DNA from: Croceivirga thetidis
Lineage (GTDB): Bacteria > Bacteroidota > Bacteroidia > Flavobacteriales > Flavobacteriaceae
Length of the DNA: 64,000 bases
Assembly (NCBI RefSeq): GCF_012272815.1
Contig: NZ_JAAWWL010000001.1
Span: 1,301,146 to 1,365,145, forward strand
Direction: 5' to 3'
Shown here: piece by piece, positions 1-64,000 of the stretch
Position numbering within the stretch: position 1 is the first letter of the stretch
How the letters are laid out: each line of letters starts with the position of its first letter
Notes under the pieces: model-generated
Told to the model about the DNA's origin: nothing
What the model saw: only the letters and a program-made list of their open reading frames with translations
Database searches by the model: none
Position numbers and translations under genes: made by a program

Positions 1-821
1 CCTTCATGGATTTGAGCGAGTTGATTGTTATATGGCCCAATATGGTCGCCCATCCCCATTTTATCAACCACAGTTCTGGCAGGGCGATTACCAGCCGGTG
101 TATTGATGAGCTTCACAATTGCATCTGCCACATTCTGTGGGTCTTGTACTGGATTATTGGCCAAAGCGCCCTCGAAGCTATCAAAGGCTTGCTTGGGTGC
201 ATGTACCATTTCACCATAGCTCTCATCTTGTGAGCGGTCGGATGGTTTCATTAGATTATCAAAGAACCCAGTCGGATATCCTCCTGGCTCTACGAGGCAG
301 GAATCCACTCCAAATCCTGACAATTCTATTCGATAATTTTCAGCTAACGCTTCTACGGCCCATTTTGAAGCATTGTAGGGACCGTAAAAGGGAAAGGTAA
401 TTCTCCCCAGTATACTTGAAATGTGAATCAACAATCCAGACCCCTCTTTCCTTAAGTGGGGCAAAGCTGCTCGATTCACACGCTGAACCCCAAAGACATT
501 TACGTCGAATAGCTTTTTGAAATCATCAATCGTGAACTGTTCTTGAATTCCCAGAACGCCAATACCTGCGTTATTGATTACAACATCTAAGCCACCGAGA
601 AGCTCAATTGTGTTTTTAATTCCTTCATTTACGCTTTCCTCGTCTGTAACATCTAGATTTATGATTTTTGCCCCTAGTACAGATAGTTCATCTGCCGAAG
701 CTTTGTTTTTTGAATCAGGACTGCGCATGGTAGCCACGACTTCATGCCCGTTCTTTAAAAGTGTTTTTACGGTTAAGGCTCCAAAGCCTCCATTCGCTCC
801 AGTGATTACTACTTTTGCCAT
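1..821 (-). CDS. SDR family NAD(P)-dependent oxidoreductase (3' end outside window)
   Basis: Reverse-complement translation from the ATG at 819-821 gives MAKVVITGANGGFGALTVKTLLKNGHEVVATMRS... with a TGxxGxxG Rossmann motif and a downstream YNASK (YxxxK) catalytic motif. The ORF stays open to position 1. It is absent from the ORF track because it runs off the window edge. Confidence 0.8.
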   Translation of the reverse strand, partial: MAKVVITGANGGFGALTVKTLLKNGHEVVATMRSPDSKNKASADELSVLGAKIINLDVTDEESVNEGIKNTIELLGGLDVVINNAGIGVLGIQEQFTIDDFKKLFDVNVFGVQRVNRAALPHLRKEGSGLLIHISSILGRITFPFYGPYNASKWAVEALAENYRIELSGFGVDSCLVEPGGYPTGFFDNLMKPSDRSQDESYGEMVHAPKQAFDSFEGALANNPVQDPQNVADAIVKLINTPAGNRPARTVVDKMGMGDHIGPYNNQLAQIHE

Positions 822-923
822 TTTATTGTGTTTTTAATTGATACTCGTACAAAATTCTAAATCAATTGGTTATTCTATGTAGTCGAATCCTAGAGATTTG
901 TAGCCAAAAAAAATTCTAAGATT

Positions 924-2222
924 TTAATCGATAACAATTGAAGTAGCGTTGCTTTCTGTTCCACTAGCATTTACCGCTTTTACTTCAAAGTTACCTAAGG
1001 CATTTTCCAAAAGGTATTTGGTTCCATAGGCTTGTTGCTCGAATTCACCATTTTTATAAATGTTGTATCCAACGACCCAACTTCCTTTATCCAAATCTTT
1101 TGAGGGATCCCAGCTAAGTATTCCATTTTTGAAGACCAGGTTCTCTGGTTTTGTGGGAGGAGTTTTATCCAGTTCTGGGACATCCCCCATCATCAAAGCT
1201 TCAATTTCCGCTGCAATTAAATCATCATCACGCTTTTTCTGAATATGCCCCTGATTTTTGTCATGGGTACTATCCCATGTGCAAACACCTTTTTCCGACA
1301 GGGTAATGGTTCCATTTAAAAAAGCTGTATAGTTTTCACCCTCTCCACGAATGGCATAATGAAGGGCAATTTGGTCGTTGCTATGTCGTGCAATACTTTC
1401 TGCGCCACCACGATACTCAAAGTGTTTCTCATAACTGACCCTTGCGATATGGTCGGCTGACAGTGTTTTTAAACCTTGACCCGACATCACGTTGCCGTTA
1501 TTGGCATTGAAGTAGTCACCATTGCCATTTTCCCAGCCTGATGCCACAAAGGGGGCGGGGCAATGTTCTATGACATAGCGGCACATGCGGTTTCGCTCTT
1601 GATTCAGGCAGGACCAATCTGTATAGGAACAAAGGTGGTCAGCACCACCCCAATTGGTTCGGTCCCAACCTTTGTTGTTTAGAAAGTTACCGCCCATAGT
1701 GGCTACAAGGGCGACCTTTTCGGCTACTAATTGCTTACCGCTCTTAGAACTGATTTCATCTGGTTCTGATTTTAGAAGCCCATATAAGTTATGCATGGTA
1801 CCCACAACAATTATCGTAATACTGTTGTCTTGGGCACTTTCTAAGATTTCGCGGTATAGTTTAACTCCGTCCAATGATTCTTCCCAAGTCTTCAATGGTC
1901 TTGGGTAGTCCTTGGCAATATGGAAATCATAGGTATTTTCAGTTGCATGTATTTTCTCAGCATACCCTTTATAATCTCCAACTGGAATCCCCGGCCTGTT
2001 GTAAAATTGGTTAATGGCACTCATACAAAGTGCTGATTCTTTTTGGTTGGTAGAATTGACCATGGCCAAAATATCACACTCTCCGTTAGTGGCCATTGTC
2101 TGTAACATGGCAATACAACCCACATCGTCTGGGTCAAAAGAGGGGTCGGTGTCAAGTATTACCTTTAATTGTGCATTTGTCTGAAATGAAAGGAATATTA
2201 AAAGGAAAAATACGGTTCTCAT
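924..2222 (-). CDS. secreted nucleoside-hydrolase-like protein with C-terminal FN3-like domain
   Basis: N-terminal signal peptide (MRTVFFLLIFLSFQTNAQ). VILDTDPSFDPDDVGC resembles the IU-nucleoside hydrolase DxDxxxDD Ca/ribose-binding motif. The C-terminal roughly 90 aa has a fibronectin-III-like pattern (WDPSKD...GYNIYKNG). ATG confirmed at 2220-2222. Confidence 0.5.
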   Translation of the reverse strand: MRTVFFLLIFLSFQTNAQLKVILDTDPSFDPDDVGCIAMLQTMATNGECDILAMVNSTNQKESALCMSAINQFYNRPGIPVGDYKGYAEKIHATENTYDFHIAKDYPRPLKTWEESLDGVKLYREILESAQDNSITIIVVGTMHNLYGLLKSEPDEISSKSGKQLVAEKVALVATMGGNFLNNKGWDRTNWGGADHLCSYTDWSCLNQERNRMCRYVIEHCPAPFVASGWENGNGDYFNANNGNVMSGQGLKTLSADHIARVSYEKHFEYRGGAESIARHSNDQIALHYAIRGEGENYTAFLNGTITLSEKGVCTWDSTHDKNQGHIQKKRDDDLIAAEIEALMMGDVPELDKTPPTKPENLVFKNGILSWDPSKDLDKGSWVVGYNIYKNGEFEQQAYGTKYLLENALGNFEVKAVNASGTESNATSIVID

Positions 2223-2266
2223 ATTGTAGTAGGAATAGGTCCCTTTAAAGTATAAAATTTTTCAGT

Positions 2267-4519
2267 TCAGCGTTTGCGTAATATATCTTGTATGGTGTCA
2301 ACTACTTGATCAACATTAGCCTTTGAAAAACATAAGGGTGGCTTGCTTTTAATCACATTATCAAAAGGACCATCGGTACTGACTAGGATATATTTTTCTC
2401 GAAGTTCATTTTTAAGGTATTGTGCCAGTTTCGTATTTGGCTCTTTGGTTCCCGGAACTACAATATCGACACCTATAAAAAGGCCTGAGCCTCTTATATC
2501 TCCAATTTCCGGATGTTGCTTTTGTAATTCTTTAAGAGAAGACATATAATAATTACCGACGTCGAATGCATTTTTTTGAAGTTCTTCTTCTGCTATAACG
2601 CCTAAGACAGCCTTACCAATTTCACAGGAAACAGGATTGCCCCCGAAAGAGCTGAAAAATTCCACTCCTTTTTCAAACGATGCTGCAATCTCATCGGTCG
2701 TCACCACAGCACCAATGGGGTGCCCATTGCCCATGGGTTTTCCTAAAATTACAATATCAGGAACCACGTTTTGTTTTTCAAAACCCCAGAAAACATCGCC
2801 CAAACGGCCAAATCCGGTTTGCACTTCATCACTTATGCAAACACCACCTTGTTCACGAACCAGAGGATAAATTGCCTTTAGATAACCAGGTGCCAAAGGT
2901 ACTTGTCCGCCGCATCCAACTACAGGTTCGGCGATAAATGCCGCGACTTTTCCTTCAAAATCATCAAGTTGTTGTCGTACTTCTTGTGCGTGATTTTCAC
3001 CCACAGCTTTAGCATACGGGCTTCTAAATTCATCAGGTAGACTCGCCTTTAAAATAAAAGGTTTTTGCCCTTGCCCTTTGGTATTACTGAACTTATAATC
3101 ACTAATATCAATTCCGATTTGGGAGTTGCCGTGATACCCATGTTCCATGACCATGATATTGTGACTCTTGGTATGGCAGATGGCCAGGCGTATGGCCAAA
3201 TCACTTGCTGCACTACCCGAATTGACAAAAAAGACTTTATTTAAGGAAGAAGGAAATTTTGCTAGCAATTGTTCAGCATATTCGGCCAATTGCGCGTATA
3301 AGTACCGGGTATTGGTATTTAATTGGTTCATTTGACGCATTGCCGCTTCAACAACTAGCGGATGCTGGTGCCCAACATGGGGAATGTTGTTGTAGGCATC
3401 TAAAAAAGTATTGCCGCTCGCATCAAACATATATTGAAAAGCCGCTTTTTGCATTGCGATAGGCTTTTTATAACTAATTGAAAGAATGTCTGAGATGTGC
3501 TTTTTTCTTGCAGTCAAATGTTCTTCAGAAGTAGCATTTTGAATGGGTGGATATCCTACCGCAGAACGAAAACAGTTTTCTGCTTTTAGCGACCCAATTT
3601 GTAACCATTCTTCTAGCATGTTCCATGCTTTAGTTTCGCTGATTGATGCGTATTCATTACTAGGGTCTGTCTTGGCCGCATGTGCCGAATTACAAACACT
3701 GGTGCAAAGCCTCATGGCAATCAAATAATAAAGTGCCGAAACTTCCTTTTCTTGGATAGGCAGTATTTCATGATAAGCCCTTAACAAAGGCTCCACCCAT
3801 TGTAAAGGAGTTTCGCTCCGGTAAAAAACGTACGTAGCTGTAATGGCAATTTCATTAATTAAATAGGTGTGTGTACAATCACCGAAATCAATTATTCCTG
3901 TAACCTCATTATCGCGAACCAAAATGTTCCATTCATTTAGATCGTTGTGAATACAGGCCGTTCGAAAATCGTGTAAATGGGGAATTACATTTTGCTCATA
4001 TTGTTGGAAAAAGTACCGTACGAGGTTCCTGTTTTTTGAGGATTTAATATCCTTTACATACTCCTTATTTAGTTCAACGTGCTGCAGGTCCCATTCCCAT
4101 TTTCGGGCCCTAAGGGCCACATGGTCAAAATTTTGAAGAGCTTTGGTCAAGTTGGCAATAAATCGCCCTAAAGAACTTACCAAAGCTGTTTTTAACTTGA
4201 CATCGGCCATGAATGCTCCATTAACAAACGTCAACATTCTACATAATTGTGCTGTGTTATTTAGTGTTGCGGTTTTTAGAAAATTCCCGTCTGAAAATGC
4301 AACTGGTTCTGGAATTTCTTTAAAACCTTCTGTTTTTAAATGAAGAAGCATTTCATTTTCTGCAGATACAATTTCCAACATATTGGCAGGTTTGGTATAG
4401 GTTTTGAAAATAAATTTACCCTGGTCAGTATCAACCAAGTAATTCTTATTATCGTAGCCATTCAGTGTTTTGATATTGGTACTGGAAAATCCAAATTCCT
4501 TTTTTAGAAAGGCATTCAT
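2267..4519 (-). CDS. bifunctional APH-fold phosphotransferase / class-III aminotransferase-fold PLP enzyme (kinase + putative phospho-lyase)
   Basis: The N-terminal half carries aminoglycoside-phosphotransferase-like motifs ([17 protein letters not shown]). The C-terminal half is a class-III aminotransferase fold ([25 protein letters not shown]). 750 aa; ATG confirmed at 4517-4519. Confidence 0.75.
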
Positions 4520-4706
4520 TATCAGTTAGGTTTATCCAAATTTCGGAAAAGCTTCGCATAGTTTTTTGAAATAATTAGGGGTTTTGAACGCTGATCATAA
4601 AATGCTTCGATAACTGTTAAAAGAAAGTAGGGCATAAGGTCTTTTTTTCATCGATTTGTATTGTAAATTCGAGGCAATCAGAAAGCACATTACTAAAAAA
4701 CTCAAG

Positions 4707-5471
4707 ATGAAAATTATATCCTACAACGTGAACGGAATCAGGGCTGCAATGAAAAAAGGTTTTGTCGATTGGCTTTCTTCAGTTGAGGCAGACGTAGTTT
4801 GCATTCAAGAGACAAAGGCACTAAAGGAGCAAGTCGAAACCGAAGCCTTGGAAGAAATCGGATTCTCTCATCATTATTGGTACAGTGCAGAAAAAAAAGG
4901 GTATAGTGGTGTTGCAGTTTTGTGCAAAGAAAAACCCGATAACGTTGAATATGGTACTGGTATAGACTACATGGACAATGAAGGCCGTAATCTCAGGGTA
5001 GATTTTGGGGACGTCTCGGTAATGAGCATGTATTTACCTTCAGGTACCAACATGGATCGGTTGGATTTTAAATTAACTTATATGGCCGATTTTCAAAAGT
5101 ATGCTGATGATTTGCGAAAAGAAAGACCGAATCTCATCGTCTGTGGGGATTATAATATTTGTCATGAGGCAATAGACATTCACGACCCGGTCAGAAATAA
5201 AAAGGTCTCCGGTTTTTTACCTATTGAGCGTGAGTGGATTGGTAATTTTATTAAAAGTGGATTCATCGATAGTTTTCGTCATTTTAATAAAGAGCCCCAC
5301 AATTACACTTGGTGGAGCTATCGTGCAAATGCACGGGCGAATAATAAAGGTTGGCGATTAGATTATGGTATGGTAAATGACAGCTTAAAAGACCGACTAA
5401 AGCGTTCAGTTATTTTATCTGAAGCAAAGCATAGTGATCACTGCCCCATTCTACTTGAAATTGAAAAATAA
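4707..5471 (+). CDS. xth: exodeoxyribonuclease III
   Basis: MKIISYNVNGIRA...VVCIQETK is the classic ExoIII/APE1 N-terminus. The ORF track starts at 4656, but the ATG at 4707 matches the family N-terminus. Confidence 0.85.
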   Translation: MKIISYNVNGIRAAMKKGFVDWLSSVEADVVCIQETKALKEQVETEALEEIGFSHHYWYSAEKKGYSGVAVLCKEKPDNVEYGTGIDYMDNEGRNLRVDFGDVSVMSMYLPSGTNMDRLDFKLTYMADFQKYADDLRKERPNLIVCGDYNICHEAIDIHDPVRNKKVSGFLPIEREWIGNFIKSGFIDSFRHFNKEPHNYTWWSYRANARANNKGWRLDYGMVNDSLKDRLKRSVILSEAKHSDHCPILLEIEK

Positions 5472-5599
5472 CGGGATTATTAAATTCCCACTTTTGTGGA
5501 TTTCCTATTTTTGGACGTTTTCTTAAAAATCATGTGAAATACTGAATATGCGGAAATTTTTAGTCGATTTCTTTTCAGTAAACTAGAAATTGTAAATAG

Positions 5600-6640
5600 A
5601 TGAAATACACCTTTATACCAAGAACAAAAATTCGTGTCAGCAAGATTTGTTTAGGTACCATGACCTGGGGAAGGCAGAACAGTGAAGACGAAGCCTTTGA
5701 ACAAATGGATTATGCCTTGGACCAAGGAGTCAATTTTTTTGATACTGCTGAATTATATCCAGTACCACCTAAAAAAGAGTTGTACGCCCTGACCGAAGAG
5801 TATATAGGTAATTGGTTTAAGAAAACAGGAAACCGAGATAAGGTAGTTCTCGCTTCAAAAATAGCAGGGCCGGCCGATTTCACAAAATACATAAGGACTA
5901 CAGGGTTCAGTAAGGATTCGATTCTAGAAGCAATTGATGGTAGCCTGAAACGATTACAAACTGACTACGTAGATCTGTATCAGTTGCATTGGCCGGAACG
6001 AAACACCAATTTTTTTGGACAACGTGGTTTTAATGCTGATAATGATGATCATTGGGAAGACAACATACATGAGGTTCTAAATACGTTATCAGATCTCATA
6101 AAAGCTGGTAAAATTCGAGAGGTAGGTATTTCAAATGAAACACCATGGGGAACCATGCGTTATTTGGAAGAAAGCAAAGTGCATGAACACTTACCCAGAA
6201 TGGTAACAGTTCAAAACCCATACAGCTTATTGAACCGTACGTTTGAAACTGGAATGTCAGAGATATCAATTCGAGAGAAAATAGGTTTACTCGCCTATTC
6301 TCCTTTGGGATTTGGGGTTTTGAGCGGAAAATATTTAGGAGAGGTTCCTCCTCGAAAAGGAAGGATTACACTTTTTCCTCATTATTCGCGATATAGCGGT
6401 GAAACTGCCACAGCTGCTACGGAGAAGTACAATCAATTGGCTGAAAAAAATGGACTTTCATTGGCTCAAATGGCTCTTGCTTTTGTGAATACTCGAAAAT
6501 TCTTGACAAGCAATATCATTGGAGCAACCACCATGGAGCAGTTGAAAGAGAATATCGCTTCCATAGATATTGAATTGAGTAAAGAAGTTCTCCAAGGTAT
6601 TGAAGAAATTCACGGTGATATTCCTAATCCAGCACCATGA
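5600..6640 (+). CDS. NADP-dependent aldo/keto reductase (Tas-like)
   Basis: MKYTFIPRTKIRVSKICLGTMTWG... is the Tas/AKR family N-terminus. 346 aa is typical for the family. Confidence 0.8.
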   Translation: MKYTFIPRTKIRVSKICLGTMTWGRQNSEDEAFEQMDYALDQGVNFFDTAELYPVPPKKELYALTEEYIGNWFKKTGNRDKVVLASKIAGPADFTKYIRTTGFSKDSILEAIDGSLKRLQTDYVDLYQLHWPERNTNFFGQRGFNADNDDHWEDNIHEVLNTLSDLIKAGKIREVGISNETPWGTMRYLEESKVHEHLPRMVTVQNPYSLLNRTFETGMSEISIREKIGLLAYSPLGFGVLSGKYLGEVPPRKGRITLFPHYSRYSGETATAATEKYNQLAEKNGLSLAQMALAFVNTRKFLTSNIIGATTMEQLKENIASIDIELSKEVLQGIEEIHGDIPNPAP

Positions 6641-6745
6641 TATCTGCGGTTCTTTTAAGAATAGGTTTTGGTCAGATTCTGCTTATCGTAGTGGTTATCT
6701 TGCTTATTTTTCTATTAACCAGAATGTTTAGGAACAAATAGAACT

Positions 6746-8914
6746 CTATTTTTCGAGCGCATAAGCACGATATTCATCGCCTGATTTTGTACCCATTTTA
6801 CCTCCACCACATGCAACAACTAAGAACTGTTGCCCTCCAACCTCATACATAGCTGGGGTAGCATAACCACCTGCAGGTAAGTTATCTTCCCATAATTGTT
6901 GGCCATTTTTCATATCAAAAGCACGAATTTTTTCATCTCGAGTTGCTGCGATAAAAAGTAGTCCACCGGCAGTAATGACAGGGCCACCATAATTCTCTGT
7001 TCCAGAAATTGGTATTGAAGGGTCATTTAATTTTTCCTCATGCCCCAAGGGAACTTTCCATAAATATTCACCTGTATTTAAATCAATGGCATTAAGTGTG
7101 CCCCAAGGTGGTTTTACAACAGGAAATCCACGGTCATCTTTAAATCGACCAAAACCAGCGACCGCATAAGGTACCTTAATAGATGATTTTTCTGCTCGGT
7201 GATCGGTTTCCATTTCAATGCCCGAAATGTAGTGCGTTATGGCATTGATTTCTACTTCTGATAGATTGGGCATTCCAGGCATTGCTCCTTTTCCATTCTT
7301 AATTATTTTACCAATGGAATCAAGACTTAATCTTTCTTTTATCGTTTGTAGCTCAGGTATTCCCGCAAGTCCTTGTAATTCACCACCGTGGCAACGGGCG
7401 CAATTAATTTGAGTTAAGGCTTCTCCAGGGTGGCTTCCTTCGCCCTCATCTTCTAGCACTTCTTTCATTCGAACAATCCAAGCCATTTCATTTGAGTTGA
7501 CATACATGACCCCATCTCTTGGGTCTAAAGCTGCACCGCCCCATTCAGCCCCTCCGTCTGCGCCTGGGTAAAGGATGGTTCCAAGGGTGTCAATCGGCAT
7601 AAACTGACCTTTTGAAGTAATGGATTCTAGTTTTTCGAGAACCGTAGGTGGATCAATATTTTGATCTTTATCTACAAAATCATCAACAAATGCAGGTCGA
7701 TTTGGTTGGTACAAGTCATTTTTTGTTAATTCTTGCCTTGCAAATGGGGCAGGTTTTGTGGGAAGTGGTTGTGTGGAATGTGCCGATTCGCCTTTTAGAC
7801 TTGAAGGCGGGTATTCTTTTTCTTCTATGGGGAATAATGGTTCTCCGGTTACCCGGTTGAAGACAAAGACATGACCACTTTTGGTAACTTGGGCAACCGC
7901 CGGAATTTTATCCCCATCACGGTCTAGTTCAAAAAGGTTGGGAGGCGCAGGCAGATCCCTATCCCACATATCATGATGAACAAATTGAAAATGCCAAAGT
8001 CGTTCCCCTGTTTGGGCGTCAAGGGCCAAAAGACTATTTGCAAACAGATTTTCCCCATGTCGATCACCCCCATACCAATCAAAGGCCGCAGACCCAGTGG
8101 GGAAGTATACAATACCACGATCAAGATCAACAGCATTTCCTGACCAGCTATTTGCCCCACCAACTGTTTTATAAGCATCTTTGGGCCAAGTTTGGTAACC
8201 ATACTCTCCAGGTTGTGGAATTGTATGGAATGTCCATCGTATTTCACCCGTAACAACATCGTACGCTCGAATATGGCCTGGTGAAGAACCGGGTCCTTCA
8301 CCAACTCGGGTACCCATAATAATTAAATCCTTATAAATTGCCCCAGGGGTGTTTGCATAAACTGCCAACTGCTCCTTATTCCTTCCAAGACCGTCGCGCA
8401 AATCGATACTCCCATTTTCTCCAAAAGTGTCGATTGCTTTGCCCGTTTTTGCCGAAACGGCATATAATCGGAAACCGGAAGCGAAAAACAATCGATTTTC
8501 TTCACTTTCACTGTTTGACTGCCAATAGCTTAGGCCGCGATTTAAACCTAGTCCAGTATTGTCCTTAGCATTTGGTATGTATTTCCAAATTTCTGATCCA
8601 GTTTTTGCATTTAACGCAAATAGTTCAATAGAAGGATTTACACCGTACAATATTCCATCAATGATTAAAGGGTTGGTTTGAATTTGGGTAGTTCTTCCTT
8701 CTTCCAAACCACCGCTTTTATAGCTCCATGCCAGTTTTAGAGAATTGACATTTGTCGTATTTATTTCAAGGAGCTCAGAAAAATGGGACCTTTCAGGGTC
8801 TCCCAAATAGTGTTGCCAAGTTTTAGTAAATGGTGATTTTTTTTCTACAGGGTTAGAGCATCCCAGAAAAATAAAAGTTAGAATAAGACCAATTAATAGA
8901 TACCAATTTCTCAT
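6746..8914 (-). CDS. PQQ-dependent (quinoprotein) beta-propeller dehydrogenase with inserted c-type cytochrome domain
   Basis: Lipoprotein-type signal (LIGLILTFIFLGCS). Repeated W-containing propeller blades typical of PQQ glucose/sorbosone dehydrogenases. A CARCHGG (CxxCH) haem c site sits in the middle of the protein. ATG confirmed. Confidence 0.7.
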   Translation of the reverse strand: MRNWYLLIGLILTFIFLGCSNPVEKKSPFTKTWQHYLGDPERSHFSELLEINTTNVNSLKLAWSYKSGGLEEGRTTQIQTNPLIIDGILYGVNPSIELFALNAKTGSEIWKYIPNAKDNTGLGLNRGLSYWQSNSESEENRLFFASGFRLYAVSAKTGKAIDTFGENGSIDLRDGLGRNKEQLAVYANTPGAIYKDLIIMGTRVGEGPGSSPGHIRAYDVVTGEIRWTFHTIPQPGEYGYQTWPKDAYKTVGGANSWSGNAVDLDRGIVYFPTGSAAFDWYGGDRHGENLFANSLLALDAQTGERLWHFQFVHHDMWDRDLPAPPNLFELDRDGDKIPAVAQVTKSGHVFVFNRVTGEPLFPIEEKEYPPSSLKGESAHSTQPLPTKPAPFARQELTKNDLYQPNRPAFVDDFVDKDQNIDPPTVLEKLESITSKGQFMPIDTLGTILYPGADGGAEWGGAALDPRDGVMYVNSNEMAWIVRMKEVLEDEGEGSHPGEALTQINCARCHGGELQGLAGIPELQTIKERLSLDSIGKIIKNGKGAMPGMPNLSEVEINAITHYISGIEMETDHRAEKSSIKVPYAVAGFGRFKDDRGFPVVKPPWGTLNAIDLNTGEYLWKVPLGHEEKLNDPSIPISGTENYGGPVITAGGLLFIAATRDEKIRAFDMKNGQQLWEDNLPAGGYATPAMYEVGGQQFLVVACGGGKMGTKSGDEYRAYALEK

Positions 8915-8941
8915 ACTTAAAGGTAGAAATTGAAAATGGTT

Positions 8942-10303
8942 TTAACCAAAAAGGCCACGTACCATATCTTGTACCTTACCCAATTTGATAACCTCAATTT
9001 TCGGATTTTTTATCCCAACTGTACAGTTTTTTGAAATGTAGATTTTTGTGAAGCCCAACTTTTCAGCCTCTATTATGCGTTGATCCACACGTTGTACTGG
9101 TCTGACTTCACCCGCCAAACCAACTTCAGCAGCAAAACAATTGTTTTTTTCAACCGCAATGTCGACATTACTTGAAAGGATGGCCGCAACCACAGCCAAA
9201 TCAATCGCTGGGTCGTCTATTGATATTCCACCGGTAATATTTACAAAAACATCTTTGGCAGCTAGTTTAAATCCAGCTCTTTTTTCAAGAACGGCTAATA
9301 ACATGTTCAATCTCTTAGCATTGTAACCAGTTGCTGACCTTTGAGGGGTGCCATAGACCGCCGTACTGACCAAAGCTTGAATTTCAATGAGCAAAGGGCG
9401 CATTCCTTCTACAGTTGCAGCAATCGCCATTCCGCTAAGGTCTTCCTCGTTTTTAGAAATCAAGACTTCAGATGGGTTATTTACCTCACGTAAACCTCTA
9501 CTTTGCATCTCGTAAATGCCCAATTCAGCGGTAGAACCAAATCGGTTTTTCAAGGCACGAAGAATTCGGTAAACATAGTTTCTGTCACCTTCAAATTGAA
9601 GGACAGTATCAACCATATGCTCCAAAATTTTTGGACCAGCAATGGTGCCGTCCTTTGTAATATGGCCAACCAAAACAACGGGTGTGTTACTTTCTTTAGC
9701 AAACTTGATAAGTTCGGCAGTGCATTCCCTTATTTGCGATATACTGCCGGCAGCCGAATCTATATAGTCAGAATGTAAGGTCTGTATGGAATCTATTATT
9801 AGCAAATCGGGCTCCAACTGCGAGATTTGCTGAAAAATATTTTGGGTTTTGGTTTCAGTGAGAATGTAACAATTTTCGGAATTCGGATTTATTCGGTCCG
9901 CCCGCATCTTTATTTGCTTTTGACTTTCTTCACCTGACACATATAAGGTTTTGAACGGAAGGCTTAGCGCTATCTGAAGTAATAAGGTACTTTTTCCGAT
10001 GCCGGGTTCTCCACCTAAAAGCGTAAGTGAGCCAGGCACGATTCCTCCCCCTAAAACTCGATTGAATTCTTTGTTTTTAGAATCCAGACGAATTTCAGAA
10101 TCGTTTGAAATTGTATTGATTTTTAAAGGTTTATTGGCCTTACTAGGACTATTATTTGAGGATTTCCAGGTTGTTTTTTCCTCTTTTTGCACCACTTCCT
10201 CGACTACAGTATTCCACTGCTTACAAGATGTACATTGTCCGACCCATTTTGGAAACTGGGCGCCACAATTTTGGCAGAAAAAAGCAGTTTTTGTCTTAGC
10301 CAT
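8942..10303 (-). CDS. radA: DNA repair protein RadA
   Basis: N-terminal C4 zinc finger (CQNCGAQFPKWVGQCTSCKQWNT), Walker A (GGEPGIGKST), and a Lon-like C-terminal domain. ATG confirmed at 10301-10303. Confidence 0.9.
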   Translation of the reverse strand: MAKTKTAFFCQNCGAQFPKWVGQCTSCKQWNTVVEEVVQKEEKTTWKSSNNSPSKANKPLKINTISNDSEIRLDSKNKEFNRVLGGGIVPGSLTLLGGEPGIGKSTLLLQIALSLPFKTLYVSGEESQKQIKMRADRINPNSENCYILTETKTQNIFQQISQLEPDLLIIDSIQTLHSDYIDSAAGSISQIRECTAELIKFAKESNTPVVLVGHITKDGTIAGPKILEHMVDTVLQFEGDRNYVYRILRALKNRFGSTAELGIYEMQSRGLREVNNPSEVLISKNEEDLSGMAIAATVEGMRPLLIEIQALVSTAVYGTPQRSATGYNAKRLNMLLAVLEKRAGFKLAAKDVFVNITGGISIDDPAIDLAVVAAILSSNVDIAVEKNNCFAAEVGLAGEVRPVQRVDQRIIEAEKLGFTKIYISKNCTVGIKNPKIEVIKLGKVQDMVRGLFG

Positions 10304-10332
10304 TTGGCTAAGATAGGGAAGCTAATAGACAA

Positions 10333-11475
10333 TCAATATCCAAAATCAGCTTTGAGCGCATCTATTTTTTCAATGGCCATTTCTTTGGTTAAAAAGTCGA
10401 TTTCCTCCATCAAGAAAGATTTCTCAAAAGCCTTTTTTGCCTTCTTTGGCTCACCTATGTATTCGAGGTATTCGCCCTCGAAGTAAAAACCCAACATGGT
10501 TTCTGGATATGTCTTCTTACAAAGTTTTGCAAGTTCACCCAATGATTCATAATCTTCTTTTTTGAGCACACCCGCATAGATAGCCATAACATCGTTAAGT
10601 TCGATTTCTTTTTCAAAACCCAATAAATTCTCAATCATGGCATATTTGTCGAGTAAATATTGAAAAACCGGTTGGTCTGAAGTCAAAATTTTCTCTTTGT
10701 ACTCTTTTGGACTTATGGGTCTAAAAATCTTGAATACATTATCGAATGCTTTACTTATTCCATATGCGGCAATTGAGGTATGATCCGGTTCTTCGTATTG
10801 GTCAAAGAAGTAACGAATATTCTCTTTGTCAATAGAAGTAATTGCCCTGTCCATTTGAAGAATTCGGTTTCTGTCCTCAGTATTTTCTTTTTCTAAAACC
10901 AAATTGTAAAAAATCTGTTGCTTTAAATCCGTTAATCTTGCCGGAACCCTCGCTTCCATTTCTGTTGCCAGAAGTGGAGATATTATTAGGTAGGAGTTAA
11001 AAATCGACTGATCTTCAAACAAAAAGTAGTTGCCAAAATTTGCAGTTATGTCATAACCAATAAACATTTTAAATGGGGCAATACTATAGGTACCTTCCAA
11101 ATACGGAATTAGTTCTTTGCCAATAAAATCGTAGAACTCTTGTGCGTTGTCTGTTGGTAAGCCTGTAGTTTGTTCAAAATCACAATCTTCCCACCTTAGG
11201 TCATAACTAACTTGGTTAACGCCTACAATAATCGCTTCGGGCATTCTTTGATAGGTACCATAGAATTTTGCGTTGGCTACTACCATATCAAAAAGATACT
11301 CCGCATCCAAAACCAATATGAGCGGATATTTTTTTTCTTCTGTATAATCTTCTGGAAAGAAATATTGAAGCTGCCTGCTATCTTGAAGTATGTACGAATC
11401 AAATTTTTCGGAAGTGACCTGTGCTTGTAACCCAATACAAAGTAGTCCGAAAAGCAGAAGTAGTTTTTTGGTCAT
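10333..11475 (-). CDS. secreted esterase-like alpha/beta-hydrolase-fold protein (possibly non-catalytic)
   Basis: Signal peptide (MTKKLLLLFGLLCIGLQAQ). YPLILVLDAEYLF resembles the putative-esterase (PF00756-like) family. No clean GxSxG nucleophile elbow was seen. Confidence 0.35.
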   Translation of the reverse strand: MTKKLLLLFGLLCIGLQAQVTSEKFDSYILQDSRQLQYFFPEDYTEEKKYPLILVLDAEYLFDMVVANAKFYGTYQRMPEAIIVGVNQVSYDLRWEDCDFEQTTGLPTDNAQEFYDFIGKELIPYLEGTYSIAPFKMFIGYDITANFGNYFLFEDQSIFNSYLIISPLLATEMEARVPARLTDLKQQIFYNLVLEKENTEDRNRILQMDRAITSIDKENIRYFFDQYEEPDHTSIAAYGISKAFDNVFKIFRPISPKEYKEKILTSDQPVFQYLLDKYAMIENLLGFEKEIELNDVMAIYAGVLKKEDYESLGELAKLCKKTYPETMLGFYFEGEYLEYIGEPKKAKKAFEKSFLMEEIDFLTKEMAIEKIDALKADFGY

Positions 11476-11500
11476 TAGGTTATTCTTTTGATTATCAGTG

Positions 11501-12466
11501 CTATCGGTTTCGGTTCAATAACGGCAGTAACACAAAAGATATTGCCCCAAATAGGAGAATCATAAGGGTTTGGGCAATCCACATAATCCATCCAAATGCT
11601 GTACCACTAACTGTGCTGACATCAAATAATTCCAAAGATTTACTAACTGCTATCGGAAAAGCTAGAAATCCTCCATTGGTCGTTGTCATGGCAAAAGCAC
11701 CACCAACAAATGCCACCAAAATTGCCCCAAAGGAAAGGTCAACCGTTTCTAAGACTGTGAATTTAATAACCCAGAACATGAAAATGTAAGCAGTCCAGAT
11801 TACAAAGGTGTGAAAGATAAAAGCCCATTTTCGTTTAATCTTGAAGATGCTCAGAACTCCTTTAAGAGTATCATCCAGAAAGTTCTTGATTTTAATTGCT
11901 ATTGGGGAGGTGGATTTTCGTAGAACACGAATACCTAAAATCAAACCTATTATACCAACTATGATAAGTAAAGCCCCGCCTAAAATTCCTATTCCTGACT
12001 CTTTAATGAAACCGAGTATTAAATCGGTTTGAAGAATAAGTGCTATACCGATAACAAGAAATAGCATTATTAAGTCGATGATTCTTTCTGTCACAATGGT
12101 GCCCATGCCTTTTTCAAATGGAACGCCTTCATAGGTTGAAAGGGCAGTGGCCCTTAAAATTTCGCCCGATCTAGGCACACCTAAATTTGCTAGATAAGCA
12201 GTTAATATGATTAATGTATTGTTGAGTAATTTAGGTCTGTAGCCTAGGGGTTCTAAAAGGTAATTCCATCTAATTGCCCTAGAAATGTGGCTCAGTATTC
12301 CGATTAAAATTGAGATTGAGACCCAAAACAAATCGGCTTGTTTGATGTAAGAAACTATTTCAGAACGTTGTTCTGGGGTAGTAGAATTATATAAATACCA
12401 TATCAGAAATGCCCCAAGACCAATTGGGATGATAAATTTTAGGGTCTTTTTAAATTGGTCTGACAA
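11501..12466 (-). CDS. lysylphosphatidylglycerol-synthase-TM-like (UPF0104 / flippase-like) membrane protein
   Basis: Multi-pass membrane protein with an RW..LL...G and PxRxGE..R pattern typical of the LPG_synth_TM family. The only start available before the conserved N-terminus is TTG at 12466. Confidence 0.6.
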   Translation of the reverse strand: MSDQFKKTLKFIIPIGLGAFLIWYLYNSTTPEQRSEIVSYIKQADLFWVSISILIGILSHISRAIRWNYLLEPLGYRPKLLNNTLIILTAYLANLGVPRSGEILRATALSTYEGVPFEKGMGTIVTERIIDLIMLFLVIGIALILQTDLILGFIKESGIGILGGALLIIVGIIGLILGIRVLRKSTSPIAIKIKNFLDDTLKGVLSIFKIKRKWAFIFHTFVIWTAYIFMFWVIKFTVLETVDLSFGAILVAFVGGAFAMTTTNGGFLAFPIAVSKSLELFDVSTVSGTAFGWIMWIAQTLMILLFGAISFVLLPLLNRNR

Positions 12467-12467
12467 A

Positions 12468-12818
12468 CTAGTTCAATAAGTTGGTTTCCTCGTTCGGGAA
12501 AACCAAAGATGGATTAAAGGTTTTAGCCTCTTCAATATCCATAGATGCGTAGGTGATTAATATAAGAACATCACCAACAGCAACCTTACGGGCAGCAGCT
12601 CCGTTCAAGGTCAATTCTCCAGAGCCCCTTGGACCAGGTATGGCATATGTTTCCAATCGCTCGCCATTATTATTGTTCACAATTTGAACTTTCTCCCCAC
12701 GGATGATGTTTGCGGCATCCATTAAATCTTCATCTATGGTGATGCTACCGATATAATTAAGGTCTGCTCCTGTGACCTTTACTCGATGGATTTTGGATTT
12801 TACTACTTCTATTTGCAT
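12468..12818 (-). CDS. panD: aspartate 1-decarboxylase
   Basis: [32 protein letters not shown]..., 116 aa, a canonical PanD sequence. Confidence 0.9.
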
Positions 12819-12840
12819 GTTGGGGGTAAAATTAGTTTTT

Positions 12841-13689
12841 TTAATTGAGGGCTATATTGTCGATTAACCGAACGTCATCTGCGTATACAGCGATGAAGGC
12901 CCTGTATTTTCTGTCCTTTTGTTTTTTTAATATTGGTGTGAGTGTGTCAATGTCAGTAATTTCAAAATATTCAAGATTAAAAATCTCATTACTAGCGAAT
13001 TGATCTATAACCCATTCCTTTATTTGAATAGCATTTTCTGTGCCAAACTTAGATTTGACATTTTTTAGAACATCGTAAATAAATCCACCTTGCTTTCTTA
13101 CCAATTTTGTCAGACGCTCATTGCGAGAACTCCTTGCAAGACCATTTTCTTCACGTTCAATAGGGCAAGGAACAATTTCAATTGGTATTTCCTCTTTTTC
13201 TACAAGTTTTTTGATTATTTGTAGCTGTTGAAAGTCTTTTTCTCCAAAGTAGGCCCTATTGGCTCTAATGGTTTGGAACAAAATTTTTACAATAGTAGCG
13301 ACACCGTTAAAATGATTTGCTCTAAACTCACCTTCCATTACCTTGTCCAGACCATCAAAAGTAAAATCCCCGGTTGTTAGGTTTCCTTCGTAAACCTCTT
13401 CGACTGATGGTGCAAAAACCACAATTCTTTCTGAAGTTTGTTGCAGCATTGCTAAATCATCTTCAAAAGTTTTTGGGTAGTTTTCAAGGTCCGATAGATT
13501 GTTGAATTGTGTTGGGTTCACAAAGATGCTTACCACGACCCAGTCATTCTGACTAATCGCTGTTGAAACCAGTGATAGATGCCCTTCGTGCAGAGCTCCC
13601 ATTGTTGGTACCAAACCAAGTGAGGAACCATTTTTCTTAAGTCCTTCTAAGAATTTGTTAAGTGTGGTTTTGGTTTTGAATATTTCCAT
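12841..13689 (-). CDS. panC: pantoate--beta-alanine ligase
   Basis: [15 protein letters not shown] is the PanC signature. The ORF track extends to 13740, but the ATG at 13689 (MEIFKTKT...) fits the family length better. Confidence 0.85.
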
Positions 13690-13793
13690 GGGAAAATTAA
13701 AAAGGCTTGCAAAAATACCATAAATACTAGTAATCGGCATAATTTTTGTACTTTTGCGGCTACGTTTTTCCAGACAAACAAAAGAATGATTTT

Positions 13794-14603
13794 ATGAACG
13801 GAAAAAAGATATTGTTTGTATCTTCTGAATTAGTACCCTACCTACCTGAAAATCAAGTTTCCTTAATGTCGTATGAAGCACCTAGAATGGTGAATAGTAA
13901 CGGTGGGCAAATTCGAATATTCATGCCTCGCTATGGAAACATTAATGAGCGCAGACACCAATTACACGAGGTGATAAGATTATCAGGAATGAATCTTGTA
14001 ATCAACGATATGGATATGCCCTTAATAATCAAAGTGGCGTCCATACCTCGGGAGAGAATTCAAGTTTATTTTATTGATAACGACGAATATTTTAAAAGAA
14101 AAGCCACTTTTACTGATAAGGATGGCAATTTGTTTGAAGATAATGATGAAAGGGCGATTTTCTTTGCTAAAGGTGTTGTTGAAACCGTTAAGAAGCTGAA
14201 CTGGTCTCCGGACATTATCCATGTTCATGGTTGGTTGGCATCAATGGTTCCTCTTTATTTAAGGGAATATTATGCAGACGAACCCCTGTTTGCGGATAGC
14301 AAAATAGTCACTTCGATTTATGATCGCGGTTTTGAAGGGGAATTGGACAAAAAAATGGTTGAAAAAATCGTTTTTGATGGTATTGAGAAGGAAAAAATTG
14401 ATGCACTTCAAACCCCTGACTATAATAATTTGTTAAAAACGGCAATGGATTATTCCGACGCAATTATTTTAGCCTCCGAAGAAATTTCGGATGAGTTGAA
14501 AGAACATGTGAAGGGTCTGAATAAGCCAACCTTACCTTACGTTACTTTCAAAGAAACGGAAGAAGCCTATACCAATTTCTACAACACCGAGGTTCTTAAA
14601 TAA
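13794..14603 (+). CDS. short glycogen-synthase-like protein (GT5 N-terminal domain only)
   Basis: KKILFVSSELVPY...HVHGWLASMVPLYL resembles the glycogen/starch synthase N-domain. At about 270 aa it lacks the C-terminal GT1 half. Divergent from panC; ATG at 13794. Confidence 0.55.
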   Translation: MNGKKILFVSSELVPYLPENQVSLMSYEAPRMVNSNGGQIRIFMPRYGNINERRHQLHEVIRLSGMNLVINDMDMPLIIKVASIPRERIQVYFIDNDEYFKRKATFTDKDGNLFEDNDERAIFFAKGVVETVKKLNWSPDIIHVHGWLASMVPLYLREYYADEPLFADSKIVTSIYDRGFEGELDKKMVEKIVFDGIEKEKIDALQTPDYNNLLKTAMDYSDAIILASEEISDELKEHVKGLNKPTLPYVTFKETEEAYTNFYNTEVLK

Positions 14604-14608
14604 GGTCC

Positions 14609-16459
14609 ATGATTTTTAATCGAAAATGTTCGATTGCGAATTATTTCGCAGTATTTGTTCTGTTGCTATTGGTGGCATGTGAAGAAGACTTGAATACCTT
14701 AGGGGAAGGGGTCGTCGGGGGAGAACCTTTTACTTCAGACCGTGTTGATTACGATGTGTTTGTTACCAACCAAAGGTTGCTGGCCGTTCAGACCAATAGG
14801 TTGCCGCTATATCAATTGGGCACTTTTAATGATCCAATATATGGCCGTAGTGAAGCAAAAATAACATCGCAACTGCGTTTGTCAACTACAAATCCTATTT
14901 TTGGAAACTTCTCACAGTCCACTGAAGACGCTGCTGATACTGACGATCTTGATGAAACAATTGATGAAATGGAAACGGTTACCGAGGTAATCTTATACAT
15001 TCCATATCAACTTGCATCACCAGAATTTAGGGATAAAGACAATGATGGAGTTCCCGTTAATGATGATTTCGATGATAATGATAGGGAAAGTGACTCTGAT
15101 GGTGATGGTGTTTCTGATGGAGATGAAACTGCCATTGGGTCAGACCCTTTAGACCCAGCTGTTACAGGCGAAGAAGATGATTTTGAACCAAATCGATTTC
15201 CACAGACATTTGCTATCGATAGCATTTTTGCCAGTGATCCGCTAAAGCCATTAGGCGAAATACCATTCAACGTTCGTGTTGATGAATCAACATTCTTTTT
15301 GGCAGACTTGGACCCAAACTCGAATTTTACAGAGGCGCAGGAATATTTTTCGAACAGCGATTTAACAACAGAATTTTCAGGTCAAAGACTTGATATTGAA
15401 ATGGAAAATCAAGTTGTTATTACAAATCAAGAATTTTTTGAGTTAACCGAAGATGACCTTGATACAGAAGAAAATGAATTTAATATTGAACGTCAGAATC
15501 CTGGAATCCGAATCCCATTGAATGTTGCCTTCTTCCAAGAAAATATTTTGAATAAAGAAGGGTCTTCAGAATTATTGACACAATCTAATTTCAATAGCTT
15601 TCTTCGTGGGTTACATTTTTCTATCGATGCACTTGGGGAAGATCTTTTACTGCTACTTGATTTAACCCAGGCGACGATAACTATTAATTATACTTTTTTG
15701 GATGTTCCCTCAACATCGGATACTGATGGTGATGATGCAACAGAGCCCGAAATAGTTGAAAGTTCTTATGTATTGAACTTAGTTCAATTGAATAATGGTC
15801 TTGTTTTTGGTAATGCGGTCAATACTATTTTGAATCCTAATTTCCCAAATAATTTAGATTACACAAGTTCAAACGCCGAACGTATTTATTTAAAAGGTGG
15901 TCCTGGTTCAGTAGCCGAGATTCGCCTTTTTGATATGGAAGACGGCCAGTCCATTATAGATGAGATTCGAGCAAATAATTGGATTATTAATGAAGCAAAT
16001 TTGGAATTCTATGTGGATCGAGAAACACTAGATATGGCTCAAGTTGCTTATGAACCACCTCGATTGTACCTATTTAATGCCGAGACCAACGCTCCGATTT
16101 TCAACGCTAATACTGAAAGTAATTCTGCAGAAACGCCTTTGGGGGCCTTTTTGAATTATGATGGAATTCTGGAACGAGACGGAGATTCAGGTATTAAGTA
16201 TACGGTGAGACTTACAGAATATCTTAATGACATAATTGTTCGTGATTCTGCTAATGTGCCTTTAAAACTTGCTGTTAGTAGTGATATACGTGTTGTGGCG
16301 GTTCAAGAATCCTTGGCTGAAGGATCTGATACTAATCCTGAAATCCCAATTATGTCTACAATAAACCCTTTCGGAACTGTCCTTTTTGGCGGAAATGTAG
16401 GTCCTGAAAATGAAGACAGAAAACTAAAATTGCGCTTGTTCTACACCGAAGCGAATTAA
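14609..16459 (+). CDS. DUF4270-family lipoprotein with acidic Ca-binding-like Asp repeats
   Basis: Lipoprotein signal (LLLLVAC). The panC / glycogen-synthase-like / DUF4270 / glmS neighbourhood is common in Flavobacteriia. Residues about 150-185 are DxDxDG-type acidic repeats (NDDFDDNDRESDSDGDGVSDGDE). Confidence 0.5.
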   Translation: MIFNRKCSIANYFAVFVLLLLVACEEDLNTLGEGVVGGEPFTSDRVDYDVFVTNQRLLAVQTNRLPLYQLGTFNDPIYGRSEAKITSQLRLSTTNPIFGNFSQSTEDAADTDDLDETIDEMETVTEVILYIPYQLASPEFRDKDNDGVPVNDDFDDNDRESDSDGDGVSDGDETAIGSDPLDPAVTGEEDDFEPNRFPQTFAIDSIFASDPLKPLGEIPFNVRVDESTFFLADLDPNSNFTEAQEYFSNSDLTTEFSGQRLDIEMENQVVITNQEFFELTEDDLDTEENEFNIERQNPGIRIPLNVAFFQENILNKEGSSELLTQSNFNSFLRGLHFSIDALGEDLLLLLDLTQATITINYTFLDVPSTSDTDGDDATEPEIVESSYVLNLVQLNNGLVFGNAVNTILNPNFPNNLDYTSSNAERIYLKGGPGSVAEIRLFDMEDGQSIIDEIRANNWIINEANLEFYVDRETLDMAQVAYEPPRLYLFNAETNAPIFNANTESNSAETPLGAFLNYDGILERDGDSGIKYTVRLTEYLNDIIVRDSANVPLKLAVSSDIRVVAVQESLAEGSDTNPEIPIMSTINPFGTVLFGGNVGPENEDRKLKLRLFYTEAN

Positions 16460-16587
16460 GTTACATTCCATTATACCAGTCGTAGAGTTTTTACGTTGTT
16501 AATCTGTATTTAAATTTTGTAAGAAAAGTAAAGATTAGCTTTGCAATGCTTATTAATTCGTATCTAACCAAGCAAATACATTAAAAT

Positions 16588-18435
16588 ATGTGTGGAATAG
16601 TAGGTTACATAGGGCACAGAGATGCCTATCCTATAATTATAAAAGGACTTCAGAGATTGGAATACCGAGGTTATGATAGTGCTGGTATTGTCCTTTTCGA
16701 TGGTACAGAGAACAATTTAGCCAAAACAAAAGGGAAAGTAGAGGACCTCAAACACAAGGCTGAAATTTCAATTTCAACCAAAGGTAAATTAGGCCTAGGG
16801 CATACACGTTGGGCTACCCATGGGGTGCCAAATGATGTGAATTCACATCCACATTATTCAAATTCCGGTGATTTAGTGATTATCCATAATGGAATCATAG
16901 AAAATTATGAGTCTATAAAGGCAGCTCTTATAAAAAGAGGATATGAGTTTCATTCAGATACGGACACCGAAGTTTTAGTGAACTTAATTGAAGAAGTAAA
17001 AAAACAAGAAGGCGTTAAACTTGGTAAGGCAGTACAGATTGCTTTGAACCAAGTTGTAGGTGCTTATGCGATTGCTGTTTTTGATAGAAGTAAACCCGAC
17101 GAAATTGTTGTCGCTAGATTAGGAAGTCCACTGGCAATAGGAATTGGTGAAGATGAATTTTTCATCGCATCAGATGCATCTCCTTTTATTGAATTCACGA
17201 ATAATGCCGTTTATCTTGAAGATGAAGAGATGGCTATTGTACGATTGGGCAAGGAAATTAAACTTAGAAAGATAAAGGATGATGCCATCGTTTATCCGAA
17301 TATTCTTGAATTGCAATTAAATCTTGAAGAAATTGAAAAAGGTGGATATGACCATTTCATGCTCAAGGAAATTTACGAGCAACCAAGAGCCATTAAAGAT
17401 ACCTACAGAGGTAGACTACTTGCAGATCAAGGTATAATTAGAATGGCAGGTATTGATCAGAATTTGGAGAAGTTCTTAAATGCCAATAGAATAATCATTG
17501 TGGCTTGTGGTACTTCGTGGCATGCAGGATTAGTTGCTGAATATATTTTTGAGGACTTAGCTAGAATTCCAGTTGAGGTTGAATATGCCTCTGAATTTAG
17601 GTACCGAAATCCAGTTATTACAGAAAATGACATTTTGATAGCAATTTCTCAATCTGGAGAAACAGCCGATACTTTGGCAGCAATAAAAATGGCCAAGGAA
17701 AGGGGAGCATTTGTTTTTGGTGTATGCAACGTTGTTGGATCGTCTATTGCACGTGAAACGGATGCAGGTGCTTACACGCACGCTGGCCCAGAGATTGGTG
17801 TCGCATCTACAAAAGCTTTCACCACCCAAATAACAGTTTTGACCTTGATAGCGCTAAAATTAGCCAAAGAGAAGGGCACTATAGAAGAATCCAAATACCA
17901 TGAATATTTGGTAGAACTAGAAGGTATACCTGCTAAGGTCGAAAGAACGTTGAAGACAAATCCTTTAATTGAGGAAATAGCTGAGGTCTATAAAGACTCC
18001 TCGAATTGTCTATATCTAGGTCGTGGTTACAATTTTCCAGTTGCTTTGGAAGGAGCACTTAAGCTTAAAGAAATCAGTTATATCCATGCAGAAGGATATC
18101 CAGCTGCAGAAATGAAGCATGGTCCGATTGCGCTAATTGATGAAGAGATGCCTGTTGTTGTAATTGCTACTAGAAAAGGGCATTATGAAAAGGTGGTAAG
18201 CAATGTTCAAGAGATAAAATCACGTAGTGGTAAAATAATAGCTGTGGTTACAGAAGGTGATCAACAGGTTACAGATCTTGCAGATCATGTGGTTGAAGTG
18301 CCGGAAACTTCCGAAACATTGACGCCATTGTTGACCACTATACCACTTCAATTGTTGTCATATCACATTGCTTTAATGAGGGGATGTAATGTTGATCAAC
18401 CAAGAAACTTGGCGAAATCAGTTACTGTGGAGTAA
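16588..18435 (+). CDS. glmS: glutamine--fructose-6-phosphate aminotransferase
   Basis: MCGIVGYIG N-terminal nucleophile, two SIS domains, C-terminal ...SVTVE, 615 aa. Confidence 0.95.
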   Translation: MCGIVGYIGHRDAYPIIIKGLQRLEYRGYDSAGIVLFDGTENNLAKTKGKVEDLKHKAEISISTKGKLGLGHTRWATHGVPNDVNSHPHYSNSGDLVIIHNGIIENYESIKAALIKRGYEFHSDTDTEVLVNLIEEVKKQEGVKLGKAVQIALNQVVGAYAIAVFDRSKPDEIVVARLGSPLAIGIGEDEFFIASDASPFIEFTNNAVYLEDEEMAIVRLGKEIKLRKIKDDAIVYPNILELQLNLEEIEKGGYDHFMLKEIYEQPRAIKDTYRGRLLADQGIIRMAGIDQNLEKFLNANRIIIVACGTSWHAGLVAEYIFEDLARIPVEVEYASEFRYRNPVITENDILIAISQSGETADTLAAIKMAKERGAFVFGVCNVVGSSIARETDAGAYTHAGPEIGVASTKAFTTQITVLTLIALKLAKEKGTIEESKYHEYLVELEGIPAKVERTLKTNPLIEEIAEVYKDSSNCLYLGRGYNFPVALEGALKLKEISYIHAEGYPAAEMKHGPIALIDEEMPVVVIATRKGHYEKVVSNVQEIKSRSGKIIAVVTEGDQQVTDLADHVVEVPETSETLTPLLTTIPLQLLSYHIALMRGCNVDQPRNLAKSVTVE

Positions 18436-18457
18436 CAAGGTATTTCAAGAAAACAGC

Positions 18458-18487
18458 AAAAAAGCCGCTCTTAAAGCGGCTTTTTTG
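18458..18487 (+). terminator. rho-independent terminator after glmS
   Basis: GCCGCT (18464-18469), loop, AGCGGC (18475-18480), then TTTTTT (18481-18486). Confidence 0.7.
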
Positions 18488-18639
18488 CTGTATTAGCAAT
18501 AAATACTGCCAAAATCCAATAAAATTTTACTATGCATGCATAATTAATTTGCGTTTTAAGAAATTTCACGGGAAAAAAAATGTATCTTCCCCGCCGAAAT
18601 TAACTTCCTTTTTTAGACTAAACTTAACGCAAATTCAAA

Positions 18640-21390
18640 ATGAAGAAGATTATAGTTCATGGCCTCTTTTTATTGATAGGGGCCTTTGCTTTTTCACAAA
18701 CAACCATTACAGGAAATGTTGTAGATGAAAATGGCCAGCCTGTTTTGGGAGCAAATATTGTTATTGTTGGAAAAGCTGTTGGTGCTGTCACGGATTTTGA
18801 TGGAAATTTCACACTAAGTACTGATGAAGTTCCTCCGTTCCAACTCAAGGTTTCTAGCTTGGGATATACCGAAACTACGGTTGAAGTCACTCAAAACAAC
18901 CAGAATTTGAGTATTACTTTAAATGAGGCCTCAACCCTTTTGGACGAAATTGTAATTTCCGCCTCACGAACACCTGAACGAATTTTTGAATCTCCAGTAT
19001 CGGTTGAACGATTCGGAATTAAGGATATTCAGAACACTACCGCAGAATCATTTTATGGTGGCCTGCAAAATTTAAAGGGTGTTGATATTAATACGAATAG
19101 TTTAACCTTCCAATCAATTAATACAAGGGGTTTTGCCACATTTGCCAACGTTAGGTTCATGCAGTTGGTCGATGGTATGGATAATACCGCACCTGGATTG
19201 AATTTTGTCCTAGGTAACTTGGTTGGTATGAATGAACTTGATGTTCAAAGTGTGGAAATTCTTCCTGGAGCTTCTTCTGCTCTATATGGTGCAGGTGCAT
19301 TTAATGGAATTCTTTTCATGCGAAGCAAAAGCCCATTCGATTTTCAGGGAATTAGTGCTTACGGTAAAACCGGTATCACATCTCAAGAAGCTGCTGGTGA
19401 CAATCAATATTATGATTTTGGAATACGAGCAGCACACGCCTTCAGCGATAAGTTTGCCGTAAAAACTAGCTTTTCCTTCCTTCAAGGTGAAGATTGGCAT
19501 GCGGTTAGTACAGCTAATGTTAACAATCCTGCTACTGATAGAACTGATCCAAACTACAATGGTTTAAATGTTTATGGGGATGAAGTAGCTACAACATTGA
19601 ACTTTGATACTTTGGCAGGCCTTCCGTCAGGTACTTTAGGCTCTGCCGTTATATCAAGAACTGGATATGATGAAAGGGATTTGGCCAATTATAACGCTCA
19701 AAGCGTAAAAGCTGACTGGTCAATGCACTATAGGCCATGGGGCAATGATCTTGAGTTGATTTATAACGGTCGTATCGGTCGCGGAAATACCATTTACCAA
19801 GGAGCAAATAGATATTCAGTTTCTGGTTTCAAAATGCAACAACACAAATTAGAGTTGAAAAACGATAATTTCTTTATTAGAGGATACATTGTTGCTGAAA
19901 ACTCAGGTGATGCCTACGATACCCGTTTTGCTGCTATCAATGTAAATAGAAGATGGAAAGGTGATACAGAGTGGTTTACAGATTACGCTACCACTTTCAT
20001 CGGAGCAAGATTAGGAGTGGGAACAGGTGTTCAAGCCACCGAAGAACAAGCACACGCAGCGGCAAGGGCAGCGGCCGATACTGGTAGGTTGATTCCCGGT
20101 ACACCGGGTTTTCAGAGTGCTTTTGATGCAGTAACTGCTGATGGGGATTTGACAACTGGAGCAAAGTTCATTGATAACACGAAGTTCAGGCATTTGAATG
20201 GTAATTACAATCTAGCACATCTAATTGATGATTGGGCCGATATTCAAATTGGTGGTTCGTATAGAGAATATGAATTGAATTCAGCTGGAACTATTTTCAC
20301 TGATTTTGATGGACCAATCACTTATGATGAATATGGTGCCTATGCCCAACTACAGAAAAAGTTTGCTGATGATAGATTAAAGCTTACCATTTCTGGACGA
20401 TACGATAAAAATGAGTTCTTCGATGGATTTTTATCTCCAAGGGCAGCTCTCGGAATCACTTTAGGTGAAAATAGAAATCACAATATTCGCTTTTCAGTTC
20501 AACAAGGGTTTAGAAACCCAACTACGCAAGACTTGTTCATTGGATTGAATGTAGGTAATGCCGTGTTAGTTGGTTCTGCCCCTGCGAATTTGGATAGGGA
20601 TGTAAGAAACTTTAACCTAAGTGCTGGCGGACAGGCTGTAACTGGTACTTCAACTGCAACAATCGTTGGGCGAGCAGCTTACGAAAATGCCTTTTTAGCA
20701 AGTTCAGTAGCGGCTGGGGCACCACAAGCGGTAAATACTCCGGTTATTCAACCAGAAGAAATTACTGCCTTTGAAGGTGGTTATCGTGCGCAGATAGGCA
20801 AAGTTTCCATTGATATGAATGGATATTATAATAAATACAAGAGCTTTATTGCCTTAAGAACAGTCTTAGTACCATTCTATGGTCAAGCAGGTGACAATGC
20901 ACTTTCATTACTTGCCCTTCAAAATGGAGACTTCTTTCCATATCAAGCGTATACCAATTCTGAGCAAGACATCAATTCATATGGCGGTAATATCGGTATT
21001 GACACGAATATTGGTGGTTTTGATTTGGGTGTAAATTATACCTACGCAAAATTAGATGTGAATGAAACCGAGTTGCGAGATTTGAGAACAAACTTCAATA
21101 CTCCAGAACATCGTTTTAAAGCTTCTTTTGGAAACGCTGAACTGTTTAAAAACTTTGGATTCGGTATTAACTACAGATGGAGCGATGAATACTTTTGGGA
21201 AGCATCATTTGGCGATGGTACCATAGATTCATTTAGTGTATTTGACGCCCAAGTAAATTATAGCGTTCCAAGCATAAAATCTGTTTTCAAGGCAGGAGGT
21301 TCAAACATATTGGGTGATGAATATGTGACCGCTTTTGGAACTGGGTTCATTGGTTCTATCTACTATGTTTCGTGGACAATTAATCCGTAA
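18640..21390 (+). CDS. TonB-dependent outer-membrane receptor (SusC/carboxypeptidase-regulatory-like N-domain)
   Basis: Signal peptide, TITGNVVDENGQPVLGANIV (CarbopepD_reg-like), a plug region, a long beta-barrel ending in an aromatic residue (...SWTINP). 916 aa. Confidence 0.8.
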   Translation: MKKIIVHGLFLLIGAFAFSQTTITGNVVDENGQPVLGANIVIVGKAVGAVTDFDGNFTLSTDEVPPFQLKVSSLGYTETTVEVTQNNQNLSITLNEASTLLDEIVISASRTPERIFESPVSVERFGIKDIQNTTAESFYGGLQNLKGVDINTNSLTFQSINTRGFATFANVRFMQLVDGMDNTAPGLNFVLGNLVGMNELDVQSVEILPGASSALYGAGAFNGILFMRSKSPFDFQGISAYGKTGITSQEAAGDNQYYDFGIRAAHAFSDKFAVKTSFSFLQGEDWHAVSTANVNNPATDRTDPNYNGLNVYGDEVATTLNFDTLAGLPSGTLGSAVISRTGYDERDLANYNAQSVKADWSMHYRPWGNDLELIYNGRIGRGNTIYQGANRYSVSGFKMQQHKLELKNDNFFIRGYIVAENSGDAYDTRFAAINVNRRWKGDTEWFTDYATTFIGARLGVGTGVQATEEQAHAAARAAADTGRLIPGTPGFQSAFDAVTADGDLTTGAKFIDNTKFRHLNGNYNLAHLIDDWADIQIGGSYREYELNSAGTIFTDFDGPITYDEYGAYAQLQKKFADDRLKLTISGRYDKNEFFDGFLSPRAALGITLGENRNHNIRFSVQQGFRNPTTQDLFIGLNVGNAVLVGSAPANLDRDVRNFNLSAGGQAVTGTSTATIVGRAAYENAFLASSVAAGAPQAVNTPVIQPEEITAFEGGYRAQIGKVSIDMNGYYNKYKSFIALRTVLVPFYGQAGDNALSLLALQNGDFFPYQAYTNSEQDINSYGGNIGIDTNIGGFDLGVNYTYAKLDVNETELRDLRTNFNTPEHRFKASFGNAELFKNFGFGINYRWSDEYFWEASFGDGTIDSFSVFDAQVNYSVPSIKSVFKAGGSNILGDEYVTAFGTGFIGSIYYVSWTINP

Positions 21391-21411
21391 GGTTAGAAAA
21401 CATATAGTTTT

Positions 21412-21445
21412 AAAAAGGCGCCATTATTCAGGCGCCTTTTTTTAT
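21412..21445 (+). terminator. rho-independent terminator after the TonB receptor gene
   Basis: GGCGCC (21418-21423), ATTATTCA loop, GGCGCC (21432-21437), then TTTTTTT. Confidence 0.8.
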
Positions 21446-21547
21446 GCTAAAAAAGCAGTCATATTTTTCCTTTTTGCTCTTGAATAAACTATCTTTGCGC
21501 CCGAAAAAAGTAAGTGTATTTCCTACTAAGGAGTAACAACAAATTGA

Positions 21548-23068
<1,521 letters not shown>

Positions 23069-23132
23069 CCAAGGTAAGTGCTGAGCGAAGTCGAAGCATC
23101 TATTAATTTAAAAGATTCCCGTCTTTTCGGGA

Positions 23133-23426
23133 ATGACCATAAAAATTATGTATTTAGAAATTGTATCTCCTGAAGCAACCTTGTTTGCCGGTGAGGTGAC
23201 CTCAGTTACCGTACCTGGAATAAACGGTGAATTTCAAATGTTGCAAAATCACGCTCCAATCGTTTCGCTTTTGCAAGAAGGTGAGGTAAAGGTTCAAGGT
23301 AACATTGAAATTGAAGAAGAATTTCAAAACAAATTCTCCAAAGGTTCTAATGGCGAGACTGTATTGTCGATTAACAGCGGTACGGTTGAAATGAAGGACA
23401 ATAAAGTTATTGTTTTGGCTGATTAG
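23133..23426 (+). CDS. atpC: F0F1 ATP synthase subunit epsilon
   Basis: About 80-97 aa beta-sandwich sequence directly after atpD. An alternative ATG at 23148 (MYLEIVSPE...) is possible. Confidence 0.85.
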   Translation: MTIKIMYLEIVSPEATLFAGEVTSVTVPGINGEFQMLQNHAPIVSLLQEGEVKVQGNIEIEEEFQNKFSKGSNGETVLSINSGTVEMKDNKVIVLAD

Positions 23427-23454
23427 TCAAATCATTTAATTATAGATTATAAGA

Positions 23455-23486
23455 AAGTCCAACTGATAAAGGTTGGACTTTTTTAT
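23455..23486. terminator. bidirectional terminator between atpC (+) and the GNAT gene (-)
   Basis: AGTCCAAC (23456-23463), loop, GTTGGACT (23472-23479), flanked by an A-run on the 5' side and a T-run on the 3' side. Confidence 0.75.
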
Positions 23487-24010
23487 TCCAATAATACTAA
23501 TGACCATTCTCGATCATCAGATGAATACCGTGCCAATTCATTAAATCCAATGGCTTTATGGGCATGCATTGAACGGGTGTTTTTTACATCTACTTCAGTG
23601 ATAATTGCTTCAAAATCTGCTTTGGTAAATCGTTGCATATTTTGATAGAGTCCTCGAAACAAGCCTTTGCCGCGATAGTCTTTTGAAATACATACCTGTC
23701 CCATAACCAGATAGGAACCACCGCTAAAAACTTCGTTTATTTTGGCAAACATGGATTTTAAGAGTTCTATTTCTTCTCCAAATTTTGGGTGCATTGAAAG
23801 CGCATAGCCAACTACATTATTATTTTCAACTGCGATGGTATGGGGACAAGCTTCATTCATTCGTTTTAGTAACGCAAAATCGTGTTCTATGGTCAAGAAG
23901 CCTTGAACCTCCATTTCTTCCTTGGATAGGTTTTTTGGTAAGTTGCGTTGCTGCAAATCCAGAATTTGCAACAATTCGCTATCCGTGTTGGCTTGTTTGT
24001 ATTCAATCAT
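23483..24010 (-). CDS. GNAT family N-acetyltransferase
   Basis: GNAT fold motifs (VGYALS...GKG, RGKGLFRGLY), 175 aa. Confidence 0.75.
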   Translation of the reverse strand: MIEYKQANTDSELLQILDLQQRNLPKNLSKEEMEVQGFLTIEHDFALLKRMNEACPHTIAVENNNVVGYALSMHPKFGEEIELLKSMFAKINEVFSGGSYLVMGQVCISKDYRGKGLFRGLYQNMQRFTKADFEAIITEVDVKNTRSMHAHKAIGFNELARYSSDDREWSLVLLE

Positions 24011-24037
24011 GACTCTTAAAGGTAGTATTTTTGAAAG

Positions 24038-25174
24038 ATGGGAAAGTTTCCTGCTAAACTTGATAATAAACTACAAAAGAGGGTTCGTGAGAATGCACTA
24101 CGTTCCCTTACTACCTCTGATAAATTAGTCGATTTTTCTTCGAATGACTATCTGGGGTTCGCACGAGATACCGTACTAAAAAAAAGAGTTGAAGGGAATT
24201 TGTTAGATGTCAAATTCAACGGGGCAACTGGTTCCAGGCTTCTGTCTGGCAATCACGAATATTACGGAAAACTAGAGGCGGTTTTGTGTACATATCACCA
24301 AGCTGAAGCAGCATTGGTATTTAATTCTGGTTATGACGCCAATTTGGGCTTTTTTAGTTCAGTTCCCCAACGAAACGATACCATACTATATGACGAGTTG
24401 TGCCATGCAAGCATTCGAGATGGAATAAAATTGAGTAATGCCAACAGCATAAAATTTAAGCATAACGATTTAACTGATTTACAAAAGGTAATTGAGCGTA
24501 TACCAGAGAAAACAGCTGGTGATATGTATTTGGTAACCGAATCTGTTTTTTCAATGGATGGCGACTCACCTGACTTAATAGCATTGGCTAATTTTTGTTC
24601 GGAAAAACAAATTTATTTAATCGTTGATGAGGCCCATGCGGTTGGTGTATTTAAGAATGGTTTGGTCAACCAATTGAATTTAGAAGATGCTGTTTTTGCA
24701 CGAATTGTGACTTTCGGTAAAGCTCTGGGATCTCATGGGGCAGCCGTTTTATGTGGTATTGAATTGCGTACCTATCTCATTAACTTCTGCCGCAGTTTAA
24801 TCTATACGACGGCCTTACCGCCTCATTCTATTTTGTCTTCATTTTATTCCTACAGATACTTGCAAGAAGAAGAGGGACTTGCCGCCATTAAAAAATTATT
24901 GGACAACATTTCTTATTTTAAGTCAACAGTTGAAAGATTGAAGTTGAATACTTATTTTTCTGAGAGTGAATCAGCAATTCAAGTCTTTTGCAAGACGGGT
25001 AATAATTGCATCAAAAAACTATCTAATTCATTGGCTGAAATTGGATTTGATATAAAACCAATCTTGTCACCTACGGTTCCAAAAGGGCAAGAACGATTGC
25101 GAATTTGTATGCATTCTTTCAACACCAAAAATGAAATTGATAAAGTACTCGCAACTATAAATGAAAATCTGTGA
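24038..25174 (+). CDS. bioF: 8-amino-7-oxononanoate synthase
   Basis: Class-II aminotransferase / AONS family (SNDYLG, VFSMDGD, PLP-lysine region TFGKALG). Adjacent to bioD. Confidence 0.8.
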   Translation: MGKFPAKLDNKLQKRVRENALRSLTTSDKLVDFSSNDYLGFARDTVLKKRVEGNLLDVKFNGATGSRLLSGNHEYYGKLEAVLCTYHQAEAALVFNSGYDANLGFFSSVPQRNDTILYDELCHASIRDGIKLSNANSIKFKHNDLTDLQKVIERIPEKTAGDMYLVTESVFSMDGDSPDLIALANFCSEKQIYLIVDEAHAVGVFKNGLVNQLNLEDAVFARIVTFGKALGSHGAAVLCGIELRTYLINFCRSLIYTTALPPHSILSSFYSYRYLQEEEGLAAIKKLLDNISYFKSTVERLKLNTYFSESESAIQVFCKTGNNCIKKLSNSLAEIGFDIKPILSPTVPKGQERLRICMHSFNTKNEIDKVLATINENL

Positions 25175-25560
25175 AAGCAAATGAATGGATAACACTGGGC
25201 AGTTATGAATTTCTTTCTGATGTACAGGTAATTCGAGGAAAATTAGAATCAGAAGGCATACCTGTAAACCTAAAGGACGAGAATACTGTTGGCGTAGAAC
25301 CCTTTGCCAGTAATGCAATTGGCGGCATCAAACTACAAGTTTTAAAGCAGTATGAAGAAGAGGCAAGACAGATATATGATGAAATACGAAACTATGCTGT
25401 TGATGATGAAGGTAATTTGATAACCTGTCCAAATTGTAAAAAACAGAAATCAGAAGTGTACTATTCAAGAAAGAAACTGGTTCACAAATTGTTCCCCTTT
25501 TTCGAACCTAAAAAATACCGTTGTTTGCATTGTAATTTTATTAGAAGGGCAGACGTATGA
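25171..25560 (+). CDS. DUF2007-like (putative signal-transducing) domain protein with C-terminal C4 zinc ribbon
   Basis: The N-terminus (LGSYEFLSDVQVIRGKLESEGIP) resembles DUF2007. The C-terminus has CPNCK...CLHCN. GTGA overlap with the bioF stop and ATGA overlap with the bioD start. GTG start. Confidence 0.5.
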   Translation: MKANEWITLGSYEFLSDVQVIRGKLESEGIPVNLKDENTVGVEPFASNAIGGIKLQVLKQYEEEARQIYDEIRNYAVDDEGNLITCPNCKKQKSEVYYSRKKLVHKLFPFFEPKKYRCLHCNFIRRADV

Positions 25561-26171
25561 AAATTTTTGTAACTGGAATATCCACTGAAGTTGGTAAAAC
25601 GTTGATTTCCGCAATTTTGGTTGAAGCTTTGGAAGCTGATTATTGGAAGCCTGTGCAAGCTGGGGACTTGGATAATTCTGATAGTCATAAAGTAGAACGA
25701 TTGATTTCCAATTCCAAAACCAAAATCCATCCGAATAGTTATGCCTTGGAAACTCCGATGAGTCCGCATGGAGCGGCAGACATTGATGGGATAAAAATTG
25801 ATTTAGAAAAGATTATTGAGCCAAAAACTAATGGCCCTTTGGTCATAGAAGGTGCCGGAGGCCTTTTGGTACCACTAAACGATACCGATACCATATTGGA
25901 TTTGATTAAAGCTGAGCACAAAGTCGTTGTGGTTTCCCGCCATTATTTGGGAAGTATCAATCATTCCTTACTGACCATTACCACACTACAGGAAAAGGGA
26001 CTTGATATTGGGATTATATTTAGTGGAAATGAGCATCCAACCACGGAGAGCATAATTCTAAAAAAGACCAATGTTAACTATTTGGGACGGGTCAATGAGG
26101 AAGAAAAGATTACCAAAGAAATCGTTAAGAGTTACGCCGAGAAATTCAAACCAGCACTATTGAACTGGTAA
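25557..26171 (+). CDS. bioD: dethiobiotin synthase
   Basis: MKIFVTGISTEVGKT P-loop typical of BioD, 204 aa. Confidence 0.85.
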   Translation: MKIFVTGISTEVGKTLISAILVEALEADYWKPVQAGDLDNSDSHKVERLISNSKTKIHPNSYALETPMSPHGAADIDGIKIDLEKIIEPKTNGPLVIEGAGGLLVPLNDTDTILDLIKAEHKVVVVSRHYLGSINHSLLTITTLQEKGLDIGIIFSGNEHPTTESIILKKTNVNYLGRVNEEEKITKEIVKSYAEKFKPALLNW

Positions 26172-27716
26172 TCGCTTATGAATGACTGCGTTTTCAACAG
26201 TATCCAAAACCTGGTAATTTTTTAGAAGTTCCAACTGCGCATAAAAATTCGAAGCATACTTCTCGTGATAAAATATTCTCCTGTTTTTTCGAGTAACAAT
26301 AAATTCCGGTTTCTTGATTTCGAATATAAATTTCAATTCTTCAAATTTATTGGTTCTATGATTCGCCATGTAGGGGAATAATTCATCACGTAGTAAATTA
26401 CTTGGGTGTGTAGCAGCTTTAGTAGGAGGATTTATTCCCATCACCCAATATCCAATATGATATTCAAAGAATAGAATATTGTTTGTTGACAATTCATTTT
26501 CTGAAAAATACCTTGGCACAGAAACCCCTTCGCCATTGTAAAAGGTGTCATATTCTGTTTTGTTCTTTACGATATTCCCATACTCTAGATAGCTTTCAAT
26601 CGGTAATAATAATATCAAAATTGGTGTCAACACTAGAAATGTTTTTGTCTTGAAAATTGAAAATGTAGCTAAAGCACAAACAAGTAAAACAATTAGAAAC
26701 GGATAAAACTGAATTAAATAGTGTCCGTTCGCTTTTCCCGCCTGAAGAAACGAAAACAAAACCCCAAATCCAGTAAACAGCAAAATCTTGGTATTAGTTG
26801 GTTTATTCTTGAGAAAAGACCTCCAAAGGAATACCAGAACAGTTCCGAAAATTAGTACTGTTGGCAGCACCTTTAAAACAGAATTGTCTTGTGCTTCAGC
26901 GTAAGCCAAGGGAGCCTTAAAAACCGAACCCCACCATAAATTAGGTTGACCAGTTGATTGATATGGCAGAAACGTTAGGAAAACAACAAAACAAATTGAC
27001 GAACCACAAACTAAAAGGCGCGCAATCGTCATTTTTAGGTTTTGATTTCTATAACTTTCCCAAAGACTGAACGCAAAAAGAAAAACCAATGGATAACCCA
27101 TGTTTAATTTGCTCATCACAGCAAGTCCAAACAATAGCCCCGCCAAGACAGTAAAAAGCCTATTTCTGTTGTCAAGAAAAAGGTATAGACCTGGTATAAA
27201 AAAGGCCATACTGATATGCTCAGACATCACCCCTTGTAAGCTTCCAAAGAGACTAAAAAGCACTATGACCAATAAAGCCGAAATAATGCTTGAACTCTTA
27301 CTGGAATGTCTCTTGGTTATTTTGAAAGTGTAAAATGCGGCAATTGTGACTAATAGGGTACCCATCAATCTAATGGCCAAAAAGCTCTTGCCGAATATTT
27401 TTACGATTACAGCAAAAAATAAGAATGTAACCGGAGGTTTTAGGTCCCAAAGCTCAGTGTAAGGTAAGTTTCCATCTGCCCACGATTGCCCCATTAAAAT
27501 AAATGTGCTCTCGTCTCGGTCAATATAATCACGAAAAAAAAACGGGAATCGTATAAAAAATGCGTAAACAAACAGACCTACGAAGAGCTGCCACTCCTTA
27601 ATCTGATCTATAAAATCAAAAAATCGGGAAGTTGCTATTCTTGACAATCTTAGGGAAGTTTTTTTGCCATCTTTGCAAGATAGAAAATTGCAAGCGCTAT
27701 TGGAAGATTTGAACAA
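26157..27716 (-). CDS. glycosyltransferase family 39 (ArnT/PMT-like) membrane protein
   Basis: Many TM helices. The N-terminal loop (DRDESTFILMGQSWADGNLPYTELWDLKPP) resembles ArnT/PMT. The start is TTG at 27716 or TTG at 27647; no in-frame ATG precedes TM1. Confidence 0.6.
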   Translation of the reverse strand: MFKSSNSACNFLSCKDGKKTSLRLSRIATSRFFDFIDQIKEWQLFVGLFVYAFFIRFPFFFRDYIDRDESTFILMGQSWADGNLPYTELWDLKPPVTFLFFAVIVKIFGKSFLAIRLMGTLLVTIAAFYTFKITKRHSSKSSSIISALLVIVLFSLFGSLQGVMSEHISMAFFIPGLYLFLDNRNRLFTVLAGLLFGLAVMSKLNMGYPLVFLFAFSLWESYRNQNLKMTIARLLVCGSSICFVVFLTFLPYQSTGQPNLWWGSVFKAPLAYAEAQDNSVLKVLPTVLIFGTVLVFLWRSFLKNKPTNTKILLFTGFGVLFSFLQAGKANGHYLIQFYPFLIVLLVCALATFSIFKTKTFLVLTPILILLLPIESYLEYGNIVKNKTEYDTFYNGEGVSVPRYFSENELSTNNILFFEYHIGYWVMGINPPTKAATHPSNLLRDELFPYMANHRTNKFEELKFIFEIKKPEFIVTRKNRRIFYHEKYASNFYAQLELLKNYQVLDTVENAVIHKRLPVQ

Positions 27717-28983
27717 ATCTAAAAGTTTAGTTGAAAGGGATAGGAACCATCTTTGGCACCCTTTGACGCAACATCAAACGGCACCACCACCTTTGGCAAT
27801 TACCAAGGCAAAAGGGGCATTGATTTGGGATGAATGTGGCAATAGTTATATCGATGGTATTGGTTCTTGGTACACTGCTATGTATGGTCATGCGAATGAG
27901 CACATCATTAACGCCATGACAAATCAAATGAAGCAGCTTGATTTTGTGATGTTCAGTGGTTTTACCCATGCACCTGCCATTGAACTTTCAGAACGACTAT
28001 TGGATATTTTACCATCAAACCAATCACGAATTTTCTTTAACGATAATGGCTCCACTGCGATTGAGGCCGGAATCAAAATGGCACTACAATACCATTTTAA
28101 TCGTGGTGAAAAGCGCGATACGCTGATTGCCTTTGAAGATGGTTTCCATGGAGATACATTTGGGGCAATGAGTGCCTCTGGCTTGTCATCATACAATGGC
28201 CCATTTGAAGATTTTCTTCTTAAAGTTGAACGCATACCAGTTCCAAAAGAAGATTCCATTGCTGATGTGGTCAAGATTTTAGAGGAAATACTTGCCGCGA
28301 ATTCTTGTGCAGCGTTTGTTTTTGAACCTTTGGTTCAAGGAGCCGCAGGCATGAAATTTCATTCTGCTGAGGGGCTCGATTTACTCTTGAAAAAATGTCA
28401 AGAGAACGGTGTGATTTGTATTGCAGACGAAATCATGACTGGTTTTGGAAAAACGGGGAAGAATTTTGCGTCTGAATATTTGAATGCTGAACCCGATATC
28501 ATATGCCTAAGTAAGGCTTTGACTGCGGGTATGTTTCCGTTGAGCATCACGAGTTGTGCGGAACATTTGTTCGAAGCGTTTTTGAGTGATGAGGTTTCAA
28601 AAGGCTTTTTTCATGCACATACTTTTAGTGCCCATCCGATAGGTTGTGCGGCAGCCCTAGCCGGACTTGATTTGTTAAATTCTGAAGAGATTCTCCAAAG
28701 AAGAAGTGCTATTGCAAATGCCCATATAAATTTTGTCCATCAAGTAATTGACCATCCTAAAGTCAAAGATGCCCGAAGTAAAGGTGTTATTTTGGCAATT
28801 GATTTAGACATAACCATAAGTCGATATGGTAAAACCCGTGACGAACTGTATCAATTTTTCATGAAAAGAGGGGTAAACTTGCGTCCTTTGGGCAACGCGA
28901 TTTATGTACTGCCACCATATGTCATTACCGATTCTGAATTAAACAAAATTTATAATGCTATTCTAGAACTGCTGGAGGCTTAA
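27664..28983 (+). CDS. bioA: adenosylmethionine-8-amino-7-oxononanoate aminotransferase
   Basis: LVERDRNHLWHP matches BioA LAFDQRHIWHP, within a class-III aminotransferase fold. The true start is probably TTG at 27700 or 27709; the ORF-track start at 27664 is also TTG. Confidence 0.8.
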   Translation: MPSLQDRKLQALLEDLNKSKSLVERDRNHLWHPLTQHQTAPPPLAITKAKGALIWDECGNSYIDGIGSWYTAMYGHANEHIINAMTNQMKQLDFVMFSGFTHAPAIELSERLLDILPSNQSRIFFNDNGSTAIEAGIKMALQYHFNRGEKRDTLIAFEDGFHGDTFGAMSASGLSSYNGPFEDFLLKVERIPVPKEDSIADVVKILEEILAANSCAAFVFEPLVQGAAGMKFHSAEGLDLLLKKCQENGVICIADEIMTGFGKTGKNFASEYLNAEPDIICLSKALTAGMFPLSITSCAEHLFEAFLSDEVSKGFFHAHTFSAHPIGCAAALAGLDLLNSEEILQRRSAIANAHINFVHQVIDHPKVKDARSKGVILAIDLDITISRYGKTRDELYQFFMKRGVNLRPLGNAIYVLPPYVITDSELNKIYNAILELLEA

Positions 28984-29411
28984 AATTGGGGTTCGGAATC
29001 TTCCAAGTATTCAAATTCTTGTTCGTTGACTTCAACCCGAATTTCATGATAGACCCATTCATCACCTTCTCCAGATGCATCAATAAATAGGGTGCCTGAA
29101 TTTTTTGGCCCAGATATAGGAATCTTCATTTTAGCACTTTTAGAACCGTTTACCCAGTTGATATTGCCTTGAATCATTCCATCTTGCTCAATTGGAGACC
29201 CTAGAACTTCAGTAAGGGCTTCGTCTTTGTTTATAAGTTCAAAAGCATACTCATAGGGTTGTGATTCTTCCATAATATTGGTTACACCGAAATAAATTGA
29301 CGAAACAAGTACAATAAAACCTATAATTAAGGTTAAGCAACCGCCAAGGGGCAATACCCATTTCCAATTACTACTCCACCAGCTTTTCTGCGGAATCAAT
29401 TCGTTGTTCAT
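28980..29411 (-). CDS. Coa1-like / hypothetical single-pass membrane protein
   Basis: One TM (WKWVLPLGGCLTLIIGFIVLV) followed by a roughly 100-aa domain resembling cytochrome-oxidase-assembly Coa1 family proteins. The ATG at 29411 was chosen because the longer ORF (to 29564) overlaps the opposite-strand KAS gene. Confidence 0.35.
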   Translation of the reverse strand: MNNELIPQKSWWSSNWKWVLPLGGCLTLIIGFIVLVSSIYFGVTNIMEESQPYEYAFELINKDEALTEVLGSPIEQDGMIQGNINWVNGSKSAKMKIPISGPKNSGTLFIDASGEGDEWVYHEIRVEVNEQEFEYLEDSEPQF

Positions 29412-29464
29412 TCTTTTACTTTTTTCAATAAGATGAAGGTAATAACTTTTACTTTTGGCCTGCC

Positions 29465-30619
29465 GTGAAGACACCAATATCCATAACAGCAATATCTTCT
29501 TTATCAGCTTTAGGAGCTGACGAGACCATAATTGAGCTGGGCTACTCAAATTCAAAACATTCACTGACTTTAAAAGAAATTGGAGGTCAAAAAGTTTGGG
29601 TTGGTCATTTGACCAAAAAAGAAAAACAAGCTATTACAACGCTTCGTAATTCTGATTCAAAATACAAGAACCTTGATGATTCGGTTTTATTCGCCATTTA
29701 TTCGTCCAGAAAAGCAATCGAAAAAGCTGGTTGGAAAAGTGGAGATGATTTTGGTGTAAATATTGGCTCATCAAGAGGTGCAACTTCATTATTTGAAGAA
29801 TACCATAGATCTTATTTAAAGGAAGGAAAAACGGCAACCTTGACTTCGCCTACCACTACCCTTGGTAACATCTCTTCTTGGGTTGCTCATGACCTGCAAT
29901 CTAAAGGGCCTGTTATATCACATTCCATCACATGTTCAACCGCACTTCATTCATTGTTAAATGGAATTGCTTGGTTACGAGGTGGAATGGCTGACAAATT
30001 TTTAGTAGGGGGAAGTGAAGCACCGCTGACTTCATTCACCTTGGCCCAAATGAAGGCTCTAAAAATCTATAGTAGCTCAAATGAAGAATATCCTTGTCAG
30101 GCATTGGAACTGGAAAAGAAAAAAAATACAATGGTTTTGGGTGAGGGTGCAGCAATTGCTTGCCTCGAGAAGGGTGTTTCGGATAAAGCCATTGCACGGA
30201 TAGTAGGAATTGGATATGCTACCGAAATCCTTGAGCATAATGTTTCCATTTCTTCCGATGCTAAATGCTTTCAAGATGCCATGAAAATGGCCTTAGGAGA
30301 ATTTTCACCAGACGAAATTGATGCTATAGTTATGCATGCTCCAGGCACTATAAAGGGTGATGTATCTGAATATCAAGCTATTAAAAAGGTATTTTGTAAC
30401 AAAACCCCTTTTTTGACGACAAATAAATGGAAAGTAGGTCACACCTTCGGAGCTTCTGGAATGCTCAGCATAGAAATGGCCATCCTAATGCTAACCCACC
30501 AGAGGCCCATACCCGTTCCGTTTATAGCATACAAAAGTCTTCCTGACTCCTTTGACAAAATAATGGTCAATGCAGTTGGCTTTGGAGGTAATGCCGTATC
30601 GATTCTACTTTCATTATGA
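29465..30619 (+). CDS. beta-ketoacyl-ACP synthase I/II-like condensing enzyme
   Basis: Cys-His-His triad context: ITCSTALHS (Cys), VMHAPGT (His), KVGHTFGASG (His). 384 aa. GTG start at 29465. Confidence 0.7.
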   Translation: MKTPISITAISSLSALGADETIIELGYSNSKHSLTLKEIGGQKVWVGHLTKKEKQAITTLRNSDSKYKNLDDSVLFAIYSSRKAIEKAGWKSGDDFGVNIGSSRGATSLFEEYHRSYLKEGKTATLTSPTTTLGNISSWVAHDLQSKGPVISHSITCSTALHSLLNGIAWLRGGMADKFLVGGSEAPLTSFTLAQMKALKIYSSSNEEYPCQALELEKKKNTMVLGEGAAIACLEKGVSDKAIARIVGIGYATEILEHNVSISSDAKCFQDAMKMALGEFSPDEIDAIVMHAPGTIKGDVSEYQAIKKVFCNKTPFLTTNKWKVGHTFGASGMLSIEMAILMLTHQRPIPVPFIAYKSLPDSFDKIMVNAVGFGGNAVSILLSL

Positions 30620-30697
30620 CCCTTAATAAGATATTTGAATATCCATTCAAAGTCTTATCTTAAATTATTATTTCAACCACTTTAAAATTGTAAAGCC

Positions 30698-31273
30698 ATG
30701 GAAACTTGGTTCGAAGCTTTGACGCTTTTTCAGAAAATTTATTGGATTGTAGCCATCGTAGGCTCTGCTATTCTATTGGTACTTATCGCCATGACCTTAA
30801 TTGGTGGTGATGTTGACGACATGGGAGATGTTGATGCTGATATTGATGGGGATACAGGAATAGGTTTTCAGTTTTTATCGTTCAAAAACTTGATGGGTTT
30901 TTTGACCATTTTTGGTTGGTCCGGTATTTCATGTATCGATAACGGACTTTCGACTGGTGCAACCATTGCAATATCCGTTTTTTGCGGATTGCTTATGATG
31001 CTAACGATGGCTTCATTGTTCTACTATTTGGCAAAATTGCAAAGTAGCGGTACGCTTAAGCTAAAAAATGCAAAAGACCAAATAGGAGAGGTATACCTCA
31101 CGGTGGGTGCCAAGCGTAGTAGAATCGGTAAGGTCAGTGTTAATGTTCAAGGTACGCTTCGTGAACTTCAAGCATTGACCGATGAAGACCAAGATTTGGT
31201 TCAAGGTAACGTGGTGAAAGTACATGATGTCACAGATACAGGAATTTTAATAGTCAATCTTTTAAATAAATAG
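30698..31273 (+). CDS. NfeD-family membrane protein (flotillin partner)
   Basis: N-terminal TM helices plus a C-terminal OB-fold-like region (VGAKRSRIGKVSVNVQGTLRELQA). Directly upstream of a flotillin gene. Confidence 0.65.
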   Translation: METWFEALTLFQKIYWIVAIVGSAILLVLIAMTLIGGDVDDMGDVDADIDGDTGIGFQFLSFKNLMGFLTIFGWSGISCIDNGLSTGATIAISVFCGLLMMLTMASLFYYLAKLQSSGTLKLKNAKDQIGEVYLTVGAKRSRIGKVSVNVQGTLRELQALTDEDQDLVQGNVVKVHDVTDTGILIVNLLNK

Positions 31274-31277
31274 AAAT

Positions 31278-32723
31278 ATGCTAATACTACCATTACAATT
31301 GGGCGGAGGCGGCACTTTGCTTGCCATTGGCTTCGCCATCCTCTTTTTCTTTATAATTATTATATCCTTCATTAGAAGGTACAAACGCTGTCCCTCAGAC
31401 CGTATTCTTGTGGTCTATGGAAAGGTAGGTACTGGTAATTCTGCCAAGTGTATTCATGGTGGAGCCGCCTTTGTTTGGCCCGTTATCCAAGACTATGAGT
31501 ATTTGGATTTGACCCCTATTTCAATAGAGGTCGATTTGCAGAACGCCCTTAGTAAACAGAATATACGGGTTAACGTACCTTCTCGTTTTACCATAGGTAT
31601 TTCAACCGAACCCGGTGTAATGCAGAACGCGGCTGAGCGCTTATTGGGCCTTGGTCTTCCAGAGGTTCAAGATTTGGCCAAGGAAATCATTTTCGGTCAG
31701 TTACGTTTGGTTGTAGCATCTATGGATATTGAAGAAATCAATGCCGATAGAGATAAGTTTTTGACAAATATTTCTGCAAGTGTTGAGTCTGAATTGAAGA
31801 AGGTTGGTCTCAAGTTAATTAACGTAAACATCACTGATATTGTTGATGAATCTGGTTATATCGAAGCTTTGGGTAAGGAAGCTGCCGCTCATGCAATCAA
31901 TGCCGCACGTAAATCAGTTGCTGAAAAAAATAGGGATGGTTCTATTGGTGAGGCAAATGCACTACAAGATGAGCGTACCCAGGTAGCAGCCGCAAATGCA
32001 AAAGCAGTCGAAGGTGAGAACATTGCCAAAATAGATGTTGCCAATTCAGATTCACTGCGAAGACAGCGAGAGGCTGAGGCTGAGCGAACCGCCATCGCTG
32101 CTGAGAAGGTTCAGTCTGCTAAAGCTTTGGAAGAGTCCTATGCAGCTGAAAGAGATGCTGAAGTTGCAAGGGCAGAACGTGAGCGAAGCTCTCAATTGGC
32201 TGATATTGTTGTCCCTGCTGAGATAGACAAACAGAAAGTTGAAATTGAAGCCGAAGCTGAAGCTGAAATGATTCGTAGAAGGGCCAAAGGTGAGGCTGAC
32301 GCAATTCTGTTTAAAGCTCAGGCAGAAGCTAAAGGTATTTTTGAAGTATTGACCAAGCAGGCCGAAGGTTTGGATAAAATAGTTCAAGCAGCCGGTGACA
32401 ATCCAAAAGATGCAGTTTTGTTATTAATTGCTGATAAATTACCTGAGTTGGTCGAAAAGCAGGCTGAGGCTATTAAGAATATCAAAATTGATAAGGTTAC
32501 GGTTTGGGATTCTGGTCAGAAGTCTGAAGATGGAAAGAACTCGACAGCCAACTTTATTTCAGGTATGTACAAGTCGGTACCACCCTTACAGGAAATGTTC
32601 AATATGGCAGGTATGCAATTACCTGAGTATTTAAAGGGTAAGGACATTACCGTTGATGATGGTAAAGGAGCAAAACCAGCTCAGAAATCACAGAAAAAAA
32701 CCGATTCAAAATCGGAAGAATAA
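31278..32723 (+). CDS. flotillin / SPFH (band-7) family protein
   Basis: N-terminal TM, SPFH domain, then a long Ala/Glu-rich coiled coil (EAEAERTAIAAEKVQSAKALEE...). Confidence 0.8.
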   Translation: MLILPLQLGGGGTLLAIGFAILFFFIIIISFIRRYKRCPSDRILVVYGKVGTGNSAKCIHGGAAFVWPVIQDYEYLDLTPISIEVDLQNALSKQNIRVNVPSRFTIGISTEPGVMQNAAERLLGLGLPEVQDLAKEIIFGQLRLVVASMDIEEINADRDKFLTNISASVESELKKVGLKLINVNITDIVDESGYIEALGKEAAAHAINAARKSVAEKNRDGSIGEANALQDERTQVAAANAKAVEGENIAKIDVANSDSLRRQREAEAERTAIAAEKVQSAKALEESYAAERDAEVARAERERSSQLADIVVPAEIDKQKVEIEAEAEAEMIRRRAKGEADAILFKAQAEAKGIFEVLTKQAEGLDKIVQAAGDNPKDAVLLLIADKLPELVEKQAEAIKNIKIDKVTVWDSGQKSEDGKNSTANFISGMYKSVPPLQEMFNMAGMQLPEYLKGKDITVDDGKGAKPAQKSQKKTDSKSEE

Positions 32724-32738
32724 AGAGCTTATTTTGAA

Positions 32739-32767
32739 AGACGGCGGATTTTTCCGCCGTTTTTTTA
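32739..32767. terminator. bidirectional terminator between flotillin (+) and gpsA (-)
   Basis: ACGGCGGA (32741-32748), TTTTT loop, CCGCCGT (32754-32760), then TTTTTT. On the minus strand it follows the gpsA stop. Confidence 0.75.
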
Positions 32768-33766
32768 ACCAGGTTCTGACTCTGAACCGCTTTCTAATTT
32801 TAAAAGCCCTCTGAATGCATCATGAACCGTATTGTCTTCATAAAGCACTTTATAAACCTCTTCTGAAATGGGCATATGAACGTTGTAGTCTTGTGCCAAT
32901 TCCATAACAACTTTAGCAGTTTTCACCCCTTCGGCAACTTCTGACATTTCTTCTATTATCTCATCCAGTTTTTTCCCTTTTCCCAATTGAAAGCCTACAT
33001 GTCGGTTTCGACTTTTGGTACTACTACAGGTCGCAACCAAATCACCCATGCCGGCAAGACCAGCGAAGGTTCTTCGCCGACCACCCATTGCCGTGCCCAA
33101 TCTTGTAAGCTCTGAAAGTCCACGTGTAATAAGAGCTGCTCGAGTATTATCTCCAGCGTTTGCACCATCACCCATTCCTGTAGCAATGGCCATAATGTTC
33201 TTTAACGCACCACCGAGTTCACATCCAATAACATCATTATTCGTGTAAACCCGAAATAGACCTGAATTGAAAACGCCTTGTAGTTTTTTGCCAATCACTT
33301 CATCAACCATGGCAATCACGGCTGCAGCCGCTTGACCATTGTGAATTTCCTTGGCTAGATTTGGACCGGTTAGAACGCCTGTTGGATGCCCAGGTAGGAT
33401 TTCTTCGATAACTTCGGTCATCCTTTTTTTGGTACCCATTTCTAATCCCTTTGAAAGGCTTACAATTGGTATCCAGGGTCTAATATGGGCTTTTGCTGTT
33501 TCCAATACTGTTCTGAAATTTTGTGATGGAATGCCCATTACCAAAACATCAGAATTTTTAACGGTTTCTTCTATTGAAGCTGAGGCTTTAAGATTTTTGT
33601 TAAGGAGTGCTCCCGGAAGGTATTTTGAATTGGTGCGATGTTCGTTGATTTCATTAACGGTATTTTCGTTTCGTGCCCAAATAGTAGTATTTGCATTCCG
33701 GGCAGTTAAGGAGGCAACTGTGGTTCCCCAAGATCCTCCTCCCAACAATCCAACATTTAATGGCAT
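32765..33766 (-). CDS. gpsA: NAD(P)H-dependent glycerol-3-phosphate dehydrogenase
   Basis: VGLLGGGSWGTT Rossmann motif, GpsA-like length. The ORF-track start at 33781 is TTG; the ATG at 33766 (MPLNVGLLGGGSWG) is the likely start. Confidence 0.85.
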   Translation of the reverse strand: MPLNVGLLGGGSWGTTVASLTARNANTTIWARNENTVNEINEHRTNSKYLPGALLNKNLKASASIEETVKNSDVLVMGIPSQNFRTVLETAKAHIRPWIPIVSLSKGLEMGTKKRMTEVIEEILPGHPTGVLTGPNLAKEIHNGQAAAAVIAMVDEVIGKKLQGVFNSGLFRVYTNNDVIGCELGGALKNIMAIATGMGDGANAGDNTRAALITRGLSELTRLGTAMGGRRRTFAGLAGMGDLVATCSSTKSRNRHVGFQLGKGKKLDEIIEEMSEVAEGVKTAKVVMELAQDYNVHMPISEEVYKVLYEDNTVHDAFRGLLKLESGSESEPG

Positions 33767-33808
33767 AGGCAATGGTTTCAAAGTGGATTGCTTGAGAAGG
33801 CAATCCTA

Positions 33809-36800
33809 TTAGTTATTCAGTTCAGCTACGAACAGGTCCCTTACCTGTTCTACGTATTTATCCAAATCTTTCAATTTCCATAGTCCAGTATCCACGGGTT
33901 CCAAAACGACAACTTCTATATGGGTAGGACGTAATAATTTGGCACCTTTCGGCATAGCCTGGTATGCATTTTTGATAACTATTGGAATGATTGGAACTCC
34001 AGCTTGTATGGCCAAATGAAATGCACCTTTTTTGAACTTGCCCAGCTCTGCTGTACCACTTCTTGTACCTTCAGGGGCAATAGCGACTGAAATCCCACTT
34101 TTTAAGGCATCCACTGCTGGTTTCATGGCCTCTATAGCCTTGGCTTTGTTACTTCTGTCTATATAGATAGCACCTAGGGCCTTAAATATTGGACCAATTG
34201 GGCTTTTCTCCAATTCCTTTTTAGCTACACCTGTAAAATCATTACGGAGCAACTTCATCACAATAAAAAAGTCTGCTGCACTTTGATGGTTAAAGCAAAA
34301 AACAGCTGGACGAAAATCGGTCAGGTAGCGTTTTCCCCGAACTGAAATCTGCAACCCAGCAAGTCTGGTACCCAAATCCCCAATGGTTGCAAAGGTAGTA
34401 TTGGCAGCTTCTTGTCTTGACATTGTAGTCAAGCCTTTAATTGCTCCCCTTACCGCTGAAGGATAGATGCTAGCGACCGCCAAGCCCGTACGAAGACCGT
34501 TCACCACAGATTTTTCTTGTGGTTCTTCAAATCTTAGAATTGGCCAATCGTTTTCAAAAGCAACTTGTGACAAGGCGTTATCTGGATTTACGGCAACGGG
34601 CTTTCCTACTATCTTGAATAAGGGATAATCATCAAAGCTGTCCGAGTAAAAATAACTTTTAGAAAGGTCAATATCGTTATCTCGAGCAAATGAACGGGCT
34701 GCTTTGGCCTTACCTTCACCCCAACACATTTCTTCGATTCGACCCGTGAACTTCCCGTTTTGCAGCTCCATTCTGGTGCAGTATATATCAGATATACCCA
34801 GCTCTTTGGCTATCGGCGCAACTTGATACGCGGTGGCAGCCGAAACGATTACCACGCGGTGCCCTTTTTCTAAATGTTTTTCAATCAGTTTTCTTGACTC
34901 AGGATAAATGGTTGCGGCTAAAAACTCGTCATAGACATCCTGCCCTACATCGTAGAATACCTTTTCTGGAATTCCCTTGACCCCTAGGGCTGCAATTTTG
35001 GTTAATACCTCAAAATCTCGATTTCCAAATGAATACACCAGCGCTGTAATAAACTGTGTGATGTATTCTTTTGGGGTGGTTTCACCGCTAAATAATCTTG
35101 TTCGTACAAATCGTTTGGCAGAAAAGTCGTTAATCAGTGTACGGTCCAAATCAAAATAAGCAGCGATATGATTTCCTTCCTCTTCTTCAAGTGTTTCTTT
35201 TTTCGAATGTATTGTAGAAGCTTGCGGAACCAATAATTTCTTACTGGATATCAAGTCCATGCTTTTTTCGCTTGGTTCTACCTCAAATTCATTGAGGTAG
35301 GTGAGTCTGGTGGTAAGGTCTTCAAGTTGAACCATCCACTCTTCAAGACCTTTTTGGTTTATATGCTGTTGTTTTAGTCCAAGACCTGCATTTTCGGCAA
35401 AACGATAAGCGTTCTGCAAGAATGGTTTTGAAACGCTATCCAATCTTGTGATTCTACTTTGCCAATGCAGTTCTTTTCCTTTGAACATGCAAAGCTCCAG
35501 GAAATCATCTTCCGAATATGGGTCTTCATTGTCCCAATTGAGTAGGGTATAGCAAACAACTTTGTAAGCATCTAAATAAGACAGGAGCAGTGCCCTTGAA
35601 ATGAACAAGTGCTGTTTTTTAAGTATTTCAGAAATATCCCTTGAGGAATCACTTAGGATATCGCGCCAATCTTTATGAAACCGAAATAGTTCCTCTTCAA
35701 TTTCTTCACTGAATTTTGCCTTATTAGTATAGAAAAATTCGAATTTAAATAGATTTCTGAGGTTCATGATTTCCTCCCAGAAATGAACAATTCTGTTGTC
35801 TGAAGTATCATCCTTGATTTTAGCCAAGGCCATCTCTACAAAAGCTGAATGATACAAATGCCCCGCGGTCATATTTGCATAATAAGTAGCAGGAAGGTAT
35901 TCTGATGAAACAATGCTGTACTGTGCTTTTTGACCGGCCCTGCTTTTTTGTAGAATATTTGCCCCTTGTAGCAGATTTAAAGCTTTTTGGACGCTTACAG
36001 CTATAGGGAAACCCCTATCCATCAAGGCGTTTTCTTGTTTTTTACCGATGTACTCCATTAACCGCTTCACCTTGAATTCGATTTCCTTTTTGGTCAAGGC
36101 AAAATCATTCAATAAAACCGTACATATTAGCGAAACAGTTGATACTGGTGTTATTCTTGACATTCTGGTGATTACATCAAATGCAAAAAAGGGCAGTGTA
36201 TTTTTATTTGCATAGCTGTCTTCACTTAATTGAGGTACGGTAACATTGTGTGTTTCATCAATTTCAACGGGGTCGCCAAACCGTATTGCAGCGCGGCCAT
36301 AATCACTGCCAAGACTTCGAACATATTTAACACCTTCAGCTAGGTTTTCAGATTTCTTTTTGGCGCCACGACCTTGTTGGGTCATTTCTTTAACATCAGG
36401 GATGAGGTCGTAAACAATGGAAACCGGCACATATTTTATGGCCCTTGAACTCTGTTTTTCGGCGTCCATTATGTATTTGAGAATACCCATTTGCGGATGC
36501 AGAATCTTACCGGTTCTAGAACGGGTACCTTCAATATTCCATGTAAGGTGATCGCCTTTATCGATGATGGTCGAAATGTAATGCCTAAGCGTTACTTTGT
36601 AAACAGGATTATCTTTAAAACTTCGCCTTATAAATACGATACCTGCACTTTTCCCTAATTGTTTCATACCAGGGAAAGCCAAATTGATTCCACCAAAAGA
36701 ATAGGGAACGGGCATACCGTATCGGGCCAATGTTGCTATCAAAACCAAGGTGTCTAAGTAGGTCTTGTGCGTCATGATGAATGCAACGGAATTCAACCGC

Positions 36801-37051
36801 ATTAACTTCATCAATTTTTTTATCCCCTTTGGGTCAACATCTATTTTTTCGCTGTAAGCACGAGATAGGATGTAATCGAAGCCTTTGACCGATACCATTT
36901 TGGCAATAGGATGTTGCTCGGCATATAGTTCTCTGATATACTCTGTGGCTTCTTTTTGGACTTCTTTGAAATCGAGCTTATGTTCTTTGGCGGTTTGCCT
37001 TAAGACTTCTTGAAATTTTTCATTCTTTATGATATTGTCCATACTGCCCAA
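33809..37051 (-). CDS. tri-domain fusion: PlsB-type glycerol-3-phosphate acyltransferase + HAD-IB phosphatase + PlsC-type lysophosphatidate acyltransferase
   Basis: N-terminal domain has PlsB blocks I-IV: AFIMTHKTYLDTLVL (HxxxxD), GIVFIRRSF, WNIEGTRSRTGKIL, KYVPVSIVYD. The middle domain has HAD motifs: YFDLDRTLI (DxDxT), VVIVSAAT, a conserved Lys region, SDSFDD. The C-terminal domain has PlsC blocks: FCFNHQSAADFFI, AIYIDRSN, IAPEGTRS, VPIIPIVI. 1080 aa. The track start at 37051 is TTG; an ATG at 37042 is the likely start. Confidence 0.85.
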   Translation of the reverse strand: MGSMDNIIKNEKFQEVLRQTAKEHKLDFKEVQKEATEYIRELYAEQHPIAKMVSVKGFDYILSRAYSEKIDVDPKGIKKLMKLMRLNSVAFIMTHKTYLDTLVLIATLARYGMPVPYSFGGINLAFPGMKQLGKSAGIVFIRRSFKDNPVYKVTLRHYISTIIDKGDHLTWNIEGTRSRTGKILHPQMGILKYIMDAEKQSSRAIKYVPVSIVYDLIPDVKEMTQQGRGAKKKSENLAEGVKYVRSLGSDYGRAAIRFGDPVEIDETHNVTVPQLSEDSYANKNTLPFFAFDVITRMSRITPVSTVSLICTVLLNDFALTKKEIEFKVKRLMEYIGKKQENALMDRGFPIAVSVQKALNLLQGANILQKSRAGQKAQYSIVSSEYLPATYYANMTAGHLYHSAFVEMALAKIKDDTSDNRIVHFWEEIMNLRNLFKFEFFYTNKAKFSEEIEEELFRFHKDWRDILSDSSRDISEILKKQHLFISRALLLSYLDAYKVVCYTLLNWDNEDPYSEDDFLELCMFKGKELHWQSRITRLDSVSKPFLQNAYRFAENAGLGLKQQHINQKGLEEWMVQLEDLTTRLTYLNEFEVEPSEKSMDLISSKKLLVPQASTIHSKKETLEEEEGNHIAAYFDLDRTLINDFSAKRFVRTRLFSGETTPKEYITQFITALVYSFGNRDFEVLTKIAALGVKGIPEKVFYDVGQDVYDEFLAATIYPESRKLIEKHLEKGHRVVIVSAATAYQVAPIAKELGISDIYCTRMELQNGKFTGRIEEMCWGEGKAKAARSFARDNDIDLSKSYFYSDSFDDYPLFKIVGKPVAVNPDNALSQVAFENDWPILRFEEPQEKSVVNGLRTGLAVASIYPSAVRGAIKGLTTMSRQEAANTTFATIGDLGTRLAGLQISVRGKRYLTDFRPAVFCFNHQSAADFFIVMKLLRNDFTGVAKKELEKSPIGPIFKALGAIYIDRSNKAKAIEAMKPAVDALKSGISVAIAPEGTRSGTAELGKFKKGAFHLAIQAGVPIIPIVIKNAYQAMPKGAKLLRPTHIEVVVLEPVDTGLWKLKDLDKYVEQVRDLFVAELNN

Positions 37052-37063
37052 AACCGTTAACTC

Positions 37064-38254
37064 CTAATTTAAGAAAAACAAACTTCTCTTTTTCTTGTTC
37101 CAGTAAAAAGGATAGAGAAAGCGTTCTATGAAAGTTGTAGTGTCTTCAACGGTCCTACCTTCAATGTTGGCTTGCAAGGCATTTGCCGTAATCAATAGCA
37201 CACTGACATTTGCGCCTAATCCTGAATGACTACCATAAACTTCAATGTTGGCAATATCTTTTCTGAAACTTTCTGCTTCCATACAATGTTTCCAAGGCAA
37301 AAGACCGTCGGTTTTTGTATAAATACAGGTTATAGGAACATTGGGTATTGGGTCCAATTCTTCTAAAAAACGCTTGTTTCGCTCTTTTAATGATTTACCC
37401 CTAAAGAATTCAAGAACACCATTCACAGGGGTCTTCATGTCCATAACTCCCCAAACAGGTGAACCAATGGTCACAATTTGCTCAACCATATCAGGATGTC
37501 GGTTGGCCATAATTTTAGCGAAAAGACCACCGCCACTCCAACCCACTATATTGACTTTTTGCCCACGGGTACGAAAAATATCTTCTAGTTTTTCTTCTAG
37601 CCTTGGTATATAATGAGATTTGATCAGGTTGACACCTTGATCCCATTTGTAGGTTTTGAAACCCAAAGAAGTCAAATAGCGACGCACAAATGAGGTTGAA
37701 TAATCATCTCCTAAATAGGGCGGAATCAAAAGAACTGGCCTGCCATCTCCTTTAATTCGTTTTGGTATAAAGGGATAAAATGCATAAATCGATGTCCATT
37801 CTACCAAAGACCTTCCTTCCAATAGCATATTGAAAAGTGGTGGCTTGGGAATCTTTAAATTGATTTGAGCAATTTGACGCTTGAAACTTTCCAGAACATT
37901 TTTGGTGAGTTCAGTTGTTTTCGGATCACTTTTTTCGACAAGATCCTCAACGACATGTTCAAGTATGTTTATCAAGGTATAGTACTCACGGCTCGGCCCA
38001 AGTTCGTCGCAGATTCGTATACATTTTTGAAATGAGGAATTAATATCACTTTCATTATCGAGAGTTAACTTCTTGATAAGAGGAAGTAAATCTTCAGAAT
38101 CTTGATGGTCTTTAAAGTGTTTTGAAAATATTCGTTTCAAGTCTCGAACCGCAAGTTTGTTCTTTTTGCCCAAATGGGTAATGAACTCGATAAAAGCTTC
38201 GTATAAATGCAAATAGTCGTTCATGGTTTGTGGGGGATATGCTTGTTTAGCCAT
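37064..38254 (-). CDS. lipase-like alpha/beta-hydrolase with N-terminal helical domain
   Basis: The C-terminal half carries a nucleophile elbow VNIVGWSGGGLF, a candidate Asp (TKTDGLLPW) and a candidate His (GSHSGLG). An alternative ATG at 38224 would give an ATGA overlap with the upstream gene stop. Confidence 0.55.
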   Translation of the reverse strand: MAKQAYPPQTMNDYLHLYEAFIEFITHLGKKNKLAVRDLKRIFSKHFKDHQDSEDLLPLIKKLTLDNESDINSSFQKCIRICDELGPSREYYTLINILEHVVEDLVEKSDPKTTELTKNVLESFKRQIAQINLKIPKPPLFNMLLEGRSLVEWTSIYAFYPFIPKRIKGDGRPVLLIPPYLGDDYSTSFVRRYLTSLGFKTYKWDQGVNLIKSHYIPRLEEKLEDIFRTRGQKVNIVGWSGGGLFAKIMANRHPDMVEQIVTIGSPVWGVMDMKTPVNGVLEFFRGKSLKERNKRFLEELDPIPNVPITCIYTKTDGLLPWKHCMEAESFRKDIANIEVYGSHSGLGANVSVLLITANALQANIEGRTVEDTTTFIERFLYPFYWNKKKRSLFFLN

Positions 38255-39162
38255 GTAATGATATCTTCTTCGACCTCTTCGCTGTTTATTTCGTTAAGCA
38301 TTTCATGTCGGCCTCCTTTGTAGAGATTGAAAGTCAGTTCATTGTTGCCATTTTCTCTATAATTTTTGGCAACTTTAGTGACCCCCTTGCCCATTTCTCC
38401 AACGGGATCCTCATCTCCTGAAAATATCAGTATAGGGAGGTCATCAGGGGTACTTATAAAGGCTTCAGGTTTATTCAATTGTCGCGAATTGGTCAATATG
38501 TCTGCAAAAACGCCAATTGAAAAATTTTCTATTCGATAAGGGTCGGCTTCAAAAATATCAACTGCAGTTTCATCACTACTTATCCAATCAAGTTTGGTTC
38601 TATTGGGTTTGAATTTTTTATTGAATTCATCAAAAAAGAATGCCCTTAAGGTTTCGTTGCTTCGTTCCCTACCTCTGAAAGCACTAACAAGTTTTGTGCT
38701 TGCCAGCCCAAAATGACCGAGTCCTTTTATAAAATTTGCGGTTCCTGATAAAATAAGAGCGTCAATATCCGAGCCGTGTTCTAGTACATATTTACGACTT
38801 AGCAAAGATCCCATGCTATGCCCAAATAGAATAAACTTCGTGTTAGGGTGTTCCTGGCACATCAATGTAGTCAAAGAATGCATATCTGCAACAGCATCCC
38901 CAAAATAATCGTCGCCATCATAATAACCGAACAATCGTTTTATTTCGGCAGTTTTTCCATGGGCGCGATGGTCGTTCGCATACACAGTAAAACCTTCTTT
39001 TTGTAAGCGATTTGCTATGGTTTCATACCTGCCCGCATGTTCACCTATACCATGTGCAATTTGAATAACACCTCTAAGAACAGTCCCTTCTGCTGCCTCC
39101 CATTTATAGTAGCAGATGACTTCCCCATCCTTGGCGGTAAATGTATTTGTTTTGTAAGGCAT
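38221..39162 (-). CDS. alpha/beta hydrolase, lysophospholipase / monoacylglycerol-lipase family
   Basis: HGIGEHAGRY and GHSMGS motifs typical of the Hydrolase_4 / lysophospholipase L2 / MGL family. 313 aa. ATG confirmed. Confidence 0.7.
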   Translation of the reverse strand: MPYKTNTFTAKDGEVICYYKWEAAEGTVLRGVIQIAHGIGEHAGRYETIANRLQKEGFTVYANDHRAHGKTAEIKRLFGYYDGDDYFGDAVADMHSLTTLMCQEHPNTKFILFGHSMGSLLSRKYVLEHGSDIDALILSGTANFIKGLGHFGLASTKLVSAFRGRERSNETLRAFFFDEFNKKFKPNRTKLDWISSDETAVDIFEADPYRIENFSIGVFADILTNSRQLNKPEAFISTPDDLPILIFSGDEDPVGEMGKGVTKVAKNYRENGNNELTFNLYKGGRHEMLNEINSEEVEEDIITWLNKHIPHKP

Positions 39163-39164
39163 CT

Positions 39165-41003
39165 TTATCTGCTTAAAAAGGCTTTGATGAGGTTACTAAA
39201 CTTTCGCTTATCGGCAACAGTTCCTGAAAGTTTAAGGCGCTGTTGAATTTTAAGCTCGTCGAAAAGAAATTTTTTCTTGTAAAGTGCGTAGAGATTTTCA
39301 TCCTCAATTTCCATGAGCATTTTTGGATCTAGTGCTGTTGTCTTTTTAATTGAAATAGGTTCTTTAGTCAAGTCAATTTCCCAACATTCGCTACTTTCTC
39401 CCATATCAACCCCAATATGATATAGGCCTTTATATTTTTTTACGAGAGCGGTTTCTTTCTTGAGGTATCTTTTTAATGCGTTGAAAAATACGGTGCTCTC
39501 ACTCTTTTTCTTAGCCTCTTTTGCAGGTGTTTTTTTCTTATCCCTTGCTAAGATTAATTTTTCCAATTCATTTGCTGACTCTCGAATGTATCTGGAGAAC
39601 AAATAGGCATCTGGCATTGTCTTCGCATCAGATGTCGGTGTAATACTTATATTGCCGTTATAGCTAAAAGCCGCGATAATCAGTCCAAAACCATTGACCA
39701 CCGGAGTCAACGGAAACATAGCTACCACTTTATGGCCGTTGAGGTACAACGTATTTTTTGGTCCAGGCACATTGGTGATGGTGACATTAAAAGGTGGCCT
39801 GTGTAGGTCTTTAATATTGTACTTGCTGTAGATACGTGCCGCTAAATTGGCCAAGCCGAATGGAACCGCATCTGCCATTTTTACCAAGGTTTTTGCACCC
39901 ATAGTTTTATGCCTTGCTTTACCAAGCATTGTCTGTTCTTGTATATATTCCAGACGTTCCAATGGTTCTTCAATATGCGTGGCCAGCTGAATCATCATAT
40001 TGGCTATTTGGTTGTTATGCGAAGTATCGTTTTCGGCGCGTATTGAAATCGGAACATTAGCGACCAATGGCTGCATTGGTAATTTTTCTTTTTCAAGTAG
40101 ATATCTGCGCAAAGCTCCGGCACAAATGGCAAGCACAACATCATTAATACTACCACCAGCCAGTTTTCGTAGACCATTCACCCTATCAAAAGACAGAATT
40201 GCGGTGCCCCAAGTTCTTTTTGGCGAAATATTTCCATTAAAAATGGTATTTGGCACAGGATATCTTGCCGTTGCAAATTCCTTTTGGATACTTAGCGTTT
40301 TAGAAGCTCTTGTTTTGACAAGCGCAATTGCGGTGTTGGCAACGGATTTGGGTAGTTTTAGGGGGTTTTTAAAAAAACCGTAGCTACTTTTTAGTAGCAA
40401 ACTCAAGTCGTCAGGCAGCGGATCTGGTTGAAATTTTTTGATTTTTGATTTGTCGATGGGCTTTACTTTATCATCTTTCTCAAACAAAGTTCCTAAAAGA
40501 CCTACGCCTGAACTTCCATCAATCATTACATGATGAACTTTACTTACAATGGCAACAGAGCCTTTGGGCACTTGTGGGATTTCGTCAATACCCTCAATAA
40601 AATGAATTGACCAAAGGGGTCTTCTCAAATCGAGGGGAGCACTGAAAATTCGTGAGGTTGTTCTACGCAAAGACTCCCAATTTGAGGGATCTGCCAACTT
40701 CATGCGGTTGAGATGAAGATCTAATTCAAAATTTGGATCATCAACCCAATATGGATAATCCAAATCCATGGGAACACGCATTAAACGCTGTCTAAATTTT
40801 GGCATTAAATGTAGCTTCGAAGCAACAATTTTTTTGAAGTCCTTGAAATTAAGTGAACCTTCAACAACCAATAGCGTGGCAATATGCATCGGACTTGTGG
40901 GAGACTCGGCATAAAGAAAGGTTGCATCGGTACCTGAGACTTGTTCGTATTTGCCTTCCAACACCTCTTGTGCAATATCTTTAAAATCAATTTTTGATGC
41001 CAT
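39165..41003 (-). CDS. wax ester synthase / acyl-CoA:diacylglycerol acyltransferase (WS/DGAT) fused to C-terminal SCP2-like lipid-binding domain
   Basis: HHVMIDGSSG (HHxxxDG catalytic motif), the ATFLYAES...PMHIATLL N-terminal block, PKFRQRL, PYWVDD, LDLRRPLWSIHFIEG. The last roughly 130 aa (GLYHIGVDMGESSECWEIDLTKEP...KLSG) match an SCP2 sterol-carrier fold pattern. 612 aa versus about 460 aa for a typical WS/DGAT. Confidence 0.85.
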   Translation of the reverse strand: MASKIDFKDIAQEVLEGKYEQVSGTDATFLYAESPTSPMHIATLLVVEGSLNFKDFKKIVASKLHLMPKFRQRLMRVPMDLDYPYWVDDPNFELDLHLNRMKLADPSNWESLRRTTSRIFSAPLDLRRPLWSIHFIEGIDEIPQVPKGSVAIVSKVHHVMIDGSSGVGLLGTLFEKDDKVKPIDKSKIKKFQPDPLPDDLSLLLKSSYGFFKNPLKLPKSVANTAIALVKTRASKTLSIQKEFATARYPVPNTIFNGNISPKRTWGTAILSFDRVNGLRKLAGGSINDVVLAICAGALRRYLLEKEKLPMQPLVANVPISIRAENDTSHNNQIANMMIQLATHIEEPLERLEYIQEQTMLGKARHKTMGAKTLVKMADAVPFGLANLAARIYSKYNIKDLHRPPFNVTITNVPGPKNTLYLNGHKVVAMFPLTPVVNGFGLIIAAFSYNGNISITPTSDAKTMPDAYLFSRYIRESANELEKLILARDKKKTPAKEAKKKSESTVFFNALKRYLKKETALVKKYKGLYHIGVDMGESSECWEIDLTKEPISIKKTTALDPKMLMEIEDENLYALYKKKFLFDELKIQQRLKLSGTVADKRKFSNLIKAFLSR

Positions 41004-41015
41004 TGGTCAGTTGTT

Positions 41016-42353
41016 TTATGCTACTCGCGAACGGTTCTTTTTTTGTAAGCTAGTATAATTATTGATGCCTATATTTTCTGCTTTGAGTTCAAACATTAAA
41101 CTAAATAGGCCAAAAAATGTTCTATTTAGATAAATAATGTGTCTTGAACCCCTATTGGCGTTCATTTTTCTAACATTTGAAGACTTCATGTAATGCTCAC
41201 CTAAAGCTGAAATTCTTTCGAATAATGATTGGTCTGAAAAGTCGAAAGTTTCGCTTTGAAAAGGTTGTGTAAAACATTCAAGTACCTCGTAGAACATTTT
41301 GGTAAAAAACTCAAGTTCTTCTTCAGAATCTTCAGTCTTCAACACTTCAAGGGCCAAAAGATTTTTTCGAAAACTCTTTTCGTTATTTATAACATCTGCT
41401 TTAAAAAGTTCGAAATACGGCGTATAAAATTCATTTGGAATTTCTTTCATACAACCAAAATCAAGTGCAATCACCTCGTTTTTATCCGAAACAAGAAAAT
41501 TTCCAGGGTGAGGATCTGCATGAACTTTGCGCAATTCATGCAATTGGTACATGTAAAAATCCCAAAGTGTTTGGCCAACTTTGTTCGAAGCCTTTTGGTC
41601 AGTATTTGATTTAATAAATTCAGAAAGATGCTTACCATTCATCCAATCCATTGTAATAATGTCAGAAGAAGAGTATTCAGGGTAGTACTTAGGAAATCTC
41701 AAATTTGGAATATGTTGACATGAACTTGCGACCTCTTGGCTTTGTTTTAGCTCCAAGACATAATCCGTTTCTTCTACAAGCTTGTTTTCAACTTCCTTGA
41801 AATATTTCTCTGAATGTTCTCCCTTGATGTTGAACATTTTCATAGCAACAGGTTTCACAATTGCTAAATCGGATTGAATACTTTCGGCTACACCAGGGTA
41901 TTGGATTTTTACGGCAAGGGTCTTACCATTTTTTTCAGCTTGATGTACCTGTCCAATACTTGCAGCATTAATTGCTTCATTACCAAATTTGTCGAATAAT
42001 TGGTTTGGATACTTACCGAATGATTTTCTGAAGGTTTTGAGAACCAAAGGAGCAGAAAGCGGAGGAACTGAAAATTGGGAAAGGGAAAATTTCTCTACAA
42101 AAGCCTTGGGCATAATGTTCTTTTCCATGCTCATCATTTGTGCCATTTTCAGGGCACTTCCCTTCAATGTTTTTAAACTATCATAGATATCGTTCGCGTT
42201 GTTTTCATCAAGACGTTCCTTAGCCTTCTCTTCAGAATTGACCATCTTGTCGCCATAATATTTCAAATAATTTACACCAACTTTAGCACCCGTTTTTACT
42301 AGTTTGGAAGTGCGTTGCAGCTTTGAAATCGGTATTTTTTTCGATGTCTTCAT
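41016..42353 (-). CDS. ABC1/UbiB (AarF) atypical protein kinase family protein
   Basis: AASIGQVHQAEKNGKTLAVKIQYPGV and ADPHPGNF are ABC1-kinase signatures. 445 aa. ATGA overlap with the upstream TetR-like gene. Confidence 0.8.
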   Translation of the reverse strand: MKTSKKIPISKLQRTSKLVKTGAKVGVNYLKYYGDKMVNSEEKAKERLDENNANDIYDSLKTLKGSALKMAQMMSMEKNIMPKAFVEKFSLSQFSVPPLSAPLVLKTFRKSFGKYPNQLFDKFGNEAINAASIGQVHQAEKNGKTLAVKIQYPGVAESIQSDLAIVKPVAMKMFNIKGEHSEKYFKEVENKLVEETDYVLELKQSQEVASSCQHIPNLRFPKYYPEYSSSDIITMDWMNGKHLSEFIKSNTDQKASNKVGQTLWDFYMYQLHELRKVHADPHPGNFLVSDKNEVIALDFGCMKEIPNEFYTPYFELFKADVINNEKSFRKNLLALEVLKTEDSEEELEFFTKMFYEVLECFTQPFQSETFDFSDQSLFERISALGEHYMKSSNVRKMNANRGSRHIIYLNRTFFGLFSLMFELKAENIGINNYTSLQKKNRSRVA

Positions 42354-43012
42354 TCGTTTTCTTTCGACTTTATTTTTTCGGCATACAAAAATTTACCGAG
42401 GTCAATGATATTATGTAATGATTTGGTATTCAATAGCTCTAAAGCAGTATTTACTGACTTTTCAATGAAAATATCTGTTTTTTCGCACCGTTGTGAATCG
42501 TCCGACATCCAGAATTTGATGGTCAATAAGAACTGGACCCAAAAGCCTTCTTTAATTGACTTTTTTTGAAATGATTCCAGACTACTGGTAAGATTGAGCG
42601 GTTCCATCGCCAATGAATCGACGAATCCATCAAAACTTTGCTTTAATTCGCTGAATAGCGATATTGTACCTAAGCTTAAACCATAATCTTTTAAGGTGAT
42701 TAAGATGAATTCTCGATTTAAGGTCAGGTTTTCAAAAAAAGTATAATACAGGCTGAGCAGTTTGTCCTTTTTGTCAAAGGAAGGATATTCAGAACTTTCA
42801 GCAAGGGTAGCAATCGAAACATCAAAAAGCGTTCTGAAAATCGCCTTGTCCAATTCTTCAAAATCCTTATAATGTTCATGAAAAGAATTGGCATCAAAAT
42901 CATAGTGTTCACCCAAATTTTCTATTGAATCGGGTTTGCCCTGCAGTCTTACCACTGCATCCATATAAAAATCTATAAGATCTTCTTCTGTTATTTTCTG
43001 TTGATTTGCCAA
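42350..43012 (-). CDS. TetR/AcrR-like transcriptional regulator (divergent HTH)
   Basis: TEEDLIDFYMDAVVRLQGKPDSIENLGEHYDFDANSFHEHYKDFEEL aligns position-by-position with the TetR consensus HTH (TRERILEAALELFAERGY..TSMRDIAEAAGVSKGALYHHFPSKEAL). TTG start at 43012. Confidence 0.5.
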   Translation of the reverse strand: MANQQKITEEDLIDFYMDAVVRLQGKPDSIENLGEHYDFDANSFHEHYKDFEELDKAIFRTLFDVSIATLAESSEYPSFDKKDKLLSLYYTFFENLTLNREFILITLKDYGLSLGTISLFSELKQSFDGFVDSLAMEPLNLTSSLESFQKKSIKEGFWVQFLLTIKFWMSDDSQRCEKTDIFIEKSVNTALELLNTKSLHNIIDLGKFLYAEKIKSKENE

Positions 43013-43108
43013 CCTAAGATGTGAACGTTTTCATAGCTTTTTCGGGAATGCCAAATGGAAATTGAGGTAAATCCGAAGCATAGCTAAATTAAGGAATTAT
43101 GCATGCAT

Positions 43109-43145
43109 AAAAAAACCAGTTAGTCTCATTGAGATTAACTGGTTT
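43109..43145 (-). terminator. rho-independent terminator of the phasin-like operon (minus strand)
   Basis: AACCAGTTAGTCTCA / TGAGATTAACTGGTT near-perfect inverted repeat (43116-43145). On the minus strand it is followed by TTTTTTT (plus-strand A-run 43109-43115). It sits just downstream of the 43177 stop. Confidence 0.7.
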
Positions 43146-43176
43146 CAGTAACTAAACTTAAATAACTAACGAAATA

Positions 43177-43464
43177 CTAAGCTACCAGTTTTTTGAATCT
43201 CTTCTGACCCTCTTTGAAATCACCTTTGATTTCGTTTAAGATATCAAAAACCAATTCTTGTTGTTTGGCCGCCAATTTCAATCCTCCTTTTACAGCTTTG
43301 TCAGCAACACCTTGCCACTGTTCTGTAATTTCAATTGATGTGGATACAAACTCTTCGGTTTTTGTTAGGGCAACTTGGTTTGCGTTAAGTGCCATATCCT
43401 TGGTCTTCTTTGCATAGTTTGCAAAAATTCCCTTCTTATTTTTATTTACTTTCTTATTTCCCAT
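43177..43464 (-). CDS. phasin-like small amphipathic protein (paralog 1)
   Basis: 95 aa, predicted all-helical and Lys-rich, with the KQQELVFDILNEIK motif shared with the two neighbouring paralogs. Confidence 0.5.
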   Translation of the reverse strand: MGNKKVNKNKKGIFANYAKKTKDMALNANQVALTKTEEFVSTSIEITEQWQGVADKAVKGGLKLAAKQQELVFDILNEIKGDFKEGQKRFKKLVA

Positions 43465-43502
43465 TACGGTTTGAATTAAGATTAGTCCCTATTTGAACTG
43501 AA

Positions 43503-44381
43503 TTATTTTTTGTTGTCAGCCAACCAAGCCGCTATAGCTTCAACTCCTGCCTCAGCTCCTAGTTCTGCTTGTTTTTTCAAGTCAGTAACGCTGGTATTTT
43601 TAAAAGTTGAACCCGCTTCATCAAGAATCGACTTGATTTTAGTTTCAGTTGCCTGTGCCAATTGCGCAAAAGTTTCGATACCATTCTCCTTGAAAATACG
43701 CTCAAGTTTAGGACCAACACCCTTAATAGCTTTAAGGTCATCTTTAATAACGGCCTTAACAGTGCTCTCAACCTTCGCCGCTTTTTGCTTTACCTCGGCT
43801 ACTTTCACAGAAGCTTTTTTAGAGGTTTTTGTAGCTTTAGCAGTAACTGTTTTCTTTGTTTTCCCAACATTTTTCTTTGTTTGCTTCAAGGCATCATCAA
43901 CCAAGTCTTCACCCTTGTCAATTACCTTTTTAGCCTGCTTAAGAGCGTCTTCCTTGACCTCATTAAATTTGGCTACGCCCTGATTTTTTAGGTTTTCAGC
44001 AGTTTTCTCAACCTTTTGAACGATTGGGTTTTCTATAACTTTCTCTTTAATGGTTTCAGAAACTTCCAATACCTTTTTACCTACAGGTGTTTTAGATACA
44101 TATTCAAAGGCACGCTCAATGGTGTCCTCATCATAACCAACCAAATCCATGGTCTTTTCTTTTCCTGTGTTGAACTGATTTTTTACTGTTGCTGCAGTTT
44201 CAAAAACCAAATCCATTTGTCTTTTACGTAATGGCTCGGTTTTTTTAACCATTTTCTTGGTCAATTCTTGCCATTTCTCACCATGCTCTATGGTCGTGTT
44301 AATTGTTGCCATTGTCACATTTATCAATGACTTATTCAAGCTTTCGCTTTTTTTAGTTCTGTTTTTTGTTGCTGTTGCCAT
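43503..44381 (-). CDS. phasin-like protein with Lys/Ala-rich linker and C-terminal helix-hairpin-helix domain (paralog 2)
   Basis: N-terminus shares KRQMDLVFETAATVK with the paralogs. The middle has KTKKTVTAKATKTSKKASVKVAEVKQKAAK (histone-H1-like). The C-terminus has DDLKAIKGVGPKLERIFKENGIETFAQLAQAT (HhH). Confidence 0.5.
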   Translation of the reverse strand: MATATKNRTKKSESLNKSLINVTMATINTTIEHGEKWQELTKKMVKKTEPLRKRQMDLVFETAATVKNQFNTGKEKTMDLVGYDEDTIERAFEYVSKTPVGKKVLEVSETIKEKVIENPIVQKVEKTAENLKNQGVAKFNEVKEDALKQAKKVIDKGEDLVDDALKQTKKNVGKTKKTVTAKATKTSKKASVKVAEVKQKAAKVESTVKAVIKDDLKAIKGVGPKLERIFKENGIETFAQLAQATETKIKSILDEAGSTFKNTSVTDLKKQAELGAEAGVEAIAAWLADNKK

Positions 44382-44425
44382 GATATATTTTGTTTAAATA
44401 CTGTTGTTCTTAATTAATTATGATG

Positions 44426-44461
44426 CAAATCTAATTTTGAGTAGTTACAAATGAGTTGCAA
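44426..44461 (-). promoter_or_regulatory. candidate SARP-box promoter: TTGCAAC-N4-TTGTAAC direct repeat (minus strand 44461-44443) plus TAGATTTG -7 box (44433-44426)
   Basis: Reverse complement of 44443-44461 is TTGCAACTCATTTGTAACT. Fourteen nt after its second TTG lies TAGATTTG, which matches the Bacteroidota TAnnTTTG -7 element. This is 45 nt upstream of the ATG at 44381. Confidence 0.5.
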
Positions 44462-44467
44462 TCGAAA

Positions 44468-44719
44468 CTAGTTCTTGACAATTCTCTTTTTGATACCGTA
44501 GAGGGCATCAAAAACAAGTTCTTGTTGGGCAGCAGTGATGTCCAATCCTTTTTTCACAACTTTTGAGGTCAAATCCAAAGATTTATAACCTAAGCCAATA
44601 GAAACATCGAATGCTTTTTCTGTTGTGGAAAGTGCAAAGTCGTTTGCTTTGTTTGCCAATCCAAGAGCGTTATCCGCTACTTTTTCTACAATGTTCTTTT
44701 TCGTTTTTTTAGTTGCCAT
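44468..44719 (-). CDS. phasin-like small amphipathic protein (paralog 3)
   Basis: 83 aa, with AAQQELVFDALYGIKK near the C-terminus matching paralog 1. ATG confirmed. Confidence 0.5.
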   Translation of the reverse strand: MATKKTKKNIVEKVADNALGLANKANDFALSTTEKAFDVSIGLGYKSLDLTSKVVKKGLDITAAQQELVFDALYGIKKRIVKN

Positions 44720-44756
44720 AACTATATATTTTTCTAATGTTTTCTATTTTATGGTG

Positions 44757-44792
44757 CAAACATAGAATCCCATAGTTACAAATGAGTTACAA
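44757..44792 (-). promoter_or_regulatory. candidate SARP-box promoter: TTGTAAC-N4-TTGTAAC direct repeat (minus strand 44792-44774) plus TATGTTTG -7 box (44764-44757)
   Basis: Reverse complement of 44774-44792 is TTGTAACTCATTTGTAACT. The repeat-to-TAnnTTTG spacing is identical to the 44426-44461 element. It is 38 nt upstream of the ATG at 44719. Confidence 0.5.
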
Positions 44793-44866
44793 GTCTGGTT
44801 GACTATTGATTTTGAATGAAGAAAGCTGCGAAGGAAATATCGATGTTTGGAATGGGAAGATGGGAA

Positions 44867-45673
44867 TCAAGCAATAGACTCAATCTTCTTGAGCAAATCC
44901 CGAGTTGCTGGTAGTGGTGTAATACCATACTCTTCTTCTAAAATATCAGCACATTTTTGATAAGTTTTTAATGCTTGCGGCCTATTTCCTTTTTGGATAT
45001 AAGCAGACATTTGAATTCGATAAGCATCTTCCCATGTTTTATCAATGGCAATTGCTTGTTGAGCAAGCCGTACACTTTCCATTGGGTTGGTGGCTATTAA
45101 TAACTCTGCCAAATTCACCAAGGCACCCAATATCAAAACCTGAATTTTCTCTCGCTCTTCTGACGACCAATCTTCAAAAATGCGATTTGGAAGATAAGAC
45201 CCTTGATGCAATGCAATGGCCATGTTGTAGGCTTCTGCTGCAATCTCAGGAAAATCACCCAAGGCTTGATTTCCAATGATGATGTATTTCTCAATGGCAT
45301 CAACATCGATCCAAACTAAATTTGAATTTAATTGATAAGTTACCCCCTGCCGTTCTACATAAATCGCTTCGGTTCTAGATGGTCGGTTTGGTTCCAAAAC
45401 TTTGTTGACCCCATGCAGCGCTACTTTAAAATCACGATCGTCACCATCTTCCCATAAGTGGTCCATGATGTGCTCCTTGTGTAACGCATGTTTGTTTCGA
45501 TAAGAAATAAGGTATTGAATTAATTGAAGGGTCTTGTCCCGACCCCATTCTTTTGCATTGACCTTTTCTCCATCACGCCAAAGCACAAATTGACCTAGCG
45601 TTTGGAATTTAATTGGAGCTTCATTCTGAAACTTTTTATGTTGCTCCAATTGATTTGTCAATGCTGCCTTCAA
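44867..45673 (-). CDS. SARP-family (OmpR-type winged helix + BTAD) transcriptional activator
   Basis: IKFQTLGQFVLWRDGEKV...DKTLQLIQYLISYRNKHALHKEHIMDHLWEDGDD is an OmpR/SARP-type DNA-binding domain. The C-terminus (VRLAQQAIAIDKTWEDAYRIQMSAYIQKGNRPQALKTYQKCADILEEEYGITPLPATRDLLKKI) is a classic BTAD. No in-frame ATG precedes the DNA-binding domain, so the start is TTG at 45673, 45661 or 45649. Confidence 0.7.
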   Translation of the reverse strand: MKAALTNQLEQHKKFQNEAPIKFQTLGQFVLWRDGEKVNAKEWGRDKTLQLIQYLISYRNKHALHKEHIMDHLWEDGDDRDFKVALHGVNKVLEPNRPSRTEAIYVERQGVTYQLNSNLVWIDVDAIEKYIIIGNQALGDFPEIAAEAYNMAIALHQGSYLPNRIFEDWSSEEREKIQVLILGALVNLAELLIATNPMESVRLAQQAIAIDKTWEDAYRIQMSAYIQKGNRPQALKTYQKCADILEEEYGITPLPATRDLLKKIESIA

Positions 45674-45685
45674 AATTTGAAATTT

Positions 45686-46237
45686 CTATTTGGTCGTAGA
45701 TGTTTTAGCCTTGGTAGTTCTTGAAGGCTTTTTGGTATTTGCTTGGTTCATAGCATCAACCTTTTTAGTGAGTTCCGCAACCGATTTTGTGAGTTTTGAA
45801 AGACTATCTTGCATTATCTTGAAATCTGATTTAGAAGCGTTACGCCATTGGTCGATAGGTACTTTTTCCATAAGTTCCTCACCATATTCGCTTAATTGCT
45901 CCTGCAAATTGGCAACCTGTTTTCTTGGGTCTTTTAAAGTCTCTTTGAGCATTTTTGGCCCTGTGGCTGCAACTGATTTAAAAAGCGAGAAACTCTTGGT
46001 CAAAATGTTTTCCTGTTCTTCAGAAGTACGGTCGGTCGTAGCTTCCATTGTTAAATCGGCCAAATGTTGTTGTATAAAATCTACGGCCTGTTTAAAATCA
46101 GAGAAGTTTAAATCTTCACCCCCTTGAACGTGTGAAACGTTACCACGCCATTGCACTTCAGATTCACCATTTTCGTCATAGATTTTTTGGGTGAACCGAA
46201 CCATAAATGAGGCGGTCTGTGCTGCTTTTTTTGCCAT
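45686..46237 (-). CDS. hypothetical helical protein (first gene of the minus-strand block)
   Basis: 183 aa, no recognisable domain, predicted helical with a Lys/Thr-rich tail. ATG confirmed. Lies 12 bp upstream of the SARP gene. Confidence 0.4.
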   Translation of the reverse strand: MAKKAAQTASFMVRFTQKIYDENGESEVQWRGNVSHVQGGEDLNFSDFKQAVDFIQQHLADLTMEATTDRTSEEQENILTKSFSLFKSVAATGPKMLKETLKDPRKQVANLQEQLSEYGEELMEKVPIDQWRNASKSDFKIMQDSLSKLTKSVAELTKKVDAMNQANTKKPSRTTKAKTSTTK

Positions 46238-46464
46238 TTTTTTCTGTTTTATATCGGGTTGGCTAACTATCTAAAAGTAACCATAATTCTTTTCGGTGAC
46301 ATTTTCTGATACTTAATCGGGGTTACCATCCTTTCTTTGACCAGTAGTTCAAGCAATAAAAATGGGGTATTGAAATACCGATTGAAGTACGAAATCCAAG
46401 CTGTTTTTGCATTTCATCGGAATTTGTACCTTGTTCGTCGATAGATACAGCAAAATTTTTAGAT

Positions 46465-47595
46465 TTGCGCACTATGGCCGAGACGAGACACGACTGGACA
46501 AAAGAAGAAATTCTTGCTATTTATAACAAACCCCTGATGGAATTGCTTTACGAAGCAGCAACAGTTCATCGGGAATACCATGACCCAAATACGGTTCAAG
46601 TCTCAACCTTACTCTCAATCAAGACGGGAGGTTGTCCTGAAGACTGCGGTTATTGTCCGCAAGCTGCGCGTTACCATACGGATATTGAAGGCAACGACTT
46701 GATGTCAGTTCAACAGGTTAAGGCCCAAGCATTGCGTGCAAAATCCGCTGGTAGTTCAAGGGTTTGTATGGGTGCAGCCTGGAGAAACGTCAAGGATGGT
46801 CCTGAATTTGACCAAGTTCTAGAGATGGTGCGAACCATCAATAAGTTGGATATGGAGGTTTGCTGTACTTTGGGTATGGTGACAGAGAACCAGGCAAAAC
46901 GACTAGCTGAAGCAGGTTTATACGCTTACAACCACAATCTTGACACTTCTGAGGAATATTATAAAGAAGTTATTTCTACTCGTGGCTATGAAGATCGTCT
47001 TCAAACCATTGAAAATGTTCGTAAAACCAACGTAACTGTATGTAGTGGTGGAATAATTGGTATGGGTGAATCTAGTGAGGACAGAGCTGGTATGCTCGTG
47101 GCTTTATCAACTTTGAATCCGCAACCAGAATCCGTTCCAATAAATGCTTTGGTAGCTGTTGAAGGTACGCCGATGGAAGAACAAAAACCAGTTGAGATTT
47201 GGGAAATGATTCGTATGGTTGCTACGACACGAATTGTAATGCCAAAGACCCAAGTAAGGCTTTCCGCTGGTAGGACTGAAATGAGCAGGGAAGGACAGGC
47301 AATGTGTTTCTTTGCCGGGGCCAATTCCATTTTTGCAGGTGATAAGTTATTGACCACCCCAAATCCGGATGTTAATCAGGATATGGAAATGTTCAAAATG
47401 CTAGGATTGAATCCTCAAAAAGCTTTTGTAAAGGCACCACAACCTAATACCGTGGAAGCTGAAGATTCTCAATTTCAATCTTTGGGTGAAAAACCAAGAT
47501 GGTCAAGGCCAGGACATTCTATAGGACAAAATGAGGCTGCTACCGAAAAAGGAAAAGCCAAGAAATTAATCGAAACCCCCATCGAGAATACATGA
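46465..47595 (+). CDS. bioB: biotin synthase with C-terminal low-complexity extension
   Basis: [10 protein letters not shown] radical-SAM cluster motif. [34 protein letters not shown] aligns with the BioB N-terminus, with a likely ATG at 46474. About 45 extra C-terminal residues. Confidence 0.85.
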
Positions 47596-48110
47596 AAAAG
47601 ATTTTCTTGCTTGCCCCGCTCTTACTTTTCTTTATATCAGGATTTTCCCAGTTGAGAAAACAAAATGATATTGATAAAGAAGTTCGTGATATCGAAAAAA
47701 ACCAAAAACTTCGGATAAAGGAATATGACCGCGAAGACCTGTTGGGTATGGACTATGGCGAGGGAATTATAAAAGTCTGGTCAAGCGGAGGCGAAATCCT
47801 TAAAATTGAGGAAAGGGTTAATCTTGCATTCGGTATTTCTAAGGAGTTAGTCTATTTTGCCGATGGTCTTCCAATTAAAATCGTTGAGGTGGAAGAGAAT
47901 TTTAAGAAGACAAAAAACGGATTTGATAAAAATCGTTTAGAAGAAGTTTTCCGAACTGAGATTTATGTATTGGGTAAGGCCAAGTCAAAAATTGAAAACT
48001 ACTACATTACCAAAGAAGAATTAGGTCAACGTTTTTTCACCAGAAAAAATGATTTTTCAGATTATTTGGAACCCTACCAAATGGCAGAAACGTTTTTCGA
48101 GGATAACTAA
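47592..48110 (+). CDS. hypothetical secreted protein
   Basis: Signal peptide ([20 protein letters not shown]). ATGA overlap with the bioB stop. Confidence 0.4.
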
Positions 48111-48181
48111 GCATACCGTAATTTCTGTTTTGTAAGCCATTTGTAGGCATTTCTTATTTTTATAGATTAAACCATGGCGTT

Positions 48182-49042
48182 TTGCAGCTTGACCTTGAAC
48201 AAATACCTAGGGTACAAACGCTAACAAAAAAAGCGTTTTTACGCGATTACTTTAGGCCCCAAAGACCAGTTGTAATCGAAAACTTCATTGAAGATTGGCC
48301 CGCTTTTGAGAAATGGAACCTTGATTATATTAAAAAGGTTGCCGGCGATAAAGAAGTGCCTTTATATGATGACCGTGCTGTTAAATATGATGAAGGTTTT
48401 AATGAACCTCATGCCCGAATGAAGATGTCAGATTATGTTGATTTACTAAAACGTGAACCAACTAAGTACCGAATTTTTCTCTGGAATATCATCAAAGAAG
48501 TCCCCCAACTACAAAATGATTTTACCTATCCTGATTTTGGGATTCGCTTAATGAAGGGGCTACCAATGTTATTTTTCGGAGGTAGTGATTCGCACACTTT
48601 TATGCACTATGACATTGATTTGGCCAATATTTTCCATTTTCATTTCGAAGGGAAAAAGCAGTGTATATTATTCTCGCAAGAAGAGACAAAACATCTCTAT
48701 AAAATACCACATTCCCTAATAACCCGAGAAGATATTGACTTTTCTAACCCGGATTTTGAGAAATGGCCGGCCCTAAAAAATGCGAAAGGGCACGTTACCC
48801 ATTTAGAACACGGTCAAGTGCTTTATATACCCGAGGGTTATTGGCACCATATGAAATATTTAACCCCAGGCTTTTCGATGAGTTTGAGGGCAATACCACG
48901 AAAACCGAAGAACTTTGCAAAAGCGGTTTATAACATCTTTTTTATGCGGCATTATGACAATTTTATGAGAAAGCGTAGAGGGCAAGAATGGATAGATTGG
49001 AAGAATGAACAGGCAATAATTAAGACGGAACAGTTTGTTTAA
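48182..49042 (+). CDS. JmjC/cupin-like domain protein
   Basis: FMHYDIDLANIFHFHFEGKKQCILF and GYWHHM fit the HxD...H 2-oxoglutarate/Fe cupin (JmjC) pattern. Confidence 0.55.
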   Translation: MQLDLEQIPRVQTLTKKAFLRDYFRPQRPVVIENFIEDWPAFEKWNLDYIKKVAGDKEVPLYDDRAVKYDEGFNEPHARMKMSDYVDLLKREPTKYRIFLWNIIKEVPQLQNDFTYPDFGIRLMKGLPMLFFGGSDSHTFMHYDIDLANIFHFHFEGKKQCILFSQEETKHLYKIPHSLITREDIDFSNPDFEKWPALKNAKGHVTHLEHGQVLYIPEGYWHHMKYLTPGFSMSLRAIPRKPKNFAKAVYNIFFMRHYDNFMRKRRGQEWIDWKNEQAIIKTEQFV

Positions 49043-49077
49043 TTGAATTTTGAATACTTTCGTTAAAACAATATGAT

Positions 49078-49575
49078 ATGAAAATTTACGGGGGCATTTT
49101 ACTGATCATTTTGAGTTTTTCGGGCGTTTTGGCTCAAGAAGGATACACCGGAAGGGGTGATAATAAATTTCAGGTAGGTTGGGGAATTCAGAAAAACGGA
49201 AATGGAGTTCGCGCCAGCTACGATTACGGTTTGGGCGAAAATATTTCAGTTGGTGTTTTGGCAACTTATGTGACCGGAGTTGACGAAAATTTTGGAGCTC
49301 AATTGGCAGATAGATTCGATGCTAAGGCAAGATTTAATGCCAATTTAGGCAGTCTTTTTGATGTTGATAGGGCTTTTGATGTTTACCCCGGGTTAAGTGT
49401 TGGTCTTAAAAATTTTGGTGGGCATATTGGTGCAAGATGGTTTTTTTCAAGGGGTTTTGGTATTTATGCCGAAGTAGATGTGCCTTTAGCTAAATATCAG
49501 ACAGTACCAGCGGAACCAGCTGATAATCTAAACAATCAGGTGGTGGGTACCATCGGGGCAAGTTTTCATTTCTAG
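49078..49575 (+). CDS. small outer-membrane beta-barrel (porin-family) protein
   Basis: Signal peptide, alternating amphipathic beta strands, C-terminal ...IGASFHF with a terminal Phe. Confidence 0.55.
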   Translation: MKIYGGILLIILSFSGVLAQEGYTGRGDNKFQVGWGIQKNGNGVRASYDYGLGENISVGVLATYVTGVDENFGAQLADRFDAKARFNANLGSLFDVDRAFDVYPGLSVGLKNFGGHIGARWFFSRGFGIYAEVDVPLAKYQTVPAEPADNLNNQVVGTIGASFHF

Positions 49576-50048
49576 TTTAAAAGCTCGCTGATTTTTTGAT
49601 ATATCAAATGACTTTCCCATCCCCGGTAAAGCAGATAATCAGCCAATTTCTTTTTTCGCTTTTGAGGATGGGTCTCTTTAATTTCTTTGTTGCGTTTTTT
49701 GGCTAACGAGTCCAAAGTAACCAAATACTCTTCCTCAGATATTTCCTTAAGGGCTGATTGAATATTAAAACGTGAGATATCCCGCATTTTAAGTTCTTGT
49801 ACAATGCGGTTTTTGCCCCATTTCTTCACCCTAAATTTTCCTCTAGCAAAACTTTTGGCAAAACGTTCTTCATTCAAATAGTTCTCTTTAATAAGGTGGG
49901 CAACAATATGGTCAATAGCTTGCTCTACCATGCCTAATCCTTTCAATTTTGCAACCACCTCCTTATGGCAGCGGTCTTGGTAAGCACAGTAGTATTCAAG
50001 CTTTTTAGTAGCGTCTTGAACTGAAACTGGTGTACTGTAATGATTCAA
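49572..50048 (-). CDS. recX: regulatory protein RecX
   Basis: Three-helix repeat sequence (KKLEYYCAYQDRCHKEVVAKLKGLG...), 158 aa. TTG start. Confidence 0.7.
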   Translation of the reverse strand: MNHYSTPVSVQDATKKLEYYCAYQDRCHKEVVAKLKGLGMVEQAIDHIVAHLIKENYLNEERFAKSFARGKFRVKKWGKNRIVQELKMRDISRFNIQSALKEISEEEYLVTLDSLAKKRNKEIKETHPQKRKKKLADYLLYRGWESHLIYQKISELLN

Positions 50049-50055
50049 TCAAAAA

Positions 50056-52422
50056 TCAATTAGAGGTAAACGTAACTTTTGCCCCAGTAAATCTAAAAAT
50101 CGAATTGTTCATTTTTTCAAAATCTTCAAATTCAGCTCCGTTAACAGAATAATTCCCTTCAGGCAACTCTAATTGGATTGTCCAATTTTGGTTGGTTTGT
50201 AAAATTTCAATTTCGAGTTTACTATTGATATTTTTATAAAAAACGGAAACCTCGTTGTCGGCAACTTTTACATTTTCTAAGGCAGCTTCATTCCAACTTA
50301 AGGGCATTTGAGGTTTAATAATAATGGTTTCATTTTGGGCTTGGGGTTGAATACCAAAAAATTGTTGTACCACGGGAATCGCGAAAGAATAAATATTCCA
50401 AGCTTGGGTCATCATACCGAAGTCGGGTGAAACTTCATACATACTTCCCGGCAGTGCATAACTAAACGAACGGGTCATGCGTTTTAGATAATCCAATGCT
50501 TCATCTGGTCTACCATAGTTATTTTCAGCAACGGCTTGCACTCCTGTTGGTAAGGTCATCACAGCGCCAGTATAGGTGAAAATAGGAGGGGCTTCATATG
50601 CACCATCATTTGAACCAGCAGAATCATCACGATCAATACCAGTAACAAAAACGCCAAATGGGTTTGTAAATTTCTTGGCCGTATTTAATGCTGTTATTGC
50701 TTTAGTTGAATCTGCAATGCCCATTTCCATTGGGGTATTAACTACCCAGTTGTGATGCAATACAAAGGGTTTCAATTCTTCTGAAGGGTTGGCTAAAATT
50801 TGTTTTCTGGTTGCTTCCAATTCTTCAATGGCCCATGGTTTATTGAGTGTATCAGCACGCACAATGGCGTCTTCTATAAGATGTAGCGCTTGTTCATCAG
50901 TGCCCAAGAAATCTGCATAAGAACTAAAATCCTCAGACCAAAAATCCCGATTGATTTGAGCTTTGAGATTAGCTGCCAAGGCTTCGTATTGATTTGCTAG
51001 ACCGGTTTTATCCAGTTCATCGGCCATTTTCGCAGCATCAACAAAAGCACGTTGCGTGTATGCAGCGACGTCGATCATTTCACTGTCTAGCCCGTGAATC
51101 TCCATCATACCAAAACCATCAGGAAACAAATTGCCGTTGGCATCATTTTCTTGCATTAGCCAATTCAACCCTTTTTCAATGATTGGGAAGTATTTTTTTA
51201 GAAACTCTTTGTTACCATTCCACTGATAAATTTCCCAAATCAGGGAAGCAAATTGAGGCGTTTCATTGATATTGCCGGGATTAAAAACGACCCCGTTGGT
51301 CGACATTTCATGAATGATTTTGCCATTTCCATTTAATGCCATTGAAACACTATCAAGAAGTTTTATGGTCTTATTTACTGTGGCTTCTTGTCCTACTGCC
51401 ATGTACCCCTTAAGAGCGTATTCGCTGTCAACCCCGAACCACCAAGGGTAGTCGGGAATACCTGCTCCAATGCCAGTACCGACTTCAGGTACGGTTCGCA
51501 CCAACCAATCACAGTTGTATTTGAGCCATTCAAAAGTTTGCTCAAGATCTTTATCTGGGACTGTCAATTTGGATTGCACTGCCAAAGCTGCATAGCGTAT
51601 TCGTTTATCTTCCGCCATGCCGTGATAATTGCTATGAATTTCAGCATATTCTTGAAGAGCTTCCTCCTTTGATTGATAGGAACCTGCAATGACAAAATTT
51701 AAGACCTGAGGTTGCTCTACATGTAGTTCGTAAATGAGCGAATTACTGACGGTATTTCCTTTGGATGATGGAATTGTTTCACTTTTACTAGGATTGTGGT
51801 CGGTACCAAAAATTGTAAACCAATTGTTGCCAGTATCTTTCACTACCCATTTTTGACCTTCGAGCTCTGATACATCTTTACCATCTATCATTTGGGTCTG
51901 TTCCCCCAGCCATGTTGGGCGTAAATCAGAATGTCCAATAAATTCAAATTTAATGTCCAGAGGCTCCGCAGCGATATTCCGTATGAGAAATTGAACAAAT
52001 ACACCTTGTTTACCATCGGGAACAAACTGCCAACGTTCAACGACTAAGTACTTATTGGGAAACTTGAAAACATGTTTATTGGCCATTGGGTAGTTGATAA
52101 ATTCGTCAGCTTTATTTAATGGCAATGTATCGCCGTCTATATAAATGTTGACATCGAACCCGTCCATTAATTTGATGGGGTGATTCCAAATTCCTCCCAT
52201 TTCTCCTTTGATATGCCAGCCCATATCCGGAAATGTTCCATCTTGGTGGCCAACCATATAAACTCGGTCTCCGGCTGTCACATAAGGCGATTCCAAGTAA
52301 TTTTTCTTACCTGCAATTGAGGGAGTATTTTCCAAAACTGAGGATAGACGTTTTGGCTCTTGATCTATACAGCAAAGGAATAATAAGGAGAAGAACAAAA
52401 AGGCTAAAATTCGCATGCGCAT
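50056..52422 (-). CDS. lipoprotein, putative glycoside hydrolase of the six-hairpin (alpha/alpha-toroid) superfamily
   Basis: Lipoprotein signal (FLFFSLLFLCC), 788 aa. The central region resembles GDE_C / GH63-like alpha/alpha toroid sequences. The family assignment is uncertain. Confidence 0.4.
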   Translation of the reverse strand: MRMRILAFLFFSLLFLCCIDQEPKRLSSVLENTPSIAGKKNYLESPYVTAGDRVYMVGHQDGTFPDMGWHIKGEMGGIWNHPIKLMDGFDVNIYIDGDTLPLNKADEFINYPMANKHVFKFPNKYLVVERWQFVPDGKQGVFVQFLIRNIAAEPLDIKFEFIGHSDLRPTWLGEQTQMIDGKDVSELEGQKWVVKDTGNNWFTIFGTDHNPSKSETIPSSKGNTVSNSLIYELHVEQPQVLNFVIAGSYQSKEEALQEYAEIHSNYHGMAEDKRIRYAALAVQSKLTVPDKDLEQTFEWLKYNCDWLVRTVPEVGTGIGAGIPDYPWWFGVDSEYALKGYMAVGQEATVNKTIKLLDSVSMALNGNGKIIHEMSTNGVVFNPGNINETPQFASLIWEIYQWNGNKEFLKKYFPIIEKGLNWLMQENDANGNLFPDGFGMMEIHGLDSEMIDVAAYTQRAFVDAAKMADELDKTGLANQYEALAANLKAQINRDFWSEDFSSYADFLGTDEQALHLIEDAIVRADTLNKPWAIEELEATRKQILANPSEELKPFVLHHNWVVNTPMEMGIADSTKAITALNTAKKFTNPFGVFVTGIDRDDSAGSNDGAYEAPPIFTYTGAVMTLPTGVQAVAENNYGRPDEALDYLKRMTRSFSYALPGSMYEVSPDFGMMTQAWNIYSFAIPVVQQFFGIQPQAQNETIIIKPQMPLSWNEAALENVKVADNEVSVFYKNINSKLEIEILQTNQNWTIQLELPEGNYSVNGAEFEDFEKMNNSIFRFTGAKVTFTSN

Positions 52423-52454
52423 TTATTTGTTATCAGTATAAAAATACCATTTCC

Positions 52455-52497
52455 TTAAAAAACAAAAAGCGGCGCAGTTAATACTGCGCCGCTTTGT
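52455..52497 (-). terminator. rho-independent terminator after rng (minus strand)
   Basis: AGCGGCGCAG (52469-52478), loop, CTGCGCCGCT (52484-52493). On the minus strand it is followed by TTTTTGTTTTTT. Confidence 0.75.
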
Positions 52498-54045
52498 TTA
52501 CCTAATGGTCTTGCCTTCTTTATCCTTGAATCGAAATTCTAGATACGTATAGGCATCACGTGGTTGGATTTTTATCCACTTCTTGTGTTCTAAAAACCAT
52601 TTAGAACGAATTGAAGGAAACCCTTTGGTCAGATATGCTGCAATAAAGGGATGCAAGTTTAATGTTAAACTTTTATTCTTGTTGGGACCAGAAAGAATAC
52701 GTTCAATATCAACATTAATTCTGTCAATCACAGAAATTGGTGCCTCAATCTCGCCACCATTTCCGTTTGGATTTTCTTCACTTGTCTTTATTTTGACCTC
52801 AGGACGAACCCGCTGTCTGGTAATTTGAACAAGCCCAAATTTACTTGGAGGCAAAATCTTATGCTTTGCTCGATCGTCTTTCATCTCTTCGCGTAGGTGG
52901 TCAAAGAGTTTTCTACGGTGATCACCTTTTGTCATATCTATAAAGTCGACAACGATGATTCCTCCCATATCACGGAGACGAAGCTGGCGGGCAATTTCAG
53001 TGGCAGCAAGAAGATTCACTTCTAAAGCGGTATCTTCTTGATTTTTGGCTTTGTTCGAACGGTTACCACTATTTACATCAATTACGTGTAGGGCCTCGGT
53101 ATGTTCAATTACCAAATAGGCGCCTTTGCTCATTGATGCCGTTTTACCAAAAGATGTTTTGATTTGTCGTTCAATACCGAATTTTTCATAAATCGGTGCT
53201 GAACCGGTATATAGTTTTACGATGGATGCCTTTTCAGGGGCAATTTCGTGCAAATAGTCTTTGATATTGTCATGAAGCTCTTCATCATCAACATGTATAC
53301 CGGTAAAGCTATCATCAAAGACATCCCTCAAAATTGAGGATGCTCTGTTCATTTCTACCAGTACTTTTGATGGGTGTTCTGCTTTATGCAAAGACTTGCA
53401 CATTGCTGTCCATTTATTCAGCAAGTTCTGAAGATCTTTGTCAAGTTCGGCTACTTTTTTGCCTTCTGCTACAGTTCTAATAATTACACCAAAACCTTTA
53501 GGTTTGATGCTCATTACTAAACGTTTGAGGCGCGACTTTTCTTGATTGCTCTCAATTTTTTGAGAAACTGAAACGCGGTCAGAAAAGGGCACCATGACCA
53601 AATAACGCCCGGCTATGGAAAGCTCGGAGCTGATTCGTGGTCCTTTTGTCGAGATAGGTTCTTTTGCAATTTGAACCAAAATAGATTGGTTAGCTTTCAA
53701 TACTTCATTGATGCCACCATTCTTGTCAATATCTTTTTCAAATGGAAAATTCTTTAGGGAGAAATCCTTCATTCTTCCCGTTCTTGCTTTTTTGACAAAC
53801 TTTAGTAAGGTAGAGAGTTGTGGACCAAGATCGTGATAATGTAAAAAAGCGTCCTTTTCGTAACCTACATTTACAAATGCAGCGTTAAGCCCAGTTACTG
53901 GTTTTCTGATTTTGGCTAGAAATATATCTCCTACCGAAAAACTATTGTCATCATCTTCTTTATGAAGTTCGGTTAGTTTTCCATTTTTAAGCAGAGCAAA
54001 ATCGACAGCGCTTGAACTAGATCGAACTATTAATTCTCTGTTCAC
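52498..54045 (-). CDS. rng: ribonuclease G/E family (Rne/Rng)
   Basis: S1 domain plus RNase E/G catalytic core (VVDFIDM...), 515 aa. GTG start at 54045. Confidence 0.85.
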   Translation of the reverse strand: MNRELIVRSSSSAVDFALLKNGKLTELHKEDDDNSFSVGDIFLAKIRKPVTGLNAAFVNVGYEKDAFLHYHDLGPQLSTLLKFVKKARTGRMKDFSLKNFPFEKDIDKNGGINEVLKANQSILVQIAKEPISTKGPRISSELSIAGRYLVMVPFSDRVSVSQKIESNQEKSRLKRLVMSIKPKGFGVIIRTVAEGKKVAELDKDLQNLLNKWTAMCKSLHKAEHPSKVLVEMNRASSILRDVFDDSFTGIHVDDEELHDNIKDYLHEIAPEKASIVKLYTGSAPIYEKFGIERQIKTSFGKTASMSKGAYLVIEHTEALHVIDVNSGNRSNKAKNQEDTALEVNLLAATEIARQLRLRDMGGIIVVDFIDMTKGDHRRKLFDHLREEMKDDRAKHKILPPSKFGLVQITRQRVRPEVKIKTSEENPNGNGGEIEAPISVIDRINVDIERILSGPNKNKSLTLNLHPFIAAYLTKGFPSIRSKWFLEHKKWIKIQPRDAYTYLEFRFKDKEGKTIR

Positions 54046-54170
54046 TATTTATCGATTTTAAAATGATTTTGCACTTGTATTAGTGCAACAATTATACAAT
54101 GTGTTCAATAGATTTTGGGACTATTGAAAGGGTATTTTCTAAGATGTCAAAGAACGTATTCAGTCTAAAA

Positions 54171-54201
54171 ATGAAAAAGTAGTTGCAACAACTACTTTTT
54201 C
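54171..54201 (-). terminator. terminator downstream of the HU gene (palindromic, bidirectional-capable)
   Basis: AAAAA GTAGTTG CAA CAACTAC TTTTT (54174-54200). Confidence 0.6.
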
Positions 54202-54297
54202 TTGTGTCGGTTGGCTCTTCTACGTTTTTTACGCTTGTGTGTGGCCACCTTATGTCTCTTTCTTTTCTTACCGCTCGGCATAGGTTCTCCTTTAAAA

Positions 54298-54588
54298 TTA
54301 TTTAACTTGTACGTTGCTCTTTACACCTTCAACAAAAACTTTGGCAGGTTTAAAAGCAGGAATATTGTGAGCAGGAATCTTAATCGTTGTATTTTTCGAT
54401 ATGTTTCGTCCTGTCTTTTCAGCACGTGTTTTAATGATAAAGCTTCCAAAGCCTCTCAAATAAACATTATCACCATTCTCCAACGAAGATTTTACCTCAT
54501 CCATAAAAGATTCAATCGTTGCCTGTACATCTCCTTTTTCAATCCCTAGTTTATCCGAGATTTTTGATACAATATCAGCTTTCGTCAT
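54298..54588 (-). CDS. HU family DNA-binding protein
   Basis: MTKADIVSKISDKLGIEKGDVQATIESFMDEVKSSLENGDNVYLRGFGSF...RNISKNTTIKIP, 96 aa. Confidence 0.9.
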   Translation of the reverse strand: MTKADIVSKISDKLGIEKGDVQATIESFMDEVKSSLENGDNVYLRGFGSFIIKTRAEKTGRNISKNTTIKIPAHNIPAFKPAKVFVEGVKSNVQVK

Positions 54589-54702
54589 TTTTGTTACTCA
54601 ATTTGGGTTTTTAAATTGGCTTGCAAATATATAAATGTTTTATATAAAGCACTAAAATTTAGATATATAAACTAAATCTCAGTTTAGTTAGTATTTTCCT
54701 AC

Positions 54703-55734
54703 ATGAGTTTTTCAGATAAAATATTGCGATGGTACGCCGAAAACAAACGAAAGTTACCGTGGCGCAGCACCATAGACCCTTACAAGATTTGGCTTTCAGA
54801 AGTCATGCTACAGCAGACTCGCGTGGCCCAAGGTTTGCCCTATTACGAGAAGTTCGTTGAGGCCTACCCAACAGTATTCGATTTGGCAAAGGCAAGTGAG
54901 GAAGAGGTACTAAAATTATGGCAAGGATTGGGGTATTATTCCCGAGCAAGAAATATGCACCAAACGGCGAAAAAAGTGGCTGAAGAATTCAATGGTAATT
55001 TTCCAAACACATACGCTGAAATCGTAAAACTAAAAGGGATTGGTGATTATACCGCTAGTGCAATTGCCTCGATTTGTTTTGATGAACAGGTTCCTGTTGT
55101 TGATGGTAACGTTTACAGGGTTTTAGCTCGTTACTTCGGAGTAGATGTTCCTATTAATAGCAACCAAGGAATAAAATTATTTAAGGAGTTGGCCCATAAA
55201 GTAATGGCCAAAGAAAACATAAGGGATTACAATCAGGGCATTATGGAATTTGGTGCTATTCAATGCTCTCCTAAAAAACCGGCATGTTTAGTATGTCCGT
55301 TAAACGAAAGTTGCAAGGCCCTTGAAATTGGTATGGTCAATAAATTACCAGTGAAGCTGAAAAAAACAAAGATTAAGGTTCGTCATTTCAATTATTTAGT
55401 GGTACTGGATGATTTTGAAAACACCATTCTTGAACAGCGCATCGGAAAGGGAATTTGGCAGAACTTATACCAATTCCCTTTGGTGGAGTCGGATAATGAA
55501 TTGACTCAAAAGATGCTTCTTAAAAGTTTACCTGATTTTTTGCATGGTGTAAAGGAAATTTCGCTCTTCAATGAAAAACCTATTGTACACAAACTATCCC
55601 ATCAGCATTTGAACACCAAGTTCTGGATTGTAAATATTCAAGAAATTGGACCCGATGGAATTTCCATTTCGGATTTGAAAAAATATCCGGTTCCTGTCTT
55701 GATTTCTGACTTCATTGAAAGCTTCAATTTTTAG
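54703..55734 (+). CDS. mutY: A/G-specific adenine DNA glycosylase
   Basis: HhH-GPD plus a 4Fe-4S Cys cluster (CSPKKPACLVCPLNESC) and a C-terminal NUDIX-like domain. Confidence 0.9.
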   Translation: MSFSDKILRWYAENKRKLPWRSTIDPYKIWLSEVMLQQTRVAQGLPYYEKFVEAYPTVFDLAKASEEEVLKLWQGLGYYSRARNMHQTAKKVAEEFNGNFPNTYAEIVKLKGIGDYTASAIASICFDEQVPVVDGNVYRVLARYFGVDVPINSNQGIKLFKELAHKVMAKENIRDYNQGIMEFGAIQCSPKKPACLVCPLNESCKALEIGMVNKLPVKLKKTKIKVRHFNYLVVLDDFENTILEQRIGKGIWQNLYQFPLVESDNELTQKMLLKSLPDFLHGVKEISLFNEKPIVHKLSHQHLNTKFWIVNIQEIGPDGISISDLKKYPVPVLISDFIESFNF

Positions 55735-55749
55735 TATTTTTGGTGTACT

Positions 55750-56190
55750 ATGAGTGGAACACTAAATAAAGTGATGTTGATAGGGCATTTGGGCGACGAA
55801 GTTAAAATGCACTATTTTGAAGGTGGGGGATGCATTGGGCGTTTTCCTATTGCAACCAATGAGACCTACACAAACAAACAGACAGGAGAAAAAGTAACCA
55901 ACACAGATTGGCATAACATTGTTGTTCGCAATAAAGCGGCCGAGATTTGTGAAAAGTACCTAAGCAAAGGAGATAAGGTGTACGTTGAAGGCCGTTTAAA
56001 AAATCGCCAGTGGCAGGGCGAAGATGGTAATACGAGGTACACAACTGAAGTGCATGTTCAAGATTTCACTTTTTTAAGTACCAAAAGTGAAGGTATGGCG
56101 ACTACCACCAATCAAGAAGTTCCAATGCCAAAGAACCCACAACCCAATCCGGTTTCCGAACCAGAAGAGGATGACGATTTACCTTTTTAA
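55750..56190 (+). CDS. ssb: single-stranded DNA-binding protein
   Basis: OB fold (VMLIGHLGDEV...NTDWHNIVV) with an acidic tail ending DDDLPF. Confidence 0.9.
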   Translation: MSGTLNKVMLIGHLGDEVKMHYFEGGGCIGRFPIATNETYTNKQTGEKVTNTDWHNIVVRNKAAEICEKYLSKGDKVYVEGRLKNRQWQGEDGNTRYTTEVHVQDFTFLSTKSEGMATTTNQEVPMPKNPQPNPVSEPEEDDDLPF

Positions 56191-56209
56191 AATGACAAAC
56201 CAAATTTAA

Positions 56210-57538
56210 GTGGACCCAGAGCCCCATTGTTGTAGTCTGGTTTTCTTGGCATTTGATGTCTCTTTGACCTTAAATTTTGCCTTACTTGTTTTATTATTGA
56301 TTTGTTCTGCCCTTATTTCAGGTGCCGAGGTGGCCCTATTTGGTTTATCTCAAACAGAAGTCAATGAAATTGAAGATGAGGAAACACGGAATGGTAAGAT
56401 CATTGTAAAATTATTGGGAAGGCCCAAAAAATTATTGGCGACTATTTTAATCGCCAACAATGCTATTAATATTGCTGTGGTCTTGTTGTTCAGTGTGATT
56501 GGAGATACTATTTTCTCTGACATTACAACAGTACTTTTTGATGTCGTCTCGCTGCGATTTTTATTGGAAGTGGTAGTAGCGACTTTTCTAATTTTAATGT
56601 TTGGTGAAATTTTACCCAAAATATACGCAAGCCGAAATGGAAGGATTTTTTCCAATTTCATGGCTAGACCGCTAAAGATTTTAGATACTTTATTCTCACC
56701 TTTAAGTAGTCCAATGCGACGTTCAATGCTATTTCTGCAAGAAAAACTTGGTCGTAGAAAATCAAATTTTGGCGTTGATCACCTTTCCCAGGCCTTGGAA
56801 TTGACCTCTGAAGGAGATACAACAAAAGAAGAACAAAAGATTTTACAGGGTATTGTTTCATTTGGCAATACTCATACACGGCAGGTTATGCGACCGAGAA
56901 TCGACATTTTTGCCTTAAACGAACAAATGAAGTTTACTGAGGTTTTGGATGAAATCAAAAAAAACGGTTATTCAAGAATCCCCGTTTTTTCTGAGCATAT
57001 GGATAACGTTCTTGGAGTGCTTTATGTTAAGGATGTGTTGCCCTATTTAGAACGAAAATCATTCAATTGGATGAAACTTATTCGGGAGCCCTATTTTGTT
57101 CCGGAAAACAAAAAGTTGGACGATCTCTTACTCGAATTTCAGGAGCAGAAAAAACACTTGGCCATTGTTGTTGATGAATATGGAGGTACTTCAGGAATTG
57201 TTACTCTTGAGGATATAATCGAAGAGATAGTAGGTGATATCAGCGATGAATTTGATGATGAAGACCTTGTATTCTCAAAGCTGGACGAAAGAACATACGT
57301 CTTTGAAGGTAAAACTACACTGAAGGATTTTTACCGGGTAACCAAAATTGAAGATGAAGCAATGTTCGAAGACAGTAAAGGAGAATCGGAAACCATAGCT
57401 GGATTTGTTCTGGAGATTTCAGGAAGTTTTCCTCGACGAGGTGAAAAAGTACTTTTCAACGATTACCAATTTGTGGTGGAAAGTTTGGACAAAAAACGAC
57501 TTAAACAAATAAAGATAATTTTACCCCATGAGAGTTAG
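56210..57538 (+). CDS. gldE: gliding motility-associated protein GldE (CNNM/CorC-type: DUF21 + CBS pair + CorC_HlyC)
   Basis: TM DUF21 region, two CBS motifs, transporter-associated C-domain. The mutY-ssb-gldE-gldD synteny is typical of Flavobacteriia. GTG start at 56210. Confidence 0.8.
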   Translation: MDPEPHCCSLVFLAFDVSLTLNFALLVLLLICSALISGAEVALFGLSQTEVNEIEDEETRNGKIIVKLLGRPKKLLATILIANNAINIAVVLLFSVIGDTIFSDITTVLFDVVSLRFLLEVVVATFLILMFGEILPKIYASRNGRIFSNFMARPLKILDTLFSPLSSPMRRSMLFLQEKLGRRKSNFGVDHLSQALELTSEGDTTKEEQKILQGIVSFGNTHTRQVMRPRIDIFALNEQMKFTEVLDEIKKNGYSRIPVFSEHMDNVLGVLYVKDVLPYLERKSFNWMKLIREPYFVPENKKLDDLLLEFQEQKKHLAIVVDEYGGTSGIVTLEDIIEEIVGDISDEFDDEDLVFSKLDERTYVFEGKTTLKDFYRVTKIEDEAMFEDSKGESETIAGFVLEISGSFPRRGEKVLFNDYQFVVESLDKKRLKQIKIILPHES

Positions 57539-58082
57539 GCTATCCGTAGGGTTTTTAGTGCTATTAGTGATATGTGGTTGTCAAGAAAATCTCTTGCCAA
57601 AACCAAAAGCAATGCTGAAACTTGAATTTCCAGAAGGCATATACGATGAATTCGAAGAATCATGTAACTATACCTTCGAAAAGAACTTTCTTGCAAATTC
57701 CAAAACAGGAAGGGACTGTTCTTTGATTTTGGATTATCCATCAATGAAGGGCTCTATTTATATTACTTACAAACCAGTTGAAGAAAACCTCGAGAAATTA
57801 CTTATAGACGCTCAAAAATTATCATATGAGCACGTTGCAAAAGCTGATAATATAATCGAGCAGCCGTTTATCAATGAAAATGATAGTGTCTTTGGAATGT
57901 TTTATGAGGTAACTGGGAACGCGGCTTCTCAATCGCAATTCTATGTTACCGACAGTACCAATCATTTTGTTACCGGTTCACTTTACTTTTACGCGAAACC
58001 CAATTACGATTCAATTTATCCTGCGGCCATATATCTTCAAAAAGATATTCGAAGGATTATGGAAACCTTGAATTGGAAATAA
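57528..58082 (+). CDS. gldD: gliding motility lipoprotein GldD
   Basis: Lipoprotein signal (LVLLVICGC), about 184 aa. Immediately follows gldE with an 11-bp overlap. Confidence 0.75.
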   Translation: MRVRLSVGFLVLLVICGCQENLLPKPKAMLKLEFPEGIYDEFEESCNYTFEKNFLANSKTGRDCSLILDYPSMKGSIYITYKPVEENLEKLLIDAQKLSYEHVAKADNIIEQPFINENDSVFGMFYEVTGNAASQSQFYVTDSTNHFVTGSLYFYAKPNYDSIYPAAIYLQKDIRRIMETLNWK

Positions 58083-58084
58083 TT

Positions 58085-58498
58085 TTACTTTTCCAAGAGC
58101 TTCTCAGCTTTTGAAATGCTTTTATTGAACTGCTCTTTTAAGGCAATAATTTTTTCCTCCTCTTCATTTAGCCACTCCTGTTTTTGAGGGGTTAATGCAG
58201 CACCTTGAAGAATTTCTTCAGAATTAAATCGATTTCCAAAATTCCCCATCCAACTCATCATCGCGTCATAGGATGCCTGTAAGTCTTCCATTGCCCCTTG
58301 ATATTTCATACCCGTTTCGGTAGAGTCAGCCTTTTGTTTAAGCTCGGCGGTAAGTTTGGTCAAATGACCCATCTTATCCATGACTTCGTCATGAATAATC
58401 ATGACTTCTTCCATTTGGGTTTTATCCGTAGTTTCTTTTTTAGGGTCTTTGCAAGCAAAAATTACAAAGGCAACTAAAAGAAATTTCAACTTTCTCAT
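58085..58498 (-). CDS. hypothetical small lipoprotein
   Basis: MRKLKFLLVAFVIFAC lipobox, 137 aa, helical. Confidence 0.4.
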   Translation of the reverse strand: MRKLKFLLVAFVIFACKDPKKETTDKTQMEEVMIIHDEVMDKMGHLTKLTAELKQKADSTETGMKYQGAMEDLQASYDAMMSWMGNFGNRFNSEEILQGAALTPQKQEWLNEEEEKIIALKEQFNKSISKAEKLLEK

Positions 58499-58519
58499 TA
58501 CTCGTTCCGATTTCTACAA

Positions 58520-58552
58520 AAATAAAAAAGGCACCATAATTATGGTGCCTTA
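58520..58552 (-). terminator. terminator after the M16 peptidase pair (minus strand)
   Basis: 20-bp perfect palindrome GGCACCATAATTATGGTGCC (58530-58549). On the minus strand it is followed by TTTTTTATTTTT. Confidence 0.75.
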
Positions 58553-58574
58553 AAAGACGTATTAATTCTTTGGT

Positions 58575-60653
58575 TTAATCAAAATCAGCGTCGCTCAATT
58601 CAATGTTTAATACAACCTCAATTAGCTTGGATTCTAATGTTCCAGGACCCATGGTTTCTGATTTAGTGGCAGGAAAAAGAACGCCATTAAAGTCGTTATA
58701 TTCACCGTAGATAACTTCAGAGTTTTGAGATTGTCCATTCATATTGATAACAGACGTTTCTTTTAATTTCAAACCACTTTCAACATCGTAGAAGAATGTT
58801 GTTTGAATCATTTCACCTGGCACCTCAACTTTATAGGCATCCTTATCACCTACCTTTTCAATACCGGCTAATTTAGTTTTATCACTTACCATCATATTCT
58901 GTTCTGGGAATAACCCCATAACAGCTTGCATATCATTTTTCATGGCCTCTGGTAACGGCATTTTATTTGGCCCTTGTTTCATGGTCAATTCATCACCTTT
59001 TGCCACTACTCCCATCATTGGACTATCATTCATAAAAGTGGTCTTAGCATACTTATCTGTAGTTCTAATTTCCTCTATTTTTATTTTTGAGCCCATGGCT
59101 TCACCCTCAAACACCATTTTTATGGATTCAACTCCACTTAAGTCGGTATCTCCACTTACGGCATCAAGATATTTTTGAAGAATTGAATTTACTGAAACAC
59201 CTTCCGGAATTGCATTGTCATAATTTGGTTTCTCTGCTTTTGCACCATACTTGTCATAATAAAGTACAGGAACCTTTTTGCCATTAAACTCTACCTTTTC
59301 AAGGTTTTCCAAAACTTCACTGCCCTTACCAGCAACAATTACCCTTGAATTTGAAGAGGTAAAATATTTATTCGCAGCATTTTGCACATCTTCAATAGTC
59401 ACGGCATCAAGTCGTTCTAGGTAGGTTTTGTAGTAATCATTTGAAAGTCCTTGCGTTTCTATATTTAGCGCATAATTGGCCACAGTCTCAGGGCGCTCAA
59501 GTGCCATCACAAAATTACCAACGTATTTTGCTTTGGCATTTGCCAATTCTTTGGCCGAAACAGGTTCTTTAATAATCTTATCTATCTCCTTTAGCATTTC
59601 TACGACAGAACTGTCGGTCACTGCATTTCGAACGCTCGCAGTAGCTCTAAAGGTAGAAGGTCCATATTTATCGTTGCCAATTCCAGAATAAGATCCATAG
59701 GTGTACCCCTTGTCTTCCCTTAGGTTTAGGAACAAACGCGCTTGGGCACCACCGCCAAGAATTCTATTTGCCAAAAGTGCATCTAAATAGTCATCGTTTT
59801 TCATTTTTAAATCCACCAAATTCTGAACTGAAATTTCTGATTGTACAGCGTTTGGTACATCAACGAAATTTATTTGACTATACTGCGCTTGAACGGGCTC
59901 TGAATAAGACAAAGATGGTGGTACAGCTTTGGTCCAAGGAGTAAAAGCGGCTGTTACCAAGTCATTTACATTATCAAATTCAACATCTCCAACAACGATT
60001 AAATAGGCATTGGCAGGAACAAAATAATCTCGATAGAATTGTTGAACATCTACTAAAGTGACGTTGTTCACTGATTCTTCTGTAATAAATTCCCCTTTAG
60101 GATGGTTTTTACCATAGACCAACACATCTTGCACACGATTGGCAATTGCCGAAACATCTTTCTCTTGGGTTTTTAGGCCAGTAATAAGTTTGGCTTTCTC
60201 TTTTTCAAATTCTTCTTGTGTAAAATTTGGATTAATTGATGCATCAGCCATTAATTCCAAAATTCTTGGGAAATATTTGGTCAGACATTGTGCAAATGCA
60301 CCCTGAGCACCAATATTAAGTGTAGCGCCCAAAAAGTCTACTTCTTCATTAAAATCATCTTTTGAGACGCTCTTGGACCCATTACCCATTAAAGAACCGG
60401 TCAGACTTTGAACCCCTGCTTTCTCACCTTCCAATATAGGTGGATTATCAATATTTAACTGAATTCTTACTCTTGGCAACTTGTGATTTTCAACTACCAA
60501 TACGGTCAAACCGTTGTTCAATTCAAACTTTTCAGCCTCATCGAGATTAATTTCAGGGGCAGGACCAGGTTCTGGTTGCTTACTTCTATCTATTTGTCCA
60601 ATAGCCAATGAAAGGCCAAAACAAAATAATAAGCTTAGAATATACTTTTTCAT
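58575..60653 (-). CDS. M16-family (pitrilysin-like) protein lacking the HxxEH zinc motif
   Basis: Signal peptide, M16 N/C domain pattern, no HxxEH found. 692 aa. Paired with an active M16 gene upstream. Confidence 0.65.
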   Translation of the reverse strand: MKKYILSLLFCFGLSLAIGQIDRSKQPEPGPAPEINLDEAEKFELNNGLTVLVVENHKLPRVRIQLNIDNPPILEGEKAGVQSLTGSLMGNGSKSVSKDDFNEEVDFLGATLNIGAQGAFAQCLTKYFPRILELMADASINPNFTQEEFEKEKAKLITGLKTQEKDVSAIANRVQDVLVYGKNHPKGEFITEESVNNVTLVDVQQFYRDYFVPANAYLIVVGDVEFDNVNDLVTAAFTPWTKAVPPSLSYSEPVQAQYSQINFVDVPNAVQSEISVQNLVDLKMKNDDYLDALLANRILGGGAQARLFLNLREDKGYTYGSYSGIGNDKYGPSTFRATASVRNAVTDSSVVEMLKEIDKIIKEPVSAKELANAKAKYVGNFVMALERPETVANYALNIETQGLSNDYYKTYLERLDAVTIEDVQNAANKYFTSSNSRVIVAGKGSEVLENLEKVEFNGKKVPVLYYDKYGAKAEKPNYDNAIPEGVSVNSILQKYLDAVSGDTDLSGVESIKMVFEGEAMGSKIKIEEIRTTDKYAKTTFMNDSPMMGVVAKGDELTMKQGPNKMPLPEAMKNDMQAVMGLFPEQNMMVSDKTKLAGIEKVGDKDAYKVEVPGEMIQTTFFYDVESGLKLKETSVINMNGQSQNSEVIYGEYNDFNGVLFPATKSETMGPGTLESKLIEVVLNIELSDADFD

Positions 60654-60659
60654 TTTTTT

Positions 60660-61979
60660 CTAGTTAGCGTTCGCAGTTTCAGGTAAATAATCAATTACTA
60701 CACGTTGGTTCTTACCAAGGTACTTTTTGGCAACTTCCATGATTTCCTCACGGGTAATTGATCGGTAAATATCAATTTCAGTGTTGATGAGGTTTGTGTC
60801 ACCATAAAGCATGTAGTTTCTTGCCAGTGAATTAGCAATTCCTTCAACACTTGAATTTGAATTCACAAAGTCGTTCTCCATCTTGTTTTGAAGCTTTTGA
60901 AAGTCATTTTCAGAAATGAGTTCATCTCTAACTTTTGCAACTTCTTCTTCCATTTCTGAAACTAAGGTTTCCAAAGATGTTTCACCAACCGGTAGGGCAA
61001 AAACCACATACATGCTGTAGTCTTCTTGGCCAATATTAAATGCGCCGACTTGCAGCGCCTGCTTTTGCTCGTCTACCATTTTTTTGTAAAGTTTTGAGCT
61101 TTTACCATCACTTAGGTACGTTGATATCAGATTCAATACATAAGAATCACGTTCTTTGAAACCTGGAGTTCGATAGGCTACTAATGAAGCAGGAATTTGA
61201 ATATTTGCGTCGTACTTAACTGCTTTTATTTCTTGTGTAATGGGCTCCTCTTTTGGATAGTTTCTTACAACTTCAGGCCCTCTTGGAATATCACCGAAAT
61301 AATCAGTTATCATACTCTTAGCGGTATCTGTTTTAAAATCACCGGCAACTACCAACACCGCGTTATTTGGGTTGTAATATTTTTTATTGTAAGCAATTAC
61401 ATCTTCAAGTGTGGCAGCATCCAAGTCTTTCATGTAACCAATATTTGGGTCTTTGTAAGGATGTACTTTAAAGAGGTTTTCTTGAATCGCAAACAAAAAT
61501 TGACCGTAGGGCGAATTATCATACCGTAGTCTTTTTTCCTCTTTTACCACTTCATTCTGTGTGTCAACGCCCTTTTGGTCGATTACGGGGTGAAGTAAAC
61601 GTTCTGATTCCATCCAAAGTCCTAATTGCAGATTATTTGACGGGAATGTTTCGTAATAATAAGTTCTGTCGTTGGTGGTGTTTGCGTTGTTGCGGCCTCC
61701 GTTAGCCGAAACGATTTCAAACCATTTACCCCTTTCAATGTTTTTGGTTCCTTCGAATAAAAGGTGTTCAAAGAAGTGGGCGAAACCAGTTCTACCTTCG
61801 GTACGGTCCTTACCACCAACGTGATACATTACTGAAGTTGTAACTACAGGGGCTGAATTGTCTTGGTGTAAAATTACGTGGAGACCGTTATCTAGGTCAT
61901 ACTCTTCAAATTTCACTTCTTGCGCCAGACATACATTAGCAACAAAAAAAAGTGAAACCAAATAGGAAATTTGCTTCAT
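60660..61979 (-). CDS. M16-family zinc peptidase (HxxEH)
   Basis: HFFEHLLFEGT zinc-binding motif. The ATG at 61979 (MKQISYLVSLFFVANVCLAQ signal) was preferred over the longer ORF that runs to 62066. Confidence 0.75.
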   Translation of the reverse strand: MKQISYLVSLFFVANVCLAQEVKFEEYDLDNGLHVILHQDNSAPVVTTSVMYHVGGKDRTEGRTGFAHFFEHLLFEGTKNIERGKWFEIVSANGGRNNANTTNDRTYYYETFPSNNLQLGLWMESERLLHPVIDQKGVDTQNEVVKEEKRLRYDNSPYGQFLFAIQENLFKVHPYKDPNIGYMKDLDAATLEDVIAYNKKYYNPNNAVLVVAGDFKTDTAKSMITDYFGDIPRGPEVVRNYPKEEPITQEIKAVKYDANIQIPASLVAYRTPGFKERDSYVLNLISTYLSDGKSSKLYKKMVDEQKQALQVGAFNIGQEDYSMYVVFALPVGETSLETLVSEMEEEVAKVRDELISENDFQKLQNKMENDFVNSNSSVEGIANSLARNYMLYGDTNLINTEIDIYRSITREEIMEVAKKYLGKNQRVVIDYLPETANAN

Positions 61980-62138
61980 TTTATAGTGTTTAATTTTAGT
62001 TTCAAAAGGGTTAGTAACATTTCTTTCAAATATGTTACAGCCATTGGTAAAAATACGATGCAACAAAACAATTTAGTAGTATTTAGAAAGAATTTATGAT
62101 GGTGATTTCGTATATTAAAGGGATAATCACCATTTAAA

Positions 62139-62585
62139 ATGAAAAACCTAACTCTTCCGGTCCGTTTTGGTTTGGTCACCGCAGCTGTATTGATTGCCTA
62201 TTTTCTGGTATTATCCTTGCTTGGTAAACACACCAATGTTTTTTTTAGTTTGCTCAATGGTTTGATTACTGGCTTCGGTATTTATGAAGTCATAAAAATA
62301 ATCAAGATGCGTGAGGGTGATAGTTTTAGCTATGGCAGTGGGTTTAAATCAGGTATTGTCACTGGGGCGGTCGCCACCATTGTATTCACATTCTTCTTCG
62401 CCGTTTATTCAACTGAGCTAAATCCTGAATTTTTGAATCAATTGTCTGAAATTTGGTCAAAAGATTATGCCAACTTTAAAGGAATCGTCTTTTTTACAGT
62501 AGCAATTATGGGCTTTGCAACAACCTTGGTTTTAACCTTGGCCTTTATGCAGTTATTTAAGTCTTCAAATAACCTTAAAAAATAA
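62139..62585 (+). CDS. DUF4199-family membrane protein
   Basis: Four TM helices, about 148 aa, N-terminal pattern PVRFGLVTAAVLIAYFLV typical of Bacteroidota DUF4199. Confidence 0.55.
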   Translation: MKNLTLPVRFGLVTAAVLIAYFLVLSLLGKHTNVFFSLLNGLITGFGIYEVIKIIKMREGDSFSYGSGFKSGIVTGAVATIVFTFFFAVYSTELNPEFLNQLSEIWSKDYANFKGIVFFTVAIMGFATTLVLTLAFMQLFKSSNNLKK

Positions 62586-62695
62586 TTTAAGGCTACGTAT
62601 TTTCTTCTTGTTAATTAGGGAATTAGCAGTATATTTGCAGCCCCAAAAGGCAAAAATGGCAATTTTGGGCAAATCAATTTAAATAGAACAAAGCT

Positions 62696-63265
62696 ATGTA
62701 CGCAATTGTAGAGATGGCAGGGCAGCAGTTTAAAGTTGCAAAAGACCAGAAAGTGTACGTTCACCGTTTGCAGGAAGAAGAAGGAAAGAAAGTTGTTTTT
62801 GACAAAGTACTTCTTTTGGATGATAACGGAAGCGTAACTGTCGGCGCCCCAGTCATAGAAGGTGCGGCTATAGAAGCCAAAATCGTAAAGCACCTTAAAG
62901 GCGATAAAGTAATCGTTTTTAAAAAGAAAAGAAGAAAAGGATACCGCAAGAAAAACGGTCACAGACAGTCTTTAACGGAAATTGTGGTTGAAGGTATTGT
63001 TGCAAAAGGCGCCAAAAAAGCGGCACCAGCTAAGAAAACTGCAAAACCAGCAGCCAAAAAAGAAGAGTCTCCAGTAGCAAAAACTACTGCACCGAAAAAG
63101 GCTGCTCCAAAGAAAGAAGCTGCACCAAAAAAGGCTCCTGCAAAAGCAACCGAAGATTTAAGTAAAAAAACAGTTGCTGAGTTGAAAGAAATGGCTAAAG
63201 CCGCTGGTGTTACTGGTATTTCATCAATGAAGAAAGCGGAGCTTATAGAAGCTTTGAATAAATAA
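62696..63265 (+). CDS. rplU: 50S ribosomal protein L21 with Lys/Ala-rich C-terminal extension
   Basis: [25 protein letters not shown] core, followed by [17 protein letters not shown]... and a C-terminal [14 protein letters not shown]. Confidence 0.9.
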
Positions 63266-63285
63266 AAAATTAAAACGAAAACATC

Positions 63286-63546
63286 ATGGCTCACAAGAAA
63301 GGTGTAGGTAGTTCAAAGAACGGTAGAGAATCAGAATCGAAACGCTTAGGCGTGAAAATTTTTGGTGGTCAAACAGCGATTGCTGGTAATATCATCGTAC
63401 GTCAACGTGGTACTAAGCACAATGCTGGTGATAACGTGTACGTAGGCAAAGACCATACGTTGCATGCAAAAGTTGATGGTACTGTAAAATTCGAAAAGAA
63501 ATCTGGAGGAAAGTCTTTTGTTTCAATTGAACCATTTGAAGCATAA
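63286..63546 (+). CDS. rpmA: 50S ribosomal protein L27
   Basis: [29 protein letters not shown], 86 aa. Confidence 0.95.
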
Positions 63547-63571
63547 TAACTTAAATCCGAAATAAAATTGA

Positions 63572-63598
63572 AAGCCTCGTTTTGCGGGGCTTTTTTTA
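63572..63598 (+). terminator. rho-independent terminator after rpmA
   Basis: GCCTCG (63574-63579), TTTTG loop, CGGGGC (63585-63590) with one G-U pair, then TTTTTTT. Confidence 0.75.
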
Positions 63599-64000
63599 TT
63601 CTTCAAGAATATCTGCAATGATTTTTAAGTGGTGCTTGGTATGCACTTCTAAAAATCGCCTAGTTTGGTTGCGATTTAAATAATCGAATACGGGGTGTTT
63701 AAAATGGGCGTCAGCATTCAAATTTTCAAATGTCTTTAGGTTTTGTTTGGCATTTTTAAGTTGTAATCTTAAGCTATCCAAAAGTATAATCTCAGGTGGA
63801 GTTACACTCGTTGGCGCCTGGGCCGCACCTCTTGGGATATAGCCAGTAGTATGCACAAAAACCCTTTGGGTATTAAATGTCGCTGTATAATCCGATGGAT
63901 TTGAAATGGCCAAAGAATCTGAGATATTGTTGATGACCTTTAGCATATGGTCTAAATGCCAACCTACACCACTTTTTGAAATCTCTAGGTTTCTAATGTC
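63596..64000 (-). CDS. hypothetical protein (5' end probably outside window)
   Basis: The reading frame is open from 63596 to the window edge. An ATG at 63946 is present, but the frame continues upstream without a stop. No confident domain assignment. Confidence 0.3.
   Translation of the reverse strand, partial: DIRNLEISKSGVGWHLDHMLKVINNISDSLAISNPSDYTATFNTQRVFVHTTGYIPRGAAQAPTSVTPPEIILLDSLRLQLKNAKQNLKTFENLNADAHFKHPVFDYLNRNQTRRFLEVHTKHHLKIIADILEE

What the first reader, a model, noticed from the sequence alone, without database searches (positions are those of the whole stretch)
2267..4519. Fused APH-fold kinase and class-III aminotransferase-fold enzyme: candidate amino-alcohol kinase / phospho-lyase
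In mammals, separate APH-like kinases (for example hydroxylysine kinase) and AGXT2L1/AGXT2L2 class-III aminotransferase-fold phospho-lyases degrade ethanolamine and hydroxylysine via their O-phosphates. Here both activities are in one 750-aa chain, which predicts a two-step substrate-channeling catabolic enzyme. The substrate is unknown.
Basis: partly seen in the sequence, partly recalled or inferred. Interest (0 to 1): 0.5.

Follow-up and report, generated by a model that had tools for sequence, protein, structure and literature searches.

The report
Fused amino-alcohol kinase and phospho-lyase
This is a real 750-residue protein that joins a hydroxylysine-kinase-like kinase to a phosphoethanolamine-phospho-lyase-like PLP enzyme, but the fusion is a common, previously noted bacterial architecture and only its natural substrate remains unknown.

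Summary
Window 2267..4519 (minus strand) is one intact 750-aa ORF with an N-terminal APH-fold kinase and a C-terminal class-III aminotransferase-fold domain.

The interpretation also holds.
- The kinase half is most similar to human hydroxylysine kinase (27% identity over its full length, E 1e-43). All of its catalytic motifs are intact.
- The PLP half is 44-47% identical to the two human phospho-lyases, ETNPPL and PHYKPL. Its best solved-structure matches are the two proven phospho-lyases, 6tor and 5g4i.
- The PLP half keeps every cofactor residue but has lost the three residues that define 2-oxoglutarate-using transaminases (GabT R141, E211, R398 become N465, C536, K724).

The fusion is not new. 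An identical protein is already in NCBI (Croceivirga thetidis). At least 574 species genomes carry relatives. Two-domain, three-domain (with an M23 peptidase insert) and unfused adjacent-gene forms all exist. As I recall it, this bacterial fusion was the clue that led to the discovery of the mammalian enzymes in 2012.

The gene has no conserved neighbours, and comparison of the two human paralogues does not point to a substrate. Ethanolamine is my best guess; 5-hydroxylysine and 1-aminopropan-2-ol remain open. Substrate channeling is untested.

The parts
2267..4519 (-). Complete ORF, 750 aa plus stop codon: bifunctional kinase / phospho-lyase
   Evidence: identical to P0001 from Croceivirga thetidis
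3545..4519 (-). N-terminal HYKK-like APH-fold small-molecule kinase domain (residues 1-325)
   Evidence: Pfam APH E 2.7e-24. BLASTP to human HYKK 27% identity, E 1e-43. AF2 pLDDT mostly 76-95 by 10-residue block over residues 1-330 (two blocks at 73).
3926..3949 (-). Kinase catalytic loop H191-N-D193-L-N-E-W-N198 (HxDxxxxN; D193 is the catalytic base, N198 a Mg ligand)
   Evidence: D193 and N198 are invariant in 78 genomes.
3878..3889 (-). D211-F-G-D214 metal-binding motif of the kinase. K39 (4403-4405) and E54 (4358-4360) form the nucleotide-phosphate pair.
   Evidence: D211, D214 and K39 are invariant; E54 is kept in 77 of 78.
3464..3544 (-). Inter-domain linker (residues 326-352). This is the point where the three-domain relatives carry a Peptidase_M23 insert.
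   Evidence: The NCBIfam PRK06148 model matches residues 3-327 to model 18-346 and residues 328-748 to model 582-1009. M23 lies at 437-536 of the Paracoccus relative. pLDDT falls across this segment, to about 55 for residues 341-350.
2270..3463 (-). C-terminal class-III aminotransferase-fold PLP domain of the AGXT2L (ETNPPL/PHYKPL) phospho-lyase type (residues 353-750)
   Evidence: Pfam Aminotran_3 E 4e-78. PDB 6tor E 7e-114 and 5g4i E 1.2e-87. Foldseek top hits 6tor and 5g4i.
2738..2740 (-). K594, the Schiff-base (PLP) lysine. Other cofactor residues: G435-S436, Y462-H463, E531, D564, Q567, S624.
   Evidence: Aligned with E. coli GabT K268, G111-S112, Y138-H139, E206, D239, Q242, T297. All invariant in 78 genomes.
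2342..3136 (-). Span holding the three positions that replace the transaminase specificity residues: N465 (GabT R141), C536 (GabT E211) and K724 (GabT R398). K726 lies beside K724; the clade-specific R405 in NTNTRY lies just outside at 3302-3319.
   Evidence: Residue roles from the PMC8154272 supplement.
4520..4655 (.). 136-bp divergent intergenic region between the fusion gene and xth. It contains GAAATTTGG about 20 nt upstream of the ATG, which resembles the Bacteroidota -7 element TAnnTTTG. The promoter reading is inference only.
   Evidence: Sequence read. No sigma-70 excess. No Rfam match.

Best explanation
The gene encodes a self-contained two-step catabolic enzyme for a vicinal amino alcohol (R-CH(OH)-CH2-NH2).

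Step 1: the N-terminal HYKK-like kinase uses ATP or GTP to phosphorylate the hydroxyl group. D193 acts as the base, N198 and D211 hold Mg2+, and K39-E54 hold the nucleotide phosphates.

Step 2: the C-terminal PLP domain forms an external aldimine with the amino group by displacing K594. It then removes the alpha proton, eliminates phosphate (1,2-elimination) and releases an enamine that hydrolyses. The products are an aldehyde, NH4+ and Pi.

The enzyme most likely works as a homodimer, because class-III-fold active sites are built from two subunits. My preferred substrate is ethanolamine (giving acetaldehyde), which would provide a B12-independent route to use phospholipid head groups as a nitrogen and carbon source.

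Shown here: domain identities, intact catalytic residues in both halves, loss of transaminase residues, conservation of the fusion. Inferred: the chemistry (by homology to assayed enzymes), the oligomeric state, the substrate.
For: - Domain calls.
- C-domain similarity: 46.6% identity to human ETNPPL, 44% to PHYKPL, 37% to the Arthrobacter PEtN phospho-lyase A1RDF1, but only 28% to E. coli GabT.
- PDB sequence and fold searches both rank 6tor and 5g4i first.
- All PLP-binding residues are kept, while the gateway pair E211/R398 and R141 of GabT are C536, K724 and N465. ETNPPL has C, K, H at these positions and A1RDF1 has T, K, N. The meaning of these residues, and the His in ETNPPL, are stated in the PMC8154272 supplement.
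- The N-domain matches human hydroxylysine kinase end to end (E 1e-43).
- Catalytic residues of both domains are invariant or nearly so in 78 species, so both activities are under selection.
- The same kinase and lyase pair recurs as adjacent or overlapping genes and as three-domain fusions in Proteobacteria and haloarchaea. Such recurrence is the classic signature of consecutive steps of one pathway.
- The activities of ETNPPL and PHYKPL (aldehyde, ammonia and phosphate release) are reported in PMC8233209, PMC4564198 and PMC8154272.
- For ethanolamine specifically: the only assayed bacterial family member I know of (A1RDF1) acts on phosphoethanolamine; its PDB entry is named a phospholyase.
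Against: - No member of this 750-aa Bacteroidota subfamily has been assayed, to my knowledge.
- The gene has no conserved neighbour in 78 loci (the largest shared neighbour cluster covers 7 loci), so no transporter, regulator or aldehyde dehydrogenase supports any particular substrate.
- At positions that differ between human ETNPPL and PHYKPL, the fusion family matches ETNPPL 12 times and PHYKPL 13 times, so this gives no preference.
- In vertebrates the HYKK-type kinase partners with the hydroxylysine branch, not the ethanolamine branch, which argues mildly for a hydroxylysine-like substrate.
- The AF2 model of the C-domain is only moderately confident.
Confidence: 0.8

Rival explanations
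1. Same two-step chemistry, but the physiological substrate is 5-hydroxy-L-lysine, for example from animal collagen degraded by marine Bacteroidota. The product would be 2-aminoadipate semialdehyde, which enters lysine catabolism.
For: The kinase half is a homologue of hydroxylysine kinase. In vertebrates this kinase type feeds PHYKPL, to which the C-domain is 44% identical. Carriers are mostly marine Flavobacteriaceae and Cytophagales, some recovered from invertebrate or sponge-type samples.
Against: The bacterial C-domain is equidistant from ETNPPL and PHYKPL, which are 67% identical to each other and so look like a late animal duplication. Discriminating positions split 12 to 13. The kinase is only about 27% identical to HYKK and equally distant from the unfused bacterial kinases. 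No lysine-catabolic neighbour was found. The family also occurs in sediment Bacteroidales, Balneolaceae, Aminicenantes and haloarchaea, where collagen is an unlikely staple.
Confidence: 0.2
2. Same chemistry, but the substrate is 1-aminopropan-2-ol (from aminoacetone or threonine breakdown), giving propionaldehyde, as in the mycobacterial aminoacetone-utilisation pathway.
For: The second-best solved match of the N-domain is 6ef6 (E 7e-5). I recall this as the M. smegmatis (S)-1-amino-2-propanol kinase; the paper is cited in PMC8007038. In an E. coli plasmid, an SDR dehydrogenase, a kinase and a lyase form overlapping genes, which fits an aminoacetone to aminopropanol to propionaldehyde route.
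Against: Those unfused proteins are only 25-28% (kinase) and 38-39% (lyase) identical to the window protein (BLASTP). The unfused lyases, like A1RDF1, lack the 3-residue Y-K-F loop segment that the window protein, ETNPPL and the Paracoccus three-domain protein share. No SDR gene or microcompartment shell gene is conserved beside the Bacteroidota fusion.
Confidence: 0.15
3. The C-domain is a true aminotransferase, and the protein is a biosynthetic kinase-aminotransferase that makes, rather than degrades, a phosphorylated amine.
For: NCBI annotates it only as an 'aminotransferase class III-fold PLP-dependent enzyme'. Pfam and NCBIfam transaminase models match at E 1e-50 to 1e-78, though all NCBIfam hits are below their cut-offs.
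Against: The gateway Glu/Arg and the distal Arg of 2-oxoglutarate-using class-III transaminases are all replaced. The Arg-to-Lys change at the R398 position is also seen in another class-III lyase, PbfA. The nearest assayed relatives are lyases; as I recall, A1RDF1 showed no transaminase activity. A genuine class-III transaminase in the same window (BioA, 27664-28983) passes its NCBIfam cut-off (515 bits against 405), while the fusion passes none.
Confidence: 0.04
4. The fusion is an assembly or frameshift artefact that joins two adjacent genes.
For: Unfused adjacent kinase and lyase genes exist in other bacteria.
Against: The single ORF is conserved in length and register in 78 other species and in all 120 best database clusters.
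Confidence: 0.01

Closest known systems
Human ETNPPL (AGXT2L1, phosphoethanolamine phospho-lyase, PDB 6tor) and PHYKPL (AGXT2L2, 5-phosphohydroxy-L-lysine phospho-lyase)
   Same: Same fold and 44-47% identity over about 420 residues. Same PLP residues and the same replacement of transaminase residues (C at GabT E211 in ETNPPL, K at R398). Shared NTN(T/S)R(Y/F) motif and Y-K-F loop.
   Different: The human enzymes are stand-alone. The window protein carries its kinase on the same chain. It has N465 where ETNPPL and PHYKPL have His, although 12 of 78 fusion orthologues also have His.
Human hydroxylysine kinase HYKK (AGPHD1)
   Same: APH fold, colinear over the whole domain, with the same HxDxxxxN and DFGD motifs.
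   Different: Only 27% identity. HYKK is a separate protein. Substrate and nucleotide preference of the bacterial domain are unknown.
Bacterial 'bi- or tri-functional' kinase-AGXT2L fusions (NCBIfam PRK06148 / PRK06149). As I recall, these were noted by Veiga-da-Cunha et al., J Biol Chem 2012; 287:7246.
   Same: The N and C parts align to both ends of the models. The window protein is the two-domain form of this architecture.
   Different: It lacks the roughly 235-residue middle segment, which is a Peptidase_M23 domain in the Paracoccus relative. It scores below the model cut-offs (807 against 1128 bits). It is only 37-39% identical to the alphaproteobacterial three-domain proteins.
Arthrobacter aurescens A1RDF1 phospho-lyase (PDB 5g4i/5g4j) and the unfused phosphotransferase plus class-III gene pairs of Proteobacteria
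   Same: Same lyase family (37-39% identity) and the same kinase-then-lyase gene order.
   Different: They are separate polypeptides. A1RDF1 and the unfused lyases lack the 3-residue Y-K-F segment. The unfused pairs are embedded in operons with GntR regulators, ABC transporters or an SDR, whereas the Bacteroidota fusion stands alone.
Amino alcohol kinase plus amino alcohol O-phosphate phospho-lyase pathway of Pseudomonas and Erwinia (Turner laboratory, 1970s; from memory), and the mycobacterial aminoacetone-utilisation microcompartment kinase (6ef6)
   Same: The same two-step logic: phosphorylate the amino alcohol, then eliminate phosphate and ammonia to give an aldehyde.
   Different: In those systems the activities belong to separate proteins, and in mycobacteria they are linked to a microcompartment locus. 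No shell genes or SDR sit near the window gene.

Membership tests
AGXT2L-type PLP-dependent O-phospho-amino-alcohol phospho-lyases (ETNPPL / PHYKPL / A1RDF1) | Class-III aminotransferase (fold-type I) domain with the Schiff-base lysine and PLP-binding residues | tested here: met
   PF00202 E 4e-78. K594, D564, Q567, Y462, G435-S436 and S624 align with GabT K268, D239, Q242, Y138, G111-S112 and T297. All are invariant in 78 species.
AGXT2L-type PLP-dependent O-phospho-amino-alcohol phospho-lyases (ETNPPL / PHYKPL / A1RDF1) | Closer to assayed phospho-lyases than to any transaminase, racemase or decarboxylase of the fold | tested here: met
   PDB: 6tor 7e-114 and 5g4i 1.2e-87, against the next hit at 1.7e-55. 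Foldseek gives the same order. Identity is 44-47% to the human lyases and 28% to GabT.
AGXT2L-type PLP-dependent O-phospho-amino-alcohol phospho-lyases (ETNPPL / PHYKPL / A1RDF1) | Loss of the transaminase gateway (Glu/Arg) and distal Arg; Lys at the R398 position; clade-specific Arg in the NTxxR motif | tested here: met
   N465, C536, K724 and R405 match the pattern of ETNPPL and A1RDF1. Residue roles from the PMC8154272 supplement.
AGXT2L-type PLP-dependent O-phospho-amino-alcohol phospho-lyases (ETNPPL / PHYKPL / A1RDF1) | Catalyses release of phosphate, ammonia and aldehyde from an O-phospho-amino alcohol | not testable with these tools
   Requires an enzyme assay.
HYKK-type APH-fold small-molecule kinases | APH / protein-kinase-like fold with beta3 Lys, alphaC Glu, HxDxxxxN and DFG-type Asp | tested here: met
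   PF01636 E 2.7e-24. K39, E54, H191-D193-N198 and D211-F-G-D214 are present and conserved in 78 species. The AF2 N-domain is confident.
HYKK-type APH-fold small-molecule kinases | Full-length similarity to hydroxylysine kinase that exceeds similarity to other APH-fold kinases | tested here: met
   HYKK E 1e-43 over residues 2-323 (sequence identity of P0121 verified). The best solved kinases, homoserine kinase 2ppq and 6ef6, are at 1e-5 to 7e-5. All aminoglycoside-resistance APH models are far below their cut-offs.
HYKK-type APH-fold small-molecule kinases | Phosphorylates 5-hydroxy-L-lysine (GTP-dependent in the human enzyme) | not testable with these tools
   Requires an assay. Sequence comparison gave no substrate discrimination.
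Three-domain kinase-M23-aminotransferase proteins (NCBIfam PRK06148 / PRK06149) | Whole-protein score above the curated cut-off | tested here: not met
   807 bits against a cut-off of 1128; 619 bits against 973.
Three-domain kinase-M23-aminotransferase proteins (NCBIfam PRK06148 / PRK06149) | Central Peptidase_M23 domain between kinase and PLP domain | tested here: not met
   Model positions 347-581 have no counterpart in the window protein. M23 is found in the Paracoccus relative but not in the window protein.
2-Oxoglutarate-dependent class-III transaminases (GabT-like) | Gateway E211/R398 and distal-carboxylate R141 (E. coli GabT numbering) | tested here: not met
   C536, K724 and N465 occupy those positions. 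All NCBIfam transaminase models score below their cut-offs.
Aminoacetone / aminopropanol utilisation loci (mycobacterial microcompartment type) | Kinase and lyase encoded next to an aminopropanol dehydrogenase (SDR) and microcompartment shell genes | tested here: not met
   Neighbours in the window are xth, an aldo-keto reductase, a PQQ dehydrogenase and a secreted nucleoside-hydrolase-like protein. No neighbour is conserved in 78 loci.

The most novel reading that the evidence does not exclude
The Bacteroidota-wide, context-free 750-aa fusion may act on a vicinal amino alcohol that is not yet recognised as a bacterial nutrient or turnover product, rather than on ethanolamine, aminopropanol or hydroxylysine. 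Candidates include a sphingoid or capnoid base fragment, serinol, or another lipid head-group derivative abundant in Bacteroidota. Its strong conservation (C-domain 62-72% identical across orders and phyla) would then reflect a housekeeping salvage or detoxification role rather than opportunistic catabolism.
Probability: 0.15. Interest if true: 0.5.

Novelty: new member of a known kind. Interest (0 to 1): 0.25.

Why it matters
If assayed, this subfamily would assign a function to a gene present in at least several hundred species, mostly marine Bacteroidota. It could define a B12-independent route for using ethanolamine or related amino alcohols as nitrogen and carbon sources. It would also provide a natural fused system in which to test whether the phospho-intermediate is channelled. 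The chemistry and the kinase-lyase association are already established, so the gain is incremental: substrate assignment and better annotation, which is currently only 'aminotransferase class III-fold PLP-dependent enzyme'.

Tried and rejected
1. Gene neighbourhood. I called ORFs in 78 related loci (up to 10 kb of flank on each side) and clustered up to 5 neighbours per side. No cluster was shared by more than 7 loci, so the context says nothing about the substrate.

2. ETNPPL versus PHYKPL discriminating positions. The split was 12 to 13, which is uninformative.

3. Pairwise kinase comparisons. The fusion N-domain, HYKK, the unfused kinases and the three-domain N-part are all about 25-29% identical to one another. 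This star-like pattern identifies no nearest characterised orthologue.

4. Structure prediction of the full chain from a 15-sequence alignment. The N-domain is confident, the C-domain patchy, pTM is 0.60 and residues 346-385, just after the linker, are modelled below pLDDT 50. The model cannot address channeling or domain packing. The fold search only repeated the sequence result.

5. Regulatory RNA and terminator search around the gene. There was no Rfam match in 1-12000 and no excess of promoter-like or terminator-like sites.

6. Literature. The key papers are not held in the library: Veiga-da-Cunha 2012, Cuetos 2016, Vettraino 2020 and Mallette & Kimber 2018. Statements about their content are therefore from memory. 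Only their existence and titles are confirmed, through reference lists.

7. I rejected aminoglycoside resistance (all APH resistance models are far below their cut-offs) and a PbfA-type hydroxy-aminophosphonate lyase (198 bits against a cut-off of 525).
Full report
**Observation.** The window carries an ATG-started ORF of 750 codons at 2267..4519 on the minus strand. Pfam places an APH phosphotransferase domain at residues 20-250 (E 2.7e-24). It places a class-III aminotransferase domain at residues 353-747 (E 4.1e-78). Both are well above their gathering scores. A 100% identical protein exists in NCBI and UniRef for Croceivirga thetidis (Flavobacteriaceae). The 120 best database clusters are all 732-776 aa and carry both domains.

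**The C-terminal half.**
- Against solved structures, the two best matches are human O-phosphoethanolamine phospho-lyase (6tor, E 7e-114) and the Arthrobacter phospho-lyase A1RDF1 (5g4i, E 1.2e-87). The next hit, a racemase, drops to 1.7e-55, and GABA transaminases follow. A Foldseek search with the AF2 model gives the same order.
- Identity is 46.6% to ETNPPL, 44% to human PHYKPL, 37% to A1RDF1 and 28% to E. coli GabT. The PHYKPL sequence was verified by exact look-up.
- I aligned the domain with E. coli GabT, taken from the K-12 genome. Every cofactor residue is retained: G435-S436, Y462-H463, E531, D564, V566, Q567, S624 and the Schiff-base K594.
- The three residues that define 2-oxoglutarate-using class-III transaminases are replaced. 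R141 becomes N465, E211 becomes C536 and R398 becomes K724. ETNPPL has H, C, K at these positions and A1RDF1 has N, T, K.
- The roles of E211/R398 (the 'gateway') and R141 are spelled out in the supplement of PMC8154272. So is the His substitution in the lyase ETNPPL. That supplement also notes a Lys at the R398 position in another class-III lyase, PbfA.
- An Arg in an NTNTRY motif (R405) is present in all seven phospho-lyase-type sequences compared and is Cys in GabT.
It does not look like a transaminase.

**The N-terminal half.**
- BLASTP against human hydroxylysine kinase (sequence verified) aligns residues 2-323 with residues 23-367 of HYKK at 27% identity, E 1e-43.
- No solved kinase comes close. 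Homoserine kinase 2ppq scores 1.3e-5 and 6ef6 scores 7e-5. All aminoglycoside-resistance models are far below their cut-offs.
- The beta3 Lys (K39), alphaC Glu (E54), HxDxxxxN loop (H191, D193, N198) and DFGD (D211, D214) are all present.

**Conservation and distribution.**
- The 80 best loci are mainly Flavobacteriales, Cytophagales, Saprospiraceae and Bacteroidales. A few are MAGs labelled Balneolaceae, Planctomycetota, Aminicenantes and Marinimicrobia. My ORF calls found the single fused gene in 77 of these 80 loci.
- In those 77 loci plus the window, the catalytic residues of both domains are invariant. The only exceptions are H191 (72 of 78), E54 (77 of 78) and N465 (65 Asn, 12 His, 1 Gln).
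- The lyase half is more conserved than the kinase half (median 66% against 48% identity to the window protein).
- An exhaustive phmmer search with the kinase half found 4829 cluster representatives at E<=1e-3 and 415 at E<=1e-30. Their lengths group around 320-350, 740-760 and 970-1050 residues.
- Plasmid records show what these length classes are:
  - Alphaproteobacteria carry proteins of about 1000 aa with a Peptidase_M23 domain between kinase and lyase. The Paracoccus example has M23 at residues 437-536.
  - Azospirillum, Pantoea and an E. coli plasmid carry adjacent or overlapping 'phosphotransferase' and 'class III' genes in the same order.
- NCBIfam models PRK06148 and PRK06149 describe the three-domain form. 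The window protein matches their two ends, skips model positions 347-581 and stays below the cut-offs.
- The window protein is therefore the two-domain member of a known module that exists unfused, bi-fused and tri-fused.

**Context.**
- The window neighbours are as follows:
  - a secreted-looking nucleoside-hydrolase-like protein downstream (924-2222, signal-peptide-like N-terminus);
  - divergently transcribed exodeoxyribonuclease III and a Tas-like aldo-keto reductase;
  - then a PQQ dehydrogenase and RadA.
- None of these is conserved beside the fusion in other species. The largest shared neighbour cluster covers 7 of 78 loci. The gene behaves as a self-sufficient unit.
- No riboswitch or other Rfam family lies nearby.
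- A GAAATTTG sequence about 20 nt upstream of the ATG resembles the Bacteroidota -7 promoter element (inference only).

**Mechanism.**
- The best-supported reading is a two-step catabolic enzyme. The kinase phosphorylates the hydroxyl of a vicinal amino alcohol. The PLP domain then performs a 1,2-elimination of phosphate from the external aldimine. The products are aldehyde, ammonium and phosphate.
- These reactions are documented for ETNPPL and PHYKPL (PMC8233209, PMC4564198, PMC8154272).
- Recurrence of the kinase-lyase pair in three genetic arrangements is strong comparative evidence that the two act consecutively.
- Shown here: the domain identities and intact active sites. Inferred: the chemistry and dimeric state. 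Guessed: the substrate.
- I favour ethanolamine at about 0.4 of the total probability, 5-hydroxylysine at about 0.2, 1-aminopropan-2-ol at about 0.15 and something else for the rest.
- The attempts to discriminate failed. There is no informative neighbour. ETNPPL-like and PHYKPL-like positions split 12 to 13. All kinase subgroups are equidistant.
The AF2 model has pTM 0.60, and residues 346-385, directly after the inter-domain linker, are modelled below pLDDT 50.

**Comparison with what is known.**
- From memory, Veiga-da-Cunha et al. (J Biol Chem 2012; 287:7246) stated that bacterial homologues of AGXT2L1/2 form bi- or tri-functional proteins with an APH-family kinase. They used that clue to identify HYKK, PHYKPL and ETNPPL.
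- That paper is not in the library. Its title and reference are confirmed, and I reproduced the underlying facts independently here.
- Also from memory: amino alcohol kinase and O-phosphate phospho-lyase activities were described in Pseudomonas and Erwinia in the 1970s. A kinase and lyase pair operates in the mycobacterial aminoacetone-utilisation locus (paper cited).
It is correct but not new.

**Verdict.**
- The specific Bacteroidota two-domain subfamily is, to my knowledge, unassayed and poorly annotated, so I rate it a new member of a known kind, with interest 0.25.
- The most novel reading not excluded is an unrecognised amino-alcohol substrate tied to Bacteroidota lipid or head-group turnover (probability about 0.15).

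Noticed in passing
window 6746-8914 (-): A 722-aa PQQ-dependent dehydrogenase of the glucose/quinate/shikimate type has a cytochrome c domain (residues 496-564) placed between propeller segments (33-486 and 605-701) rather than at the C-terminus. It lacks the membrane anchor region of the NCBIfam model (the match starts at model position 150).
   Followed up: partly
window 924-2222 (-): A 432-aa ORF lies 44 bp downstream of the fusion gene. It has a signal-peptide-like N-terminus (MRTVFFLLIFLSFQTNAQ) and only a sub-threshold inosine-uridine nucleoside hydrolase match (28.3 bits against a cut-off of 34.2), with no NCBIfam hit. It is not conserved next to the fusion in other species.
   Followed up: partly
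window 27664-28983 (+): A second class-III aminotransferase-fold gene in the window is a clear BioA (TIGR00508, 515 bits against a cut-off of 405). It served as an internal contrast to the fusion, which passes no transaminase model cut-off.
   Followed up: yes
L081 7205-10272 (E. coli plasmid NZ_CP107722.1): SDR oxidoreductase, phosphotransferase and class-III enzyme genes overlap one another. They sit next to an ABC transporter, a GntR regulator and gabT/gabD. The cluster looks like a mobile aminoacetone/aminopropanol (or related amino alcohol) catabolic cassette on an IncFIB plasmid from a human rectal swab.
   Followed up: partly
L084 7956-10985 (Paracoccus seriniphilus plasmid): A 1009-aa three-domain relative has a Peptidase_M23 domain inserted between kinase and lyase. 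It lies beside a glutamine-synthetase-family gene, an RpiR regulator and a branched-chain-type ABC transporter. The role of the M23 domain in a small-molecule pathway is unexplained.
   Followed up: partly
window 10333-11475 (-): A 380-aa ORF has only a partial 'putative esterase' match (residues 29-135) and no NCBIfam family. It lies between radA and a lysyl-phosphatidylglycerol-synthase-TM-like gene.
   Followed up: no

Follow-up and report, generated by a model that had tools for sequence, protein, structure and literature searches.

The window, a 64,000-nucleotide stretch of DNA from the marine flavobacterium Croceivirga thetidis, contains a block in which 12 minus-strand ORFs fill positions 32765-46237 without interruption. 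The initial annotation had spoken of 13 genes, although its own list also comes to 12, and its placement of all of them on the minus strand agrees with this unbroken run. Pfam and NCBIfam profile searches with all block proteins recovered every domain that it had named, and the catalytic motifs of the block's enzymes are intact. The genes and associated elements are, in transcription order:

45686..46237, minus strand: g01, orphan 183-aa protein
44867..45673, minus strand: g02, SARP-like transcriptional activator with a BTAD domain
44757..44792, minus strand: g03 promoter, heptamer pair and -7 box
44468..44719, minus strand: g03, 83-aa basic amphipathic-helix protein, proposed coat paralog 1
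44426..44461, minus strand: g04-g05 promoter, heptamer pair and -7 box
43503..44381, minus strand: g04, 292-aa proposed droplet-to-nucleoid tether
43177..43464, minus strand: g05, 95-aa basic amphipathic-helix protein, proposed coat paralog 2
43110..43144, minus strand: intrinsic-terminator-like hairpin and T-run after g05, closing the coat-protein unit
43098..43109, no strand assigned: palindrome TATGCATGCATA (12 bp, perfect), shortly before the -7-like box of g06, TAATTTAG
42350..43012, minus strand: g06, TetR-fold protein (TetR_C_23, E 1.7e-35)
41016..42353, minus strand: g07, ABC1/UbiB-family atypical kinase/ATPase of the COQ8 family (PF03109, E 8e-57)
39165..41003, minus strand: g08, WS/DGAT with a fused C-terminal SCP2 lipid-binding domain
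38221..39162, minus strand: g09, monoacylglycerol-lipase/lysophospholipase-like alpha/beta hydrolase (PF12146 Hydrolase_4, E 1.6e-47)
37064..38254, minus strand: g10, lipase/esterase-like alpha/beta hydrolase
33809..37051, minus strand: g11, GPAT-HAD-LPAAT triple fusion (PlsB2-type GPAT, HAD-IB phosphatase, PlsC-type LPAAT)
32765..33781, minus strand: gpsA (PF01210 and PF07479)
32701..32715, minus strand: terminator-like hairpin and T-run 3' of gpsA, at the block end

From g01 to gpsA, the distances between neighboring genes are 12, 147, 86, 38, 164, -4, 12, 2, -34, 12 and 27 nt. Most fit the gaps of 2-38 bp or 4-nt overlaps described at first, but three span 86-164 bp, and these large gaps (86, 147 and 164 nt) contain promoters and a terminator. 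The block thus apparently comprises four or five predicted transcription units, with promoters of their own and an internal terminator, rather than the tightly packed single operon originally envisaged. Its intergenic architecture is kept across loci, and an equivalent of the hairpin and T-run after g05 is visible in most of them. As called, g10 is 396 aa long; its true start is probably the conserved Met11 (38224), in which case the -34 between g09 and g10 becomes a 4-nt ATGA overlap.

The two promoters inside the coat-protein region share a common element. Upstream of g03, direct heptamers with an 11-bp period (TTGTAACTCATTTGTAAC, 44775-44792) are separated by 10 nt from the -7 box TATGTTTG (44757-44764), and upstream of g04-g05 the heptamer pair TTGCAACTCATTTGTAAC (44444-44461) lies 10 nt from the -7 box TAGATTTG (44426-44433), giving a consensus of two TGYAACT 7-mers 11 bp apart, 10 nt upstream of the Bacteroidota -7 box TAnnTTTG. 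The element precedes the g03 homologue in 31/31 loci and that of g04 in 30/30, with the 10-nt spacing between heptamers and TAnnTTTG kept in all but a few loci while the sequence around it is unconserved; within the 64-kb window it matches exactly at two positions only, each before a coat-protein unit. SARP sites are direct heptamer repeats with 11-bp periodicity that abut the core promoter, and the heptamer pair with its -7 box has the layout of a predicted SARP-regulator binding site. The block encodes a SARP-like candidate for such a role: g02 carries a BTAD domain (PF03704, E 1.1e-15, 58.7 bits vs. a cut-off of 22.1), aligns weakly but over its full length to AfsR and is 55-86% identical across loci. 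Its N-terminal winged-helix region is divergent (Trans_reg_C, E 0.043), and a profile search with g02 did not retrieve the solved SARPs. The gene always follows g01 by 3-12 nt. For g01 itself no family was found in Pfam or NCBIfam; it has 306 homologues, every named one from Flavobacteriaceae or an unclassified Bacteroidota MAG. The protein (alignment A2) combines a near-invariant N-terminal region of ~60 aa, for which a beta-hairpin is predicted, with amphipathic helices and a basic K/T/A-rich tail that varies; its AF2 model (pLDDT 55.7) is too low in confidence for use.

The palindrome TATGCATGCATA is a candidate operator of some regulator. It occupies the g05-g06 gap in clade-A loci. In clade-B loci it precedes the WS/DGAT gene by ~120-150 nt, and several of these also carry it upstream of g01. 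The window has a second copy (18531-18542) ahead of a gene for a TonB-dependent receptor, a hint of a broader regulon concerned with nutrients.

The gene-neighborhood comparison across Flavobacteriaceae, set beforehand as a test capable of refuting the proposed locus, found the block conserved as a unit. The 33 related loci that it covered represent at least 14 genera, and carriers include Dokdonia sinensis, Lacinutrix jangbogonensis and Bizionia arctica. The full 12-gene comparison used the sufficiently long contigs, and in every one of these all 12 genes are present with identical order and strand. The flanking genes, bioB and a flotillin gene, are kept in none of the related loci, which marks the block as a discrete unit. 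It is important to note that all these loci come from a single family, as would be expected if the grouping reflected nothing but shared descent in a slowly rearranging region; yet all 12 genes have stayed together where their flanks have not, and the units are linked by common cis-elements, namely the heptamer pairs and the palindrome. Furthermore, L034, a reduced and distantly related variant at 45-55% identity, assembles the core genes in a different arrangement, retaining g01 (48% identity), the SARP, two coat paralogs, a g10-like hydrolase (36% identity), the WS/DGAT-SCP2 protein and the triple fusion; its g04-like gene is preceded by four TGTAACT-like heptamers that recur every 11 bp. 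In addition, an unrelated high-GC lineage independently places the triple fusion next to a WS/DGAT gene. We therefore regard grouping without a single functional system as very improbable.

The 1080-aa g11 (1077 aa in the NCBI call, which starts at Met4) contains, in Pfam order, a GPAT module (PF01553 and GPAT_C), a HAD module (PF12710) and a second acyltransferase, with NCBIfam matches to PRK03355 (E 1.8e-136), TIGR01490 and TIGR00530 and PDB matches to 5KYM, 9VUQ and 3FVV. Its HX4D (residues 95 and 922), EGTR (174 and 994) and DLDRT (634) motifs are kept in 28/28 complete orthologues. Few of 1.84 billion representatives show its full-length architecture, and the fusion is rare outside this lineage. 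With both acylation modules and HAD-IB in one polypeptide, g11 could carry glycerol-3-phosphate all the way to diacylglycerol; plant GPAT4/6 likewise combine acyltransferase and phosphatase activity. A full Kennedy pathway within the block would nevertheless depend on the HAD-IB module being a phosphatidate/lysophosphatidate phosphatase; NCBIfam also gives it histidinol-phosphatase-like similarity. The gpsA gene closes the block in all complete loci (80-92% identity) and could be no more than the housekeeping copy.

As first annotated, the protein at 39165..41003 matches the WS/DGAT models (PF03007, E 1.3e-49; PF06974, E 3.4e-27), and it further contains SCP2 (PF02036, 25 bits vs. a cut-off of 21.3) and HHVMIDG at residue 157. 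It is 100% identical to a Croceivirga thetidis protein and has full-length matches to the solved structures of AtfA (7NXG, E 1.7e-47) and the Marinobacter enzyme (6CHJ, E 1.2e-41). The hydrolase g09, with GHSMG at residue 114, follows g08 by 1-3 nt in almost every locus. Its neighbor g10 bears an N-terminal helical extension of ~130 aa and GWSGG at residue 238; its Pfam matches are all sub-threshold, and a profile search against the PDB relates it to carboxylesterases, BioH and family I.2 triacylglycerol lipases (E 2e-5 to 1e-3).

These enzymes bear directly on the nature of the product. WS/DGAT enzymes are bifunctional, the closest solved relatives of g08 come from wax-ester producers, and wax-ester storage is frequent in marine bacteria (PMC10351704), so the stored compound could be mainly a wax ester or other acyl ester, with the glycerolipid genes providing a phospholipid monolayer. 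Against this, the block holds the whole route from glycerol-3-phosphate to diacylglycerol together with gpsA, none of its 12 proteins has a fatty acyl-CoA reductase domain, and an MGL-like hydrolase suits acylglycerol turnover; we consider a store made up mainly of wax ester improbable.

Between the coat-protein unit and the WS/DGAT gene lies a translationally coupled pair, in which g06 overlaps the ABC1 (COQ8-family) gene g07 by 4 nt. Initially described as a TetR-like regulator, g06 does have the TetR_C_23 domain, but an HTH (TetR_N) was detected in 0/24 orthologues at E <= 1, and the N-terminal 75 aa are acidic in all 24 (net charge -2 to -13). COQ9 matches occur in 14/24 orthologues, the best (E 0.0036) below threshold. 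For g06, lipid binding as a COQ9-like partner of the ABC1 protein is more likely than DNA binding as a regulator. In g07, HADPHPGN at residue 278 is kept in 31/32 ORFs; UbiB orthology was rejected (TIGR01982, 154 bits vs. a cut-off of 487). ABC1 kinases of plastoglobules act on neutral-lipid particles, and the quinone of Flavobacteriaceae is menaquinone; given the latter and the glycerolipid setting, the lipid handled by g06 and g07 is probably not a ubiquinone precursor.

On the evidence of profile-profile comparison, g03, g04 and g05 are true paralogs: hhalign relates g03 to g05 with 99.4% probability (E 1.5e-21) and g04 to either with 94-95%, the shared part of g04 being its first ~75 aa. 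The paralogy first proposed thus stands, whereas "phasin-like" can be kept only as an analogy, with Pfam Phasin and Apolipoprotein matching the small proteins below threshold only. Hydrophobic moments of the coat proteins exceed those of shuffled controls (mean z = 2.5 for g03, which has a net charge of +6). In g04, an N-terminal helical domain of ~165 aa is followed by a K/A/T-rich, histone-H1-like linker and a C-terminal helix-hairpin-helix (HhH) domain (HHH_5, E 2.4e-7; NCBIfam PhasinPhaH, E 5e-8, 33 bits vs. a cut-off of 250); its structure model is of low confidence. The HhH domain aligns in 18/29 orthologues (alignment A1) and HHH_5 matches 20/29, the remaining orthologues having a longer K/A/T tail in its place. 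Across loci g05 starts 14-52 nt after g04, and one Polaribacter MAG carries a tandem duplication of the coat-gene trio with its promoters.

Taken together, the block is likely a self-contained locus by which the cell makes, packages, positions and remobilizes intracellular neutral-lipid inclusions of TAG, possibly also of wax esters. From the observed domains and layout we infer the following activities. GpsA would supply glycerol-3-phosphate, which the PlsB2-like and PlsC-like modules of g11 would acylate at sn-1 and sn-2, respectively, and its HAD-IB module would remove the phosphate; the WS/DGAT would then add the last acyl chain, its fused SCP2 domain holding a hydrophobic substrate or product. 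Small basic amphipathic g03 and g05 would coat the droplet, and g04 would tether it to the nucleoid via its lysine-rich tail and/or HhH, as PhaH, PhaM and PhaF do on PHB granules. The MGL-like g09 and lipase-like g10 could mobilize the store, while g06 and g07 may form a COQ9/COQ8-like pair that handles lipid on the droplet surface or at the membrane. Finally, g02, presumably co-transcribed with g01, would activate both coat-protein promoters through the paired TGYAACT heptamers beside the -7 box.

The same genes could instead serve membrane glycerolipid homeostasis or detoxification without dedicated storage organelles: g11 and GpsA would feed phosphatidate and diacylglycerol to membrane lipids, the WS/DGAT would serve only as a temporary buffer for surplus acyl-CoA or free fatty acids taken up from algal lipids, and the small basic proteins would act elsewhere, for example in nucleoid or membrane association. 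The gpsA, GPAT and LPAAT functions are indeed also phospholipid-synthesis activities, ABC1/COQ9-like pairs are known in membrane-lipid contexts, the regulon hinted at by the second palindrome points the same way, and the searchable literature holds no neutral-lipid, inclusion-body or transcript data for Croceivirga or the block-carrying genera. However, flavobacterial phospholipids are normally made by separate PlsX, PlsY and PlsC enzymes. WS/DGAT occurs in only about 3% of Bacteroidota genomes (PMC10351704), and the block is therefore accessory rather than housekeeping. Moreover, the coat paralogs are served by activator-type promoters of their own and are duplicated as a module, g04 mirrors the architecture of granule-tethering phasins, and just 1-3 nt separate the joined genes of the WS/DGAT and two hydrolases, all of which makes the homeostatic role unlikely next to the proposed neutral-lipid locus.

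The novelty claimed by the initial annotation, which saw no precedent for such a locus in Bacteroidota, was overstated. Genome mining (PMC10351704, PLoS One 2023) had reported a 613-aa WS/DGAT-SCP2 protein (PF03007 and PF02036) in marine Flavobacteriaceae (Polaribacter, Muricauda, Ulvibacter, Dokdonia, Winogradskyella and Lacinutrix) and recorded a neighboring AGPAT/hydrolase; g08 belongs to that protein family, and the genera are the same. Beyond that survey, the present analysis adds the full block of 12 genes, the coat paralogs, the SARP with its promoter element, the fusion's GPAT module, the ABC1/TetR-fold pair and the operon substructure. A similar core is also known from Actinobacteria, in the Mycobacterium tuberculosis TAG cluster Rv2482c (PlsB2)-Rv2483c (HAD-PlsC)-Rv2484c (Tgs)-Rv2485c (LipQ) and the atf9-plsB-plsC(HAD)-like operon of R. 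jostii RHA1, proposed to serve TAG synthesis (PMC10699116, PMC10351704). Both settings place a PlsB2-type GPAT, a HAD-fused LPAAT, a WS/DGAT and an esterase side by side, and PRK03355 is the best NCBIfam match of g11. In the Bacteroidota block, however, GPAT, HAD and LPAAT form one 1080-aa polypeptide, the WS/DGAT bears SCP2, and gpsA, the MGL-like hydrolase, the ABC1 and TetR-fold pair, three coat paralogs, the SARP and the orphan protein are added.

Further parallels concern the accessory genes. Eukaryotic coenzyme Q synthesis involves COQ8, of the UbiB/ABC1 family, and the TetR-fold protein COQ9. COQ9 is a lipid-binding auxiliary protein (bioRxiv 10.1101/2021.11.15.468694). In a similar pairing, the block couples an ABC1 gene to an adjoining HTH-less TetR-fold gene with weak COQ9 matches, but the pair sits among glycerolipid genes and its COQ9 similarity is below threshold. 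With ActII-ORF4, DnrI and AfsR, g02 shares the BTAD and a predicted target of 11-bp-period heptamers abutting the promoter; unlike those actinobacterial SARPs, it is found in Bacteroidota beside TAnnTTTG -7 promoters rather than sigma-70 -10 boxes, its wHTH is weakly detected, and its proposed targets are structural coat genes, not antibiotic genes. The nucleoid-tethering phasins PhaH (Caulobacter), PhaM (Cupriavidus) and PhaF (Pseudomonas) provide a precedent for g04 (PMC13052382), which resembles them in its amphipathic N-terminal domain and HhH and/or lysine-rich tail, the alternation of HhH with a longer histone-like tail within its family matching the DNA-binding modules of PhaH vs. PhaM/PhaF. 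Small phasins are similar to g03 and g05 in size, charge and amphipathicity, yet g03-g05 lack significant Phasin-family membership, and their likely cargo is neutral lipid rather than PHA. The lipid-droplet proteins TadA/MLDS of Rhodococcus may be a further parallel.

The lipid-related genes lie in an unbroken run of twelve minus-strand ORFs at 32765-46237, numbered here in transcription order:

45686-46237, minus strand: g01, 183 aa, no family in Pfam or NCBIfam
44867-45673, minus strand: g02, BTAD domain, similar to Streptomyces antibiotic regulatory proteins (SARP-like)
44468-44719, minus strand: g03, 83 aa
43503-44381, minus strand: g04, 292 aa, HhH domain and weak phasin and apolipoprotein matches
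43177-43464, minus strand: g05, 95 aa
42350-43012, minus strand: g06, TetR_C_23 only
41016-42353, minus strand: g07, ABC1
39165-41003, minus strand: g08, WS_DGAT_cat, WS_DGAT_C and SCP2
38221-39162, minus strand: g09, Hydrolase_4, MGL-like
37064-38254, minus strand: g10, weak alpha/beta hydrolase
33809-37051, minus strand: g11, GPAT, GPAT_C, HAD and a second acyltransferase
32765-33781, minus strand: g12, gpsA

The products of g01, g08 and g11 share 100% identity with proteins of Croceivirga thetidis (family Flavobacteriaceae). Pfam and NCBIfam scans recovered every domain named by the initial annotation. Its count of thirteen genes has to be revised: its own list comprises twelve, and a thirteenth gene is ruled out, as the 86-164 bp gaps hold no fitting conserved ORF and are occupied by promoters and a terminator. 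The successive gaps measure 12, 147, 86, 38, 164, -4, 12, 2, -34, 12 and 27 nt, so that the spacing of 2-38 bp originally described is wrong at three junctions (86-164 bp); the -34 between g09 and g10 shrinks to an ATGA overlap should translation of g10 begin at its conserved Met11. An Rfam scan of window positions 32000-47000 returned no RNA family matches.

Comparison across genomes shows the block to be a discrete, conserved unit. When one genome per species was scanned, 33 loci turned up in at least 14 Flavobacteriaceae genera, including Muricauda/Flagellimonas, Pricia, Croceivirga, Aggregatimonas, Dokdonia, Patiriisocius, Lacinutrix, Psychroserpens, Bizionia, Polaribacter, Winogradskyella, Aquaticitalea, Oceanihabitans and Flaviramulus. 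In tblastn with the twelve window proteins, order and strand are kept for 12 of 12 genes in every locus with a long enough contig, at identities from 36% (g04) to 92% (gpsA), and the window's flanking bioB and flotillin genes have matches in none of the related loci; the synteny comparison thus bears out the proposal of a single module, with flanks that are not kept. The flotillin/SPFH (Band 7) gene at 31278-32723 on the plus strand is convergent with gpsA and, given the missing tblastn matches, probably lies outside the unit; just past it, also on the plus strand, is a beta-ketoacyl synthase-like gene (29465-30619).

Within this unit, the junctions g01-g02, g04-g05, g06-g07, g08-g09, g09-g10 and g10-g11 are tight in all loci. 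The g02-g03 gap is consistently wide (108-444 nt, except in a Polaribacter locus with an inserted duplicate), as are g03-g04 (84-244 nt) and g05-g06 (124-459 nt), and in one clade g07-g08 is wide too (about 150-200 nt). A hairpin followed by a T-run stands 3' of g05 in the window and most loci, and another 3' of gpsA. This layout points to four likely transcription units, g01-g02, g03, g04-g05 and g06-g12, the last of which appears split into g06-g07 and g08-g12 in the one clade. A sigma-70 promoter scan gave counts equal to those of shuffled sequence, as expected for Bacteroidota. The wide gaps before g03 and g04 each carry an element TGYAACTCAnyTGTAAC, made of two heptamers with an 11-bp period; exactly 10 nt separate it from a downstream TAnnTTTG, the -7 box of Bacteroidota promoters:

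44757-44792, minus strand: heptamer-pair promoter of g03
44426-44461, minus strand: heptamer-pair promoter of g04

These two are the only exact matches to the element within the 64-kb window. In the related loci the element precedes every g03 homologue (31 of 31) and every g04 homologue (30 of 30). Its -7 box sits at exactly +10 nt with three exceptions, and the sequence around element and box is not conserved. SARP binding sites are classically direct heptamer repeats with 11-bp periodicity that abut the core promoter, and g02 is therefore the obvious candidate activator of the g03 and g04 promoters. The protein itself has a clear BTAD domain (PF03704, 58.7 bits vs. a cut-off of 22.1), a putative N-terminal winged-helix region with a sub-threshold match (Trans_reg_C, E 0.043, 14.3 bits vs. 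26.2) and a weak alignment to AfsR (E 0.021), while a SARP-family profile run against PDB sequences retrieved TPR-like noise alone and none of the solved SARPs; predicted sites of SARP-type layout, with the heptamers arranged as TGYAACT-N4-TGTAACT, accompany it 5' of g03 (31 loci) and of g04 (30 loci).

The predicted enzymes of the block fit neutral-lipid synthesis and turnover. g08 combines a WS/DGAT N-terminal domain (PF03007, E 1.3e-49) and C-terminal domain (PF06974, E 3.4e-27) that align end to end with solved WS/DGATs over residues ~23-486 (7NXG, E 1.7e-47; 6CHJ, E 1.2e-41) with an SCP2 domain at residues 507-607 (PF02036, 25.0 bits vs. 21.3) that is also precomputed in many orthologues. 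Its HHxxxDG motif (HHVMIDG at residue 157) is present in 31 of 33 ORFs, the two misses coinciding with the partial copies in L032 and L033, and its predicted activity would be acyl-CoA-dependent acylation of diacylglycerol or a fatty alcohol. In the triple fusion g11, the GPAT module (PF01553 and PF19277, the latter at E 1.3e-56) carries HKTYLD at residue 95 and EGTR at 174 and is closest to mycobacterial PlsB2-type GPATs; it scores 457 bits against PRK03355 (E 1.8e-136) and misses the equivalog cut-off of 721 because it lacks the N-terminal ~190 aa of the mycobacterial protein. The LPAAT module (TIGR00530, 118.5 bits vs. 103) has HQSAAD at 922 and EGTR at 994 and resembles Thermotoga maritima PlsC (5KYM, E 9e-25); among solved structures, the fusion's modules match those of PlsC and GPAT. 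Between them lies a HAD-IB module (TIGR01490, 157.8 bits vs. 98) whose DLDRT motif at 634, like the acyltransferase motifs, is kept in all 28 complete orthologues; it is a candidate phosphatidate or lysophosphatidate phosphatase. g09 (PF12146, E 1.6e-47; GHSMG at 114, kept in 30 of 30) is predicted to be monoacylglycerol lipase- or lysophospholipase-like, g12 has both the N- and C-terminal domains of GpsA (PF01210, E 1.2e-48; PF07479, E 6.5e-58; PF20618), and the catalytic motifs of g10 (GWSGG at 238) and g07 (HADPHPGN at 278) are intact and conserved in orthologues. g10 also matches PhaC/PhaZ models weakly (E 0.01-0.03); since the block encodes no PHA synthase domain, we rejected a PHA-granule system as its function.

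The small proteins encoded beside these enzymes have the layout of phasins: they are amphipathic-helical, with hydrophobic-moment z-scores of 2.5-5.9 vs. 1.2-2.6 for the enzymes relative to shuffled controls, and g04 carries an HhH domain and/or a K/A/T-rich tail. By profile-profile comparison g03 and g05 are paralogs (probability 99.4%), and the ~75 N-terminal residues of g04 are related to each of them (94-95%); g01 shows no relation to the three. g03, g04 and g05 are basic proteins (net charge +6, +16 and +8, respectively). Among 29 g04 orthologues a conserved N-terminal helical part of ~165 aa is followed by a hypervariable, histone-H1-like K/A/T-rich middle and, in 18, by a C-terminal HhH domain; in those without the HhH domain the K/A/T stretch is much longer. 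A match to the NCBIfam PhaH model NF045508 (E 5e-8, 33 bits vs. a cut-off of 250) covers the K-rich and HhH portion of g04. Caulobacter PhaH engages PHB granules through its N-terminus and binds DNA nonspecifically through its HhH domain, and PhaM and PhaF combine granule and DNA binding with histone-like tails (PMC13052382); the g04 orthologues therefore represent one family that alternates two known nucleoid-tethering modules. Family models for the coat function itself stay below threshold, with Pfam Phasin (PF05597) found in 11 of 29 g04 orthologues (best E 0.007, 16.8 bits vs. 28.8), Apolipoprotein in 12 of 29 (best E 2.9e-5), and no match for g03 or g05. The term phasin-like, as originally applied to these paralogs, hence holds as an analogy of design and a probable way of working and not as family membership: g03-g05 probably act as phasins do, which would include physical association with inclusions. 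In a Polaribacter metagenome-assembled genome (L024, 3775-7400) the g03-g04-g05 trio is tandemly duplicated with all four heptamer-pair promoters, encoding coat proteins of 90, 283 and 96 aa, then of 89 and 289 aa and a g05 homologue, and both g04 copies lack the HhH domain and bear long K/A/T-rich tails; such duplication is the expected behavior of a dosage-sensitive structural module. Hypervariable basic tails rich in K, T and A terminate both g01 (total length 179-231 aa) and g04 (271-361 aa) and differ greatly in length among genera, a hint that the nucleoid or some other polyanion may be bound by g01 as well. AlphaFold2 models of g01 (34-sequence alignment, pLDDT 55.7) and g04 (single sequence, 50.1) were too low in confidence for fold comparison.

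The g06-g07 pair calls for a different reading from that of a TetR-like regulator next to a kinase. The TetR_C_23 part of that assignment stands (E 1.7e-35 in g06, matching 24 of 24 orthologues), but the DNA-binding helix-turn-helix does not: TetR_N (PF00440) is found in 0 of 24 orthologues even at E ≤ 1, and the N-terminal 75 residues have net charges of -2 to -13, which makes this part unsuited to DNA binding. Against the PDB, matches of the g06 profile to TetR regulators, Bacillus FadR among them, were confined to E 0.07-0.2, and 14 of the 24 orthologues match COQ9 weakly. g07, which g06 overlaps or abuts across loci, has an ABC1 domain (PF03109, E 8e-57) and scores far below the UbiB models (TIGR01982, 154 bits vs. 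487; PRK04750, 121 vs. 667), which places it by sequence in the ABC1/UbiB superfamily and not as a UbiB orthologue; the quinone of Flavobacteriaceae is menaquinone rather than ubiquinone. COQ9 has a TetR fold, and COQ8, an ABC1/UbiB member, belongs to the same pathway. COQ9 is a lipid-binding auxiliary protein (bioRxiv 10.1101/2021.11.15.468694). From the weak similarity and the gene coupling we infer that g06 and g07 are a lipid-presenting protein and an atypical kinase/ATPase, and not a repressor and a kinase.

A further candidate control site is a perfect 12-bp palindrome, TATGCATGCATA, found in L001, L002, L004 and L013-L031 of the related loci. In the window (43098-43109, g05-g06 gap) and in the closest loci, it is flanked by the terminator of g05 and a -7-like box for g06; loci of the other clade have it about 120-150 nt 5' of the WS/DGAT gene, several of them carrying it 5' of g01 as well. 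A second window copy (18531-18542) is directly 5' of a Bacteroidota -7-like box and a TonB-dependent receptor gene (18640-21390). The palindrome is a candidate operator, perhaps of a wider nutrient regulon; g06 is at most a possible regulator acting on it, as it lacks a helix-turn-helix and the second copy lies at an unrelated TonB-receptor promoter.

Among 1.84 billion representative proteins, the full-length GPAT-HAD-LPAAT architecture recurs in only about five other clusters (identity 36-49%), and almost all other relatives are separate PlsB2-like (600-800 aa) or HAD-LPAAT (about 470-510 aa) proteins. The closest fusion relative (49% identity, GC 38%) comes from JGI metagenomes 3300027509 and 3300009073 (L034/L035, 14924-20242), where a reduced block holds g01-like, BTAD, g04-like, g05-like, g10-like hydrolase and WS/DGAT-SCP2 genes, with the triple fusion nearby on the other strand beyond a mechanosensitive-channel gene; ABC1, TetR-fold, MGL and gpsA genes are absent from this reduced block. 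In L034, four TGTAACT-like heptamers with an 11-bp period precede the g04-like gene. This reduced locus defines the core of the system and indicates that the SARP and its box co-evolve. A high-GC bacterium (L037, 10001-14775, ENA ERZ21818094, GC 57.5%) has a 1014-aa triple fusion (40% identity) tail to tail with a 577-aa WS/DGAT without SCP2, an independent pairing of the two enzymes in an unrelated organism. Three more fusions, at 36-40% identity and on AT-rich contigs of GC 29-31% (L036, 10001-13126; L038, 2910-5996, GCA_015665585.1; L039, 1321-4578), count among their neighbors acyl-CoA-binding protein, fasciclin, F-box, an Rpb1 fragment and a poxvirus-type poly(A) polymerase regulatory subunit, and look like giant-virus or eukaryote-associated DNA; a search of viral contigs with the giant-virus-like fusion P0245 gave no matches.

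Taken together, the best-supported reading of the block, and one we consider probable on sequence grounds, is a locus for the synthesis, mobilization, packaging and regulation of neutral lipid. We put forward more tentatively, at somewhat less than even likelihood, the joint reading that marine Flavobacteriaceae carry a compact and portable lipid-droplet island, in which a single polypeptide would take glycerol-3-phosphate to diacylglycerol, a WS/DGAT with a built-in lipid-transfer domain would complete triacylglycerol, a new protein family, controlled by a SARP of actinobacterial style at a Bacteroidota promoter, would coat the droplets and anchor them to the nucleoid, and a COQ8/COQ9-like pair would shuttle lipid between membrane and droplet. 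If true, Bacteroidota would have their first genetically defined system of neutral-lipid storage, and a UbiB/COQ9-type pair would for the first time be seen to act on storage lipid in a bacterium. Flavobacteriaceae are major ocean consumers of algal organic matter, and if many of them bank carbon as triacylglycerol or wax ester, models of their feast-and-famine physiology and of their share in marine carbon flow would change. The locus also offers an experimental handle on whether the HAD domains fused to bacterial LPAATs are the missing phosphatidate phosphatase of TAG synthesis, on the role of non-ubiquinone ABC1/UbiB proteins, and on how bacterial lipid droplets are coated and positioned. 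It further provides a defined, predicted activator-dependent Bacteroidota promoter in the heptamer pair, and lipid engineering could draw on two attractive parts, the predicted one-polypeptide glycerol-3-phosphate-to-diacylglycerol enzyme and the fusion of WS/DGAT with SCP2.

Part of this locus is already in print: a ~613-aa WS/DGAT-SCP2 with an AGPAT/hydrolase neighbor was described in 2023 in Polaribacter, Muricauda, Ulvibacter, Dokdonia, Winogradskyella and Lacinutrix (PMC10351704). In the literature, which is incompletely searchable, we found no paper on the block as a whole, on its coat paralogs, on the SARP element or on the ABC1/TetR-fold pair, and no report of neutral-lipid bodies in these genera. 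The published part, together with a core familiar from Actinobacteria, lowers the novelty relative to the initial annotation. The Rv2482c-Rv2485c cluster of Mycobacterium tuberculosis, for which TAG synthesis through the Kennedy pathway has been proposed (PMC10699116), shares with the block the core of GPAT, HAD-LPAAT, WS/DGAT and esterase, and the same core is found in the atf9-plsB-plsC-like operon of Rhodococcus jostii, as cited in PMC10351704; the discussion there explicitly leaves unsettled whether the HAD domain is a phosphatidate phosphatase, even for actinobacterial HAD-PlsC. The flavobacterial block is an actinobacterial-type Kennedy/WS-DGAT cluster elaborated in Bacteroidota by fusions, a dedicated putative coat/tether family and a predicted activator-dependent promoter; its regulator has in common with SARP activators a BTAD domain and, as predicted target sites, heptamer repeats, here set next to a Bacteroidota promoter.

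Follow-up and report, generated by a model that had tools for sequence, protein, structure and literature searches.

The 64,000-nt stretch of the Croceivirga thetidis genome analysed here (the window; GCF_012272815.1, NZ_JAAWWL010000001.1:1301146-1365145) carries on its minus strand a single reading frame that, in an ORF scan, spans a TTG codon at 37051 to position 33809. An earlier note on this DNA had described it as a 1080-aa polypeptide; the single ORF stands, but the TTG is probably not its start, the three extra residues being unshared by homologues. Judging from sequence, the ATG at 37042 is likely the true start, giving a tri-domain CDS of 1077 aa (33809..37042, minus strand; stop codon at 33809-33811). 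The equivalent methionine is the N-terminus of a 100%-identical NCBI protein from Croceivirga thetidis and of essentially all homologues, which are 1073-1083 aa long. Separate, abutting plsB and HAD-plsC genes in Parvibaculum and actinobacteria, together with an interrupted ORF in two MAG loci (L006 and L069), might suggest that the long ORF is an artefact in which a frameshift or an overlooked stop codon has merged two such genes. This explanation, the frameshift part of which the earlier note had itself raised, is vanishingly improbable and already refuted by comparative data, because the full-length ORF is uninterrupted in 66 independent loci (genomes and MAGs; scan of genome contigs) and the same protein length recurs across >120 clusters at 90% identity. 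The single-ORF loci include the isolate genomes of Bizionia arctica, Polaribacter filamentus, Tenacibaculum aquimarinum, Patiriisocius marinus and Lacinutrix sp. WUR7.

The tri-domain gene lies in a minus-strand operon in which a WS/DGAT-SCP2 gene, two alpha/beta-hydrolase genes, the tri-domain gene and gpsA follow one another in this order, and from the TetR gene to gpsA all intergenic gaps or overlaps are ≤34 nt. At the operon head, a TetR_C_23 regulator gene (42350-43012) overlaps or abuts that of an ABC1/UbiB-type atypical kinase (41016-42353). The WS/DGAT protein (39165..41003; HHVMIDG at aa 157; TIGR02946 score of 396, above 310; PMC10351704) has a C-terminal SCP2 lipid-binding domain and is predicted to be the DAG-consuming terminal acyltransferase. 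It is followed by a Hydrolase_4 alpha/beta-hydrolase with a GHSMG motif that resembles monoacylglycerol lipases and lysophospholipases (38221..39162) and, directly upstream of the tri-domain gene, by a lipase-like alpha/beta-hydrolase with a GWSGG motif and weak PGAP1 and Palm_thioest matches (37064..38254). The gpsA gene (32765..33781; PRK12439 score of 498.7, above 436) encodes a G3P dehydrogenase. Each of these four neighbours occurs in 20/20 Flavobacteriaceae loci whose flanks are long enough; beyond this family, the lipase-like hydrolase is found in 10/11 other fused loci and the WS/DGAT in 9/11 rearranged Saprospiraceae-type fused loci. In some Saprospiraceae, Microscillaceae and Chloroflexota loci no WS/DGAT lies within 10 kb, which counts against the role in storage-lipid synthesis proposed below.

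An accessory set travels with the cluster (43177..46237, minus strand), comprising a 183-aa protein, a 268-aa BTAD-domain regulator and three small Lys-rich paralogues (83 aa, 292 aa with an HHH tail, and 95 aa) with weak phasin/apolipoprotein similarity. The maximal hydrophobic moments of these phasin-like proteins fall between the median and the 95th percentile of shuffled sequences, with the 292-aa protein (ph292) at about the 95th. The HAD domain of the tri-domain protein is the cluster's sole phosphatase, no other being conserved there. Lacinutrix and Oceanihabitans have a gene of the yeast App1 PAP family (APP1_cat) at a distance of 5 kb from the cluster; the window contains none. A scan for sigma-70 promoters and terminators, which does not cover Bacteroidota promoters, gave counts not above shuffled expectation. 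One terminator-like hairpin is located directly after gpsA (32715-32701).

Pfam and NCBIfam matches divide the tri-domain protein into GPAT, HAD and LPLAT modules with intact catalytic residues, as the earlier note had read from motifs. The HMM mapping it proposed placed GPAT_C, HAD-IB and AGP_acyltrn models all far above chance, and the Pfam Acyltransferase profile matched two stretches of the protein (1.8e-44). Every PlsB, HAD and PlsC motif that had been quoted was located in the translation (ATG numbering is used here), and catalytic residues were nowhere substituted in an alignment of 38 homologues. No transmembrane segment is predicted in the protein.

The N-terminal module (aa 2-587; 35282..37039) is, by its sequence, a PlsB2-like member of the PlsB/GPAT family, and sn-1 acylation of G3P is predicted for it. 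It matches PRK03355 (NCBIfam) at 1.8e-136 and 456.7 bits, below the cutoff of 721 that is passed by the split plsB genes of Nocardia and Parvibaculum, and it is likewise below the PlsB equivalog cutoffs (TIGR03703, 179.7 vs 618.5; PRK04974, 181.1 vs 610). The match covers profile positions 187-774 of 787; because the alignment begins at position 187, the module lacks the first ~190 aa of PlsB/PlsB2. Blocks I-IV (36407..36769) read HKTYLD (92-97), FIRR (137-140), EGTRSRTG (171-178) and VPVSIVYD (205-212), with H92/D97, F137, R139, R140, E171-G178 and P206-S208 invariant in the 38 aligned homologues. A GPAT_C helical region (PF19277; aa 222-554; 35381..36379) scores 1.3e-56 and 192.8 bits (cutoff 25), and in this region Foldseek matched human GPAT1 (8E4Y) at 7.7e-17. 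A poorly conserved linker of low pLDDT (aa 588-619; 35186..35281) separates the GPAT module from the HAD domain.

The central module (aa 627-823; 34574..35164) is an HAD-IB phosphatase domain (PF12710, 2.6e-34; TIGR01490, 157.8 bits vs a cutoff of 98.3) with a phosphoserine phosphatase (PSP)-like Rossmannoid core and a helical C1 cap. Its four motifs are DLDRT at 631 (D631-x-D633-x-T635), VVIVSAAT at 730 (Ser734), GEGKA at 775 (Lys778) and SDSFDD at 800 (D801/D805), and none of these seven residues varies among the 38 aligned Flavobacteriaceae homologues. In diverse HAD-LPLAT proteins across phyla the catalytic residues are almost as constant, with D631, K778, D805 and the acyltransferase residue H919 each conserved in 39/39. 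The earlier note had likened this domain to lipin/Pah1 phosphatases, an analogy left unsupported because the domain is phosphoserine-phosphatase-like: structurally it is closest to 3FVV and PSP, its top 50-60 fold matches include no lipin/Pah structure, and it has no lipin/LNS2 Pfam match. Lipin/Pah1 enzymes share the Mg2+-dependent DxDxT chemistry and the proposed PA-to-DAG reaction but belong to another HAD branch than the PSP-like C1-cap HAD-IB type found here. SerB, the identity given in some database annotations, was rejected on its scores (TIGR00338, 33.2 vs 144.15; PRK11133, 20.8 vs 413).

The C-terminal module contains a PlsC-type LPLAT core (aa 896-1024; 33971..34357; NHQSAAD at 918, YIDR at 960, PEGTRS at 990 and VPIIP at 1016) that scores 118.5 bits against the TIGR00530 AGP_acyltrn cutoff of 102.95 (NCBIfam). 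H919/D924, D962/R963, P990-S995 and V1016/P1017 are invariant in the 38 homologues, and 5KYM matches the core at 9e-25. Before the core, two long conserved helices are predicted (aa 849-894; 34361..34498), which may stand where PlsC has its N-terminal two-helix membrane-binding motif; structure comparison aligned 218/232 residues of 5KYM. Block II/III arginines are kept in both acyltransferases (R139/R140 and R174/R176; R963 and R994). In PlsB motifs these arginines are classically assigned to binding of the acceptor phosphate, so their retention in both modules fits dephosphorylation after both acylations. AlphaFold2 gave a pLDDT of 68.7 and a pTM of 0.34 for the full-length protein, and 80.5 and 0.51 for the HAD-LPLAT part alone; with pTM this low in either model, the inter-domain geometry is unreliable. 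The three modules are not combined in any solved structure.

The tri-domain protein occurs in hundreds of Bacteroidota genomes, and the 66 genomes or MAGs with the fused single ORF belong to Flavobacteriaceae, Saprospiraceae, Microscillaceae and two Chloroflexota bins. It corresponds to a two-gene pair described before in actinobacteria, plsB and HAD-plsC, fused into one. In the actinobacterial loci retrieved, these genes abut in the order that the domains have in the fusion; in Parvibaculum the order is patatin, gpsA, WS/DGAT, plsB, HAD-plsC. Two metagenomic proteins join HAD-LPLAT to the WS/DGAT instead, in the order HAD-LPLAT-WS/DGAT with all motifs intact (P0148) and in the opposite order, WS/DGAT-HAD-LPLAT (P0154); both are singletons on short contigs, which counts against the reading proposed below. 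The triple fusion and the HAD-LPLAT/WS-DGAT fusions suggest a single pathway for GPAT, LPAAT, HAD phosphatase and DGAT.

The same three modules (PlsB2-type GPAT, HAD-IB and PlsC-type LPLAT) are found in the atf9-plsB-plsC operon of Rhodococcus jostii RHA1 and in M. tuberculosis Rv2482c (PlsB2)-Rv2483c (HAD-AGPAT 'PlsC')-Rv2484c (Tgs)-Rv2485c (LipQ), a cluster of this type (PMC10699116). Shared with these operons are the linkage to WS/DGAT and lipase/esterase genes and the idea of the HAD domain as the missing PAP (PMC4850399, PMC10699116), and the Rv2483c-like traits of an HAD-IB domain N-terminal to LPLAT in one chain and of linkage to GPAT (here fused) and WS/DGAT are present. Unlike the actinobacterial pair, however, the modules here form one polypeptide of only ~30-34% identity to it, whose GPAT part lacks the N-terminal ~190 aa of PlsB2 and reaches only 457 bits vs the PRK03355 cutoff of 721. 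The operon also goes beyond the actinobacterial one in its GpsA, the SCP2 tail on its WS/DGAT, the ABC1 kinase, TetR and the phasin-like proteins. The closest relatives of the C-terminal half, at 42-48% identity, are two-domain HAD-LPLAT proteins of Parvibaculaceae and Myxococcota ('PAP/AGPAT', Galván et al. 2023), whose genes are similarly clustered with WS/DGAT and gpsA (PMC10351704) but separate from the GPAT gene; the Parvibaculum GPAT, which is of full length, qualifies as a PlsB2 equivalog at 725 bits. Structures are solved for E. coli PlsB, human GPAT1 and T. maritima PlsC, each of which has one function, in the synthesis of membrane phospholipids. The earlier note had cited only two-domain HAD-IB/LPLAT fusions as precedent; the fused chain is as it described, but the novelty is reduced, as a 2016 paper had already reported the split pair within a TAG operon (PMC4850399).

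We consider it probable that the tri-domain protein is a three-module enzyme of a TAG operon that takes G3P to DAG. A G3P-to-DAG route feeding TAG is the best reading because of the conserved operon, the split pair in the same order and the HAD-LPLAT/WS-DGAT fusions, and the DAG-making role put forward in the earlier note is strongly backed by the linkage to G3P dehydrogenase and WS/DGAT and by these Rosetta-stone fusions. The protein would be a soluble or peripheral enzyme of a dedicated TAG-storage operon in marine Bacteroidota, having arisen by the joining of abutting plsB and HAD-plsC genes that are separate in Proteobacteria and Actinobacteria. GpsA would reduce DHAP to G3P, the PlsB2-like module would acylate G3P at sn-1 to LPA and the PlsC-type module would acylate LPA at sn-2 to phosphatidate, from which the central HAD-IB module would remove the phosphate to yield 1,2-diacylglycerol. 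The adjacent WS/DGAT-SCP2 would then make TAG from DAG, and the two alpha/beta-hydrolases are probable mobilising lipases. We infer these substrates, PA rather than LPA for the HAD domain included, as well as the step order, acyl-CoA as donor and any channelling between the modules; mycobacterial PlsB2 is an sn-1 acyltransferase with acyl-CoA as its donor (PMC10593935). The HAD domain has already been proposed as the PAP in the Rhodococcus/Mycobacterium atf9-plsB-plsC operon (Amara 2016, PMC4850399), and the Bacteroidota cluster was noted by Galván 2023, where the gene is named only "AGPAT/hydrolase" (PMC10351704), the sole relevant paper in our literature searches for TAG accumulation in Flavobacteriaceae and for a trifunctional GPAT/PAP/LPAAT. 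Counting against the proposed route, PA phosphatase activity has never been shown for the HAD-LPLAT family, no member of which is biochemically characterised (PMC10351704), and TAG accumulation by cluster-bearing Flavobacteriaceae was not found in the searched literature.

Alternatively, only the GPAT and LPAAT modules might act in the pathway, making phosphatidate that a separate PAP elsewhere in the genome converts to DAG, with the HAD domain being a small-molecule phosphatase (for G3P, as in Dunaliella GPDH, phosphoserine or histidinol-P), a PGP phosphatase, or a regulatory or structural element. Its closest characterised HAD-IB relatives do use small soluble phosphoesters (PSP, histidinol-phosphate phosphatase and phosphorylcholine phosphatase), and the bacterial PAPs characterised for TAG synthesis are PAP2-type (PMC8401914), both of which count against a PAP role. 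We nevertheless regard this alternative as unlikely: the domain is below the SerB (33 vs 144) and histidinol-phosphatase (120 vs 280) equivalog cutoffs, and a G3P phosphatase beside GpsA and a GPAT would be futile. The HAD domain is also catalytically intact, tied to LPLAT across phyla and fused to WS/DGAT in both orders, in a cluster without another conserved phosphatase. The APP1_cat genes of Lacinutrix and Oceanihabitans, which could supply an alternative PAP, were rejected since such a gene is near the cluster in only 2/82 loci.

With the operon still serving neutral-lipid synthesis, the HAD domain might instead dephosphorylate LPA, so that one acyltransferase makes LPA, the HAD domain converts it to MAG, and the other acyltransferase and/or the WS/DGAT proceeds to DAG and TAG. 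WS/DGAT enzymes such as Acinetobacter AtfA accept MAG, and the cluster encodes a MAG-lipase-like Hydrolase_4. PF23270, presumably the HAD-like domain at the N-terminus of plant GPATs, is in the precomputed Pfam lists of some homologues; a local Pfam search at E≤1 did not recover it, and we therefore do not claim homology to plant GPATs. Land-plant GPAT4/6/8, the only characterised HAD-like + LPLAT fusions, likewise carry an HAD-like DxD domain directly N-terminal to LPLAT in one chain, and their phosphatase acts on the acyltransferase's own lipid product, LPA to sn-2 MAG rather than PA to DAG, which counts against a PAP role (PMC11127019). They differ, however, in making MAG for cutin and suberin with a single acyltransferase domain. 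A MAG route would leave two G3P/LPA-type acyltransferases partly redundant, and both keep the block II/III arginines expected for phosphorylated acceptors, making LPA phosphatase activity, in our estimate, quite improbable.

The enzyme converting PA to DAG for bacterial TAG storage is unsettled, including in M. tuberculosis, where TAG underlies dormancy; Rhodococcus PAP2 enzymes are poorly expressed, and the HAD domain fused to PlsC was put forward in 2016. To the proposed G3P-to-DAG route the Bacteroidota triple fusion and the HAD-LPLAT/WS-DGAT fusions add gene-fusion evidence for a single pathway, and a single, apparently non-transmembrane polypeptide opens the whole G3P-to-DAG sequence to assay and mutation. 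Many marine Flavobacteriaceae and Saprospiraceae, major degraders of algal blooms, carry a complete conserved island for TAG synthesis and mobilisation, which bears on marine carbon storage and on the engineering of TAG production. In its strongest form, to which we give about even chances, the protein would be a one-chain 'Kennedy metabolon' passing G3P through LPA and PA to DAG without releasing PA to the membrane-phospholipid pool. If so, the HAD-IB module would give the first demonstration of an HAD-type phosphatidate phosphatase in bacteria, the tri-domain enzyme with the WS/DGAT-SCP2, lipases and phasin-like coat proteins would constitute a previously unstudied TAG storage organelle system in marine Bacteroidota, and Rv2483c would, by orthology, be the long-missing PAP of mycobacterial TAG synthesis.

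A single reading frame runs without interruption on the minus strand from 37051 (TTG) to 33809, in a window of about 39% GC. Because the N-termini of homologues match the ATG at 37042, we took the gene to be 33809-37042 (1077 aa) and numbered residues from that ATG; the Pfam and NCBIfam searches were run on the TTG form, in which raw positions are 3 higher. A protein of 1077 aa on record for Croceivirga thetidis (Flavobacteriaceae) is 100% identical, and more than 120 clusters at the 90% identity level, 64-84% identical to the tri-domain protein, are all 1073-1083 aa long. We scanned one genome per GTDB species, which gave 80 loci scored by tblastn with the window's proteins. The tri-domain gene is one full-length open frame in 66 of these loci, which excludes an annotation or sequencing artefact. 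In two loci from metagenome-assembled genomes (L006 and L069) the frame is broken, with the longest stop-free frame covering 71-74% of the match; each is an assembly frameshift or a pseudogene. Transmembrane segments are absent from the protein (maximum 19-residue Kyte-Doolittle mean of 1.49).

The motifs that the earlier note had read from the sequence were all found in the same relative positions, and models for all three of its proposed domains, GPAT, HAD and LPLAT, match the protein. Pfam Acyltransferase (PF01553) matches two stretches (1.8e-44), GPAT_C (PF19277) matches at 1.3e-56 and HAD (PF12710) at 2.6e-34. The best NCBIfam model is the GPAT model PRK03355 (456.7 bits, E 1.8e-136), whose match spans profile positions 187-774 of 787 and does not reach the 721-bit equivalog cutoff. 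Scores for PlsB models of the E. coli type are about 180 bits where about 615 would be required. The protein passes TIGR01490, the HAD-IB 'hyp1' subfamily (157.8 vs 98.3), and TIGR00530, AGP acyltransferase (118.5 vs 102.95). It stays under the cutoffs of the SerB model (33 vs 144) and of the equivalogs for histidinol phosphatase (120 vs 280; 95 vs 400). Homologues are frequently named 'putative phosphoserine phosphatase/1-acylglycerol-3-phosphate O-acyltransferase' in databases; given these sub-cutoff scores, the phosphatase part of that name is unsupported, and the name also misses the GPAT module.

Solved structures among the sequence relatives match only one module at a time: PlsC 5KYM (9e-25), the GPAT 9VUQ (6e-24), the HAD-IB protein 3FVV of unknown function (9e-17) and human GPAT1 8E4Y (2e-13). 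The earlier note had argued for a PA phosphatase from the HAD fold of lipin/Pah1. No lipin/Pah structure is among the top 50-60 fold matches of the HAD domain, in whose ranking phosphorylcholine phosphatase stands further down, and the domain has no match to the lipin Pfam family even at E<=10, so that the argument is a superfamily-level analogy only. Plant GPAT4/6/8, in which a HAD-like domain N-terminal to the LPLAT turns the enzyme's own LPA product into MAG (PMC11127019), are a closer architectural precedent for the HAD-LPLAT arrangement.

In an alignment of 38 homologues of the tri-domain protein, the HX4D and DxDxT residues are unchanged, and the invariant positions are H92, D97, F137, R139, R140, E171-G178 and P206-S208 in the GPAT module, D631, D633, T635, S734, K778, D801 and D805 in the HAD domain, and H919, D924, D962, R963, P990-S995, V1016 and P1017 in the LPLAT. 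In a second alignment, of 39 HAD-LPLAT proteins that span a wide phylogenetic range and include those of the split genes of Parvibaculum and actinobacteria, D631, K778, D805 and H919 are each present in 39/39 and D633 in 36/39. This near-invariance indicates that the HAD domain is retained as a predicted active phosphatase across the HAD-LPLAT family, in contrast to plant GPAT5/7, whose phosphatase site has decayed (PMC11127019). In a metagenomic three-domain lineage represented by P0122 (1014 aa), Pro replaces the His of the GPAT-module HX4D (LTPKSYLD), with intact motifs in the HAD and LPLAT; to judge from this substitution, its first acyltransferase may be inactive.

The structure of the full-length protein was predicted at pLDDT 68.7 and pTM 0.34. 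The low-confidence stretches of this model are residues 262-395, 588-619 and 843-854, the second of which is the GPAT-HAD linker and is unconserved as well. A model of the HAD-LPLAT half reaches pLDDT 80.5 and pTM 0.51, and neither model shows how the active sites are oriented to one another. The LPLAT core is preceded by a conserved pair of long helices (849-873, 876-894) that appear to occupy the place of the membrane-binding two-helix motif of PlsC.

Between 46237 and 32765 every gene is on the minus strand, with gaps or overlaps of at most 34 nt from the TetR gene onward. In transcription order they encode a 183-aa protein (45686-46237), a BTAD-domain (SARP-like) regulator (44867-45673), three paralogous small Lys-rich proteins of 83, 292 and 95 aa (43177-44719), a TetR_C_23 regulator (42350-43012), an atypical ABC1/UbiB-type kinase (41016-42353), a WS/DGAT with a C-terminal SCP2 domain (39165-41003; TIGR02946, 396 bits vs 310), a Hydrolase_4 alpha/beta-hydrolase (38221-39162; nucleophile elbow GHSMG), a lipase-like alpha/beta-hydrolase (37064-38254; GWSGG), the tri-domain protein and, last, the G3P dehydrogenase GpsA (32765-33781; PRK12439, 498.7 vs 436). 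The WS/DGAT catalytic motif HHVMIDG is intact, and no other phosphatase gene lies within the operon block. Taken together, the block has a source of G3P, two acyltransferases for glycerolipids, a phosphatase, a terminal acyltransferase that would consume DAG, and putative lipases. These add up to a complete predicted Kennedy pathway to TAG, with mobilisation as well.

Several further features of the region were observed. The kinase and TetR_C_23 genes overlap by 4 nt at the operon head and are found in many Flavobacteriaceae loci but missing from some; plant ABC1 kinases are associated with lipid droplets and plastoglobules. The Lys-rich proteins share a 'QQELVFD' motif, and the 292-aa member is rich in Lys/Ala in its middle part and ends in an HHH_5 tail. 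Pfam gives them weak similarity to phasin (E 0.007) and apolipoproteins (0.004-0.006). By analogy with PhaF/TadA, they are candidates for coating lipid droplets or tethering DNA. Their maximal hydrophobic moments fell between the median and the 95th percentile of shuffled sequences, the 292-aa protein reaching about the 95th. The SCP2 sterol/lipid-carrier domain of the WS/DGAT comprises aa 507-607, an architecture already noted in Bacteroidota by Galván et al. 2023 (PMC10351704); might it hand over DAG or acyl-CoA? A hairpin with a perfect 9-bp stem (GGATTGCCT..., 33785-33806) takes up most of the 27 nt that separate the tri-domain stop from the gpsA start and may be an intra-operon RNA structure. 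Converging on the cluster from the plus strand (29465-32723) are genes for a divergent beta-ketoacyl synthase (below every FabF/FabB cutoff), a 191-aa protein and a flotillin-like SPFH protein, which are absent from the cluster synteny in Lacinutrix and Aquimarina.

The 12-gene block is collinear between the window and Lacinutrix sp. WUR7, and in Aquimarina the five small/regulatory genes are relocated downstream of gpsA. Flavobacteriaceae-type loci (at least 60% identity) were counted only where at least 8 kb was available on both sides (n = 20). The WS/DGAT, both hydrolases, GpsA, the 183-aa protein and the BTAD gene are each found in 20/20 of these and a phasin-like paralogue in 19/20. In fused loci of lower identity (44-59%, for the most part Saprospiraceae/Chitinophagales) the genes have another order and strand, with the WS/DGAT in 9/11 and the lipase in 10/11. 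Linkage that persists despite such rearrangement is good evidence that the cluster genes share a function. No WS/DGAT was found within 10 kb at three Saprospiraceae loci, the Microscillaceae locus or the short Chloroflexota contigs. The 183-aa, BTAD and Lys-rich genes form a five-gene set that accompanies the TAG cluster on either side depending on genus (43177-46237, minus strand, in the window; 559-3666 in locus L001; 14318-17210 in L002). Near the cluster, at a distance of about 5 kb, a gene of the yeast App1 phosphatidate-phosphatase family (APP1_cat) occurs only in Lacinutrix and Oceanihabitans (L001, 18121-19125; L058, 10850-11851), and none is present in the window.

The fusion is distributed over Flavobacteriaceae, Saprospiraceae/Chitinophagales, Microscillaceae (L079) and two Chloroflexota-binned contigs. 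The genes on the latter are full-length at 44-45% identity (L052, 4557-7841; L054, 1485-4781), on contigs of GC 0.46-0.49 without recognisable cluster neighbours, and could reflect either horizontal transfer from Bacteroidota or mis-binning. Elsewhere the system is split, with a PlsB2-type gene followed by an abutting HAD-LPLAT gene in the same order as in the fusion, as in Parvibaculum (L072) and the actinobacterial loci L074, L076, L077 and L078. The plsB genes of Nocardia (1020 bits) and Parvibaculum (725 bits) pass the PRK03355 cutoff and include an N-terminal stretch of about 190 aa that the fused form is without. The Parvibaculum order is patatin-lipase, gpsA, WS/DGAT, plsB, HAD-plsC, and that of the Propionibacteriales locus is acyl-CoA synthetase, plsB, HAD-plsC. 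In an exhaustive search of 50%-identity representatives, three-domain proteins formed only the clusters P0121, P0122, P0124, P0125 and P0126 (35-49% identity), against large numbers of stand-alone proteins, which are short PlsB-like (about 580-640 aa), long PlsB2-like (about 770-810 aa) or HAD-LPLAT (about 470-510 aa). Other metagenomic fusions join HAD-LPLAT to WS/DGAT (P0148, with every catalytic motif intact), WS/DGAT to HAD-LPLAT (P0154), a carboxylesterase to a PlsB-like GPAT (P0259) and HAD-LPLAT to a histone-H1-like (HC2) tail (P0157); with P0153, grouped with them, these are singleton clusters on short contigs in which read-through errors are possible. Fusion of WS/DGAT in both orders is expected if HAD-LPLAT supplies DAG.

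The cluster probably covers the whole route from G3P through DAG to TAG. G3P would be made by GpsA and acylated at sn-1 by the N-terminal module, a position suggested by the homologous PlsB2 of mycobacteria, an enzyme that uses acyl-CoA (PMC10593935). Acylation of sn-2 would fall to the C-terminal module, the HAD domain would convert PA to DAG, and WS/DGAT-SCP2 would form TAG. The arginines of blocks II and III of the PlsB motifs are classically tied to binding of a phosphorylated acceptor. They are kept in both acyltransferase modules, and a route through MAG would leave one of the two acyltransferases redundant; both points favour PA over LPA as the HAD substrate and it is unlikely that the domain is an LPA phosphatase like the plant enzymes. 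It is also unlikely that the protein stops at PA, with DAG coming from a separate PAP and the HAD domain having another substrate or role, since scores against small-molecule phosphatase equivalogs are sub-threshold, a G3P phosphatase would be futile within the operon, and an intact HAD is persistently linked physically to LPLAT and WS/DGAT. The outcome predicted in the earlier note, G3P to DAG and neutral lipid, is thus largely right, the lipin rationale being its weak part.

The underlying system is known. Amara et al. 2016 described an atf9-plsB-plsC operon in Rhodococcus and mycobacteria, in which PlsC, orthologous to Rv2483c, joins an AGPAT to a HAD domain; the HAD was proposed, without test, as the Kennedy-pathway PAP (PMC4850399); the Rv2482c-Rv2485c cluster is listed in PMC10699116. 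Angala et al. 2023 characterised PlsB2 and PlsM and placed Rv2483c among 'other PlsCs' of unconfirmed activity (PMC10593935). Galván et al. 2023 reported 'complete Kennedy pathway' clusters in Actinomycetota, Alpha- and Gammaproteobacteria, with 'PAP/AGPAT' and sometimes a G3P dehydrogenase, and wrote that the function of the AGPAT-HAD protein 'remain[s] to be elucidated' (PMC10351704). The novelty implied at first reading was therefore overstated, the system being known from actinobacteria (PMC4850399) and beyond (PMC10351704). Our literature search found no paper noting the extra PlsB-type GPAT module in a Bacteroidota protein, and none assaying any family member. What is new is the triple fusion with an N-terminally shortened GPAT, in a system that is known but biochemically uncharacterised. 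The fusion adds Rosetta-stone evidence on the phosphatase of the bacterial TAG pathway and provides a single protein on which that step can be tested in practice. It also draws attention to a TAG storage island that has gone unstudied in marine Bacteroidota, although these are abundant.
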